Assembly: GCF_004010195.1 (NCBI RefSeq)
Contig: NC_057758.1
Coordinates: 3,990,809-4,050,194, forward strand
DNA: 59,386 bases
Reading direction: 5' to 3'
DNA from: Chiloscyllium plagiosum
Taxonomy: Eukaryota
Position 1 is the stretch's first letter. Each line of letters begins with the position of its first letter. A program made the translations under genes and the position numbers. The notes under the pieces are model-generated. The model had not been told where the DNA came from. It made no database searches and worked only from the letters and a program-made list of their open reading frames with translations. This document shows positions 1-59,386 of the stretch, one piece after another.

Positions 1-37
1 TACCTTCAATCCAATTTTGTATCCAAATATCTTTTTA

Positions 38-411
38 TCGCTGTATTCCATGCAATGTTACTGTACTTAACAGTCTACCATGACAAACCCTGTTGAACGC
101 CCTACAGAAATCTGAAAATGCAATGACCACAGGTGTGTGCGTGTGTGTGCGTGCGTGTGTTTTGGAATGTGGGTGAGATAGGTAAGTAACTTGATGTATC
201 CATCCCAGGATTTCCAAGAACACGTCGCTGTATTCCATGCAATGTTACTGTACTTAACAGTCTACCATGACAAACCCTGTTGAACGCCCTACAGAAATCT
301 GAAAATGCAATGACCACAGGTGTGTGCGTGTGTGTGCGTGCGTGTGTTTTGGAATGTGGGTGAGATAGGTAAGTAACTTGATGTATCCATCCCAGGATTT
401 CCAAGAACACG
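38..411 (+). repeat. Perfect 187-bp tandem duplication containing a CR1 RT fragment (minus strand) and a (TG/CG)n microsatellite
   Basis: Unit TCGCTGTATTCC...AAGAACACG at 38-224 recurs identically at 225-411. The minus-strand translation DFCRAFNRVCHGRLL...LHGIQ resembles the CR1 RT motif DFxKAFDKVPHxRLL. Confidence 0.9.
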
Positions 412-789
412 TCCCCAACCTCCGCTTAACCCAGGAGCAGTTTGTGAGGGAACCCTGATTTATCAAGGAGCTGGTCACAGAGCGGTGTCACCTCCTGCAA
501 CACGACTTGCAGCTTCACACCAGGGGGAGGATAGTGCTAAAATCAGTTTCATTCAGTTTCGAATATCCGGAAATGGCCTGGCACGTATGGGTAACAGATC
601 AATCATCTCCCATGATGCTTAAATCAATGTTGGAGGATATATATTGCGGAGTAGGTTAATGCAATGCACTCTCTCTCAGCAGGGAGCAACCCAGTGTATG
701 CTTGTTTTCCCAGTATAGCGGTACTCACGATCATATACATGGACCTATGTGGTCCACATGTCATCGCGGAGAAGTAGAGGGACTGAAGG

Positions 790-1138
790 ATCTCTCAGTG
801 ATTATCACTGCTGTCTCACAGCACCAGGATTCCAGGTTCGATTCCAGCCTTGGGCGACTATCTGTGTGGAGTTTGCACATGCTCCCATATCTGCATGGGT
901 TTCCAGAGGGTGCTCCGGTTTGCTCCCACAGTCCAAAGATGTGCAGGCCAGTTCAATTGGCCATGCTAAATTGTCCATAGTGTTAGATGCATCAGTCAGA
1001 GGGAAATGGGTCTAGGTGGGTGACTCTTGGTGGGGGTGGGGTGGGGGGGGGTGTCAGTGTGGACATGTTGGGACGAAGGACTTGTTTCCACGCTGTAGAG
1101 AATCTAATATAATCTATTATAATCTAATAGAATCTAAT
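790..1138 (+). mobile_element. tRNA-derived V-SINE (HE1-like), 5'-eroded
   Basis: B-box GGTTCGATTCC, V-domain-like TGTGTGGAGTTTGCACATGCTCCC...GCTCCGGTTTGCTCCCACAGTCCAAAGATGTGCAGG, and a tail of AATCT-like repeats. Confidence 0.85.
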
Positions 1139-1824
1139 GTTGCAATGTGCTCATGCATGGCACGTCGTGTTGGTGAATACCCACAGTCCGAAAAACAGCC
1201 AGAGCCTCTTCATTTAGAAACAGTCAGCCATTCCCAACGGCTTCATGTCTTCACTTGCAAGGAAAAAATGGCCTTTCAGATTGACATCATATCCTTAATA
1301 CTTGAAACACCCCCCTGCTCATCACTTGCCACTGAGAGAAATGGGACAACTGAGAACATGACAGAGCAGTCCATCAGATTTTGCAAAACTTCCGAAGTCT
1401 GACTGGTAAGAGTGAATCTTTCAGTTCACACTGTATCACGAATGCTGCTATCTCTCTCCCTTTCACTCACATGCTGCCTCACATTCGTCCTGAAACTAAA
1501 ATGACATGGGATATGTCATGTTATATTCGATCTTCCAAACTTTTACCCGCTGTCTTCACCTCCAAGTATTCATTTGGACACTCTGCATCTTCTCTGAATG
1601 ATATAATTGTCTGTTTACCTTAACGTCATCGCCTAATATAGTTGCAGTGCATTTTTGCTAAATCATTGATACCGATTCCAAACAGCTGAACACCCAATAC
1701 TGCTTACTGTGTGACTTGACATGATATATTCTGTCAAATTGATCAAGGATGATTTATTTCGAGTTTCTGATTGCTGTTTGGTACCAATTCCTACCGCATT
1801 CGCATGTCACACAGTCAAGTTTCT

Positions 1825-2600
1825 TATCGACATTCATGATTTGAATGAGGATGTACAAGGCATGATTCGTAAGTTGCTGATGAAACTAAAGTAGATGATA
1901 CCATCGAAAGTTCGGAAGGTTATCAGAAATTATAGCAAGATCTTGATCAACTGGGCAAATCGGCCGAGTAATGCAAAATGGAATTTCGTGTAGATAAGTG
2001 AGAGGCATTGTGTTTTGGCACCTCAAATAAAGGTAGGAATTTTATGGTCAATGTTCGGACCTGAAGGAGTGTACCAGAATAGTGGGACCATGGAGTTTAG
2101 GTTCACAGTTCTCTTAAAGTGGAGTCACAGATCGGTAGAGCAGTGAGGACGGCCTTTGGCAGACTGACCTTCATCGATCAGGGCACTGAGTACAGAAATT
2201 GCACAATTATGTTAGAGCTAAAAAAAGACGTTAATGAGGACGAACTCGGAGTATAAGTGTTCAAGTTGGGTCACCATGCTGTCGAAAGGATGTCATTAAA
2301 CTGGAAAGAGTACAGAAGAAATTTGCAAAAATGTTGCCAGGACTCAACACTCTCATTTGTAGAGAGAGTTTGGATAAACTCGGACATTTTTCCATATTTT
2401 GTTGGAGACTGTGTGAGGTCCTCATAGAAGTGTATCAGGTCATGAGGGGCCTGGATAGACTGAATGCACTCATCATTTTTCACAGCATTGGGAACCGAGG
2501 GTGAGCGGGCATAAGTTTAAGGTTAGAGTGGAAAGAGTAAAATGGAAACTGAGGCGCAATTGTTTTGCAACGAGTGTGCTACGCATATGGAATGAACACA
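1825..2600 (+). mobile_element. Degenerate CR1 LINE ORF2 fragment (RT to C-terminal region)
   Basis: Decayed DLxEDVQGMIxK(F)ADxTKV, L.KVQKKFAKMLPGL and RVSGHKFKV segments with many stops and frameshifts. Confidence 0.85.
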
Positions 2601-3360
2601 AATCCACGAGGTAAAATTTTATTTCACATACCTTTCTAGATTGCTCTCTGCTCTCTCGCATTCAGGTCCGCCCCGAGTCAAGTGGACCCCTCTGACACCT
2701 GTCTTTCAATTAGTCTTATTTGTGAACTTGAACTTGATATTGAGTCCAGAGTGTTGCAAATTCTCTCAGCAGAATATTAGGTGTTTCTTTTCCAAATGAT
2801 GGTGAGCTTCGCTGAAGCACTGGACTAAGCCTGAGAAAGATGATGGACAGCGAATAGGTTCGTGTGTGCAAGTGTAAGACAGCTGAAAGCTCTGGTTCAC
2901 TTTTGCGGGTAGAACTTAGAGGCTCTATGAAGTAGCCATGCAGTCTGGTGCCCTGACCTGTGAATTGATCATCGGAGGAAAATGACAGTTTTTTTTTCCA
3001 GAACCAAGGGGTTAAAAGTAAACGATAATTGGGGAGAAATCCCAAAGAGAGAGAAGAACAGTTAGACGGAAAAAGGAGTGGAACAATCTATGGAGCGTTC
3101 TTCAACTGATGGTATTAGTCACTGGCCAAAAGTCAGTGAATTGACCAAAAGGCATGATTCTCAAGAAAGACATCACGTTGCAGGGAGAAGGACACATTGT
3201 TTCGAAGTACATTCAGGCAGTTAAAGGAGTGAACGTTTTTGTTTGTGTTTACGTTTCTTCTGGACAGAATGGCCACCACAACTTAGACTGAAAGACAGGA
3301 ACTTCCAACCTCCGTTTGTCTGGAAGGAAACGGTTGTACCGTTCAGAACCGTTAAGGACA

Positions 3361-3720
3361 ATTTTCACTTTTCCTGTCAGGAAATGTAAAGAAATAACCT
3401 TTGTTTACTTGCAAGTGATAGAGTGTGTGACAGTGTCTTAGAAACTATATGTTCTTATGAATGTTCNNNNNNNNNNNNNNNNNNNNNNNNNNNNNNNNNN
3501 NNNNNNNNNNNNNNNNNNNNNNNNNNNNNNNNNNNNNNNNNNNNNNNNNNNNNNNNNNNNNNNNNNNNNNNNNNNNNNNNNNNNNNNNNNNNNNNNNNNN
3601 NNNNNNNNNNNNNNATTTTCACTTTTCCTGTCAGGAAATGTAAAGAAGTAACCTTTGTTTACTTACAAGTGATCGAGTGTGTGACCATGTCTGAGAAAAT
3701 ATATGTTCTTATGAATGTTC
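3361..3720. repeat. 106-bp direct repeat flanking an assembly gap (N 3467-3614)
   Basis: 3361-3466 and 3615-3720 are the same 106-bp sequence with 7 counted substitutions. Confidence 0.9.
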
Positions 3721-3926
3721 GTCTCCGTGTTTGGGAAAGGAGAAATTCTTGTATTTATGTCACATCTCTAAAGTAATTCAGACATTGTGCTGTGTTATGA
3801 CAGCTCCAATAATTTCAATAGATCTTTAAATACAGTGAGCCATTTGAAATCTGACTCTGTCCACAATAAAACTGATAACTTTACCTCCAGGATGATGCAT
3901 AATTTCTTTGTTTACCTTCTTTACAG

Positions 3927-4834
3927 TTACCAGAGTGACAATCTTCATCCTGCTTCATAAAGATTGTGGATTGTCTCCCTGTGTCAGTCGTTACCTGGGG
4001 GCCATGGCAGTGGCGGATCTACTGGTCATTATCCTCGATCTGATATTGAGACACATTCCCATTATTTATTGGGAAGAGTTTACTTTCCTGTGGTACATAC
4101 ATGTGTGTAATATCCACGCCGTCCTGCTTTATGCAGCAACTGACTGTTCTGTCTGGTTCACAGTCACTTTCACCTTTGATCGGTTTGTAGCCATTTGTTG
4201 CCAGAACCTGAAAAGTAAATACTGCAGTGAGAAAACGGCGGCTGTGGTTCTTGGAACAGTGACTGTGCTGAGCTGCTTAAAGAACATTTTCTGGTATTTC
4301 ATGCTGTTAGGGCTGTATAGTCTGGATAACATTCCCTGGTTTTGTCACACAACAAGCAGTGTTCAATCCTCTCGTGTCTGGACTGCAATCGAGTTCCTCC
4401 ATCACGTCCTAAACCCGGCTCTTCCATTTCTCCTGATTGTACTACTCAATATTTTCACCGTCAGACACATTTTAGTGACCAGCAGAGCCCGCAAGAGACT
4501 GCGTGCTCACACAAATGGGGACGGTCAGTGTGATACAGAAATGCGAAATCGACAAAGATCCATAATTTTGCTGTTTGTGATCTCGGGCAATTTCATCTTG
4601 TTATGGTCAATGCTGATGGTGTACTCTATATGGAACCGGATGTGGTATTTCGGGTATAGGTCTGTGTATGTCTATCCATTTGTGCAGGAATTAGGCTTCA
4701 TGCTGCAGCTCCTCAGTTGCTGCACAAACACAGCGATATATGCTGTGACCCAGAAAAAGTTCAGACATCAGTTGAAGAATGTTCTGAAGTATCCCTTTAT
4801 TCAAATTCATAAATCAATCCAATTCACTCATTAA
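3927..4834 (+). CDS. GPR139/GPR142-like class A orphan GPCR, coding exon 2 (end of TM1 to stop); exon 1 not found in window
   Basis: Open frame with YLGAMAVADLLVI (TM2), C...SVWFTVTFTFDRFVAIC (TM3), TM5 NPALPFLLIVLLN, TM6 FILLW, TM7 LSCCTNTAIY and helix 8 KKFR. A polypyrimidine tract plus CAG acceptor (AG at 3925-3926) gives a phase-1 exon start, matching the two-exon layout of the GPR139 family. The ORF-track TTG start is intronic. Confidence 0.9.
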
Positions 4835-5451
4835 TCAATCAATTCAGGATTTTCATATTTCAATTCAATGTTTCAGCAGTGAAGCAGCTTGTCAATATGG
4901 TAATAGACTGAGGACAGTACTGGTTTGTCCATCCTTATCCTCTGACAGGTGCTTACAGGGGTATATCTCAGCGTTTCTCTCAACTCAGGAGCCAGCCAGG
5001 CAAGGCACTGCTCTCACCTGACTGTATCCATAACTTCCAACTCGTAACTGATTAAAACGTTCATTAAAAAGTGTCAAGCAGTCGAGTTTGTCTTTGCTTT
5101 GAAGACGTTGAGCTGGAGATTCTAACCCATGTCCTTGTCATCCGAGAAGGGGATGGAACCGGATGGGACACCTGAATTCTGTTTAAGTCATTCTGTCCTT
5201 GCTTTCACCTCTGTGTTAAACACCCCGTCCTGTCCTCAGCAGAATTCAACTTTCTCTCTGTTCCCCTCCATTCATATCTTTCTCCCATTCTCACAATTTC
5301 TCTCATTTGTACTCACTGCACCTCCTATTTTGTAATTGCTGTTCACTGTATCTCCCTCCCCCATTCTCATTCACTGTCTCTTCGTCATGCTCTCCCTGTA
5401 CCTCCTCCATTCTCTCTCTTTCAAATCCTGTCCACCTCCAACTCCCTCTTT

Positions 5452-7270
5452 GCTTCTGTTACTGGAGAAACAGGGTGCGATAACGTTTGCAATCTGTTGT
5501 TGGGGAACAGAACGGGATGCACATATAGAGTGTGGGGTTTCGTCAAAATGCAATTGCTCGTGGACTCTGTATGTGAGACCAATGGATGTTACTAGGGCAA
5601 AGGGTGGCCGTCGGGCAATATTCCTGTGAATGCAACACAATGTGTGCAACTACTGTTTGTTGCTGTGGAAACAGAATGGTTATGAGTTCACAGGCAGTTT
5701 CTACTGGGTTAGAGTGAAAATGTTTTCAGAGGCGGTTGCTCGGAGAATAAAGCAGGGACGCGCTCAAATTAGAGATGCTATTGTTATGGGAAAAGTATAT
5801 ACGTGGAACAACTTGGCTTTCGTAGGTGTTCACGGGGATGGTTTTGACAATGGACTATTCCGAGGGAAAATTATGTGGAAGTGGACAAAGCCTGTTTTTA
5901 ATGCAACAGTGTAGTGGTGGTCCAGCAGCCAGTTATTAGGGCAAGAAAAGCAGGTGTAAGATCATGAACCCTTGTCAGAGAAACAGTGTGGTGGTGGGAC
6001 TGACGGATGTTGTCTTTGGAAGAATGTGGGATGGGCCCACATTCCGTTGCCAGGGGAAAATAATTAGTGTTCGACCACTGTCCTTTGCAGGGGGGCAGAG
6101 TGGCTATGTGCACAAAGGCCGTTGAGTAGAGAAAGGGTTGGGGAAAGGTGGACAGACGATTGCTGGGTGAATAGAATGAGGAATGTTTCACAAGCTTTTG
6201 TCATTGGAACAGATTGGGTACAGATTCTCAGGCCATTGCTGACAGGAAAGCAAGGTAGTGAGAGCATAAACTTTGCAAAGGATAACAGAGGGAGCTGATG
6301 ACGTTGGGTGTTCATGTGGGATCAGAGCAGCGGTGCAACAATTGCTAGTTGCTCGGCAGTCGAAATGGATATATGACTACAAAAGGAATAGAAAGGTGAT
6401 GGATCCAGCAGTCTTTGCTAAGAGAGAAGATTAGATGCAGAATCACTGGCTGGTGTTTCAAGAATAGGTTGTGGTTAGGTCCACAGTCCGTTGCTAGGGG
6501 AAGAGTGTGAGCGTGAGAATGCAGTCTGTTGTTGGGGGAGCAGCGTGGAAACATTGCAGCAAGCCTTTGCTCACGGAACAGAGAGGGTGTTTGGCTGGAA
6601 ACCATTGTGAAGCAAAATAGTAGTCGTTTAAGCCTCCTTCTGTGTCCAGGGGAACACTGTGTTAACGGGGTCATACACTGATGCTATGAGAAAGGTTGAT
6701 CAGGTGGTTTCAAAGGTTTTGCTTTGGAATAGTGTGGGTGCATTGCCACAATCCTTTCTGAAGGAGGAAGTGTGGGTGGAATTAGAGCCGACTGTACAGG
6801 CTGTGGTGCTGCAGGCCTCTGCTTGGGAAAAGGTTGAGAATAGGCCACATTGTGTTGCTCGTTAAGCAGAATCGGAAGGTTCTGCAGGTATGTAGCCTGA
6901 GATCCGAGTCGGGTTGGACTACTGACCTTTCATTGGGGAAAGTAAGGGAGTGGAACCATTGATCATTGATAAAGAACAGAGTACAGACGCTACACAAGCC
7001 AATTCTGAGGGAACAGATTTTGTATGTGACTATTATGCTGCTGTGGGAACAGAGGGGTAGGGTTACAGACCGTTGCTAGGGGAACATTGTGTGTGGGACA
7101 ACTGACTGTTGCTATGGCAAGTGAGATGGGGTGGAGTAGGAGGCCATTGATATTGGACGAATTATGTGGTAGGCCAAAGGTCCATTCCCAGAGGATTAGA
7201 GGGGGTAGTGTGACCGGGCGTTGCTCGCAGAACAGAGTAGGCTTTGGGTGAGATAACTCCACAGAGATCA
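5452..7270 (+). repeat. Highly degenerate ~38-bp-period tandem array (~48 units)
   Basis: A core TTG(C) of approximate consensus GCCGTTGCTRGGGGAACAGAGTGGG recurs at 5459, 5497; 5933, 5972, 6010, 6047, 6085, 6122, 6160, 6198, 6236, 6273; 6491, 6529, 6567, 6605; 7073, 7109, 7147, 7221. Spacing within runs is 36-39 bp or multiples of it. Confidence 0.8.
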
Positions 7271-7664
7271 TCATTCCCAGATAGTTGGAAAAAAAAGAAC
7301 CTGACTCAATGCTGCCCTTTGGTGAGAAATTCTACCATCCTCACCTGATATCCACACATGTACAGAAATTCAAGGCGTTGTTCCTTCATTTTAGCCTTGA
7401 TATGTTTCAGAGCATTGTTAGATATTTAGATGATGATTCTAGCCTTACATCCAAAAACAGCAAGAAACTTTTATATCTATCCCAGTGCTTTGTATTATTG
7501 CCACAAAACTTCAATTCTATCCCACCCTTAACTAATGCAACCGTGTGTTTGTGTCATTTTACTGCCTTGCCATTGAATATTTGCTGTCCATCCACCATTC
7601 TTTCTTGTCTTTCCCTGTTTATAAGATGAGTGAGACTAGGTGTATCGGGCTGCTTCAAGTCACG

Positions 7665-8120
7665 TTGGATTGAAGTATGTAGAGAGATTGGTCAGGTGAG
7701 GATTACTTTCACTGGAGTTCAGTGAGTGAGGGAGGGTATCATAAAGTCTGATAATTTTTCTAACATGACTAGACAGGGCAGATGCAGAGAGGCTGTTCCT
7801 AATGGTGCATATGTCCAGATCCAGGGGTTACTGCCTGAAGATTCAAGGTAAGCCATTTATGATCGAGATGAGGAGGCATTTCGTCACCCAAATAATGGTA
7901 GACCTCTGGAATTCATTATCACAGGAAGTATTTGATTCCAGAACACTGTATGTTTTCAAGAGGCCGTTAGATGTAGCACTTAGTGCAAATGGGCTGAAAG
8001 GTTATGTGGAGAAATGAAGGGTCAGGCTATTGAGCTTGAAGATCAGTAACGGACGTGATGAATAACGGTGACAGTCGGAAAGGACGTATTGCCTCCTCCT
8101 TCTCCTATCTTCTATGTTCC
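7665..8120 (+). mobile_element. CR1 LINE 3' fragment
   Basis: SRSRGYCLKIQGKPFMIEMRRHFVTQIMVDLWNSL (CR1 C-terminus) followed by a CCTATCTTCTATGTTCC tail. Confidence 0.85.
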
Positions 8121-8844
8121 TCTGATATCAGTGTTGTGCTAGCATGAAATGGCTGCTGTGACCAAACTTTAAATAGTTGACTGACACCTTCTAATTACTC
8201 GTCCTGGTTTGCAGATGAAAACGTACCTTACTTTTTGTATGTCTCTCAGCCTCCTGCAGATGAATCTGAGCGAGATGTGAGCTGGTTCTTGGTTTAGAAT
8301 TAGAAGGGACAATATAAACTCAATATTAAAGATTTAAACTGGGTGAAGGAACAGAGAAACCTTCAGTTTGGTTGTGTAAATCTGACAGCACACGTGAGAG
8401 GCAAATGTGACAAAAGGTGTATTCTTTCAGACATTCCTGCCTTGCAAAGATATCAGTCTGAAATGGAGAAGCAGGATATGTATAAATCTGTTAGTAATAA
8501 TGTGCAAGTTTCGATTGACGAAGATAAAAATTCCTGAATATATTTGAAGTTACTGTTCTGTGAGAATTAGACGTTTCAGCAGATCCTGCTTACTTCTCAA
8601 GCTTCAAACAGACAGAGCGACATACATGCACAAAACGTGACATTTCAGGCCATCCACTGAATAATAGGTGTAGAACCTTGTTCAGGATCTGTCTCAGAAT
8701 TTACCTCGTCTCCGCCTTGTTTTATGCAGAAAACATAATTTTATCAAAAAAAAACACACATTTGCTTCAAATGTTCTGCATTTAAAAGGAAGCAGAATTG
8801 ACAATAAACGAATGCCTGGAGCATTTGGTCCAATTTAGGGAGTG

Positions 8845-10170
8845 GATGTGACAGTGAGGGATCGAATGTGACTGTGACCGAGCGGCTGTAACTGGGGGAG
8901 TGAGTGAGACATTGTGGGACAGAGTATGACTGTAAGGAACTGAGCAAGAGAGTGCGATATTCAGTGCGAAATAGAGGGAGTGACTGAGACTGAAGGAGTG
9001 AGTGATACTGTGAGCGTGTGAGTGAGAATGACGGAGTGACTGTGAAATTGAGCGAGGATGTCTGACAGTAGAGGAGGCAGAGTGACGGAGTGAGTAAGAC
9101 TGTGTGGGATTCAGCATGGAATGTTGGAATCAGTGAGACTGTGTGAGTGAATAAGGCTGTGAGTGAGTGCAACACCGAAGGAGCCAGTTTGACAGTGGGG
9201 GTTGAGAGCAACAGTGGAGGAGTGAGTGTGACAGTGTGGAAGTGGCGACACTGTGAGTGAATGAGAGTGGGAGCGCCGTAATCAGGGCGACAGCGAGAAA
9301 ATCATTATGACAGTGAGGAAACAGTGAAATTGTGAGGGAGTGAGACTGTGTCAGAATCAGTGAGATAGTGAGGAAGTGACTTTGAGGGAGTCAGTTTGTC
9401 TGCGAGGGAGTCAGTGTTTTGGCGGTAAAGTCAGCGTGACTGTGAGGGAGTCAGTGCATCTGCAGTAATGTCGGTGTGCTTGTGAGAGTGTCAGTGCATT
9501 TCCGAGGAGTCGGTGTTCCTGTGAGGGAATCAGTGTGACAGTGAGGGAGTCAGTGTGATTGTGAGGAATTCAGTGTAACATAACTGTGAGAGATTCAATG
9601 TATCTGACAGGGACTCGGTGCGATTTTGGTGCAGTTAGTGAGTCCACGATAATTTCTGAATGATTGTGAGGGAGTCATACTCTCTACGAGGGAATCATTG
9701 TGTCTGTGGAGGGTATCGGTGTGTCTGTGCGCAATTCAGTTTGTCTCTGAACAAGTAAGAGAGGCACATCGAGAACAAAGTGTGAGGGAGAATGTGTGAG
9801 GGGGAGTGCGTGAGAGAGTGCGAAGGACAGAGTGTGAGACAGAGAGCATGTGACTGTGTGACAAAGTTTGAGGGATAATGTGTGTGGGAGATGCTTTTTT
9901 AGTGTCTCTGTGTGTTAGAGACAGTGTCTATGCGTGTGTTTAAGAATGCTAATACGTATATGTGTGCATGTGTGTGAGAAAGGGAGAAAGAGAGGGAGAG
10001 AGTTTCAGGGAGTTAGTCATTGTTTGTATTTGACTGAGAGAGTGCTATGAGTGCGTGAAATTTATGTGTGAGATTGATTGACTGTGGGTGATGGTGAGTG
10101 TGTAATAATGCACACGTATGAGTGTGACTGCATGCAGACAGTGTCACAGAGAGACTGTGAGAGCGAGACT
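8845..10170 (+). repeat. GA/GT-rich low-complexity tract with an internal 20-bp minisatellite (GAGGGAGTCAGTGTGACTGT) at ~9384-9750
   Basis: Successive GAGGGAGTCAGT units at 20-bp spacing; strong purine and GT strand bias. Confidence 0.85.
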
Positions 10171-11049
10171 CTCTCAAAGGATACTCAATAGTAGGGAAAA
10201 TCTCAACTAGAGAGATTCCTAACAAGACATCCTTATGTACCTGATACAATCTGTTGGCATCTCCACGCTGCCTCCACCGTCATGTAAATTTGTGACAACA
10301 TTAATCCTTCTGGGCAATAATGTTTAATACTTTCATCTTATTTTTAACAGGAACATTCATTTTTTTGTCTATTCTTTGTACAAACATGAATCATATTTCA
10401 CCATGTGATACTTCATCTCCGAATTCTTTCAATATAATTCGTACGACATTTTCTGCAACGTAGACGCTATGATTAGATGTGATGAACTGTACTCTCAGTA
10501 CTTTCATTTTGCAACTTCATAATATCCAGTCAGAAAACTGCCATCTGTCATGGATACCCCTTTATGGGTCTGGAAGTTTGGACTCAGCTTGGAAAGAGAC
10601 TTTTAAACTGTCTCTGAGTTCGTTTGGAAATCGCTGCTCCAGAGGGATGTCTGTTCACACTATTCGATTTGACATTTACGTTTCCAATAAGTGAACATGT
10701 CCACAGCAAGTTACAGCCTCTTCGGTCGCCCTCACACTTTATTTTCCAACCAACATGAGTCTTGTCAGTGAATGGAGGAGCATTGCACTTGTTCCATTTG
10801 GCAAAATAATTGACAGTGTTTGTAAATGGCTGTGACTTTAACAGAGACGCTTCAAGAAACCCCCAGGAGTACCAGCTCACAAAGCTGGAAATAAACCACT
10901 GAGTTGGTAGAAATGCAGAGGCATGGGACTGAGGGCAATTTGGCAGTTTGGATTGGAAACTGGATTTTGAAAAAACGCAGCAAGTTGTAGTTGATGTGAA
11001 ATATTCAGCTTGAAGTCTATGTATTAGTGGGGTATGACATAGAATTATT

Positions 11050-12000
11050 TTGGGACCAATGTTGTTTGTTATTTTTTATAAATGACTTCGACGCAGGCAT
11101 AGGTGGATGGGTTAGTTAGTTTGCGGATAACACTAAAGGCTGTGGAATAGTGGACAGTGTGGAAGAATTTTGCAGGTTGCAGGGGGACTTGGATAAACTG
11201 CAGAACTGGGCTGAGAATTGGCAAATAAAGTTCAATGCGGCTAAATGTGAGGTAAATCACTTGGGATGAATAACAAGAAGACAGAAAACTAGGTCAATGG
11301 AAAGATTCTTGGTAATGTGGATGTGCAAAGGGATCTTGGAGTCCATGTGCAAAGATCCCTGAAATTTGCCACCCAGATTTACCGTGCTATCAAGAATACA
11401 TACGGTGTGTCAGGCTTTATTGGTAGAGGGATTGAGATGCGGAGCTGTAATGTCATGCTGAAACTATACAAAACGCTCGTGCGGATTCACTTGGAACGTT
11501 GTGTTCTGTTCTGGTCGCCCCATTCCAGGAAGGATGTGAAAGCATTGGAAAAGGTGCTAAGGAGATTTTAGAGGATGTTACCTACTCTAGGGGCAGGTCT
11601 TATGAGAAATGTCTGACAGACTTGCATCTTTTCTCATTGGAAAGAGAAGGGTAAGAGGGGATTTGATAGAGAGATACAAGATCATCAGTGGATTAGATAG
11701 GGTCGACCGTGAAAGTTTTTTTTCTAGTCAAATGATGTCAGCTTGCAATTTGAGGGGTTATAGATTTCAGACAGATGTCAGAGGCAGGTTCTGTACTCAG
11801 AGTGGTCAGGCCGTGGAATACCCTGCCTGCCAATGTAGTCCACTCAGCCAAATTATGAAGTTTTAAACAGGCCTTAGATAAGCACATGGATAATGATGGG
11901 GTATGATAGGGGGGATGAGCATAGATTACATCACATGTCGGTGTAACAGTGAGGGCCGAAGGCCCTGTTCTGCGCTCTATTGTTCTATGTTCTATGTTTT
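11050..12000 (+). mobile_element. CR1 LINE 3' fragment
   Basis: LGPMLF.....NDFDAGIGGWVS*FADNTK, QRDLGVHV, LYKTLVRIHLE; ends in a TTCTATG repeat tail. Confidence 0.9.
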
Positions 12001-12684
12001 ATGTAAACCTGTTTGCTGTCCACCAGCAAATCCTAAACGCTCCAGGTCACAGCAAGCTAGTGCATGCTTAATGTGGTGCATGGTCTTCCTTAATATTACC
12101 ATGTTATAGTTTACCGCAAGCGGAATGTCAGACATGGGGACAGTGTGAGACACAGAGTGGAGCACAGAAACAAGCATAGAGAGAGAGAAGGACTGGGGGG
12201 TAGAAGCAACTAGCAAGGATTGAAAGGGAGGAATGTGAGGACTCACAGAGCTGAATAGCTCCCTGAATAAAATCACAACATTAAATTTTAAGTACAACGT
12301 AATTTTCCAAACTTTTAAACTTGGCAAATGTAAGTATCACTGAAAAATTCTCAGGCCTTTACAGATTTTTAAAAATCACTGATGCGACGAAAGTCCAGGT
12401 CTCTCTGTCCATACTCCAGTTTTAACAATTTATCATTCAGTTTATTCTGCCACTTCTCAGACCTTCATGGGTAACGAATCACTGCAACTTTCTCAGTGTT
12501 TTAGTGAGCTGCGGTGTATCTGTCCATTTCATGCCTGCCAATATCTCCTTGAATCTACTCACATGCCATTAATCCTGCTACCCTTGTGAATCAGTCCAGG
12601 GAAAGAGGGCAGCTGCAGCAAGCAATTCCCAAGGCAAATGACACATGAACATTTACTGCAGTCGGATTGGAGCTCAGGAGTAGG

Positions 12685-14262
12685 GAATGTTTTGAGGAAG
12701 TGAAAAGGTTGATTGATGAGGGAAGGGCTGTCGATGTCATATACGTGGACCTCAGTAAGTCATTTGAGAAGGGTCGCCATGTTAGATTAATGGAGGAAGT
12801 TGAAGTCGCATGGGTTCCAGGGCGTACTGGCTGTATATGTAGAGATCTGGCTGAGCAACAGGATACAGAAAATAGTGGAAGGTAGATTCTCAAAATGGAG
12901 AACTGTGAACAGTGATGTTTCACAGGGATCCGTGTTGGGACTACTATTCTCTGTGGTACAGAAAAGTGATCTGGATGAAGTTATAGGTGATATGATTAGC
13001 AAGTTTGCAGCTGGCACTACTTCAGTGGAGTGGAAGATCGTGAAGGGGACTGTCAGGGATCGTAACAGAATACAGACAGAGGGAAGAGTTCGGTGGAGAT
13101 ATAGCAGATGGAGTTCAATCCGGGCAACTGTGACGTGATGTAATTTGAAAGATCCAATTCAAGAATGATTAATACGTCAAATGGAAACTTCCTAGTGAAA
13201 ATTGATGCACCGAAATATCTGGGTGTTTAGGTACTTTATACCCTGAAGGTGGTAATGCTGATTGATAGAGGACAGCACAGTGGCTCAGTGCTTCGCACTG
13301 CAGTCTCACAGCGCTCGGGACCTGGGTTCTACTCCAGCCTCAGACAACTGTCTGTGGGGGGTTTGCACATTCTCCCCTTGTCTGCATGGGTTTGCTGCGG
13401 GTGTTCCGGTTTCCTCCTACAATCTAAATGAGTGTAGGTTAGGTAAATTGACAATGATAAATTGCCCAAAGTCCTCATGTAGGTTACGTGTATTAGACAG
13501 CTTAAGGGTGGAGGAGAAGAATGGCGGAATGTGTGTGGATGTGTTACTCTTCGAAGGATCAGTGTGGACTTCTTGGGCCAAAGGACTTGTTTATTCACTG
13601 CAGGGATTCTATGATTCTCGAGTGGTCAAGGAAGCAAATGGCATGCTCCCCTTCAGCGGATGGTGTATTGAGTGCAAGTGTTGGGAGGTCATGCTAAAGT
13701 TGTACAAGACATTCGTGGTTCCACATTTAGAATACCGCATAAATTTCTGATCACAACATTTCCAAAAGGATGTGGTTAGGTTTGGAGAGGGTGCAGAGGA
13801 GGTTCACTATTATGTTGCCTTGGATGAAGAGCGCGAGAGATGAAGAGATGTTGAGTAGATTAGGACTATTTTGATGAGCGAGATGGAGAGGGACCTGATT
13901 GATGTCTGAAAAAACATGTGCGCTATCGACACAGTTGCTAGCAAGATTTTAACCAGTGTGCTGGAGTCAATTACAAGGGTTACGATTTTAAAATGAGGGG
14001 GGAAAGCGCAAGGGAGATACACATGTAATTTTCTTTACACAGAGCGTGGTGGCTGGATGGAGCAAGTTGCTAGTGGAGGTGGTAGAGGTAGGCACGATAA
14101 CATTGTTTAATGAGTATATCGACAGATACATGAATGGGGAGGGAGCAAAGGGATACAGATCCTAGGAAAATAGGTGACAGGTTTAAATAGAGGATCTGGA
14201 TTGGTTTTGGCTTGGGGGGGGGGGCAAAGGGTGTGTTTCTCTGGAATAATTTTATTTGTTCT
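12685..14262 (+). mobile_element. CR1 LINE fragment interrupted by a SINE
   Basis: FEEV...IDEGRAVDVIYVDLSKSFEK, VSQGSVLGLLFS, ISKFAAGT, then LYKTFVVPHLEY after the SINE, and a CR1-type 3' end. Confidence 0.9.
13270..13618 (+). mobile_element. HE1-like V-SINE nested in CR1
   Basis: A-box-like GTGGCTCAGTG, B-box-like GGTTCTACTCC, V-domain and ATTCTATGATTCT tail. The CR1 sequence resumes on both sides; the mirrored copy has a TAGAG duplication at 49481-49485 and 49833-49837. Confidence 0.85.
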
Positions 14263-14299
14263 TTGCTATACTACAGTGATGCAGCAGCCTTGGTGAGTC

Positions 14300-14825
14300 C
14301 AGACAATGATGATTCTGTGCAGTTTGTGTATCGCGATCTAACGGATGGTGTGCTTGCTGCGGAGTGAGTACAACGGAAATTCATTGGGCTGATTGGAGGC
14401 TGTTAGAACTGTCACATTAAAAGAGGCTGGTTCATCTGGGGATGCATTGAGAAAAATTGGAGGCCGGGGTGCTGATTAAAACGTCTCCAATTCTAACGGC
14501 TGAAGAACAGACTTGTTGTAGCGAAGATGTTGCCCGTGTAGGGCAGTCACAAACCAAAGATCACGGACTCAGGATTTGGGTTGTGGCATTTTGAACGGAG
14601 GTGAAGAGAACTTTCATCACTCTGACGTTGGTCAACCTGTGGAATTCTTAACCACTGAAGGCTGTGACCTCAAGTCACTGCATATAATCAGGAAAGAGAA
14701 AGATAATTGTTTTAGAGATAAAAGGCATCACGGGTATTGAGAGAAAATGGGAATATGATATCGGGGCAGAGGATCAGCCATAAGCAGAATGAATGGGTAT
14801 ATTCCCGTTCCTGCTTTCTCTGCTC
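14300..14825 (+). mobile_element. Old CR1 LINE 3' fragment
   Basis: Decayed ..VQRKFIGLI.., SQTKDHGLRI and EVKRTFITLTLVNLWNS segments; CR1 3'UTR GAGGATCAGCCAT. Confidence 0.7.
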
Positions 14826-15399
14826 CTGTCAGTTTAAATGCTCCTGAAAAGTATTTTTGGTTGTATTGGGAAATGATAGCAGTTTTCATGCCAACATTTC
14901 TGCATCTTGAAAATGTAGGGGTTTTTGCAGAGGTTGTTTACTTTTGGGCTGAGAATGAAAACACTCCACAGGATTTGTGGTTTTGAGCTAGTGACGGAAG
15001 AAAATAAGAACGAGGAAAGTTCCAATTGAGGATGATGTGCTACGTGCAAACACTTTTGCATGTGGCGATGTTCTATTATGAAGATGTGGATATACTGTAC
15101 CAGGGTAGCTGGTTGCCTGGAGATAATAAAAGATTCGAAATTTGTCAATCAGTTGAAATTATCCATCAGAAAGAAACACATTCCAGACAAGTTTGTAGTT
15201 AGTATATTGACAATCTTAAAAACCAATGACACAATCCGATGCTTTTGGAATATAAGACAAGAGAAATTTGAGCAGTTGGGAAGAGAACAGCCATATCACC
15301 AGCTTGCAGAGATTGCTCAGAAATAGATCTCTTAAAGATAACTTTATCAGTCTGTAACCTGTGAAACATGATGCCTTAGAAACGAAAATAAGACACAGG

Positions 15400-15675
15400 A
15401 ATATCCGAATGCAAGATTCGACACCTGGCTTGTTTTGAAAACTTGATTGTTTTGTCAATTTTAATGTGGTGGTTTTATTAGACTCCTACTGTATAAGGGG
15501 AAGGTAAAGGATAAGTTAGAGGAAGGAGTTGTAAATAATAGTTAGTTAGTTATTCTCTTAATTCTGAATTCAAATAGTTCCTGAACTCTCGAATTTTCAC
15601 AGATTACTGCACGGGATAAATCTTTCTGCGTTGTGGGCTTAATATAAGTAGGATCGTTTACCCCAGGTTTTCACA
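15400..15675 (+). mobile_element. Possible partial solo LTR
   Basis: AT-rich LTR-like composition (TAGTTAGTTAG, TATAA) ending in GTTTACCCCAGGTTTTCACA; pattern resemblance only. Confidence 0.35.
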
Positions 15676-16289
15676 GATCACATGTAACTTCTGCACTTTG
15701 TTTCGAGCTGTTGGAGGTTGAGAGCCTGTAATGCACTGTTTAACTTGGTTGTTGTTTCTAATTATGGAAGATGAAGTTCCTGTATTCTTTAGTGAGTATG
15801 CTCACGTTTCCGCTGTTTTAATGACTGAAAGAATCCTTTTTCTAGGGACGAAGCAGGGATATAGAAAAAAACAAAATCCCCCCAGTGTGAATTATGCAAT
15901 GTTTCTGCAGAATGGAGAACTGAGTGAATTTCTTTTCCATACTCCAAGTAGCCAGATGGTTTCCACCTAATATTAACTTACTGGCATCATAAAACAGTGA
16001 AATATTGACAGACTTTGCTCTCTCCAGTGGCATCATCGCGCTGGTATTTCTACAGGGCAGACAGGTCAGGGATCCCTTTCCCAAATTGCAAGCAGATTAA
16101 TCGTCTTACGGGACTGTAATTAAATACCAGTGTTGACAGGGAATAGAATCTCTTCACATAGTCCTCACATCTCTACAGTTGCTGCATGCTATTGGTGTTC
16201 TTAGATTTTTGGAAGTTAACGATCAGCTAAAGCGTCATCCACCCATTGTTTTTCTGAAGTGGTTACAATGGGAGAATGGGAGAGAATTA

Positions 16290-16870
16290 AAAGACCATAA
16301 GACATATGAGCAGAAATTATGCCTTTATCCTTATCGAGTCTGTTCCACTACTCGAACATGGCTGATAGGTTTATCCAGCCCATTCTCCCGCTCTCACCCG
16401 AAAACACTTGATCCCCTTGACACAGAAGAACTTAACTGTATCCGTCTTAAATATACTCAGTGACCTGCCGTCCACACCATTTTGTGGCAACGAATTCCAT
16501 AGATTCACCAGTCTCTGGTTAAAGAGGTTTCTCCTTCTGTTATAAAACGTTTTCCAGTTACTCTAAAATTGAGTCCTCGGGTCGTCGTCTGTCTAATCAA
16601 TGGAAACATCTTCTAAGATCTGCTCTTTTCAGACCATGCAGTGTTTTGCATGTTTCAGTTAGATATCCCCTCATTCTTCTGAACTCCATCGAGTGTATAA
16701 CCGGAGTCCTCAATCGTCCCTCATATGATAAGCTGCACATTTCTGGTACCATTCTTGTGAACTTCCTCTGAACATGGTCCAGAGCCAATGCATCCTTCCA
16801 GAGAAATGGTCTACAAAACTGTGCACTATAATCCAAATGTGGACTAACCATGGACGTACAAAGCCTGTCT
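16290..16870 (-). mobile_element. CR1 LINE 3' fragment
   Basis: LVSPHLDYSAQF.RPFL.KDALALDHVQRKFTRMVPEM.SLSYEGRL on the minus strand; TCTTATGG-type tail at 16290. Confidence 0.9.
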
Positions 16871-17249
16871 CCATAAAAGCAGCTCCATTGCTTTGAGGGT
16901 CTTTTTCAGTGCCAGAGATAATTTCCTCACTTTCTTTAAGCAGTATTTATCTTTTTGTGAGATTTTGTATTGTATTATTGGAGCAAAACAAAAAACAAAA
17001 ACGATGGTCTTGTAAACAAGACAAATTTGAGAAAATGCAGAAGACGAAGTGGGAGGTCTGTCGGTGAATGGGTCTGTCTGCAAATCATTTCCTTCGATCA
17101 TCCTGTACAAACAAGTAATAAGTATCAATTAGAAATTCAGTTCAGGGTATTCTAGTTTGCGGAAAATATTGTTGTTCTCTGCTTTCCCGATTATTTGCAT
17201 TTTAGAAAGGGAAATCAGAGCGGGACTGATACTCTTAATGGTCACGTGC

Positions 17250-17700
17250 TGGGGAGGATTACAGAACAAAGAGACCTTGGAAGTGCAGGTTCACTGTTCC
17301 TTGAAAGGGGAGTCACAGATAGAGAGGATAATGAAGAAGCTGATTTGCGTGCTTTCCTTTATTGGACATAGCATTGAGTATACGACGTGGGATGTCATGT
17401 TGCTGCTGTACAGGACATTGTTTAAGCCACATTTGGAATATTGTGTGAAATTCGGAGATCCCTTGCATTGACAGAAAATATTGACAAGGATGTTTCCAGG
17501 GTTGTACGATTTGAGCAATGTGGAGATGTTGAAAAGTTTGATGCTGTTTTCGTGGAATTTTGAAGGCTGACGGTAATCTTGGAGATGTTTACAAAGGCAA
17601 AAGGGACATGGCTAAGATATTTTCTGGGGGAGTCCAGAAGGAGAGAGCATTGGTACAGGGTGGGAGGAGAAAGATATAAAAGGAACTAAGGAACAACCTT
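17250..17700 (+). mobile_element. CR1 LINE fragment, truncated at 17700 by a left-arm deletion
   Basis: LEVQVHCSLK..., LYRTLFKPHLEYCVKF; the mirrored copy continues into 44960-45091. Confidence 0.85.
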
Positions 17701-18074
17701 AAAGACAAACACAACACTACAGTTTGTTTTTTTCTCCACAGCCATTTATATGTATATTGTCTTTTCCTGTTCTTCCTATCTCAGTAAAACACTGCACTGG
17801 TCTTACTTTACATCCAAATTGTCACTTACTCCTGCCAAGATGGTTTCTAACATGGTTTGAAGGTGAATTATTCAGAAAGACACCAGCGGTGGTACGAAAC
17901 CAATCACCTTCGCAGAAAGTACACTGTTAACATAGTTTCTCATAGGGCTTGGCGATGTTAGCATGGTGACAGATTCCACACATGTTTATGATATGTTCAG
18001 ACACAAAAGAAGGCTGTCCTTCATATCCTTTTCTGAAACCTTCTATTCTCACGTTAAAAAAGCCCCACCTTTTT

Positions 18075-18952
18075 TGAAATAGTGCCAAAAGACTGGATAA
18101 TTGGAAATGTCGCCCCCTTGTTCAACATGTGTTGTAGAGACAACCTTGGTAATTATTGAGCAGTGAGCCGTCCGTCTCTTGTATGTTACATTTTGGAAAA
18201 TATTATAAGAGACAATTTTTACAATCATCAAGAAAGCAACACCACGGTTTTACGAACGGTGGGTCGTGCCTCACAAACCTTGTTGAAATCTTTGAGAAGG
18301 TAGCCGAGTCGTTTGATGAGAGTAAAATGGTGGGTGTGGTGTATATGGTTTTCAATAAAGCGTTTGTTAAGGTTTCATATCGTAGGCTATTGTGGAAATA
18401 TAGAGGCACGGGAATGAGGAATATCTACTGGTTTAGAACAGAAATTGACGAATTGAAAGAAGTCCGACGGTTGTGGCTCATGGGAAACGTGCATCCTGGA
18501 ATTCAGTTAATAGTGGTGTACCGCAAGGATCTGTTTTGGAGTCACTGCTGCTTGTCATTTTTATAAATCATCTGGATGAGTGCACAGAATGATGGGTTAG
18601 TAAATCTGTGAATGATACTAAGGCTGGTGGAGTTCTGGACAGTGGCAAAGGATGTCGCAGGCTACAGAGGGACGTAGGTAAGTTGCAGAGTTGTGTTGGG
18701 AGGTGGAAAATGGAGTTTGATGCGAACACGTGTGAGGACATTCACGTTGGAATGAGTAACAAGAATACAGAGTACGGGCAAACTGGCAATATTTTTGGCA
18801 GTGTGGATGAGCAGAGAGATCTTGACGTCCATGAACATAAATCCCTGACCGTTGTTACTCAGTTTGATAGGGTTGTTAAGATGGTGTGCAGTGTGTTTGA
18901 TTTATTGGAAGAGGGATTGAGTTTCGGAGCCACGAGGTTCACTTGCAACTGT
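18075..18952 (+). mobile_element. CR1 LINE ORF2 fragment (RT)
   Basis: VPKDWIIGNVAPLF, HHGFTNGGSCLTNLVEIFE, VYMVFNKAFVKV, VDEQRDLDVH. Confidence 0.9.
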
Positions 18953-19908
18953 TAAAAGAAAATCTCTGGTACATAATGAATACTGATCAGAACATTATTT
19001 CAAATAGATGAAGTCATTTAAGGCACAACTGGCACCTGCAATAAGATAGTTCGTCTTGGTATTGAATGAATTATTGAGCATCAATGAATTCTAAAGGCCC
19101 GACTCCACTGTACAATTGGAGAAGAGACATCAACAGCGGTTCAGGCAAAATGCGGACAGAAGCACGAGCACCATCTGAACTAAAGGTAGGATCAACACAC
19201 ACAGCCGGCTGGTGGGGAAACGAGAAGTGAACAACATTTATCACATCGCTTCGAATATGTTATGGAGATTTTGAAGAAGACACAAGAAATTGGCAAAGTA
19301 AAGATCAGATAGACGGAACAACGATTATGAGTACACGGAAGATGGTGCATTGTGTGAAATGACGCCTGATGTAAAACGCGAACAAAAAAGCGAGAGAAGA
19401 TGAAAAATGATTTTCAGAAATACTATACCCAATGCGAGAAAAACAAATCTTTGTTAAGAACATTGAAATCTTTTCAAGACAAATTATGTAGCCACCGTCT
19501 GTATTGAGACTTGTTGAATTTTCTTGCATTCGCTGAAATGTTCAAAAGCAAGCTGTTTGTACAAGGGCGGAGGCTCAGCTGTGCCACTTTGGGTATCGCA
19601 GCACAGCAAGTTACGGCGGCATCGGTCGAATCCACCTGAGAAACTCAACCACAAAGTGCTGTCGTCGGTGATCAGTGCGGTGAAAACAGGCAATTTATAA
19701 AGTCAACTGGTGACGCGCCATTTCTTCTTATATGGATCACATTTACTGTTGCCAGTCCAGGAAACGAATGTCTTCATTAGGGTTAATGCTCAGTGGTAAT
19801 CCACATTGCAACTGGCTGATATGTATAAAACACTGTGTTAAGGAGAAAACGTGAAGTGATTCAGCACCATGCCCTTATATCTTATTAACAATGTTGCATT
19901 ATCTGTAA

Positions 19909-20127
19909 GGAGAAATTGAGGTCTGCAGATGCTGGAGATCAAAGTTGAAACTTTATTGCTGGAACAGCACAGCAGGTCAGGCAGCATCCAGGGAACAGGA
20001 GATTCGATGTTTCGGGCACAGGCCCTTCTTCTCATTCCTGAAGAAGGGCCTGTGCCCGAAACGTCGAATCTCCTGTTCCCTGGATGCTGCCTGACCTGCT
20101 GTGCTGTTCCAGCAATAAAGTTTCAAC
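19909..20127 (+). mobile_element. Short non-coding palindromic Penelope-related element with a 14-bp TSD, left arm only
   Basis: TGCATTATCTGTAA at 19895-19908 and 20128-20141. 88-bp inverted arms 19944-20031 and 20040-20127 with one mismatch and an 8-nt loop. The mirrored site near 41440-41454 has a single copy of the target. Confidence 0.9.
20034..20069 (+). ncRNA. Minimal type I hammerhead ribozyme motif
   Basis: ATTC-CTGAAGA-A-GGGC-CTGT-GCCC-GAAA-C-GTC-GAAT: helix I ATTC/GAAT, CUGANGA box, helix II GGGC/GCCC, GAAA box and GUC triplet (predicted cut after 20065). Confidence 0.75.
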
Positions 20128-20224
20128 TGCATTATCTGTAAACAGAGGAACAGCTATGTTCGCTGTCTGTGTACCAATAATTGGAATGTTGAAATTAAAA
20201 TTTCTCAGAGAATGGAATAATATA

Positions 20225-20990
20225 GTGGTACTGTTCGTCGAGCTGTGAATTTGTGTTGCAGATGTTTCGTTCCCTGTCTAGGTAGCATCCTCAGTGCTTG
20301 GGAGCCTCCTGTGAAGCGCTTCTGTGATGTTTTTTTCCGGCACTTATCGTGATTTGTATCTGCAGCTTCCGGTTGTCAGTTCCAGCTGGACTCTGCAATG
20401 GCCGGTATATTGGGTCCAGGTCGATGTGCGTATTGATTGAATCTGTGGATGAGTACCATGCTTCTAGGAATTCTCTGGCTGTTCTCTGTTTGGCTTGACC
20501 TACAATAGTAGTGTTGGCCCAGTCGAACTCATATTGCTTGTCATCTGAGTGTGTGGCTACTAAGGATAGCTGGTCATGTCGTTTCGTGGCTAGTTGGTGT
20601 TCATGGTTACGGATCGTGAGCTGTCTTCCTGTTTGTCCTATGCAGAGTTTTTTGCAGTCATTGCATTGGGTTTTGTACACTATAATGATTTTGCTCATGC
20701 TGGGTATCGTATCCTTCGTCCTGGTGAGTTGTTGTCTGAGAGTGGCTTTTTGTTTATGAGTGGTTATGAGTCCTAGTGGTTGCAGTTGTCTGGTTGTCAG
20801 TTCAGAAATGTTTTTAATGCATGGTACTGTGGCTAGTCCTTTGGGTTGTGGCATGTCCTCATTCCGTTGTCTTTCCCTTTGGCATCTGTTCATGGAATTG
20901 CGGGGGCATCCGTTTTTGGCGAATACATTGTAGATGTGTTCTTATTCCTAGTTTGGCAGTTCTGGTGTACTGCAGTGTGTTGTGGCCCTT
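20225..20990 (-). mobile_element. Penelope-like element 3' fragment (GIY-YIG endonuclease and 3' pLTR)
   Basis: ORF 20291..20893: IIVYKTQCNDCKKLCIGQTGRQLTIRNHEH...REFLEAWYS, a decayed PLE GIY-YIG domain. Confidence 0.9.
20258..20297 (-). ncRNA. Penelope-associated minimal hammerhead motif (AUC variant)
   Basis: Minus strand GCA-CTGAGGA-T-GCTACCT-AGAC-AGGGAAC-GAAAC-ATC-TGC; helix II is imperfect. Confidence 0.55.
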
Positions 20991-23289
20991 CAGTGAATTC
21001 TTGCAGGCTCTGCCCACCTCCCTTTCCCATTGATGCAAAACTGCTCATAAAATAACAGTGCTAATTCGTTTTTATATGACTCTCATAAAGATATAGAACA
21101 CTGCCATCTGCATTTGCATATTTCTTTGTTTTAAGAAATGGTCTGCTTAAATTAATCAAACAATATAACATTTAAAATCCAAAAACAAATTACAAGATAT
21201 AATTTCGAAAGAGTGAATCAACTGAGATATCATTTGATCAAAATCCAGTGAATGCAGTTATATGGGGTGCAATACTAGTTTTGTCCAGAATAAGTCCAGT
21301 TCAATGTCTTTGTGCGTCTCAGAAAAGCAGTGGTACTCGCTGGAATGCAACGTTGTGCTTTGGCTAAGTTTGGCACAACGGGTCGTCTGATTTATCAACT
21401 TTGGCTGAAAAGAAACGTTTTGTTGGAAATGCCTATGTGTCTGCTGCATTTATTTTACAGCAGCAGAACCTTACCAATCAGCAACAACCAAAGAACTGGG
21501 GATGTGGAGATGTGAAAGAAAGCAGAATGTGCTGGAGGAACTCTGCATATCTGCCAAATTCTGTGGAGCGAAAGCAAATTCAACATTTCAAGTCCATTAA
21601 TCCTTTATTAGAAAATTGAGATGGATACCATTGGTAACAGAAAATATCAGGAACATCATTGGATTTAATACTGAATTTTTAACACTTCTGAAAATTATGC
21701 ACTTCGCTACCTCAGCTTTGTTTCAACAGAGCGTCTTTGTTTCCCAGAACTCACATCTTAACCCAAGCACATCAATTCAATGTCCACCTGGACAGTATGA
21801 AGCACTGCATGGCGTGAAGAAGAAGGTTGCTTGATTGGACACATTAATCACCTTTAGCAAACATTTGACAATCTTTATCTTTCAAAGATCCTTGCCTAAA
21901 TGTACTTCGTCGGAGTGGAAATTCTCCAAAAATTCCAATTATAATAAGCACATGCTAACCTAAAAAAAAACACACTCAGTATAATGAGGTATGCCTGCCT
22001 GTCTTTCAGGAAATAAAAATCACATCTGGCCTCCCGTCCTTTGTGACTCTAGAAATCATGTTAAACATCCCAAGCAGCCTTCAGTACACAGTAACGTGGA
22101 AGAAACATTGATATCAATTTTCTTCACTCGGGATAAACATATTTACATTTCTTTTATCCCTTTAGTGTATGATACTCAATTTACCAGTGAAGGAATCTGC
22201 AGTTGCGACGATTAGGAGCGTCGTTCGCCCAGCATGTTTTTGTATGAAAATAAACTGGCTCCTCTTACAGTTGTTATTTTTCGAGTAGACATTGATAAAA
22301 GTTGAGAAAGATTCTGATTATTTGCTCGTTAGCTCGACCTTTAAAGAAACTGGATATGAGATGCAATAAACATGATCGGACCTGCAATTAACCAAATTAT
22401 TTCACGTTTGTTTATTCTATTGACTAATGAATGGGTGATGGTACAAAGTCAATTTGTTCTCCGTCTAAGAGATTGGACAGACTGGACATCATATTGTCTC
22501 TCTATCAGGATCAATCAGGCAGGTGGAAAAATTGAAAGAAACACAGGACCACTGCCTGCACAACTTGGGTGACAATTATAAGACAATTTGACGTGAAGTT
22601 AATTTGATTTCATCTATAATACGATTTTGAAACCCTGAAGGCATCTCGTACATTATGAATCCATTGTCTGCAGGTCGAACGAAGCCTCCAAAACAGTAGC
22701 TGCAAGCGAGACTTGAAAGACAGTTTTTAAAGCAGTGTGAGCGCGTCTTAGAACCGTGTGTCAAAGCGGGTGCAATTATGCATTGAACCATCTATCAAGT
22801 GCAGATGTGAAATGTTCAAACTGTTCCATTTATTTTCCGTTTGAAGGTCCAAAGAGGAACAGTTTTAAGTGAAGCTTACTTCAAGGTCATAACCGCTGAT
22901 AAGTTTCTGGAGCAGGACATGGAACTTCGTCCTTCAGTTCAGGAGATAATTGAAAAATGTAGAGCTGTCCCGTTTAGTTTCACAAGCACAGGTGAATGCC
23001 ATTAGTTCTCCTTCTCTTCTCACTCGATTTAATTTAATTTGATTCGAATATAATTGTCTTAATTATTATCTGATTATTGTCAGATGAACCGATATACCGT
23101 TGAAATGTAATGTTTTGGGTGCAAACCAAGCAAATCATACCTTACATCATGGAAATAGAACAGAATACAGAATATAGCGTTATAGATATTGATGGATTGA
23201 TTGCTAACACATGTACCGAGGTACAGTGATAAGGGTTGCTTTGCGAGCAATACAGGCAGATCATGCCAAACATCGTGCATCAGGTTGGC

Positions 23290-24165
23290 TGTCACAAAGC
23301 TAGGCGCTAAACACTGTGACTCGACTCAAGGAGACTCTGTCCTTGATTCATTCTTCAGAGCGGCAATAAACCGGGCCGTGTTCTGATCAGAGTGGTGCTG
23401 GAAAAGCACAGAAGGTCATGCAGCATCCAAGGAGCAGGAAAATCAAAGTTTCAGGCAAACGCTCTTCATCCAGAAGTCCTTCCTGATGAAGGGCTTTTGC
23501 CCGAACCGTCGATATACCTGCTCCTTGAATACCGTTTGACATGCTTTGCTTTTCCAGCACTATTCTAATCCAGACTCTGACGTCCGGCATCTGCAGTCCT
23601 CAGTTTCACCTTTGCTGGGCTCCGATCACTCTGGTTTGGTAAATAGATGAAAATACTATTAAGAGATCATTTGTTGATGTGTAAACAGATGAGTCTTCAC
23701 AGCAAAGTGGTCATTGTTTGGAAGTGACATGTATACTGAAAGGGGAGTGGTCAGCTCTTCAGCTGAGCTGAGCAGTTTTAGTTCAGTCTTGAACTGGGAC
23801 GTTCAAGAAGGAGCTGTGAGGAAACTCTCTCTCTTTTCTACACATCAACTCCAACTTGTAAGCACGTGTTCCATTTATACTGTTTCTTTTGAAGGGAGTT
23901 CGCTTATTGCGACTGTTGTGTATATTCGGAAGAGCATAATTAAGTCTATTTGGATAGATTGAGTTCTGTAGGGGTTCTTTATTCTCTTCTTTCTGTTCCA
24001 TTGTGCAATTTTATGATTTTCTTTCTCTGTTTTGAAATCAAGGAGTCAACCTAGCTATATTACTCATTGTAATTTTGCCTGTACCCTACCGGAACAAATT
24101 GCAAATTTATGATCTGGGGCTGCCTGCTTACGAATGTTTTGAGTGGTCTGTCCGAGTCCATGACA
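23290..24165 (+). mobile_element. 5' LTR of a Gypsy (Gmr1-like) retrotransposon
   Basis: TGTCA...TGACA inverted termini (23290, 24165), followed after 3 nt by a tRNA-Pro-like PBS; contains a nested palindromic element. Confidence 0.75.
23387..23612 (-). mobile_element. Older copy of the palindromic Penelope-related element, nested in the LTR
   Basis: GCTGGAAAAGCACAG...GCAGCATCC arm mirrored by ...GCTTTTCCAGC; central CTGATGAAGGGCTTTTGCCCGAACCGTC; the CTGCAGATG leader lies on the minus strand at the right end. Confidence 0.8.
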
Positions 24166-24168
24166 GAT

Positions 24169-24187
24169 TGGGGGCTCTTTGCAGGAT
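24169..24187 (+). promoter_or_regulatory. Degenerate primer-binding site (tRNA-Pro type)
   Basis: TGGGGGCTCTTTGCAGGAT versus canonical TGGGGGCTCGTCCGGGAT, directly after the LTR end. Confidence 0.7.
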
Positions 24188-26437
24188 TTTACGCAGCGAG
24201 TTGTAGATGTCAGTATCTTTATATCGGATGAGGGTTTGGTTCGATGCACAAAAATTGGGATAGGAATCGTTCTTTCAGTCGTCAAAAGTTTTGTGGGTGT
24301 ATATGCGGTGACCTTGCAAGATTTGCACAAAGTGAAGAACACAAAGTTGCAAGAATTATCAGAGAAGCTGTAATTGTAATTGGCTGCTTCTGTGAGAAAA
24401 AGAGAGATAATTACAGTAGTCGCTCATCATTTACACTTGCTCGAGAAACACTCAGGATCCAGACAATCTGCAAATGAAGCAGATTGACTTAGAGGCAAGA
24501 GATAAGGAAAGGGCAGCAGATAAGAAACAGTTTGAGTTCCGATTAAAAGCAGACTAAAGAGAAAAATATCAACACAACAGAGAGAAAATGAGAGCGTGTT
24601 TGAATACAAAAAACAGACACTTCAAAAAGGAAAGTCAGGTTAAAAGGTTGGAGGGTCGGCTCAGTGACAAAGTTGTGCAAACTCATGTGGAAGAGCCGAG
24701 AGCCAAAACAGCAAGGTTTGCAGCTGAATTGGCTGATGGTTATCAGTCCATAAGGGATTCGAAAACTGGAGCAAAGATGAATCCTTCTGTGGAAAGGGAA
24801 AGCTAGATCTCAGTATAAGTCTTGAGGATAACTTACCTCGGGGCAAAGAACAAACTCTTGTGATGCGGAAAGAAGTTAAAAAGCTCCGGTGTTTTTATTG
24901 TAATATAGTGGGCCAGGCAGAATCACAGTGTTGGTGGGCTATGAGAAAGCCAGATGTAGGAAAATCAGACAAGCCTGGAAGATTTGTTGGACTTGGAACA
25001 AAAAGAGCAAGGGACGTTAGACACCTGCCAAAGATACACAATATGACCAGAGGTTGTTTTAGCGGGAAGTGCAAGATCTGTTTATACATATAAACATGCA
25101 AGGGTAAAGTGAATTCACACAGGCAGGAGTAATAGATAAGTTGGTTACAATATTAAGGGACACAATATCCTTTCTAATGCTGAATGATGAGGGGGTGTAC
25201 ACTCCTGTGAGAATATTGTCAGAGAAGGTACTGGTAACAGGAATTAATGCTGAGACAAAAAAAGTTCTCATTTATGCAAAGTGAGGCTAGACAATGCAGA
25301 CAATTGGAGAATTTGTTGAGTACGCGACAAACTCTCAGCTTCACGAATACAATTTGTCCTTGCAAATGAAATGGCTGATTCATGGGTAGCGTGCTGCCTA
25401 CTGTAGTTGAAAAGGCAGTGGAGATGCAGGCAACTGAAGACATGGAGAATGTTTATTAAGGACTTTTCCGTAATTGTGTGATCAGAAGATCACAAATGCA
25501 TAAGATGAATCAGGAGAGATCAAAAGGCACAGATAAGAAGCTGACACAGTGTCACCTGAAACACACTGTGATCAGGTAAGTGGAACAGAGAAGGAGTAAA
25601 TCGGTAAACATGCAAACATCTTTAGCTCTACGATGCTGATTGAATTACAGCAGGAAGATGAGGAGTTAAAACAGCTATATCAAAAGGCATCCACAATGAA
25701 AGAAAGAAAGTGTTACTACTTAAGAAATTATGTCTTCATGAGGAAATGGAGGCCATCACACATTCAAAGAGATGAGAAAAATGCAGAGATTCTTCAAATT
25801 GTTTTGCCGAGAGGGTCTAGAAAAGATGTGCTGCGAATGGCGTATGAGCAAGCGCTTTGAGATCATTTAGAGATTACGAAAACAGAGAGTAAAATACAAA
25901 CACATTTTTACTGACCTGGAATAATCAACTATGTCATTGAAGTTTAGAAGGCGTGTCATACATGTCAGCTAATCGGAAAACCACAGGCAGGAATAAAATC
26001 TGCACCGTTAGTAGCTATTCCAGCATTTGATGAAACTTTATCAAGAGTCTTGCCTGATTTTATAGGTCCCCTACCTCAAACAAAAGTGGAATAAGTATTT
26101 ATTAACAATAATGATTGTGTCGACTAGATTTCTTGAGGCAATCCCATTATTCAATACCATTGCAGAAGAATTGCTTGATTTTCTTTATTTGATACAGACT
26201 ACGAATAGAGATCCAGTCAGAGCAACGATCAAAATCCACATCCAAACTATTCAACTCAGTTATGGATAACTTGTGAATTAAAAAATTTAAATCGACTGTG
26301 TACCATCCGTAATCGCTGGGAGCGCAAGAGAGATGGCATCATCTACCACAGACCACGTTGAGGACTTATGGGAAGGATTTTGCAGTTGGTTGGGTTAAGG
26401 GAGCTCAGTTTATAACTTTTGCAATCACACATGCACT

Positions 26438-26630
26438 GATTAGATTAGATTAGATTACTTACAGTGTGGAAACAGGCCCTTCGGCACAACAAGTCCACTC
26501 CGCCCCGCCGAAGCGCAACCCACCCATACATTTACCCCTTACCTAACACTACGGGCAATTTAGCATGGCCAATTCATTGACCTGCACATCTTTTGGACTG
26601 TGGGAGGAAACCGGAGCATCTGGAGAAAAC
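26438..26630 (-). mobile_element. HE1-like V-SINE 3' half (cut by gap)
   Basis: (GATTA)n tail and body nearly identical to the copy at 27278-27590. Confidence 0.85.
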
Positions 26631-27277
26631 NNNNNNNNNNNNNNNNNNNNNNNNNNNNNNNNNNNNNNNNNNNNNNNNNNNNNNNNNNNNNNNNNNNNNN
26701 NNNNNNNNNNNNNNNNNNNNNNNNNNNNNNNNNNNNNNNNNNNNNNNNNNNNNNNNNNNNNNNNNNNNNNNNNNAGGGAAGGAAAACAAGAGGAGAAGGG
26801 GTTAATAATTACAGAAACGAAGGAAAAACCATGTTCAGAGGATTCTGAATTGGATATACCTCAAATTAAATTGGACAATGAGGACGTTGTAAACAAATAG
26901 GTTTTTATTATTGAGTTACCTTTCACAAGAAAATCGAAATGACCTTTAATTCGATATTGCTATCAAATGGGGAGATATGCGGAAAGAAACTGGGAATTAT
27001 TAACCTTATTATGCTTGATGTAGATACGGAAGATGCTGTTCCGATGAAGCAGACGAATAGAGATCCAGTCAGAGCAACGATCAAAATCCACATCCAAACT
27101 ATTCAACTCAGTTATGGATAACTTGTGGATTAAAAAATTTAAATCGACTGTGTACCATCCGTAATCGCTGGGAGCGCAAGAGAGATGGCATCATCTACCA
27201 CAGACCACGTTGAGGACTTATGGGAAGGATTGGGTTAAGGGAGCTCCGTTTATAACTTTTGCAATCAGACATGCACT

Positions 27278-27590
27278 GATTAGATTAGATTAGATTACTT
27301 ACAGTGTGGAAACAGGCCCTTTGGCACAACAAGTCCACTCCGCCCCGCCGAAGCGCAACCCACCCATACATTTACCCCTTATCTAACACTACGGGCAATT
27401 TAGCATGGCCAATTCATTGACCTGCACATCTTTTGGACTGTGGGAGGAAACCGGAGCATCCGGAGAAAACCCACGCAAACACGGGGAGAACGTGCAAACT
27501 CCACACAGTCAGTCGCTTGAGGCGGGAATTGAACCCGGGTCTCTGGCGCTGTGAGGCAGCAGTGCTTACCACTGTGCCACCGTGCCGCCC
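27278..27590 (-). mobile_element. Well-preserved full-length HE1-like V-SINE
   Basis: Minus strand GGGCGGCACGGTGGCACAGTGG (A box), GGTTCAATTCC (B box), TGTGTGGAGTTTGCACGTTCTCCCCGTG V-domain and (TAATC)n tail. Confidence 0.92.
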
Positions 27591-29859
27591 ACACGGTGAT
27601 GGAATGGAGAAAAATAAATCAGTTCATTTGAACTTGATTAAGGAGAAATCAATAAGTCAGAATTCAGAGGTGACCCATTTGGAATATGTGTCAAGTTTTA
27701 GAGTAAAATGAAATGGAGCTGGAGTGTTGGCTGGACAGAATTTAAAAGTAGCACAGCATACAATGAAACAGGAAGCGGAGAAGAAATCACAAAGTCGCAA
27801 TTTTGCAACTGGGGATAAGATATTGGTGTTACTTCCAGTAACTTGAGCCTTCAAAACCAAGATTTAGTGGACCTTTTAAAATTGAGAAGAAATCGAGTGA
27901 GTTGAATTACTTGATAACGACTCCAGACAGGAAGAAATGTCTCACAGTGTGTCATATGAATACATTCAAAATAGGGAAGGAAAGCAAGAGGAGAAGGAGT
28001 AAATAATTACAGTAACGAAGGAAAAACCATGTTCAGAGGATTCTGAATTGGATATACCTCAAATTAAATTGGACAATGAGGACGTTGTAAACAAATAGGC
28101 TTTTATTATTGAGTTACCTTTCACAAGAAAATCGAAATGACCTTTAATTCGATATTGCTATCAAATGGAGAGATATGAGGAAAGAAACTGGGAATTATTA
28201 ACCTTATTATGCATGATGTAGATACGGAAGATGATGTTCCAATAAAGCAACATCCTTATCGCTTTTACCCTCAAAAGTTGGCATAGGTTCAGAAGGAGTT
28301 ACAAAGCATGCTCCAAGACGGCATAATCGAAGTGAGTTGCAGTGACTGAGCTCAGCCATAGTCATGGAGCCAAAGCCAGATGGCACCCAATGGTTATGTG
28401 TAGAATTTCGCAATGTTAACGCCATTACAAAGACTGATGAATTTCCAGTTCCATGGATGGAGGACTGCGTCGAAAAGATGGGGCAAGCAACTTACTTTTC
28501 TAAGTTGGACTTGCTCAGAGGCTACTGATAAGAACCGCTGTCATAGACAGCAAAGACAATTTCGGCCCTCATAACGCCAAATGAACTATATAATTTCAAA
28601 GTTATGACGTTTAGTACGAAAACGTTCCAGTCACATTTCAGAGATTTTCGGTTTTCCTCTCCAAAGCACAATCTGTCTCTAACGGATGTCTCTCGCAGTT
28701 TTCTTTTGCAAATATATTGGTAGTCATTCGAAGGCATGCAGCAGAGGTAAATTGAACTGGATCTGAGTCCGGGCAGTGTTTAATATTATTATTGTAATCA
28801 CAAGGTTCGGTTGATTTACAAAATAGTGGGATGACGATTCTGCCAATTAAAATCATTTCATGTCTGTAAATGAAAATTCCAACTGCTGCATGTTCTACTC
28901 TTCCCAAAAGAATTTTAAAAAAAACACTTTGACGTTTGGAATTATTACTGAATGATTTCATTCAAAATAGGAACGAAATAAACATGTTTTAAATAAAATT
29001 GTTACTTGAATTTCCCTTTATAGAGCACATTGAAATCCACAATAAAATCAAGCATTTTTGTCTCAGCAACATGACAGGGAATTCATGTCTGCCAAACATG
29101 GTGATTATATTGTAAAGGTGGCAAGCAGGACAAATAGGAATATTTTAGATGTGACATAATTGGATTTTCAAATACGTTTGTTGCGGTACTGCACATAAAG
29201 CTAACAATAAGACAAGTGCTCATGGAGAACAGCGTGGATAGTGAACTAGCTGACTCATAGAATGTTAGGAACCTTTTTGACATGCCGAAATGCTGGTTTA
29301 CAATTATTTCCAAGATACATTAAGTGTGACAATGGCACATAGAAGTATGACCTTAAATGTTGAGCATTTGGTAGAATGCATCCAAAGAGAGAAGCAGGAA
29401 CTAAATTCTTTGGCAAGTCGGAGATTTGGACTTCCCTGCTCTAATTGACAAACAAGGTTTTCTTGTTCAACCCTGCTTTCTTAATCAGAATTTCACCTTT
29501 TGTTTGTAACAAATCCAAATGTTTCTCCTCAGTTCGCAGTCAACTTAAACTGACTGGAGTCAACTTGATACAATAAAGTAAATTCAGTCCATGCTGAGAT
29601 GTGACAGCAGATTATTGAGATTGAGAATGATAACAAGTGTTTTCAAATTTCCAAGACTTCTCTGACAGAACGGACAGCGACAACGTGACATTTCATTCCC
29701 CCAGATTGTTTAGGAATTATGTCCGAAAGGTCCGAAAGGTCAGTGTTACTCGATATTATATAATGAATTCATTCAGAAGCAAATCCACAAAAAAAAATAT
29801 ATGAGGCAACAGAGCGTCATATTTCTTTTTTTAAAATGTCTGAGTCGTGGAGAGTCTGT

Positions 29860-30200
29860 CATTCAACGTTGATCCTGAAATTCCAAAGAATATTTGTCCT
29901 TGCAGTAAATATCACCAACAGTTCACGCTGGACCATCCCGGTCGAATCAACAGTCAAGAAAGCACACGAACGCCTTGATTCCCCAGGCAGTTAGGGAAGG
30001 TCAGCATATTTTCAATGCCTCTCACATAGTTTTATGGATACACCATAGACAGCCTCTGATCTAGAGCCAGCACAGCTGGTTATAGCAACTACTCTGCCTA
30101 AGAGCTAGAGATTGCACATAATTATGAATGCAGCCCAAACCATCGCGAAAAACAACCCTTCATTCCATTCACTCCATCTACACAACCCTCTACCTCGTGA
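29860..30200 (+). mobile_element. Old Rex1/Babar-like LINE 3' fragment
   Basis: Decayed W..PVESTVKKAHERL...RQLGK...FYGYTIDS....TAGYSNYSA..........MNAAQTI resembles the Rex1 C-terminal consensus. Confidence 0.65.
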
Positions 30201-30579
30201 GCTCTTGTGGAGGCTCACACATAGATGTCTCTGCAAGTGAGTATTTTCTTTTTAATAGAAGTTTGAAAATTGTCTGCTGGACCACTTGAGAATAAGTCTT
30301 TTCTTTAAAATTTGGTTGCGCAGTGAATAAATTTCTTTCAGAATTACATTTTTGAATTTGTTATTTATTGTGTTTTAATTTTCTGCGTGCTTAATATTAA
30401 ATATTTTCGTTAGAAAAGTCAGTTTATTCTACATATAATATGCTACTGAAAGCTTCTTTTCATATTCAATGGCATTGAGGGTATACAACAGACAGAGAAT
30501 GAAATGGCTAGCAGATTTAGATATGTGATACAGAGCAGGATCAGTCTAAGAGTATAGTTCAGAAGTCTCTTTCACACAG

Positions 30580-32790
30580 ATGCTCAGTTTTAGGTACTGT
30601 TGAAATGGATAGTCCCTGAGAAAGAATAAAAAGGAATGGATAGTCAGATGAGAACAATGAATTGTATTTTAGTCGGGATTTAATAAAATGTAAATGTCTA
30701 ATTGTTTGAGCGGATACCACTGCCAAGGATACAGACACAAGACACTATGGTAGTGGCAGTAAATCTAGGATAGTACGCTGCTTTTTTAGTGCCAGGCTTA
30801 AAGGCACAAAAAATAATTATATTGTAGAAGAGGAAAGTGCGATCCCAGAAGCTATTATTCGCGTTAATGGAATAAGGCAGTTAGAGAAACGTTTCAGGCT
30901 TCGCAGTTATGTAAGATGATCCGTAGAAGATTTAGAAACGGAAACTCATAATTATCAACCTCTGGTTTACTCCGCTTTCCAAGCTCAAATGAGGGAAAGA
31001 ATAAAAATACTAAGAGATAAATCAATGGCTGAAGAGTTGATGCAATGTTAAGCGATTCGGTATTCCAATCATTGGGATCCCCGTCTGGGGAAGAAAAGGT
31101 TATGAAAAAATACGTTACACCTGTATGAAAGGAAGCAATAACGGAGCAAAGGATTTGCTAGTTTTACCAAGGAAGACTGAGGCAAATTAAAGAGTCGGTG
31201 TGAAATACAACAAGTTGCAGATTAAATAGAAATATATATAAGAATATATTTAGAACTCAAAGTCTTACTTTACTTATTAAAGACAGATAACATCAATTAA
31301 GAGAACGAACTGACTGTGAAAAAAAAATCTACAAAACTGCATTTAGTTCAATGCAAGTGTGCACATCGGTCAGGCAAATGAACTCAGGGCATGTTTGGAA
31401 AATGAAATTAGGACGTTGTAATTGTTTTAGAAACTTTAATGAGGGATTGACAGGACTGTTTCATAAATGTACCGGGTCGCAGGTGTCATTGCAAGGATAG
31501 AAAAAGAGGGAANNNNNNNNNNNNNNNNNNNNNNNNNNNNNNNNNNNNNNNNNNNNNNNNNNNNNNNNNNNNNNNNNNNNNNNNNNNNNNNNNNNNNNNN
31601 NNNNNNNNNNNNNNNNNNNNNNNNNNNNNNNNNNNNNNNNNNNNNNNNNNNNNNNNNNNNNNNNNNNNNNNNNNNNNNNNNNNNNNNNNNNNNNNNNNNN
31701 NNNNNNNNNNNNNNNNNNNNNNNNNNNNNNNNNNNNNNNNNNNNNNNNNNNNNNNNNNNNNNNNNNNNNNNNNNNNNNNNNNNNNNNNNNNNNNNNNNNN
31801 NNNNNNNNNNNNNNNNNNNNNNNNNNNNNNNNNNNNNNNNNNNNNNNNNNNNNNNNNNNNNNNNNNNNNNNNNNNNNNNNNNNNNNNNNNNNNNNNNNNN
31901 NNNNNNNNNNNNNNNNNNNNNNNNNNNNNNNNNNNNNNNNNNNNNNNNNNNNNNNNNNNNNNNNNNNNNNNNNNNNNNNNNNNNNNNNNNNNNNNNNNNN
32001 NNNNNNNNNNNNNNNNNNNNNNNNNNNNNNNNNNNNNNNNNNNNNNNNNNNNNNNNNNNNNNNNNNNNNNNNNNNNNNNNNNNNNNNNNNNNNNNNNNNN
32101 NNNNNNNNNNNNNNNNNNNNNNNNNNNNNNNNNNNNNNNNNNNNNNNNNNNNNNNNNNNNNNNNNNNNNNNNNNNNNNNNNNNNNNNNNNNNNNNNNNNN
32201 NNNNNNNNNNNNNNNNNNNNNNNNNNNNNNNNNNNNNNNNNNNNNNNNNNNNNNNNNNNNNNNNNNNNNNNNNNNNNNNNNNNNNNNNNNNNNNNNNNNN
32301 NNNNNNNNNNNNNNNNNNNNNNNNNNNNNNNNNNNNNNNNNNNNNNNNNNNNNNNNNNNNNNNNNNNNNNNNNNNNNNNNNNNNNNNNNNNNNNNNNNNN
32401 NNNNNNNNNNNNNNNNNNNNNNNNNNNTGATTTTGATTAAGGGAAATATAACTGTTTAACGAAAATAGATTTCTGAAAAATCGTTCAATGAAAACGTATG
32501 GATTGTACCAAGAATTAAATAGGGAATGATTATTTTGATGGACTTGTGCACTGGAGCTCGCAAACCTCACAAGAAATTGAGGAAGAAATATGTCGAGAGA
32601 TCGCAGATATAATTAAGAATAAAACAGTTATAAGAGTACGAATTTGTGTGGTTCAACGCATTGACTGGTGCAACTATAGTGATAAAGGTTTGGACGGTGC
32701 AGGACTTGTTAATTGTGTTAAATAAAATTTTCTTCCTGAATATATAAAGTTTCCATCCACAGAATGAATAAGACTAAATCGTCTCCTGGG
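30580..32790 (+). mobile_element. Very old CR1 5' region (ORF1 esterase-like domain and start of the ORF2 endonuclease), spanning gap 31513-32427
   Basis: Remnants of CCLPGAR, ISGLLP and DGLHL (ORF1), and CI.FNA....GQANELRA (ORF2 start). Confidence 0.6.
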
Positions 32791-32794
32791 TATT

Positions 32795-33194
32795 AAGAAC
32801 AAAACACATACAACATACAACCTCACAGTGCAGATTAGGCCCTTCGACAATCGATGTTACCCCGACCTCTGAAACCAATCTGCAGCCCGTTTTATCGACA
32901 CTATTCCATTTTCATCCATACGTTTATCCACTGACCACGTAAATGACCTTAAATCTGGCGAATCTACTATTGTTGCTGGCTGTCCGATCCGCATTCCTCC
33001 TACTGTCTGAATAAAGAAACTACCTCTGACGTCTTTCTGATATCGAACGCAACTCAATTTAATGCTATGTCCCTTCATGCCAGTCATTACCACTCGAGGA
33101 AAAAGGTTGTCACTGTCCACCCTATCTAACCCTCTAATTGTCTTATATGTCTCAATTAAGTCACATTTCAGCCTTCTTTTCTATAACGAAAATG
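32795..33194 (-). mobile_element. CR1 LINE 3' fragment
   Basis: DSDNLFPRVVMTGMKGHSIKL....YQKDVRGSFFIQ on the minus strand; CR1 tail at 32795-32850. Confidence 0.85.
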
Positions 33195-33694
33195 NNNNNN
33201 NNNNNNNNNNNNNNNNNNNNNNNNNNNNNNNNNNNNNNNNNNNNNNNNNNNNNNNNNNNNNNNNNNNNNNNNNNNNNNNNNNNNNNNNNNNNNNNNNNNN
33301 NNNNNNNNNNNNNNNNNNNNNNNNNNNNNNNNNNNNNNNNNNNNNNNNNNNNNNNNNNNNNNNNNNNNNNNNNNNNNNNNNNNNNNNNNNNNNNNNNNNN
33401 NNNNNNNNNNNNNNNNNNNNNNNNNNNNNNNNNNNNNNNNNNNNNNNNNNNNNNNNNNNNNNNNNNNNNNNNNNNNNNNNNNNNNNNNNNNNNNNNNNNN
33501 NNNNNNNNNNNNNNNNNNNNNNNNNNNNNNNNNNNNNNNNNNNNNNNNNNNNNNNNNNNNNNNNNNNNNNNNNNNNNNNNNNNNNNNNNNNNNNNNNNNN
33601 NNNNNNNNNNNNNNNNNNNNNNNNNNNNNNNNNNNNNNNNNNNNNNNNNNNNNNNNNNNNNNNNNNNNNNNNNNNNNNNNNNNNNNNNNNNNNN

Positions 33695-36367
33695 CAATTA
33701 GCTGACATGTATGACACGCCTTCTAAAATTCAATGACATAGTTGATTATTCCAGGTCAGTAAAAATGTGTTTGTATTTTAGTCTATGTTTTCGTAATTCC
33801 TAAATGATCTCAAAGCAGTAGCTCATACGCCATTCGCAGCACGTCTTTTCTGGACCCTATTGGCAAAACAATTTGAAGAATCTCCTTGAATGTGTGATGG
33901 CCTCCATTTCCTCATGAAGACATGATTTCTGAAGTAGTAACACACAGGAATGCATTCACTTTCTTTCTTTGTGGATGCCTTTTGATATAATTGTGTTAAC
34001 TCCTCATCTTCCTGCTGTAATTCAATCAGCATCGTAGAGCTAAAGATGTTTGCATGTTTACCGATTTACTCCTTCTCTGTTCCACTTACCTGATCACAGT
34101 GTGTTTCAGGTGACACGATGTCAGCTTCTTATCTGTGCCTTTTGATCTCTCCTGATTCAGCTTATGCATTTGAGATCTTCTGATCACACAATTACGGAAA
34201 AGTCCTTAATAAACATTCTCCATGTCTTCAGTTGCCTGCATCTCCACTGCCTTTTCAACTACAGTAGGCAGCACGCCTACCCATGAATTAGCCATATCAT
34301 TTGCAAGGACAAATTGTATTCCTGAAGCTGAGAGTTTGTCGAGTACTCAACAAATTCTCCAATTGTCTGGATTGTCTCGCCTCACTTTGCATAAATGAGA
34401 ACTTTTTGTCTCAGCATTAATTCCTGTTACCAGTACCTTCTCTGGCAATATTCTCACAGGAGTGTACACCTCCTCGTCATTCAGCATTAGAGAGGATATT
34501 GTGTCCCTTCATATCGTAACCAACTTACCTATTACTCCTGCCTGTGTGAAGTCACTTTACCCTTGCATGTATATGCATAAGCAGATCTTGCACTACCAGC
34601 TAAAGCAACCTCTGGTCATATTGTGTATTTTTGGCAGTTGTCAAACGTCCCTTGCGCTTTTTGTTACATGTCCAACAAATCTTCCAGGCTTGTATGATTT
34701 TCCTACATCTGGCTTTCTCCTAGCCCACCAACACTGTGATTCTGCCTAGCCCACTATATTAGAATAAAAACACCGGAGCTTTTTATCTTCTTTCTGCATC
34801 ACAAGCGTTGTTCGTTGCCCAGTGATAAGTTATCCTCAAGGCTTATACAGAGATCTAGCTTTCCCTTTCCTCAGAAAGATTCATCTTTGCTCCAGTTTTC
34901 GAATCCCTTATGGACTGATAGCCATCAGCCAATTCAGCTGCTAACTTGCTGTCTTGGCTTTCGGCTCTTCCACATGAGTTTGCACAACTTTGTCACTGGG
35001 CCGACCCTCCAAACTTTTAATCTGACTTTCCTTTTTGAAATGTCTGTTTTTTGTGTTCAAACACGCTCTCATTTTCTCTCTTTGGTGTTGCTATTTTTCT
35101 CTCTCGTCTGTTTTCAATCGTAATTCAAACTGTTTCTTATCTGCTGTCCTTTCCTTATCTCTTGCCTCTTAGTCAATCTGCTTCATTTGCAGATTCTCCA
35201 GATTCTGAGTGTTTCTCGAGCAAGTGTAAATGCTGAGGTACTGCTGTAATTATCTCTCTTTTTCTCACAGAAGCAGCCAATTACAATTACAGCTTCTCTG
35301 ATAATTCTTGCAACTTGGTCTTCTTCACTTTGTGCAAATCTTGCAAGGTCACCGCATACACACCCACAAAACGTTTGGCGACTGAAAGAACCATTACTAT
35401 CCCAATTTTTGTGTATGGAACCAAACCCTCATCCGACATAAAGACACTGACATCTACCACTCGCTGCGTAAAATCCTGCAATGAGCCCCCAATCGGTCAT
35501 GGAGGCGGACAGATCATTCAAAACATTCTTATGCAGGCAGCCCCAGATCATAAATTTGCAATTTGTTCCGGAAGGGTACAGGCAAAATTATCATGAGTAA
35601 TATAGCTAGGTTGACGCCTTGATTTCAAAACAGAGAAAGAAAATCATAAAATTGCACAATGGAACAGTAAGAAGAGAATAAAGAACCCCTACAGAACTCA
35701 ATCTATCCAAATAGACTTAAGTATGCTCTTCCAAATATACATAACAGTCGCAATAAGCGAACTCCCTTTAAAAGAAACAGTATAAATGGAACACGTGCTT
35801 ACAATTTGGAGTTGAAGTGCAGAAAAGAGAGAGTTTCCTCACAGATCCCTCCTGACCATCCCAGTTCAAGACTGAACTAAAACTGCTCAGCTCAGCTGAA
35901 GAGCTGACCACTCCCCTTTCAGTATTCGTGTCACTTCCAAACAATGACCACTTTTCTGTGAAGACTCATCTGTTTACACATCAACAGATGACCCCTTAAT
36001 ATTCTTCTCATCTACTTACCAAACCAGGGTGATCGGAGCCCAGCAAAGGTGTAAGTAAGGACTCCAGATGCTGGAGGTCAGAGTCTGGATTAGAGTAGTG
36101 CTGGAAAAGCACAGCATGTTAAACAGCATCTAAGGAGCAGGAATATCGACGGTTCGGTCAAATGACCTTCATCGGGAAGGACTTCTGGATGAAGGGCTTT
36201 TGCCTGAAACTTCGATTTTCCTGCTCCTCGGATGCTGCCTGGGCTTCTGTGCTTTTCCAGCACCACTCTAATGGGAACCCGGCCCGTTTATTTGCGCTCT
36301 GAAAAATGAATCAAGGACAGAGTCTCCTTGAGCCGAGGCACAGCGTTTAGCGCCGAGCTTTGTGACA
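33695..36367 (-). mobile_element. Mirrored Gmr1-like Gypsy LTR (35495-36367), PBS and gag/PR/INT fragment, including the nested palindromic element (~36045-36272)
   Basis: Reverse complement of 23290-25975; ORFs 33823..34032 and 35287..35481 match the left-arm ORFs. Confidence 0.85.
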
Positions 36368-39300
36368 GCCTACCTGATGCACGATGTTTGGCATGATCTG
36401 CCTGTATTGCTCGCAAAGCAACCCTTTTCACTGTACGTCGGTACGTGTGTTAGCAATCAATCCACCAATAGCTCTAATGCTATATTCTGTATTCTCTTCT
36501 ATTTCCCTGATGTAAGGTATGATTTGTTGGTATGCACGCAAAACATTACCTTTCAACGGTATATCGGTTCATCTGACAATAATCAATCACGTTAAGACAA
36601 TTAAAATCGAATCAAATTAAACTGAATCAAGTGAGAAGAGAAGGAGAATTAATGGCGTTCAATGTGCTTGTGAAACTAAACGGGACAGCTCTACATTTTT
36701 CAATTATCTCCTGAACTGAAGGACGAACTTCCCTGTCCTGCTCCAGAAACATATCAGCGGTTATGACCTTGAAGTAAGCTTCACTTAAAACCGTTCCTCT
36801 TTGGACCTCCAAACGGAAAATAAATGGAACAGTTTAAACATTTCACATCTGCACTTGATAGATGGTTCAATGCATAATTGCACCCGCTTTGACACACGGT
36901 TCTAAAACGCGCTCACACTGCTTTAAAAACTGTCTTTCAAGTCGAGGTAGCAGCTACTGTTTTGGAGGCTTCGTTCGACCTGCAGACAAATGCATTCATA
37001 ATGTACGAGATGCCTTCAGGGTTTCAAAATCGTATTATAGATGAAGTCAAATTACGTTCACGCCAAATTGTCTTATAATTGTCACCCAAGATGTGCAGAC
37101 AGTGGTCTTGTGTTTCTTTCGGTTTTTCCACCTGCCTGATTGATCCTGATAAAGAGACAATAGTCTGTCCAATCTCTTAGACGGAGAACAAATTGACTTT
37201 GTACCAGCATCCCATTCATTAGTCGAAAAAATAAACAAACGTGAAATAATTTGGTTAATTGCAGGTCAGATCATGTTTATTGCATCTCATATCCAGTTTC
37301 TATCAAGGTCGAGCTAACGAGCAAATAATCAGAATCTTTCTGAACTTTTATCAATGTTTACTTGAAAAATAACAACTGTAAGAGGAGCCAGTTTATTTTT
37401 ATACAAAAGCATGCTTGGCGAACGACGCTCCTAATCGTCGCAGCTGCAGATTCCTTCACTGGTAAATTGAGTATCATACATTAAAGGGATAAAAGAAACG
37501 TAAATATGTTTATCCCGAGTGAAGAAAATTGATATCGACGTTTCTTCCACGTTACTGTGTACTGAAGGCTGCTTGGGATGTTTAACATGATTCCTGGAGT
37601 CACAAAGGACGGGAGGCCAGATGTGATTTTTTTTCCCCTGAAAGACAGGCAGACAAACCTCATTATACTGAGTGTGTTTTTTTTAGGTTAGCATGTGCTT
37701 ATTATAATTGGAATTTTTGTAGAATTTCCACTCCATCGAAGTACATTTAGGCAAAGATCTTTGAAAGCTAAAGNNNNNNNNNNNNNNNNNNNNNNNNNNN
37801 NNNNNNNNNNNNNNNNNNNNNNNNNNNNNNNNNNNNNNNNNNNNNNNNNNNNNNNNNNNNNNNNNNNNNNNNNNNNNNNNNNNNNNNNNNNNNNNNNNNN
37901 NNNNNNNNNNNNNNNNNNNNNNNNNNNNNNNNNNNNNNNNNNNNNNNNNNNNNNNNNNNNNNNNNNNNNNNNNNNNNNNNNNNNNNNNNNNNNNNNNNNN
38001 NNNNNNNNNNNNNNNNNNNNNNNNNNNNNNNNNNNNNNNNNNNNNNNNNNNNNNNNNNNNNNNNNNNNNNNNNNNNNNNNNNNNNNNNNNNNNNNNNNNN
38101 NNNNNNNNNNNNNNNNNNNNNNNNNNNNNNNNNNNNNNNNNNNNNNNNNNNNNNNNNNNNNNNNNNNNNNNNNNNNNNNNNNNNNNNNNNNNNNNNNNNN
38201 NNNNNNNNNNNNNNNNNNNNNNNNNNNNNNNNNNNNNNNNNNNNNNNNNNNNNNNNNNNNNNNNNNNNNNNNNNNNNNNNNNNNNNNNNNNNNNNNNNNN
38301 NNNNNNNNNNNNNNNNNNNNNNNNNNNNNNNNNNNNNNNNNNNNNNNNNNNNNNNNNNNNNNNNNNNNNNNNNNNNNNNNNNNNNNNNNNNNNNNNNNNN
38401 NNNNNNNNNNNNNNNNNNNNNNNNNNNNNNNNNNNNNNNNNNNNNNNNNNNNNNNNNNNNNNNNNNNNNNNNNNNNNNNNNNNNNNNNNNNNNNNNNNNN
38501 NNNNNNNNNNGCTGCTGAGAAATAAATGCAGCAGACACATAGGCATTTCCAACAAAATGTTTCTTTTCAACCAAAGTTGATAAATCAGACGACCCGTTCT
38601 GCCAAACTTCGCCAAAGCACAAACTTGCATTCAAGCGAGTACCACTGCTTTTCTGAGACGCACAAAGACATTGAACTAGATTTATTCTGGACAAAACCAG
38701 TATTGTGCCCCATATAACTGCATTCACTGGATTTTGATCAAATGATATCTCAGTTGGTTCACGCTTTCGAAATTATATCTTGTAATTTCTTTTTGGATTT
38801 TAAATGTTATATTGTTTTATTAATTTAAGCAGACCATTTCTTAAAGCAAAGAAATATGCAAATGCATTTGGCAGTGTTCTATATCTTTATGAGAGTCATA
38901 TAAAAACGAATTTGCACTGTTATTTTATGAGCAGTTTTGTATGAATGGGAAAGGGAGGTGGGGAGAGCCTGGAAGAATTCACCCGTACGATTAGAACTGA
39001 ACGTAAATTATGTATACCGTCGGTAACATTGTTGGTTTTTCTTGTTGATCGTGCATGTGAAAAGTGGCAATTCCTGATAGCAGAATCTGTGTTTTCAAAA
39101 TCCAGTTCATCTGCCTGCAACTTACATCGTTTTCCTAATTGTACAGGCTCGAAGTTCACCATCAATATCGTAACAAACCATTTCCGCTTAAATGTACATT
39201 GCAGATGGTCCCTCAGTTAACCTGAGTTCCTAGTTAGTCCATTATGAGAATAGTGAAATAATTTCATCGTGTCCAGCAGCAAGCGCCGTGTTTGCAATTC

Positions 39301-39438
39301 TTCTCAATGCTTACCAGATACAGTTCATGAGCATGTTCCTTTCTTCTCAAGCAATTCATTGAAACGGAAATACAGAGCACAGACAAACTTTAAAGGGGAA
39401 ACGTGACGGTAATAATATCAATAATCAAGTGAGAACGT

Positions 39439-39522
39439 TCTGTTGTGTTACTGAACGCTATTCCGGTTGCCTTCGATTAATCTGTTGTGTTACTGAACGC
39501 TATTCCGGTTGCCTTCGATTAA
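39439..39522 (+). repeat. Perfect 42-bp tandem duplication
   Basis: TCTGTTGTGTTACTGAACGCTATTCCGGTTGCCTTCGATTAA occurs twice in tandem. Confidence 0.95.
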
Positions 39523-39939
39523 TATCTCCATAGTAACTGCCACACGCAATTTGATTTTCAGACGTTAGTTTAATAGACTAAATTGAGGTTTGAGATTCAG
39601 GCCCTTTATCACTGGTGAGATATTACCAACACTTTCAAAATATGCGAATGAAACTACCTCAAACTGTCAAAATACCATGCAATTTTTGGAATATATTCCA
39701 TGACTGAGGGTTACTATGAGATGAGCCATGGAAGGAACCCAAACAGGGATTAGAAAGGTTGAAACGTCGGATAAATAAGATGATTTAAATTGTGTTCAGT
39801 GTTGGTTTTGTGTCACTGAAGTCAAATTATGTTAATTAATTGTAATAGTTCAACAATTACATCATTCCACATCAAAGCTGCTAATTTTCCCATGTGCCCA
39901 ACTGAATAAATAAGGGACGGCATAAATTATTCCATTCTA

Positions 39940-40763
39940 AGTTTGTTCGAAGATTTGTAGCTTGGGTGCTCGTTGTTGTGGTTCTGTTCGCCGAGCTGGG
40001 AATTTGTGTTGCAGACGTTTCGTTCCCTGTCGAGGTGACATCCTCAGTGCTTGGGAGCCTCCTGTGAAGCGCTTCTGTGATGTTTCCTCCGGTATTTATA
40101 GTGATTTGTATCTGCTGCTTCCGGTTGTCAGTTCCAGCTGTCCGCTGCAGTGGCAGATATATTGGGTCCAGGTCGATGTGCTTTATTGATTGAATCTGTG
40201 AATGAGTGCCATACCTCTCGGAAATCCCTGGCTGTTCTGTGTTTGTCATGTTCTATAATAGTAGTGTTGTCCCAGTCAAACTCATGTTCCTTGTCATCTG
40301 ATTGTGTGGCTACTAAGGATAGCTGGTCATATCGTTTCGTGGCTAGTTGGTGTTCATGGATGCGGTTCGTTACCTGTCTTCCTGTTTGTCCTATGTACAG
40401 TTTTGTGCAGCCCTTGCATGAGATTTTGTACACTACATTCGTTTTGCTCATGCTGGGTATCGGGTCCTTCGCCCTGGTGAGTTATTGTCTGAGAGTGGCT
40501 GTTGGTTTGTGTGCTGTTATGAGTCCGAGTGGTCGCAGTAGTCTGGCTGTCAGTTCAGAAATGCTTTTGATGTATGGTAGTGTGGCTAGTCCTTTGGGTT
40601 GTGGCATGTACTCATTCCGTTGTCTTTCCTTCAGACATCTGTTGATGAAATTGCGGGGGTATCCGTTTTTGGCGAATACATTGTATAGGCGTTCTTCTTC
40701 CTCTTGTTGCAGTTCTGGTGTCCTGCAGTGTGTTGTGGCCCTTTTAAACAGTGTCTTGACGCA
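39940..40763 (-). mobile_element. Penelope-like element 3' fragment present only in the right arm
   Basis: ORF 40128..40451: NVVYKISCKGCTKLYIGQTGRQVTNRIHEH (GIY-YIG). Confidence 0.9.
40011..40050 (-). ncRNA. Penelope-associated minimal hammerhead motif with an intact core
   Basis: Minus strand GCA-CTGAGGA-T-GTCACCT-CGAC-AGGGAAC-GAAAC-GTC-TGC: helix I GCA/TGC, both conserved boxes and a GUC triplet. Confidence 0.7.
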
Positions 40764-40765
40764 AC

Positions 40766-41360
40766 TTCAAAAACATTTCTGAACTGACAGCCAGACTACT
40801 GCGACCACTAGGTCTCATAACAGCACATAAACAAAAAGCCACTCTCAGACAACAACTCAACAGGACGAAGGATCCGATACCCAGCATGAGCAAAACCAAT
40901 ATAGTGTACAAAACTCCATTCAAGGACTGCAAAAAACTCTGCATAGGACAAACAGGAAGACTGCTAACGATCCGCATCCATGTTCACCAACTAGCCACGA
41001 AACGACATGACCAGCTATCCTTAGTAGCCACGCACTCAGATGACAAAGAATATGAGTTCGACTGGGACAACACCACTATTATAGGTCAAGCCAAAGAGAG
41101 AACAGCCAGGGAATTCCTATGTGAATGGCACTTATCCACAGATTCAATTAATAAGCACATCGACCTGGACCCAATATACCGGCCACTGCAGCGGACAGCT
41201 GGAACTGACAACCGGAAGCTGCAGATACAAATCACTATAAATGCCGGAGGAAACATCACAGAAGCGCTTCACAGAAGGCTCCCAAGCACTGAGGATGCTA
41301 CCTAGACAGGGAACGAAACGCCTGCAACACAAATTCCCAGCTCGACGAACAGAACCACTA
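40766..41360 (+). mobile_element. Penelope-like element 3' fragment (mirror of 20225-20818); hammerhead motif at 41286-41325 with GUC changed to GCC
   Basis: ORF 40886..41305: NIVYKTPFKDCKKLCIGQTG; shares the YIG-to-CIG change with the left-arm copy. Confidence 0.9.
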
Positions 41361-42394
41361 TATTATTCCATTCTCTAAGAAATTTAATTTCAGGATTCCA
41401 TTTATTGGTACACAGACAGAGAACATAGCTGTTCCTCTGTTTACAGATATTGCAACATTGTCAATAAGGTATATGGGCATGGTGCTGAATCACTTCTCGT
41501 TTTCTCCTTAACACAGTGTTTTATATATATCAGCCTGTTGCAATGTGGATTACCACTGAGCATTACCCCTAATGAAGACATTTGTTTCCTGGACAGGCAA
41601 CAGTAAATGTGATCCATATAAGAAGAAATGGCGCGTCACCAGTTGACTTTATAAATTGCCTATTTTCACCGAACTGAGCATCGACGAAGGCACTTTGTGG
41701 TTGAGTTTCTCAGGTGGATTCAGCCGATGCCGCCGTAACTTGCTGTGCTGCGATACCCAAAGTGGCACAGCTGAGCCTCCGCCCATATACAAACAGCTTG
41801 CTTTTGAACATTGCAGGGAATGCAAGAAAAATCAACAGGTCTCAATACAGACGGAGGCTACATTATTTGTCTTGACAAGATTTCAATGTTCTTAACAAAG
41901 ATTTGTTTCTCGCATTGGGTATAGTATTTCTGAAAATCATTTTTCATCTTCTTTTGCTTTTTTGTTCTCGTTTTACAAGCAGGAGTCATTTCACGCGGTG
42001 CACCATCTTCCGTGTACTCATAAACTTTGTTCTGTCTGTCTGACTTTACTTTGCCAATTTCTTGTGTCTTCTTCAAAATCTCCATAACATATTCGAAGCG
42101 ATGTGATAAATGTTGTTCACTTCTCGTTTCCCCATCAGCCAGCTGTGTGTGTTGATACTACCTTTAGTTCAGATGGTGCTCGTGCTTCTGTCCACAGTTT
42201 GCCTGAACCGCTGTTGATGTCTCTCCAACAATTGTACAGTGGATTCGGGCCTTTAGAATTCATTGATGCTCAATAATTCATTCAATACCAAGACGAACTA
42301 TCTCATTGCAGGTGCCAGTTGTGCCTTAAGTGACTTCATCTAAATGAAATAATGTTCTGATCAATATTCATTATGTACCAGAGATTTTCTTTTA

Positions 42395-43275
42395 ACAGTT
42401 GCAACTGAACCTCGTGGCTCCGAAACTCAATCCCTCTTCCAATAAGTCTAACACACTGTACACCACCTTAACAACCCTATCAAACTGAGTAACAACGGTC
42501 AGGGATCTATGTTCATGGACGCCAAGATCTCTCTGCTCATCCACACTGCCAAAAATATTTCCAATTTGCCCATACTCTGTATTCTTGTTACTCATTCCAA
42601 CGTGAATCTCCTCACACCTCTTCACATCAAACTCCATTTTCCATCTCCCAACACAACTCTGCAACTTACCTACGTCCCTCTGTAGCCTGCGACATACTTT
42701 GCCACTGTCCAGAAGTCCACAAGCCTTAGTATGATTCAGAAATTTACTAACCCATCATTCTGTGCACTCATCCAGATGATTTATAAAAATGACAAGCAGC
42801 AGTGACTCCAAAACAGATCCTTGCGCTACACCACTATTAACTGAATTCCAGGATGCACGTTTCCCATGAGCCACAACCGTCGGACTTCTTTCAATTCGTC
42901 AATTTCTGATCTAAACCAGTAGATCTTCCTCATTCCCGTGCCTCTGTATTTCCACAATAGCCTACGATATGAAACCTTAACAAACGCTTTATTGAAACCC
43001 ATATACACCACACCCACCACTTTAACCTCATCAAACCGCTTGGCTACCTTCTCAAAGACTTCAATAAGGTTTGTGAGGCAGGACACACCGTTCGTAAAAC
43101 CGTGTTGTTGCTCTCTTGATGATTGTAAAAATTGTCTCTTATAATATTTTCCAAAATTTAACCTACAAGAGACGTACGGCTCTGTGCTCAATAATTACCG
43201 AGGTTGTCTCTACACCACATGTTGAACAAGGGGGCGACATTTCCCATTATCCAGTCTTTTGGCACTATTTCAAAA
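42395..43275 (-). mobile_element. CR1 fragment (mirror of 18075-18952)
   Basis: ORFs 42392..42664 and 42826..43191. Confidence 0.9.
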
Positions 43276-44959
43276 AAAGTGGGCCCTTTTTTTAACGTGA
43301 GACGAGAAGGTTTCAGAAAAGGATACGAACGACAGCCTTCTTTTGTGTCTGAACACATCATAAACATGTGTTGAATCTGTCACCATGCTCACATCGCCAA
43401 GCCCTCTGAGAAAATATGTTAACAGAGTAATTTCTGCGAAGGTGATCGTTTGCGTACCACAGCTAGTGTCTTTCTGAATAATCCACCTTCAAACCATTTT
43501 AGACAACATCTTGGGAGGAGTAAGTGACAATTTGTATGTAAAGTAAGACCAGTGCAGTGTTTTACTGAGATAAGAAAAACAGGGAAAGACAATATACATA
43601 TAAATGGCTGTGGAGTAAAAAACAAAATGTAGTGTTGTGTTTGTCTTTGAGCGCAACAAGGAGTTGAAAACTGCAAGGAATATACAGTGCGGTGGACAAT
43701 GAAACGATCAGATCATCTTGGACGACTCTATATGACTGATAGGTTGACAGGCTGGGGAAACAGATATTTACAAATAATATTGCAATACCTCAGGATAAAA
43801 GATGGTGCTTTGGAGCAATGATCTGTATCTCAAATGTGATCACTGCTGTAATCTAATGACAGAGTTCGACAAAATATAAAACAACTTTGGCCAAACATTA
43901 ACCTTCAAATTTTTAATTATAAAGGTAGTACATTTCAGTTGTTTGACCAGCTTCGCTGTCTATACTCACCCTGAGTTACTCATTAAGGGTTGGGCTAAAT
44001 TCTGAGGCCATCACTTCAAGCCCCCGCTTCAAATGATCAGTTACCTGCACAGTAACAATTCTTTTTCCGGTCCTTCTGGAAAGTGATGGTGCTGCACATT
44101 CTGCTGTGAGGATTAATTGCAAATATTGTGTATGTAGATTAAAAACCCTGATATTTACAGAGCGCCTAACAAACATTCCAAACCATTTTAAAGATTTTCC
44201 TTGTCGACAATGTAGAATTGAACGTCATGCCTTGCACAGTACCATACTGTAGACAATCATATGACGATGACGAGAACACCAGTTTCACTCATTTTGGTTC
44301 AGGAAGCACTGCACTCGGGTGAATTCCTCTGCTCCCGCTCTCCTTTCAGTTGTAACCGTTTGATTATTTTCAGCCGGAGAGAACAAGCAGGACATTTGGA
44401 TTAATACATGAATGCGGTATCAGTAGCTTTAGATTTTGGATTGCAGCACTGAGAATAATATGATATTTTCAGAAATTTTGAGAAGTATGTTTTGCTGGTC
44501 TGATGTACACTTACGGATTATCTCAGAAAAGACATATTTTCTGCAGCGAAAGACATTTTACAACTGTCAATAATGATGGCTCTGCAAATTCTTCAGATAA
44601 TCCAATATAGTTTTCCTCTCTCAGTCTAAATCCCAGTTGGAGAATGTGAGGATTGGAGATGTTGGAAACCCAGTGTCGAAAAGCACAGCAGGACAGGCAG
44701 CATTCAAGGAGGAGGAGGGACGATGTTTTGTGCATAAGCCGATCTTCAACGTCCCAATATCAAGGCTGTGGTTATGATCATCATCTCAATTGGCTGGTTA
44801 TGTCATTCAAATGCCTGAGCAGGATTTTGAAAGCCGACTTCTGTCATCTGAGATGGCATTATCATGGCAAATCGTAAACAGGAGAGCAGGAGAACGTGGT
44901 GAATGATATATGTTAAATGTATTCTGAAAAAAAAAACACAATATTCACCAATGTTCCAG

Positions 44960-45469
44960 CACCTGGCCCATATAGTTCCAAACCCTTCCTATTCATATAC
45001 TAATCCAGATGACTTTTAAATGTCATAAATGTGCCAGCTTTCACCAAGTCCCCTGGTAGCTCATTCTGTACACGCCCATCCGCTGTGCGAAAAGGTTGTT
45101 CCTTAGTTCCTTTTATATCTTCCTCCTCCCACCCTGTACCAATGCCCTCTCCTTCTGGACTCCCCCAGAAAATATCTTAGCCATGTCCCTCTTGACTTTG
45201 TAAACATCGCCAAGATTACCGTCAGCCTTCAAAATTCCACGAAAACAGCATCAAACTTTTCAACCTCTCCACATTGCTCAAATCCCCTCATTCTGGCAAC
45301 ATCCTTGTCAATATTTTCTGAAAGTTATCAAGTTTCATAAATTCCTTCCAATACAAGGGATCTCCGAATTTCACACAATATTCCAAATTTGGCTTAAACA
45401 ATGTCCTGTACAGCAGCAACATGACATCCCACGTCGTATACTCAATGCTATGTCCAATAAAGGAAAGCA
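44960..45469 (-). mobile_element. CR1 3' fragment (longer mirror of 17250-17700)
   Basis: Reverse complement of the left copy plus the CR1 3' end that is missing on the left. Confidence 0.8.
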
Positions 45470-46214
45470 NNNNNNNNNNNNNNNNNNNNNNNNNNNNNNN
45501 NNNNNNNNNNNNNNNNNNNNNNNNNNNNNNNNNNNNNNNNNNNNNNNNNNNNNNNNNNNNNNNNNNNNNNNNNNNNNNNNNNNNNNNNNNNNNNNNNNNN
45601 NNNNNNNNNNNNNNNNNNNNNNNNNNNNNNNNNNNNNNNNNNNNNNNNNNNNNNNNNNNNNNNNNNNNNNNNNNNNNNNNNNNNNNNNNNNNNNNNNNNN
45701 NNNNNNNNNNNNNNNNNNNNNNNNNNNNNNNNNNNNNNNNNNNNNNNNNNNNNNNNNNNNNNNNNNNNNNNNNNNNNNNNNNNNNNNNNNNNNNNNNNNN
45801 NNNNNNNNNNNNNNNNNNNNNNNNNNNNNNNNNNNNNNNNNNNNNNNNNNNNNNNNNNNNNNNNNNNNNNNNNNNNNNNNNNNNNNNNNNNNNNNNNNNN
45901 NNNNNNNNNAAAAAAAAATATTTTCAACAAACTAGAATCCCCTGAACTGAATTTCTAATCGAAACGTATTACTCGTTTGTACAGGATGCTCGAAGGAAAT
46001 GATTTGCAGACAGACTCATTCACCGACAGACCTCCCACTTAGTCTTCTGCATTTTCTCAAATTTGTCCTGTTTACAATACCATTGTTTTTATTTTAATTT
46101 GCTCCAATAATACAATACAAAATCTCACAAAACGATAAATGCTACTTAAAGAAAGTGAGGAAATCAACTCTGGCACTGAAAAAGACCCTCAAAGCAATGG
46201 AGCTGCTTTTATGG

Positions 46215-46800
46215 AGACAGGCTTTGTACGTCCATGGTTAGTCCACATTTGGATTATAGTGCGCAATTTTGGAGACCATTTCTCTGTAAGAATGCATTGG
46301 CTCTGGACCATGTTCAGAGGAGGTTCACAAGAACGGTACCAAAAATGTGCAGCTTATCATATGAGGAACGATTGAGGACTCTGGTTATACACTCGATGGA
46401 GTTCAGAAGAATGAGGGGATATCTAACTGAAGCATGCAAAACACTGCATGGTCTGAAAAGAGCAGATTTTGGAAGATGTTTCCATTGATTAGACAGACAA
46501 CGACCCGAGGACTCAATTTTAGATTAATTGGAAAACGTTTTATAACAGAAGTAAGGAGAAACGTCTTTAACCAGAGACTGGTGAATCTATGGAATTCGTT
46601 GCCACAGAATGGTGTCGACGGCAGGTCACTGAGTATATTTAAGACGGATACAGTTAAGTTCTTCTGTGTCAAGGGGATCAAGTGTTTTCGAGTGAAAGCG
46701 GGAGAATGGGCTGGAGAAACCTATCCGCCATGTTCGAGTAGTGGAACAGACTCGATAAGGATAAAGGCATAATTTCTGCTCCTCTGTCTTATGGTCTTTT
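46215..46800 (+). mobile_element. CR1 3' fragment (mirror of 16290-16870)
   Basis: ORFs 46234..46488 and 46434..46772 (TTTRGLNFRL...VRRNVFNQRLVNLWNSLP). Confidence 0.9.
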
Positions 46801-48289
46801 GATTCTCTCCCATTCTCCCCTTGTAACCCCTTCAGAAAAATAATGGGTGGATGATGCTTTAGTTGATCGTTAACATCCAAAGATCGAAGAACACCAATAA
46901 CATGCAGCAGCTGTCGAGATGTGAGGACTATGTGAAGAGATTCTACTCCCTGTCAACACTGGTATTCAATTACAGTCCCGGAAGACGATTAATCTGCTTG
47001 CAATTTGGGAAAGAGATCCCTGACCTCTCTGCCCTGTAGAAACACCAGCGTGATGATGTCACTGGAGAGAGGAAATTCACCTGCCCTGTGTGTAGAGAAC
47101 AAAGTCTGTCAATATTTCACTCTTTTATGACACCAGTGAGTTAATATTGGGTGGAAACCATCTGGCGACTTGGAGTATGGAAACATTTTCACTCAGTTCT
47201 CCTTCTGCAGAAACAGAGCATAATTCACACTGGGGGGATTTTTTTTTCTATATCCCTGCTCCGTTCCTGGAAAAAGGATTCTTTCAGTCATTAGAACAGG
47301 GGAAACGTGAGCAAATTCACTAAAGAATCCAGGAACTTCATCTTCCATAATTAGAAACAACATCCAAGTTAAACAGTGCATTACAGGCTCTCAACCTCTA
47401 ACAGCTCGATAAAAGTGCAGAAGTTACATGTGATCTGTGAAAACCTTGGGTAAACGATCCTGCTTATATTAAGCCCATAACGCAGAAAGATTTATCCCGT
47501 GCAGTAATCTGTGAAAATTCGCGAGTTCAGGATCTATTTGAATTCAGAATTAAGAGAATAACTAACTAACTATTATTTACAACTCCTTCCTCTAACTTAT
47601 CTTTTACGTTCCCCTTATATAGTAGGAGTCTAATAAAACCACCACATTAAAATTGACAAAACAATCAAGTTTTCAAAACAAGCCAGGTGGCGAATCTTGC
47701 ATTTGGATATTACTGTGTCTTATTTTCCTTTCTAAGGCATCATGTTTCACAGGTCACAGACTGATAAAGTTACCTGAAAGAGATCTATTTCTGAGCAATC
47801 TCTGCAAGCTGGTGATATGGCTGTTCTCTTCCCAACAGCTCAAATTTCTCTTGTCTTATATTCTAAAAGCATCTGATTGTGTCATTGTTTTTTAAGATTG
47901 TCAATATAGTAACTTCAACCTTGTCTGGAATGTGTTTCTTTCTGATGGATAATTTCAACTGATTGACAAATTTCGAATCTTTTATTATCTCCAGGCAACC
48001 AGCTACCCTGGTACAGTACACCCACATCTTCATAATAGAACATCGCCACATCCAAACGTGTTTGCACGTTGCACATCATCCTCAATTGGACCTATACTCG
48101 TTCTTATTTTCTTCCGTCACTACCTCAAAACCACAAATCCTGTGGAGGGTTTTCATTCTCAGCCCAAAAGTAAACAACCTCTGCAAAAACCCCTGCATTT
48201 TCAAGATGCAGGAATGTTGGCATGAAAACGGCTATCATTTCCCAATACAACCAAAAATACTATTCAGGAGCATTTAAACTGACAGGAGC

Positions 48290-50402
48290 AGAGAAAGCAG
48301 GAACAGGAATATTCCGTAGCCCTACTCCCCATTCATTATGTTTGTGACTGATCCTCTGCCCGGATACCATATTCCCATTTTCTCTCAATACCCCGTGATG
48401 CCTTTTATCTCTAAAACAATTATCTTTCTCTTTCCGGAATATATGCAGTGGCTTGAGTGCACAGCCTTCAGAGGTTAAGAATTCCACAGATTGACCAACG
48501 TCTCAGTGATGAAAGTTATCTTCACCTCCGTTCAAAATGCCACAGCCCAAGTCCTGAGTCCGTGATCTTTGGTTTGTGACTGCCCTACACGGGTAACATC
48601 CTCCCTGCAACAAGTCTGTTCTTGAGCCGTTAGAATTGGAGACGTTTTAATCAGCATCCCGGCCTCCAATTCTTCTCAATGCATCCTCAGATGAACCAGC
48701 CTCTTTTAATGTGACAGTTCTAACAGCCTCGAATCAGTCCAATCAATTTCCGTTGTACTCACTCCGCAGTAAGCACGCCGTCCGTTAGCTAGCGATACAC
48801 AAACTGCACAGAACCATCATTGTCTGGACTCACCAAGGCTGCTGCATCACTGTAGTATAGCAAAGAACAAATAAAATTATTCAGGAGAAACACACCCTAC
48901 GGCCCCCCAAGCCAAAACCAATCCAGATCCTCTATTTAAACCTGTCACCTATTTTCCTAGGATCTGTATCCCTTTGCTCCCTACCCATTCATGTATCTGT
49001 CTATATACTCATTAAACAATGCTATCGTGCCTACCTCTACCACCTCCACAGCAACTTGCTCCATCCAGCCACCACGCTCTGTGTAAAGAAAATTACATGT
49101 GCATCTCCCTTGTGCTTTCCCCCTCATTTTAAAATCGTAACCCTTGTAATTGACACCAGCACACTGGTTAAAATCTTGCTACCAACTGTATCGATAGCGC
49201 ACATGTTTTTTTCAGACATAATTTCTCTCATCAAAATAGTCCTAATCTACTCAACATCTCTTCATCACTCGCGCTCTTCATCCAAGGCAACATCATAGTG
49301 AACCTCCTCTGCACCCTCTCCAAACTAACACATCCTTTTGGAAATGTTGTGATCAGAAATTTATGCGGTATTCTAAATGTGGAACCATGAATACCTTCTA
49401 CAACTTTAGCATGACCTCCCAACACTTGCACTCAATACACCATCCGATGAAGGGGAGCATTCCATTTGCTTCCTTGACCACTCTAGAACCATAGAATCCC
49501 GACAGTGAAGAAACAAGTCCTTTGGCCCAAGAAGTACACACTGAACATTCGAAGAGTAACACATCCACATACATTCCGCCATTCTTCTCCTCCACCCTTA
49601 AGCTGTCTTATACACGTAACCTACATGAGGACTTTGGGCAATTTATCATTGTCAATTTATCTAACCTACACTTATTTAGATTGTGGGAGGAAACCGGAGC
49701 ACCCGCAGCAAACCCATGCAGACAAGGGGAGATTGTGCAAACCCCCCACAGACAGTTGTCTGATGCTGGAGTAGAACCCAGGTCCCTCGTGCTGTGAGAC
49801 TGCAGTGCGAAGCACTGAGCCACTGTGCTGTCCTCTATCGATCTGCATTACCACCTTCAGGGTATAAAGTATCTTAACATCCAGATATTTCGGTGCATCA
49901 ATTTTCACTCGGACTTTTCCTTTTGACGTATTATTCAATCTTGAATTGGATCTTTCAAATTACATCCCGTCCAGTTGCCCGGATCTGCTCTATCTCCAAC
50001 GAAATATTCCCTCTGTCTGTATTCTGTTACGTTCCCTGACAGTCCCCTTTACGATCTTCCACTCCACTGAAGTAGTGCCAGCTGCAAACTTGCTAATCAT
50101 ATCGCCTATAACTTCCTCCAGATCACTTTTCTGTACCACAGAGAACAGTAGTCCCAACACGGATCCCTGTGAAACATCACTGTTCACAGTTCTCCATTTT
50201 GCGAATCTACCTTCCACTATTTTCTGTATCCTGTTGCTCAGCCAGATCTCTATATATCCAGCCAGCACGCCCTGGAACCCATGTGACTTCAACTTCCTCC
50301 ATTAATCTAACATGGCGACCCTTCTCAAACGACTTACTGAGGTCCACGGATATGACATCGACAGCCCTTCCCTCATCAATCAACCTTTTCACTTCCTCAA
50401 AA
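48290..50402 (-). mobile_element. CR1 fragments with a nested V-SINE (49486-49832); mirror of 12685-14825
   Basis: ORFs 49990..50292, 50207..50455 and 49608..49823 match their left-arm counterparts. Confidence 0.85.
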
Positions 50403-51087
50403 TATTTCCCTACTCCTGAGCTCCAATCCGACTGCAGTAAATGTCCATGTATCATTTGCCTTGGGGATTGCTTGCTGCAGCTGACCTGTTTCCCTGGACT
50501 GGTTCACAGGGGTAGCAAGATTAATGGCATGTGAGTAGATTCAAGGAGACCTTGGCAGGCATGAAATGGACAGATACATCGCAGCTCACTAAAACACTGA
50601 GAAAGGTGCAGTGATTCGTTACTCATGAAGGTCTGAGAAGCGGCAGAATAAACTGAATGATAAATTGTTAAAACTGGAGTATGGACAGAGAGACCTGGAC
50701 TTTCGTCGTATTAGTGATTTTTAAAAATCTGTAAAGTCCTGAGAATTTTTCTTTGATACTTACATTTGCCAAGTTTAAAAGTTTGGAAAATTACGTTGTA
50801 TTTAAAATTTAATGTTGTGATGTTATTCAGGGAGGTATTCAGTTGTGTGAGTACTCACATTCCCCCCTTTCAATCCTTGCTAGTTGCTTCTACCACACAG
50901 TCCTTCTCTCTCTTTGTGCTTGATTCTGTGCTCCACTCTGTGTCTCACACTGTCCCCATGTCTGACATTCCACTTACCGTAAACTATAACATTGTAATAT
51001 GAAGGAAGACCATGCACACATTAAGCATGCACGAGTTTGCCGTGTCTTGGAGCGTTTAGGATTTGCTGGTGGACAGCAAACAGGGTT

Positions 51088-52045
51088 ACATAAAACATAG
51101 AACATAGAACAACACAGCGCAGAACAAGGCCTTCGGCCCTCAATGTTACACCGACATGTGATGTAATCTAAGCTCATCTCCCTTATCATACCCCATTATC
51201 ATCCATTTGCTTATCTAAGGCCTGTTTAAAACTTCATCATTTGGCTGAGTAAACTACATTGGCAGGCATGGTATTCCACGGCCTGACCACTCTGAGCACA
51301 GAACCTGACTCTGACATCTGTCTGAAATCTATAACCCCTTAAATTGCAAGCTGACATCATTTGACTAGAAAAAAATACTTTCACGGTCTACCCTATCTAA
51401 TCCACTGTAGATCTTGTATCTCTCTATCAAATCCACTCTTACCCTTCTTTTTTCCAATCAGGAGAGATGCAAGTCTCTCAGACATTTCTCATTAGACATA
51501 CCCCCAGACTAGGTAACATCCTGGTAAATCTCCTCAGTACCTTTTCCAATGCTTCCAAATCCTTCCTGAAATGGGGCGACCAGAACCGCACACAACCTTC
51601 CAAGTGAAGCCGCACGAGCGTTTTGTATAGTTTCAGCATGACATTACAGCTCCGCATCTCAATCCCTCTACCAATAAAGTTTGACACACCGTTTGTGTTC
51701 TTGATAGCACGTTAAATCTGGGTGGCAAATTTGAGGGATCTTTGTACATGGACTCCAAGATCCCTTTGCACATCCACATTAACAAGAATCTTTCCATTGA
51801 ACAGTTTTATGCCTTCTTGTTATTCATCCCAAGTGATTCACCTCACATTTAGCCGCATTGAACTTTATTTGCCAATTCTCAGCCCAGTTCTGCAATTTAT
51901 CCAAGTCCCCCTGCAACCTGCAAAATTCTTCCACACTGTCCACTACTGCACAGCCTTTAGTGTTATCTGCAAACTTACTAACCCATCCACCTATGCCTGC
52001 GTCTAAGTCCTTTATAAAAAATAACAAACAACATTGGTCCTAAAA
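51088..52045 (-). mobile_element. CR1 3' fragment (mirror of 11050-12000)
   Basis: FIKDLDAGIGGWVSKFADNTK (ORF 51824..52027); CATAGAA tail at ~51095. Confidence 0.9.
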
Positions 52046-53463
52046 CAACCCTATGTCATACCCCACGAATACATAGACTTCAGGCTGAATATTTCACATC
52101 AACTACAACTTGCTGCGCTTTTTCAAAATCCAGTTTCCAATCCAAACTGCGAATTGCCCTCAGTCCCATGCCTCTGCATTTCCTCCAACTCAATGGTTTA
52201 TTTCCAGCTTTGTGAGCTGGTACTCATGGGGGTTTCTTGAAGCGTCTCTGTTAAACTCACAGCCATTTACAAACACTGTCAATTATTTTGCCAAATGGAA
52301 CAAGTGCAATGCCCCTACGTTCACTGACAAGACCCATGTTGGTTGGAAAAGAAAGTGTGAGGGCGACCGAAGAGGCTGTAACTTGCTGTGGACATGTTCA
52401 CTTATTGGGAACGTAAATGTCAAATCGAATAGTGTGAACAGACATCCCTGTGCAGCAGCGATTTCCAAACGAACTCAGAGACAGATTAAAAGTCTCTTTC
52501 CATGCTGAGTCCAAAATTCCAGACACATAAAGGAGTATCCATGACAGATGGCAGTTTTCTGACTGGATATTATGAAGTTGCAAAATGAAAGTACTGAGAG
52601 TACAATTCATCACATCTAATCATAGCGTCTACGTTGCAGAAAATGTCGTACTAATTATATTGAAAGAATTAGGAGATGGAGTATCACATGGTGAAATATG
52701 ATTCATGTTTGTAGAAAGAATAGAGAAAAAAATGAATGTTTCTGTTAAAAATAAGGTGGAAGTATTAAACATTATTGCCCAGAAGGATTAATTTTGTCAC
52801 AAATTTACGTGGAGGTGGAGGCAGCGTGGAGATGCCAACAGATTGTATCAGGTACATAAGGATGTCTTGTTAGGAATCTCTCTAGTTGAGATTTTCCCCA
52901 TTATTGAGTATCCTTTGAGAGAGTCTCGCTCTCCCAGTCTCTCGGTGACACTGTCTGCATGCAGTCACACTCATACGTGTGCATTATTACACACTCACCA
53001 TCACCCACAGTCAATCAATCTCACACATAATTTCACGCACTCAGAGCACTCTCTCAGTCAAATACAAACAATGACTAACTCCCTTAAACTCTCTCCCTCT
53101 CTTTCTCCCTTTCTCACACACATGCACACATTTACGTACTAGCATTCTTAAACACACACATAGACACTGTCTCTAACACACAGAGACACTAAAAAAGCAT
53201 CTCCCACACACATTATCCCTCAAACTTTGTCACACAGTCACATGCNNNNNNNNNNNNNNNNNNNNNNNNNNNNNNNNNNNNNNNNNNNNNNNNNNNNNNN
53301 NNNNNNNNNNNNNNNNNNNNNNNNNNNNNNNNNNNNNNNNNNNNNNNNNNNNNNNNNNNNNNNNNNNNNNNNNNNNNNNNNNNNNNNNNNNNNNNNNNNN
53401 NNNNNNNNNNNNNNNNNNNNNNNNNNNNNNNNNNNNNNNNNNNNNNNNNNNNNNNNNNNNNNN

Positions 53464-54267
53464 AGAAAGGTGGCAAATGGTGTTCAATGTAGGTAGGTGT
53501 GAGGTGATTCACTTTGGTAAGAGTAACAAGAAGATGGGGTATTGGGCTAATGGTCGGATACTTGGTAGTGTGGATGAGCAGAGGGATCTTGGTGTCCATG
53601 TACACAGATCTCTGAAAGTTGCCACCCAGGTAAATAGTGCGCTGAGGAAGGTATATGGCGTACTGGCTTTTATTGGTAGAGGAATTGAGTTCGGGAGTCC
53701 TGAGGTCATGATGCAGTTGTATAAGACTCTGGTGCGGCCGCATCTGGAATATTGTGTGCAGTTTTGGTTGCCATACTATAGGAAGGATGTGGAGGCACTG
53801 GAACGGGTGCAGAGGAGGTTTACCAGGATGTTGCCTGGTATGGAAGGAAGATCGTATGAGGAAAGACTGAGACACTTGGGGCTGTTTTCATTAGAGAAAA
53901 GAAGGTTTAGGGGTGACTTGATTGAGGTGTACAAGATGATTAGGGGGTTAGATAGGGTTGACAGTGTGAACCTTTTCCCGCGTATGGAGTCGGGTATTAC
54001 AAGGGGGCATAGCTTTATATTAAGGGGGGTTGATATAGGACTGAAGTTAGGGGTAGGTTCTTCACTCAGCGAGTCGTTAGTTCATGGAATGCCCTGCCAG
54101 TAGCAGTGGTGGACTTTCCCTCTTTATGGGCATTTAAGCGGGCATTGGATAGGTATATGGAGGATAGTGGGTTAGTATAGGTTAGGTGGGCTTGGATCGG
54201 CGCAACATCGAGGGCCAAAGGGCCTGTACTGCGCTGTATTCTTCTATGTTCTTCTATGTTCTATGTT
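53464..54267 (+). mobile_element. Young CR1 LINE 3' end, right arm only (5' part hidden in gap 53246-53463)
   Basis: About 185 uninterrupted codons (EQRDLGVHVH, LYKTLVRPHLEYCVQFW, LERVQRRFTRMLPG, RGDLIEVYK, TRGHS) and an intact (TTCTATG)n tail; absent at the corresponding left position ~9028. Confidence 0.95.
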
Positions 54268-55090
54268 CTCACTCACACTCTCACAGTATCACTCACTCCT
54301 TAAGTCTCAGTCACTCCCTCCATTTCGCACTGAATATCGCACTCTCTAGCTCAGTTCCTTTCAGTCATACTCTATCCCTCAATGTCTCACTGTCACGTCC
54401 TCTCCCTAAATTGGACCGAAAACTCCAGGCATTCATTAATTGGCAATTCTGCTTCCTTTTAAATGCAGAACATTTGAAGCAAATGTGTTTTTTTTTTGAT
54501 AAAATTGTGTTTTCTGCATAAAACAAGGCGGAGACGAGGTAAATTCTGAGACAGATCCTGAACAAGGTCCACACCTATTATTCAGTGGATGACCTCAAAT
54601 GTCACGTTTTGTACATGTATGTCGCTCTGTCTGTTTGAAGCTTGAGAAGTAAGCAGGATCTGCTGAAACGTCTAATTCTCTCAGAGCAGTAACTTCAAAC
54701 ATATTCAGGAATGTTTATCTTCGTCAATCGAAACTTCCACATTATTTCGAACAGAGTTCTACAGATCCTGCTTCTCCATTTCAGACTGATATCTTTGCAA
54801 GGCAGGAATTTCTGAATGAAAACACCTTTTGTCACATTTGCCTCTCACGTGTGCTGTCAGATTTACACAACCAAACTGAAGGCTTCCCTGTTCCTTCACC
54901 CAGTTTAAATCTTTAATATTGAGTTTATATTGTCCCTTCTAATTCTAAAATCCAGAACCAGTTCACATCGCGCTTAGATTCATCTGTAGGAGGCTGAGAG
55001 ACATAGGACGAGTAATTAGAAGGTGTCAGTCAACTATTTAAAGATTGGTCACAGCAGCCATTTTTATGGTAGCACAACACTGATATCAGA

Positions 55091-55605
55091 GGAAAATAGA
55101 AGATAGGAGCAGGCGGAGGCAATACGGCCTTTCCAACTGTCACCGTTATTCATCACGTCCGTGACTGATCTTCCAGCTCAATAGCCTGACCCTTCATTTC
55201 TACCCATAACCTTTCATCCCAAATGCTTCCAGCTCAATAGCCTGACGCTCAATAGCCTGACACAACCTTTCATCCCAAATGCACTAAGTTCTACATCTAA
55301 CCGTCCCTTGAAAACATACACTGTTCTGGCATCAAATACTTCCTGTGATAATGAATTCCAGAGGCCCATCATTATTTGGGTGACGAAATGCCTCCTCATC
55401 TCGATCGTAAATGTCTCATCTCGAATCCTCAGGCAGTAAACCCTGGATCTGGACATATGCACCATGAGGAACAGCCTCCCTGCATCTGCCCTGTCTAGTC
55501 ATGTTAGAAACTTTATAAGACTTTATGATACCCTCCCTCACTCACTGAACCCCAGTGAAAGTAATCCTAACCTGACCAATCTCTCTACATACTTCATTCC
55601 AACGT
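55091..55605 (-). mobile_element. CR1 3' fragment (mirror of 7665-8120) with small local duplications at ~55170-55285
   Basis: ORF 55214..55465; GCTCAATAGCCTGAC occurs three times. Confidence 0.85.
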
Positions 55606-56049
55606 GCCTTGAAACAGCCCGATAAACCGAGTCTCACTCATCTTATAAACAGGGAAAGGCAAGAAAGAATGTGGACTTGGGAGTCCTTGCTCAAGTCAGT
55701 TCAATGTTGATCAACGAGAATGGTGGATGGATCGCAAATATTCAATGGCAAGGCAGTAAAATAACACAAACCCAAGGTTGCATTATTTAAGGATGGGATA
55801 GAATTGAAGTTTTGAGGCAGTAATGCAAAGCACTGGGATAGATAAAAAAAAGTTTCTTGCTGTTTTTGGATGTAAGGCTAGAATCATCATCTAAATATCT
55901 AACAATGCTTGAAACATATCAAGGCTAAAATGAAGGAACAACGCCTTGAATTTCTGTACATGTGTGGATATCAGTGAGGATGGTAGAATTTCTCACCAAA
56001 GGGCAGCATTGAGTCAGGTTCTTTTTTTTTTCCAACTATCTGGGAATGA

Positions 56050-57835
56050 TGGTCTTTGTGGAGTTATCTCACCCAAAGCCTACTCTGTTCTGCGAGCAAT
56101 GCCCGGTCACACTACCCCTCCAATCCTCTGGGAATGGACCTTTGGCCTACCACATAACTAGTCCGATATCAATGGCCTCCTACTCCACCCCATCTCACTT
56201 GCCATAGCAACAGTCAGTTGTCCCACACACATTGTTCCCCTAGCAACGGTCTGTAACCACACCCCTCTGTTCCCACAGCAGCATAACAGTCACACACAAA
56301 ATCTGTTCCCTCAAAATTGGCCTGTGTCGCATCTGTCCTCTGTTCCTTATCAATGATCAATGGTTCCACTCCCTTACTTTCCCCAAGGAAAGGTCAGTAG
56401 TCCAACGCGACTCGGTTCTCAGGATATATACCTGCAGACCCTTCCGATTCTACTTAATGAGCAACAGACTGTGGCCTATTCTCAACCTTTCCCAAGCAGA
56501 GGCCTGAGCACCACAGCCTGGACAGTCGGCTCTGATTCCACCCACACTTCCTCCTTCAGAAATGATTGTGGCAATGCACCCACACTATTCCAAAGCAAAA
56601 CCTTTGAAACCACCTGACCCACCTTTCTCATAGCATCAGTGTGTGACCCCGCAAACACAGTGTTCCCCTGGACACAGAAGGAGGCTTAAACGACTACCGT
56701 TTCGCTTAACAATGGTTTCCAGCCAAACACTCTCTCTGTTCCCTGAGCAAAGGCTTGCTGCAATGTTTCCACGCTGCTCCCCCAGCAACAGACTGCATTT
56801 TCACGCGCACTCTCTTCCCCTAGCAACGGACTGTGGACCTACCCACAACCTGTTCTTGAAACACCAGTCAGTGATTCTGCATCTAATCTTCTCTCTTAGC
56901 AAAGACTGCTGGATCCATCACCTTTCTATTCCTTTTGTGGTCATATATCCATTTCGACTGCCGAGCAACTAGCAATTGTTGCACCGCTACTCTGATCCCA
57001 CATGAACACCCAACGTCATCAACTCCCTCTGTTATCCTTTGCAATGTTTATGCTCTCACTACCTTGCTTTCCTGTCAGCAATGGCCTGAGAATCTGTACC
57101 TGATCTGTTCCCTTAACAAAGGCCTGTGAACCATTCCTCATTCTATTCACCCACCTTTTCCCAACCCTTTCTCCAAGCAACGGTCTTTGTGCACATAGCC
57201 ACTCTGCCCCCCAGCAAAAGACAGTGGTCGAACACCAATTATTTTCCCCTGGCAACGGAATGTAGGCCCATCCCACACTCTTCCAAAGACAACATCCGTC
57301 AGCCCCACCACCATACTGTTTCTCTGACAAGGATACATGATCCTACACCTGCTTTTCTTTCCCTAATAACTGGCTGCTGGACCACCACTGCACTGTTGCA
57401 TTAAAAACAGGCTTTGTCCACTTCCACATAATTTTCCCACGGAACAGTTCATTGTCAAAACCATCCCCGTGAACACCTTCGAAAACCAAGTTGTTCCACA
57501 TATATACTTTTCCCATAACAATTGCATCCCTAATTTGAGCACGTTCCTGCTGTATTCGCCGAGCAACCGCATCTTCACTCTAACCCAGTAGAAACTGGGT
57601 GAACTCATAACCATTCTGTTTCCTCAGCCACAAAAAGTAGTTGCACACAATGTGTTCCATTCACAGGAATATTGTCCGACGCTCACCTTTTGACCAAGTA
57701 ACAGCCATTGCTCTCACAAACAGAGTCCACGAGCAATTGCATTTTGCCGAAACCCCACACTCTATATGTGCATCCCGTTCTGTTCCCCAAACAACAGATT
57801 GCAAAAGTAAACACACTCTGTTTCTCCAGCAGCAG
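56050..57835 (-). repeat. Mirror of the degenerate ~38-bp tandem array
   Basis: Reverse complement of 5452-7270, e.g. TTCCCCTAGCAACGG at ~56235 and ~56815. Confidence 0.8.
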
Positions 57836-58421
57836 AAGCTAAGAGGGAGTTGGAGGTACAGGGAGAGCAAGACGAAGAAACAGTGAATGAGAATGGGGGA
57901 GGGAGATACAGTGAACAGCAATTACAAAATAGGAGGTGCAGTGAGTACAAATGAGAGAAATTGTGAGAATGGGAGAAAGATATGAATGGAGGGGAACAGA
58001 GAGAAAGTTGAATTCTGCTGAGGCCAGGACGGGGTGTTTAACACAGAGGTGAAAGCAAGGACAGAATGACTTAAACAGAATTCAGGTGTCCCATCCGGTT
58101 CCATCCCCTTCTCGGATGACAAGGATATCGGTGAGAATCTCCAGCTCAGCTTCTTCAAAGCAAAGACAAACTCTACTGCTTGACACTTTTTAATGAACGT
58201 TTTAATCAGTTACGCATTGAAGTTATGGATACAGTCAGGTGAGAGCATTGCCTTGCCTGGCTGGCTCCTGAGTTGAGAGAAACGCTGAGATATACCCCTA
58301 TAATCACCTGTCAGAGGATAAGGATGGACAAACCAGTACCGTCCTCAGTCTATTACCATATTGACAAGCTGCTTCACTGCCGAAACATTGAATTGAAATA
58401 TGAAAATCCTGAATTGATTGA

Positions 58422-59329
58422 TTAATGAGTGAATTGGATTGATTTATGAATTTGAAGAAAGGGATACATCAGCACATTCTTCAACTGCTGTCTGAACTTT
58501 TTCTGGGTCACAGCATATATCGCTGTGTTTGTGCAGCAACTGAGGAGCTGCAGCATGAAGCCTAATTCCTGCACAAATGGATAGACAAACACAGACCTAT
58601 ACCCTAAATACCACATCCGGTTCCATATAGAATACACCATCAGCATTGACCATAACAAGATGAAATTGCCCGAGATCACAAACAGCAAAATTATGGATCT
58701 TTGTCGATTTCGCATTTCTGTGTCACACTGACCGTCCCCATTTGTGTGAGCACGCAGTCTCTTGCGGGCTCTGCTGGTCACTAAAATGTGTCTGACGGTG
58801 AAAATATTGAGTAGTATAATCAGGAGAAATGGAAGAGCCGGGTTTAGGACGTGATGGAGGAACTCGATTGCAGTCCAGACATGAGAGGATTGAACACTGC
58901 TTGTTATGTGACAAAACCAGGGGATGTTATCCAGATTATACGTCCCTGCCAGCATGAAATACCAGAAAATGTTCTTTAAGCAGCTCAGCACAGTCACTGT
59001 TCCAAGAACCACAGCCGCTGTTTTCTCACTGCAGTATTTACTTTTCAGGTTCTGGCAACAAATGGATACAAACCGATCAAAGGTGAAAGTGACTGTGAAC
59101 CAGACAGAACAGTCAGTTGCTGCATAAAGCAGGACGGCGTGGATATTACACACATGTATGTACCACAGGAAAGTAAACTCTTCCCAATAAACAATGGGAA
59201 TGTGTCTCAATATCAGATCGAGGATAATGACCAGTAGATCCGCCACTGCCATGGCCCCCAGGTAACGACTGACACAGGGAGACAATCCACAATCTTTATG
59301 AAGCAGGATGAAGATTGTCACTCTGGTAA
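58422..59329 (-). CDS. GPR139/GPR142-like class A GPCR, coding exon 2 (paralog of 3927-4834)
   Basis: Same length with no stops or frameshifts and 13 amino-acid differences; CAG acceptor retained at 59330-59332. Confidence 0.9.
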
Positions 59330-59386
59330 CTGTAAGGAAGGGAAACAAAGAAAATATGCATCATCCTGGAGGTAAAGTTGTCAGTT

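What the first reader, a model, noticed from the sequence alone, without database searches (positions are those of the whole stretch)
3870..59386. Inverted duplication of more than 22 kb placing two intact GPR139-like receptors tail to tail
Seen: 3870-25975 mirrors 33695-59386 with a ~7.7 kb spacer. Non-coding identity is roughly 90-95% by eye, with arm-specific insertions and deletions, yet both GPCR exons are full-length with intact acceptors while the other shared content is decayed. The inner end falls in a Gypsy integrase. Inference: a snapshot of birth-and-death expansion of the elasmobranch GPR139-like family by segmental duplication, with selection preserving only the receptor and possible arm-to-arm gene conversion.
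Basis: partly seen in the sequence, partly recalled or inferred. Interest (0 to 1): 0.7.

Follow-up and report, generated by a model that had tools for sequence, protein, structure and literature searches.

The report
Shark receptor duplicate, orientation unproven
Two old, 94%-identical copies of a 22-kb shark DNA segment each carry the main exon of a receptor from a very large shark gene family, but their mirror-image arrangement rests on an assembly join, so this is probably an ordinary gene duplicate rather than a proven palindrome.

Summary
The match is real: 3870-25975 and 33695-59386 align in reverse over 20,066 columns with 5.6% substitutions, 71 indel events and arm-specific insertions. 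The architecture is not shown. The right arm begins at the first base after a gap of exactly 500 N, the default Hi-C join of 3D-DNA and SALSA2; the other six gaps are irregular. It runs to the window's last base. So orientation, the 7.7-kb spacer and both ends come from the assembly, and divergent haplotigs are not excluded (about 30%).

The 'intact receptors' are exon 2 only. No exon 1 was found in the window, and both copies have Thr-Arg where 93 of 94 homologues have the TM1 Asn. The exon plus 540 bp downstream is the most conserved tract, both between arms (2.2-2.6% vs 5.9%) and against a related shark (1.5% vs 3.9%), and amino-acid changes fall on variable columns. That favours purifying selection over arm-to-arm conversion, although dN/dS between copies is 0.86. 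The proteins belong to the shark 'GPR139-like' expansion and are not GPR139 orthologues.

Verdict: an ordinary multigene-family duplicate; the palindrome is unproven.

The parts
3870..25975 (+). Left copy of the duplicated segment (22.1 kb, inside one gap-free contig 3615-26630)
   Evidence: blastn self-comparison
33695..59386 (-). Right copy (25.7 kb including 1,395 N in three irregular gaps). Starts at the first base after the 500-N gap and ends at the window's last base; apart from internal arm-specific segments it lies wholly within the extent of the left copy
33195..33694 (.). Gap of exactly 500 N, probably a fixed-size Hi-C join; it sets the orientation and distance of the right copy
   Evidence: other gaps are 148, 144, 915, 737, 440, 218; PMC9292758 passage on the 500-N default
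25976..33694 (.). Apparent spacer, 7,719 bases with three gaps (1,559 N); holds the rest of a decayed Gypsy-type element, a local tandem duplication and repeat fragments
3927..4834 (+). Exon 2 of a shark GPR139-like class A GPCR (second half of TM1 to the stop), stop-free, phase-1 acceptor AG at 3925-3926; TM1 reads V-T-R-V-T-I instead of the family's V-N-x-x-T-I
58422..59329 (-). Exon 2 of the second copy; 20 substitutions and 13 amino-acid differences from the left copy, 5 of them in the TM4-TM5 loop; same T-R in TM1
4835..5377 (+). Conserved downstream tract (probable 3' UTR and beyond); ATTAAA at 5051 and 5063 in both copies; 14/542 differences between arms vs 5.9% further on
   Evidence: four RNA reads of a close homologue leave the reference at 5039 with an AATAAA
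3361..3720 (+). 106-bp overlap across the 148-N gap (3361-3466 vs 3615-3720) with 7 mismatches; contig 1-3466 probably belongs to the other copy, so the duplication extends outward beyond 3870
   Evidence: the 148-N gap is within 1 base of the 149-base distance to the right copy's outer end (arithmetic)
19909..20127 (.). Left-only 219-bp hairpin insertion with a 14-bp target-site duplication (inserted after the two copies split)
53464..54265 (+). Right-only young LINE 3' fragment (CR1-like by eye; no Pfam hit)
43652..45091 (.). 1.44-kb segment present only in the right copy, probably deleted from the left (it continues the LINE fragment that the left copy truncates)

Best explanation
Two paralogous copies of a segment of more than 22 kb arose once by segmental duplication in a carpet shark (probably a bamboo shark) and have since diverged by about 5.6%, each gaining its own insertions and deletions. 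Each carries exon 2 and the 3' end of a member of the very large shark GPR139-like receptor family, and purifying selection has slowed change in that exon and its 3' flank. The short-read assembly built the two copies as separate scaffolds, and a Hi-C step glued them with a fixed 500-N gap. The inverted tail-to-tail layout and the 7.7-kb spacer are therefore the scaffolder's choice, not an observation. SHOWN: homology, divergence, arm-specific events, gap sizes, exon conservation, family. INFERRED: Hi-C origin of the join, paralogy rather than allelism, and function of the receptors.
For: Divergence is even: 21 non-overlapping 906-column windows outside the exon hold 35-70 substitutions, as expected from one origin with little later exchange. 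5.6% plus kilobases of arm-specific elements is far above the genome-wide heterozygosity of 0.1-1.6% quoted for vertebrate assemblies (PMC8081667, passages). The family is large: 1,483 of 3,067 candidates at E<=0.001, all 120 listed from sharks. The join is exactly 500 N, the default of 3D-DNA and SALSA2, and Hi-C orientation of short pieces is described as unreliable (PMC9292758, passages). The exon has 20 substitutions, against a minimum of 30 in 18,196 overlapping windows of equal size. The same tract is conserved against organism A, and amino-acid differences sit at variable columns.
Against: The right copy has no unique flank at either end, and the scaffold already appears to mix the two copies at 3361-3720; both are typical of haplotigs. 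Related organism A shows one sequence version over most of the flank laid (for example a single 911-bp contig carrying all the depth at 6315-7034 in X2). It is closer to the left arm (2.8-3.4%) than the arms are to each other (4.6-5.2% in the same intervals), and 23 of the 31 listed non-exon letters equal the right arm (only 40 of 369 rows were shown). A simple clock does not explain this. dN/dS between the copies is 0.86, not different from 1 (Fisher p=0.79). Both copies lack the TM1 Asn, and exon 1 was not found.
Confidence: 0.62

Rival explanations
1. Uncollapsed haplotypes: the two arms are strongly diverged alleles of one locus, assembled separately and placed next to each other by Hi-C (false heterotype duplication).
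For: 500-N join; right copy wholly contained in the left scaffold's extent; the upstream contig appears to come from the other copy; one version only in organism A. PMC8081667 (passages) describes such duplications in regions of raised haplotype divergence, and PMC9292758 warns about haplotigs in Hi-C scaffolding.
Against: 5.6% even divergence over 20 kb with several element insertions or deletions and no near-identical stretch longer than 144 bases is extreme for alleles. Both ends of the right copy fall in high-copy sequence (receptor exon edge, Gypsy), which would break a paralogue's scaffold too.
Confidence: 0.3
2. One reading: a true local inverted duplication with convergent receptors and a spacer of some kilobases, the inner breakpoint lying in or just beyond the integrase region (a special case of the best explanation).
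For: A Hi-C join implies physical proximity (or allelism), and the four right-arm contigs are consistently ordered and oriented against the left arm.
Against: No sequence crosses the join and the gap length is arbitrary. Orientation of a 26-kb piece by Hi-C is weak, more so when reads cross-map to a 94% copy (inference).
Confidence: 0.2
3. The two exons are recently dead or crippled: exon 1 is lost or far away, and the shared Asn-to-Thr and hydrophobic-to-Arg changes in TM1 predate the duplication and impair folding.
For: 0 of 94 homologues have Thr and 0 of 97 have Arg at these columns. No exon 1 within 3.9 kb upstream. dN/dS is 0.86. No annotated protein of 166-529 residues is closer than 82-85%. 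No RNA read of 74 laid was 99% alike (different organism).
Against: No indel or stop in either exon, where about 3.4 indel events would be expected at the flank rate. dN is far below the flank rate and changes avoid conserved columns. Departures from conserved columns (6 and 8 of 161) are within the family range (median 4). Intron 1 may simply be longer than 3.9 kb.
Confidence: 0.3
4. Arm-to-arm gene conversion homogenised a 1.5-kb tract (3927-5377) after the duplication.
For: dS 2.5% vs flank 5.8% (5 of 201 sites, p=0.03). The non-coding 3' tract is also low (14/542, p=0.0002 without allowing for overdispersion). 8 of the 25 identical runs of 70 or more bases lie in 3921-5377.
Against: The tract is reduced to a similar degree between the left arm and organism A (1.5% vs 3.9%), which points to constraint or a low local mutation rate. 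The test for a left/right mosaic in organism A was not significant (p=0.06, 0.16, 0.33).
Confidence: 0.2

Closest known systems
Shark 'probable G-protein coupled receptor 139' expansion (NCBI/UniRef automatic names in Rhincodon, Stegostoma, Chiloscyllium, Heterodontus, Heptranchias, Scyliorhinus)
   Same: 82% identity over the whole exon, up to 85% over 90% of it. Falls in a 45-row carpet-shark clade (SH-aLRT 99, quick tree). The exon starts at the same P-V|N position where many partial homologue models start.
   Different: Both copies have T-R for N-x in TM1; no close annotated orthologue was returned; exon 1 is not in the window.
Human GPR139 (PDB 7VUG, 9M42)
   Same: Best solved-structure hit of the family profile (E 6e-11); class A fold.
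   Different: The window protein alone does not hit it at E<=10; 21% identity in the fold match, rank 26. The name is a distant best hit, not orthology, and the ligand cannot be carried over.
Birth-and-death expansion of chemoreceptor-type GPCR families by segmental duplication (recalled: olfactory, vomeronasal and TAAR clusters)
   Same: A receptor exon under constraint inside a duplicated, repeat-rich block; differences between copies gather in an extracellular loop.
   Different: Unrelated receptor clade; a sensory role is not shown here.
False heterotype duplications and Hi-C misorientation (PMC8081667, PMC9292758; passages read)
   Same: The duplicate is separated by an assembly gap of the default Hi-C size and is contained within the other scaffold's extent.
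   Different: Divergence (5.6% plus element insertions) is well above usual heterozygosity; half depth was not testable.
Ampliconic palindromes with arm-to-arm conversion, as on mammalian Y chromosomes (recalled)
   Same: Inverted arms with a spacer, as drawn in the assembly.
   Different: Arms are 94.4% identical rather than over 99%; orientation is unverified; the conversion signal is explained as well by constraint.

Membership tests
Class A (rhodopsin-type) GPCR | Pfam 7tm_1 above the curated cut-off | tested here: met
   57.4 and 59.1 bits vs 30.5
Class A (rhodopsin-type) GPCR | Seven-helix fold | tested here: met
   Low-confidence model (pLDDT 60, pTM 0.52) matches class A peptide and amine receptors, TM-score about 0.6-0.7; only the second half of TM1 is in the model
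Class A (rhodopsin-type) GPCR | Conserved TM1 Asn (position 1.50; numbering recalled) | tested here: not met
   Thr in both copies; Asn in 93 of 94 homologues and in human GPR139 in the profile alignment
Class A (rhodopsin-type) GPCR | Complete gene with start codon, N-terminus and first half of TM1 | tested here: inconclusive
GPR139 orthologue | High, direct similarity to human GPR139 | tested here: not met
   No single-sequence hit at E<=10; profile hit only, E 6e-11; 21% identity in the fold alignment
GPR139 orthologue | Activation by L-Trp and L-Phe (as noted in earlier finding e1-7813824; also recalled) | not testable with these tools
   Needs an assay
Shark GPR139-like multigene family | Sequence clade membership | tested here: met
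   82-85% identity to whale-shark and zebra-shark members; supported clade in a quick tree of 62 of the 122 proteins then held
Segmental duplication | Over 1 kb and over 90% identical (definition recalled) | tested here: met
   20,066 columns, 94.4% identical
Segmental duplication | Both copies on one haploid genome (paralogues, not alleles) | not testable with these tools
   No run of the source individual or an identical genome was listed; best share 0.45
Palindrome / local inverted duplication | Inverted orientation and adjacency shown by continuous sequence | tested here: inconclusive
   The join is a 500-N gap; no sequence crosses it
Palindrome / local inverted duplication | Near-identical arms kept by conversion | tested here: not met
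   5.6% divergence; longest identical run 144 bases
False heterotype duplication | Assembly gap between the copies, one copy contained in the other's extent | tested here: met
False heterotype duplication | Half read depth on each copy | not testable with these tools
   Source reads not listed; laid depths are of another organism and the tool states they are no copy number

The most novel reading that the evidence does not exclude
A true tail-to-tail palindrome holds two working receptors of an undescribed, very large shark GPCR family. Both tolerate loss of the near-invariant TM1 Asn, and the right copy has quickly changed its second extracellular loop: in 4253-4481 the arms differ at 9 bases, 8 of them non-synonymous, and organism A sides with the left copy at 5-7 or more of them. 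In the related species the copies have been homogenised into one version. That would be a dated example of ligand-site divergence right after duplication in this family.
Probability: 0.12. Interest if true: 0.55.

Novelty: new member of a known kind. Interest (0 to 1): 0.25.

Why it matters
The locus itself is an ordinary duplicate in a large receptor family, and it is a caution: a striking 'palindrome' can be produced by one fixed-size Hi-C join. The wider interest lies in the family. PMC8455134 (passages) speaks of a relative paucity of GPCRs in cartilaginous fishes, yet this exon has 1,483 homologues at E<=0.001, with all 120 listed coming from sharks. My nine searches of the held library on the topic returned no paper describing the expansion.

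Tried and rejected
Own genome: not held, so synteny, further copies and exon 1 outside the window could not be searched.

Exon 1: tblastn with homologue N-termini and an HMM of 78 N-terminal rows found only noise up to 12 bits, including a hit near 44.5 kb that I rejected.

Half-depth test: no listed run is the same genome (best 0.45 of 463 words). No RNA holder was listed; this blank is no evidence either way. Depth ratios in organism A (minor variants at roughly a quarter to a half of local depth) hint at several near-identical copies, but the tool states depth is no copy number, so I do not count it.

Mosaic test for organism A: not significant. Sequencing error as the source of arm divergence: rejected, because arm-specific insertions carry target-site duplications and both frames are open.

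Pfam on 13 decayed repeat fragments: 12 gave nothing; one gave sub-threshold integrase C-terminal and SH3 hits. The careful tree did not finish, so the quick tree was used. Alignment A1 included the right-copy translation with 10 intron-encoded residues at its start. The ESM Atlas look-up of homologue P0022 gave GPR139-like and FMRFamide-receptor-like clusters, a lead only. The profile search of representatives (1,896 hits at E<=0.001) carries no names and added little.

Papers: PMC12294341 and PMC11979771 (passages) say nothing on this family in the passages found. Supplements were not read; the whale-shark paper's gene-family files may list the family under another name. Protein searches outside 166-529 residues were not run. 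Earlier-findings look-ups by place, sequence and relatives gave nothing for this locus.
Full report
OBSERVATION. A self-blastn shows eight collinear reverse-strand matches between 3870-25973 and 59386-33697; direct comparison extends the inner end to 25975/33695. Over 20,066 aligned columns there are 1,125 substitutions, 5.6%, and 71 indel events. Outside the exon, 21 non-overlapping windows of 906 columns hold 35-70 substitutions, so divergence is fairly even. Arm-specific events are real evolutionary changes: a left-only 219-bp hairpin with a 14-bp target-site duplication (19909-20127), a right-only young LINE fragment (53464-54265), 1.44 kb missing from the left (right 43652-45091), and a rearranged Penelope-like region. 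Repeat classes here are by eye; Pfam gave nothing for them.

THE JOIN. The window has seven N gaps: 148, 144, 915, 500, 737, 440 and 218 bases. The 500-N gap (33195-33694) lies exactly at the right arm's inner end: homology begins at the next base. A methods review states that 500 Ns is the default of 3D-DNA and SALSA2, that inversions and misjoins are more frequent in Hi-C scaffolding because read pairs do not give orientation, and that haplotigs confuse it (PMC9292758, passages). I infer that 1-33194 and 33695-59386 were separate draft scaffolds. The right arm's outer end is the window's last base. Neither breakpoint is seen, and the inversion, the 7,719-base spacer (1,559 N) and the 'end in the integrase' are properties of the assembly. 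A second sign of mixed copies: across the 148-N gap, 3361-3466 overlaps 3615-3720 with 7 mismatches in 106, about the arm divergence, and 148 is within one base of the 149 bases separating that contig's end from the position matching the right arm's outer end. Contig 1-3466 is probably the other copy's upstream, so the duplication is longer than reported.

PARALOGUES OR ALLELES. False heterotype duplications are a common assembly error; quoted heterozygosities were 0.1-1.1%, at most 1.6% (PMC8081667, passages). Even 5.6% divergence with kilobases of element differences argues for paralogues; containment of the right copy and the Hi-C-type join argue for haplotigs. The source reads were not found: the best of 24 listed runs holds 0.45 of the words. 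I laid 4 of the 24 on 3615-9000. Three DNA runs of organism A are a relative, 2.8-3.4% from the left arm where the arms differ by 4.6-5.2%. They show one version over most of the flank, and 23 of the 31 listed non-exon letters equal the right arm (only 40 of 369 rows were shown, chosen by support). Organism A thus sits near the midpoint of the two arms. This fits a duplication at about the time of the species split with faster change in the window's lineage, or a recombined or homogenised copy in A; a test for mosaic tracts was not significant (p=0.06, 0.16, 0.33). I put paralogy at about 65% and alleles at about 30%. The geometry as drawn is about 20%.

THE RECEPTORS. Both frames are stop-free, follow a canonical phase-1 acceptor and pass Pfam 7tm_1. 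The 120 best of 1,483 homologues are all shark proteins named GPR139-, GPR142- or capa-receptor-like; the closest are 82-85% identical, from whale shark and zebra shark. A quick tree of 62 rows (60 homologues picked by hand from the 120 for taxon spread) pairs the two copies (99) inside a carpet-shark clade (99). Human GPR139 is the best solved-structure hit of the family profile (E 6e-11) but is not hit by the protein alone and is 21% identical in the fold match: the label is a distant best hit. Homologues carry a 50-90-residue N-terminal part ending in YYPILAIVGVP; it is not in the window by tblastn or by a profile (best 12 bits vs 64-73 for controls). 'Intact receptor' is therefore shown only for exon 2. 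Both copies read V-T-R where 93 of 94 homologues have Asn and 0 of 97 have Arg. That Asn is, from recall, the most conserved TM1 residue of class A GPCRs. Overall departures from conserved columns (6 and 8 of 161) are within the family's range (median 4).

SELECTION OR CONVERSION. Between copies there are 5 synonymous and 15 non-synonymous changes: dS 0.025, dN 0.022, ratio 0.86. Both are below the flank (p=0.03 and 5e-6). The exon's 20 substitutions are fewer than in any of 18,196 overlapping flank windows (minimum 30), and 4835-5377 is equally low (14/542). The 13 amino-acid differences fall on variable columns (p=0.002; p=0.04 without the three clustered ones), five of them in the TM4-TM5 loop of the model. 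The same tract is also conserved between the left arm and organism A (12/811 vs 73/1872, p=0.0007). Conversion between arms would not do that; constraint or a low local mutation rate would. In 4253-4481 the arms differ at 9 bases (8 non-synonymous), while A differs from the left at 2 (X1) or 4 (X2), so most loop changes are on the right copy. In the single-cell RNA run of organism A (about 2 in 100 of it read), 74 reads were laid, none 99% alike and 6 at 95-99%; four leave the reference at 5039 with a polyadenylation signal matching the window's ATTAAA at 5051. Family members are transcribed there; these two copies are not shown to be.

COMPARISON AND NOVELTY. It works like birth-and-death growth of a chemoreceptor-type GPCR family by segmental duplication (recalled). 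It meets the length and identity criteria for a segmental duplication and two of the three signs of a false duplication that I listed; the third, depth, was untestable. It fails the near-identity test for a conversion-maintained palindrome. Nine library searches found no paper on the shark family; the library lacks most subscription journals and I read no supplements.

VERDICT. Real homology, a probable paralogous duplicate with a constrained receptor exon, and an unproven palindrome. New member of a known kind; interest 0.25.

Noticed in passing
window 24300-28640 (+): Decayed Gypsy-type element whose integrase C-terminal fragment (27842-28003; Pfam PF22938 E 2e-5, below cut-off) lies upstream of a reverse-transcriptase fragment (28346-28525; Ty3 RT E 2e-10). 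Integrase-before-RT order is that of Gmr1-like elements (name recalled).
   Followed up: partly
window 26201-27051 and 27053-28249: Local direct duplication of about 1.2 kb inside that element, with a SINE, across the 144-N gap (6/418 and 11/277 substitutions); tandem duplication or a gap-edge artefact.
   Followed up: partly
window 38-413: Exact 187-bp tandem pair; probably an assembly overlap.
   Followed up: no
window 19909-20127; 23385-23570 and 36089-36272: Young left-only hairpin insertion with a 14-bp target-site duplication, and an older related hairpin shared by both arms.
   Followed up: partly
window 20128-20990 and 39978-41454: Inverted pair of Penelope-like fragments (class by eye), differently rearranged in the two arms.
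   Followed up: no
window 3927-4834, runs X1, X2, X7: Summed contig depth over the exon is roughly 100 to over 1,000 times that of the flank, in line with a family of very many copies; the tool states this is no copy number. A homologue with a 375-base skip (4303 to 4679) appears in all three DNA runs.
   Followed up: no
window 3615-9000 vs organism A: The relative is closer to the left arm, and by inference to the right, than the arms are to each other, and it shows one version only; unexplained under a simple clock.
   Followed up: partly
window 8968-9818: Degenerate 18-40-bp GA/GT-rich tandem array; its counterpart in the right arm is interrupted by the LINE insertion and a gap.
   Followed up: no
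window 5000-26000 vs 34000-58000: Persistent positive GC skew over the left arm, mirrored in the right as assembled.
   Followed up: no

Follow-up and report, generated by a model that had tools for sequence, protein, structure and literature searches.

The window analysed here, a stretch of 59,386 nucleotides from Chiloscyllium plagiosum, consists of a single inverted duplication of ~59 kb (arms at ~3870-24715 and 34945-59386) around an AT-rich centre at 30-34 kb; complementarity is 88-98% in the 25 longest arm pairs. One arm of the duplication carries an insert of 219 bp between two copies of a direct repeat (TSD) that sequence comparison shows to be exactly 14 bp long (19895-19908 and 20128-20141, with a mismatch at the 15th bp); by calculation, 14 bp would match by chance at any one place with a probability of ~1.4e-9. 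Within the insert, 19944-20031 pairs with 20040-20127 to form an 88-bp stem closed by an 8-nt loop. The stem contains a single T-G pair (20008/20063), and the long arm has a C-to-T change at a CpG at position 20008. Base 20031 can be assigned to either arm, which corresponds to a 1-bp overlap. The TSD, the insert length, the stem with one G-U pair and the loop were all described by the original prediction and are all confirmed at their positions. The 35-bp segment that it called a leader is also present, but we read it as the tail known from Penelope-like elements (PLEs). The earlier observation was thus exact, while its interpretation changes.

Table 1 Features of the insert, its target site and the predicted hammerhead (PMC sources cited from the parts available)
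Feature	Position	Strand	Remark
Left TSD, 14 bp	19895..19908	+	Present once, with 1 mismatch, in the sister arm
35-nt PLE tail, +90 to +124 from hammerhead C3, on the long arm only	19909..19943	-	Tail known from PMC3846280, PMC8557442 and PMC11167929
Long arm, with tail: inverted pLTR from +2 to +89, core of the hammerhead incomplete	19944..20031	-
Head-to-head junction and 8-nt loop, copy-specific	20031..20039	n/a
Short arm: pLTR, -6 to +89	20032..20127	+	Matches at 95/95 positions the pLTR that follows RT + GIY-YIG frames at other genomic loci
Predicted minimal type I hammerhead, PLE kind, expected to cut after 20065	20034..20069	+	Predicted from sequence; features as in PMC4209133
Helix I	20034-37/20066-69	+	Sequence
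Hammerhead core	20038-44	+	Sequence
Extra A	20045	+	Sequence
Helix II	20046-57	+	Sequence
GAAA	20058-61	+	Sequence
CGTC	20062-65	+	Sequence
Right TSD, 14 bp	20128..20141	+
Empty paralogous target, sister arm of the inverted duplication	41441..41454	-	Sequence comparison

The sister arm of the duplication holds one copy of the target and lacks the insert. The flanks of the two arms agree at 385/409 and 329/357 positions (6-8% different), while a comparison of the insert with a copy on another contig shows differences at 2/219 positions; the insertion is therefore younger than the duplication. This bears out two earlier claims, namely that the insertion followed the duplication and that the element was recently mobile. 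When sequencing contigs were checked for an empty allele, none bridged the insertion site, and the contigs covering the flanks differed at 8-9 positions.

Other PLE remnants lie in the window. A fragment of a second Penelope-like family (20225-20815) starts ~85 bp to the right of the insert and predates the duplication; it contains a hammerhead-like core on the minus strand (20294-20261) with a helix II unlike that of the insert, and related copies are found at 41289-41322 and 40047-40014. Older, decayed relatives of the insert's terminal repeat, 78-80% identical to the short arm, are located at 23363-23569 and 36088-36295. The relative near 23450-23560 has cores on both strands and resembles an older hairpin.

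The hammerhead elements sit where the original prediction had placed them, and the traits of a minimal PLE hammerhead are present: CUGANGA, GAAA, NUH, helices I and II, an extra base 9/10.1 and a palindromic helix III. The motif is complete in the right (short) arm only; in the left arm (minus strand), C3-U4 are missing and helix III is altered. An Rfam scan of the whole window at E<=1 returned nothing, hammerhead included. In the family DNA that we fetched, N7 varies (A, G or T) and so does loop II, while the 4-bp stem II is constant; the core is conserved across copies by construction, since the scan demanded it. No two-sided, compensatory change was seen in helices I and II among the close subfamilies in this DNA, and a sister subfamily has helix I weakened to 2 pairs. 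In a computed fold of the free arm, the pairing probability is 0.04 for helix I and 0.99 for helix II.

To which family does the insert belong? Its short arm is identical to the pLTR of several loci, including L239 and L245. At L239, this pLTR follows a stop-free frame of 671 aa by ~150 bp, and the frame matches RVT_1 (E 4e-8) and GIY-YIG (E 3e-4, 21.5 bits against a cut-off of 22.6); the GIY-YIG domain of another copy (L061) scores 27.5 bits, above that cut-off. The earlier proposal that a Penelope RT/GIY-YIG protein serves as the machinery is therefore supported, because an RT + GIY-YIG frame precedes a pLTR identical to the short arm. The L239 frame also carries a CX4CxxC linker, and this linker, two Cys between the GIY and YIG positions and a downstream His are shared by L239, L234 and L245. 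According to the available part of PMC8557442, a CX2-5CxxC linker before GIY-YIG and a CCHH motif mark Neptune/Nematis and are absent from Penelope/Poseidon. We thus call the family Neptune-type, a label based on the linker and on Neptune being the clade named for vertebrates. Reading outward, the sequence upstream of the arm joins the 3' end of the GIY-YIG frame, and the tail, read on the minus strand, continues in longer copies into the N-terminal frame, the 5' part of the ORF. The insert thus consists of two pLTR ends placed head to head. Together, the family shows the traits of an EN+ PLE: an ORF with RT and C-terminal GIY-YIG, an inverted pLTR, a one-sided tail and a variable TSD.

A 45-mer spanning the short end and the tail has 9,544 exact matches in the 3.56-Gb genome assembly. 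No complete pLTR-ORF-pLTR copy was found in 20 + 20 + 30 + 3 loci, many of which contain assembly gaps. A search with the tail-to-ORF junction gave 150 matches, and the 20 loci examined are internally deleted tandem units; a search with an N-terminal piece led to truncated, chimeric or gapped copies (20 loci), and one with the GIY-YIG region to RT-EN frames without a 5' pLTR (30 loci, 3 of them extended). The 5' part (tail into the N-terminal frame) and the 3' part (RT-EN-pLTR) are therefore seen in separate loci. The literature searched contains nothing on this Chiloscyllium plagiosum family; repeat databases, which lay outside its scope, may list the family.

The internally deleted tandem units measure 224, 236, 320 and 371 bp and contain predicted hammerheads (L061:1480-1936, L062:1950-2520, L113, L116, L130, L131 and L132). 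The joins of the 224-, 236- and 320-bp units recur at unlinked sites. Judged by sequence, the units qualify as non-LTR retrozymes, and they could be active donors. A further derivative is a composite of ~4 kb, present at two unlinked sites (L214 and L217, oriented ~840-4920) and, in its 3' part, also at L081. It combines a Neptune-type N-terminal frame, fragments of another RT, the decayed GIY-YIG end of another family and a Neptune-type pLTR with tail. The fragments of the other RT are presumably CR1-like. Its structure suggests that the composite is captured DNA mobilised by the Neptune-type family.

We then compared the centres and ends of other copies. The 30 best genome matches to the insert share both of its outer ends and are 96-100% identical, with different centres and TSDs. 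Genome-wide, the exact junction of the insert occurs 10 times, whereas head-to-head junctions with exact flanks number at least 2,702. A 68-site sample was drawn from the first 100 of the 9,544 matches, all on contig C1, with the L061 and L062 clusters excluded and the centre not used as a criterion. A script found an inverted partner arm at 37 of these sites, and at least 4 more are visible in the junction column; the remainder are mostly single arms or longer copies entering the ORF. Each of the 37 partner arms has a short end (+85 to +101), while the tail arms all end at +125 to +131, and single-arm copies have the same outer tail end as the hairpins. These 37 hairpins have 31 junction types. 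In a second sample, comprising 60 hairpins among 100 of the 2,819 tail-side matches with two-tail loci skipped, there are 45 junction types; the two arms overlap by 1-3 nt at the junction in 31/60 and by zero in 10/60. Three of the 60 are palindromes with a zero-loop centre, joined at -4/-4 via a 2-nt overlap, and in some copies filler separates two arms that both extend to -3 to -6. A TSD is present in 59/60, ranging from 11 to 17 bp and measuring 14-15 bp in 40. Given this junction diversity, the loop is best read as the joining scar of each insertion. Longer hairpins also exist, with arms extending 76-150 bp or more into the 3' end of the ORF (L038, L048, L116, L117, L132 and L206). L038 and L048 lie at separate sites and have the same junction, and some long-hairpin junctions may thus be inherited or favoured.

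The tail is distributed unevenly between the arms. Three different patterns underlie the genome-wide counts, which are therefore approximate: 3,158 hairpins of the insert's size class, 2,819 matches showing the tail on one specified side and 43 showing it on both. If the arms were independent (p = 0.446 per arm), ~630 two-tail hairpins would be expected instead of the 43 observed. About 2,730 hairpins have exactly one tail, and ~380 have no recognised tail; the latter may be mutated, belong to a sister subfamily or be truly short-short. Some of the two-tail cases are arms continuing into a tandem unit (L113 and L130). In addition, 8 rare variants, among them an 8-nt deletion, are common to both arms of the same hairpin in a set of 59 hairpins; the permutation mean is 0.17, and 0/5,000 permutations reach 8. 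A further 20 variants are private to one arm, and the arms of a hairpin diverge by 0.4%. The shared rare variants indicate that both arms derive from one template sequence; the sharing could also stem from a single donor active in each cell, from fold-back synthesis or from subsequent conversion of one arm by the other. The literature searched, with repeat databases and subscription papers outside its scope, contains no counted one-tail rule and no twin priming in PLEs.

The 5' ends of the arms bear on the state of the template. In the 68-site sample, which is blind to the 5' end, 46/68 tail arms start between -7 and +9 from C3, 10/68 reach further upstream and 4/68 start within 4 nt of the predicted cut (+28). 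Most arms thus begin ~30 nt upstream of the predicted cut, and the template was therefore mostly uncleaved RNA. Hairpins centred near the predicted cut gave 217 matches, with a pattern that also catches the sister subfamily. Among the matches listed, 50 near-cut loci were read by eye: both arms lie at the cut in 1/50, and one arm lies at the cut, or shows microhomology mimicking it, in 5/50 (sister subfamily). A minor class made from cleaved RNA is possible on these sequences. The 60-hairpin sample has 0/120 arms at the cleavage site, a figure that carries no weight as its length window excludes such arms. At the upstream edge of the 5' cluster lies TCATTCC, which we take to fit the initiator consensus. 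Transcription likely starts there, 4-6 nt upstream of the hammerhead core; alternatively, the cluster could reflect stalling of the RT at helix I. A check for a cap-derived G gave 3 G and 2 A (n=5 only).

One raw RNA run, which may come from another species, has 358 reads on a stretch of the family, 92% of which run into unrelated sequence; poly(A) reads in this run carry family sequence in both orientations. No common read start or end, including at the predicted cut, was noticed in this run. A second run has no reads on the stretch.

Together, our results suggest that the insert is, with good probability, a stub of a Neptune-type Penelope-like retrotransposon, consisting of two head-to-head pLTRs with one 35-nt tail and likely built in one insertion rather than derived from a pre-existing hairpin. 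The family identity, the outer ends fixed at +89 and ~+124, the varied junctions, the TSD of 11-17 bp, the single tail and the shared variants are all direct observations. From them we infer the following putative course of insertion in Chiloscyllium plagiosum. The donor may be a coding element, or else an internally deleted tandem unit (224, 236, 320 or 371 bp), and its RNA likely begins at the initiator-like TCATTCC. The GIY-YIG nuclease likely cuts both DNA strands ~14-15 bp apart, and both cut ends likely serve as primers for reverse transcription at positions within the RNA, the first at +124 and the second at +89; in the simplest case, the same RNA molecule is used. Both cDNAs would then pass the uncleaved hammerhead to the 5' end of the RNA and likely be joined by 0-3-nt microhomology or a short filler, and gap filling would yield the TSD. 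Since priming would occur near the 5' end of the RNA, most events would copy the pLTR only, with long copies depending on tandem read-through RNA. The resulting stub lacks an ORF and is likely inert.

This course agrees with biochemical work on a related element. In vitro, the Poseidon protein of Anolis cuts and extends both strands, is predicted to form a dimer and uses uncleaved RNA, and its RT starts at two internal sites bounding the tail (available part of PMC11167929). No difference in start site between the strands was seen (PMC11167929), and the Poseidon work therefore does not itself predict the asymmetry. It is tempting to speculate that two-primer synthesis on a single RNA is obligate: an asymmetric RT-nuclease dimer would make cuts ~14-15 bp apart, use the far tail site for one primer and a site 35 nt upstream for the other, and join the cDNAs head to head. 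We advance this stricter version tentatively, as a conjecture that may well prove wrong.

A different route to the same stub is that priming occurs on one strand and the resulting cDNA, or else an antisense RNA, serves as its own template after folding back, with the tail left by a nuclease that resolves the fold 35 nt off-centre. Antisense self-priming (PMC3846280) and nuclease resolution as the source of the tail (PMC8557442) have already been proposed, at least in the available parts of these papers, and such a route would account for the identity of the arms, their shared variants and the single tail per hairpin. However, the zero-loop palindromic centres are better explained by annealing of two cDNA ends than by fold-back of one, and copies whose arms both extend to -3 to -6 and are separated by filler likewise speak against it. 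Single-arm copies moreover end at the identical tail position, and two RT start sites bounding the tail are known in vitro (PMC11167929, in part). We consider fold-back unlikely.

In the original prediction, the 219-bp hairpin belongs to a non-autonomous, retrozyme-like family; on this view, transcripts of the hairpin would be processed by the hammerhead and inserted again as one unit. The shared outer ends and 96-100% identity of the 30 best matches would agree with this, as would the exact junction common to ten copies and the recurrence of the family's retrozyme-like tandem units at unlinked sites. However, single-arm copies and copies joined differently have the same fixed outer ends, the arms represent the pLTR of a coding element, and the loop differs from copy to copy, the insert's junction accounting for only 10 against at least 2,702. 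The predicted ribozyme would also be buried in the hairpin, retrozymes are head-to-tail tandem repeats (PMC7229834, available part), and neither nested TSDs nor carried flanks were noticed among the 30 best matches. Replication as a unit is thus largely refuted by junction diversity, and we regard it as very improbable.

A host function of the insert, either as an RNA switch or as a source of siRNA silencing the family, is scarcely credible. An 88-bp duplex would form if the locus were transcribed, and the poly(A) reads mentioned above, from a run of perhaps another species, do carry family sequence in both orientations. In the computed fold of the full insert, however, the hairpin is 52 kcal/mol more stable than a fold with the hammerhead forced, which leaves no second accessible state, and the antisense arm would be made first whichever the direction of transcription. 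The RNA switch that had been envisaged is therefore unlikely, the more so as the minus-strand core is broken, and a transcribed insert would, according to the fold, form a long duplex burying the predicted ribozyme. The copy is also young and missing from the sister arm, and its unique left flank has no reads in one RNA run, a weak test as ~2% of that run was read. Finally, a fold-back DNA transposon or MITE would also have long inverted arms, a TSD and no ORF, but its probability is negligible: it is ruled out, in agreement with the original prediction, by the variable TSD (11-17 bp in 59/60 hairpins) and the RT link, the arm being the terminus of an RT-encoding element, and it fits neither the 35-bp overhang that leaves the left end outside the inverted repeat nor the many single-arm copies.

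The reading of the insert as a recent PLE stub is a real but mostly ordinary result, as its parts and layout are already published for PLEs. What the family adds is a set of countable constraints: one tail per hairpin, one template, a stagger of 14-15 bp and 5' ends that lie shortly before an uncut ribozyme. The one-long-one-short rule may be a record of PLE insertion. If two-primer synthesis is correct, thousands of hairpins would be a direct fossil record of the PLE insertion step, and tail, inverted pLTR and long TSD would all follow from one mechanism. For annotation, such stubs resemble MITEs or new SINE-like families and are neither. The ~3,000 near-perfect hairpins of 85-90 bp are also a putative source of double-stranded RNA.

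EN+ PLE insertions with an inverted pLTR and a one-sided tail of 30-40 bp have been described for Pen2a_Av (PMC3846280) and D. virilis Penelope (PMC2377424) and are drawn in a general scheme (PMC8557442 Fig. 2); here and below, we compare with the parts of the sources available. The head-to-head inverted pLTR, the tail at one end, the variable TSD and the hammerhead in the pLTR are the same in our insert. It differs in having only two pLTR ends with no ORF between them and in belonging to a set of thousands of copies, in which the one-tail rule can be counted genome-wide; its family's TSDs centre on 14-15 bp, against 8-10 bp in the rotifer examples. The origin of the inverted repeats and one-sided tail of PLEs is described as unresolved in PMC8557442 and PMC11167929. 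As in Poseidon of Anolis carolinensis (PAc, PMC11167929), two fixed 3' ends bound the tail just downstream of a hammerhead near the RNA 5' end, the RNA template is uncleaved and both strands are used. Unlike Penelope/Poseidon, this family carries the CX4CxxC linker of Neptune/Nematis, and pairing of one long with one short start is not reported in the available text on PAc.

The predicted hammerhead resembles those of metazoan PLEs (PMC4209133) in its 4-bp helix I, extra base 9/10.1, G10.1-C11.1 and palindromic 15.2-16.2. A further likeness is that motif pairs on opposite strands, 100-700 bp from each other, are known from Schistosoma (PMC4209133). Its helix II, however, has 4 bp, compared with 7-8 bp in the Schistosoma families. 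With metazoan non-LTR retrozymes (PMC7229834; bioRxiv 10.64898/2026.07.22.740005), the insert shares a non-coding sequence, a type I hammerhead, an origin from PLE pLTRs and long TSDs. Retrozymes, however, are head-to-tail units with a hammerhead in each, whereas the insert is head-to-head with one complete motif and contains no monomer unit. The term retrozyme-like thus does not suit the insert itself, and it is the 224-371-bp tandem derivatives elsewhere in the same family that better match the description of retrozymes.
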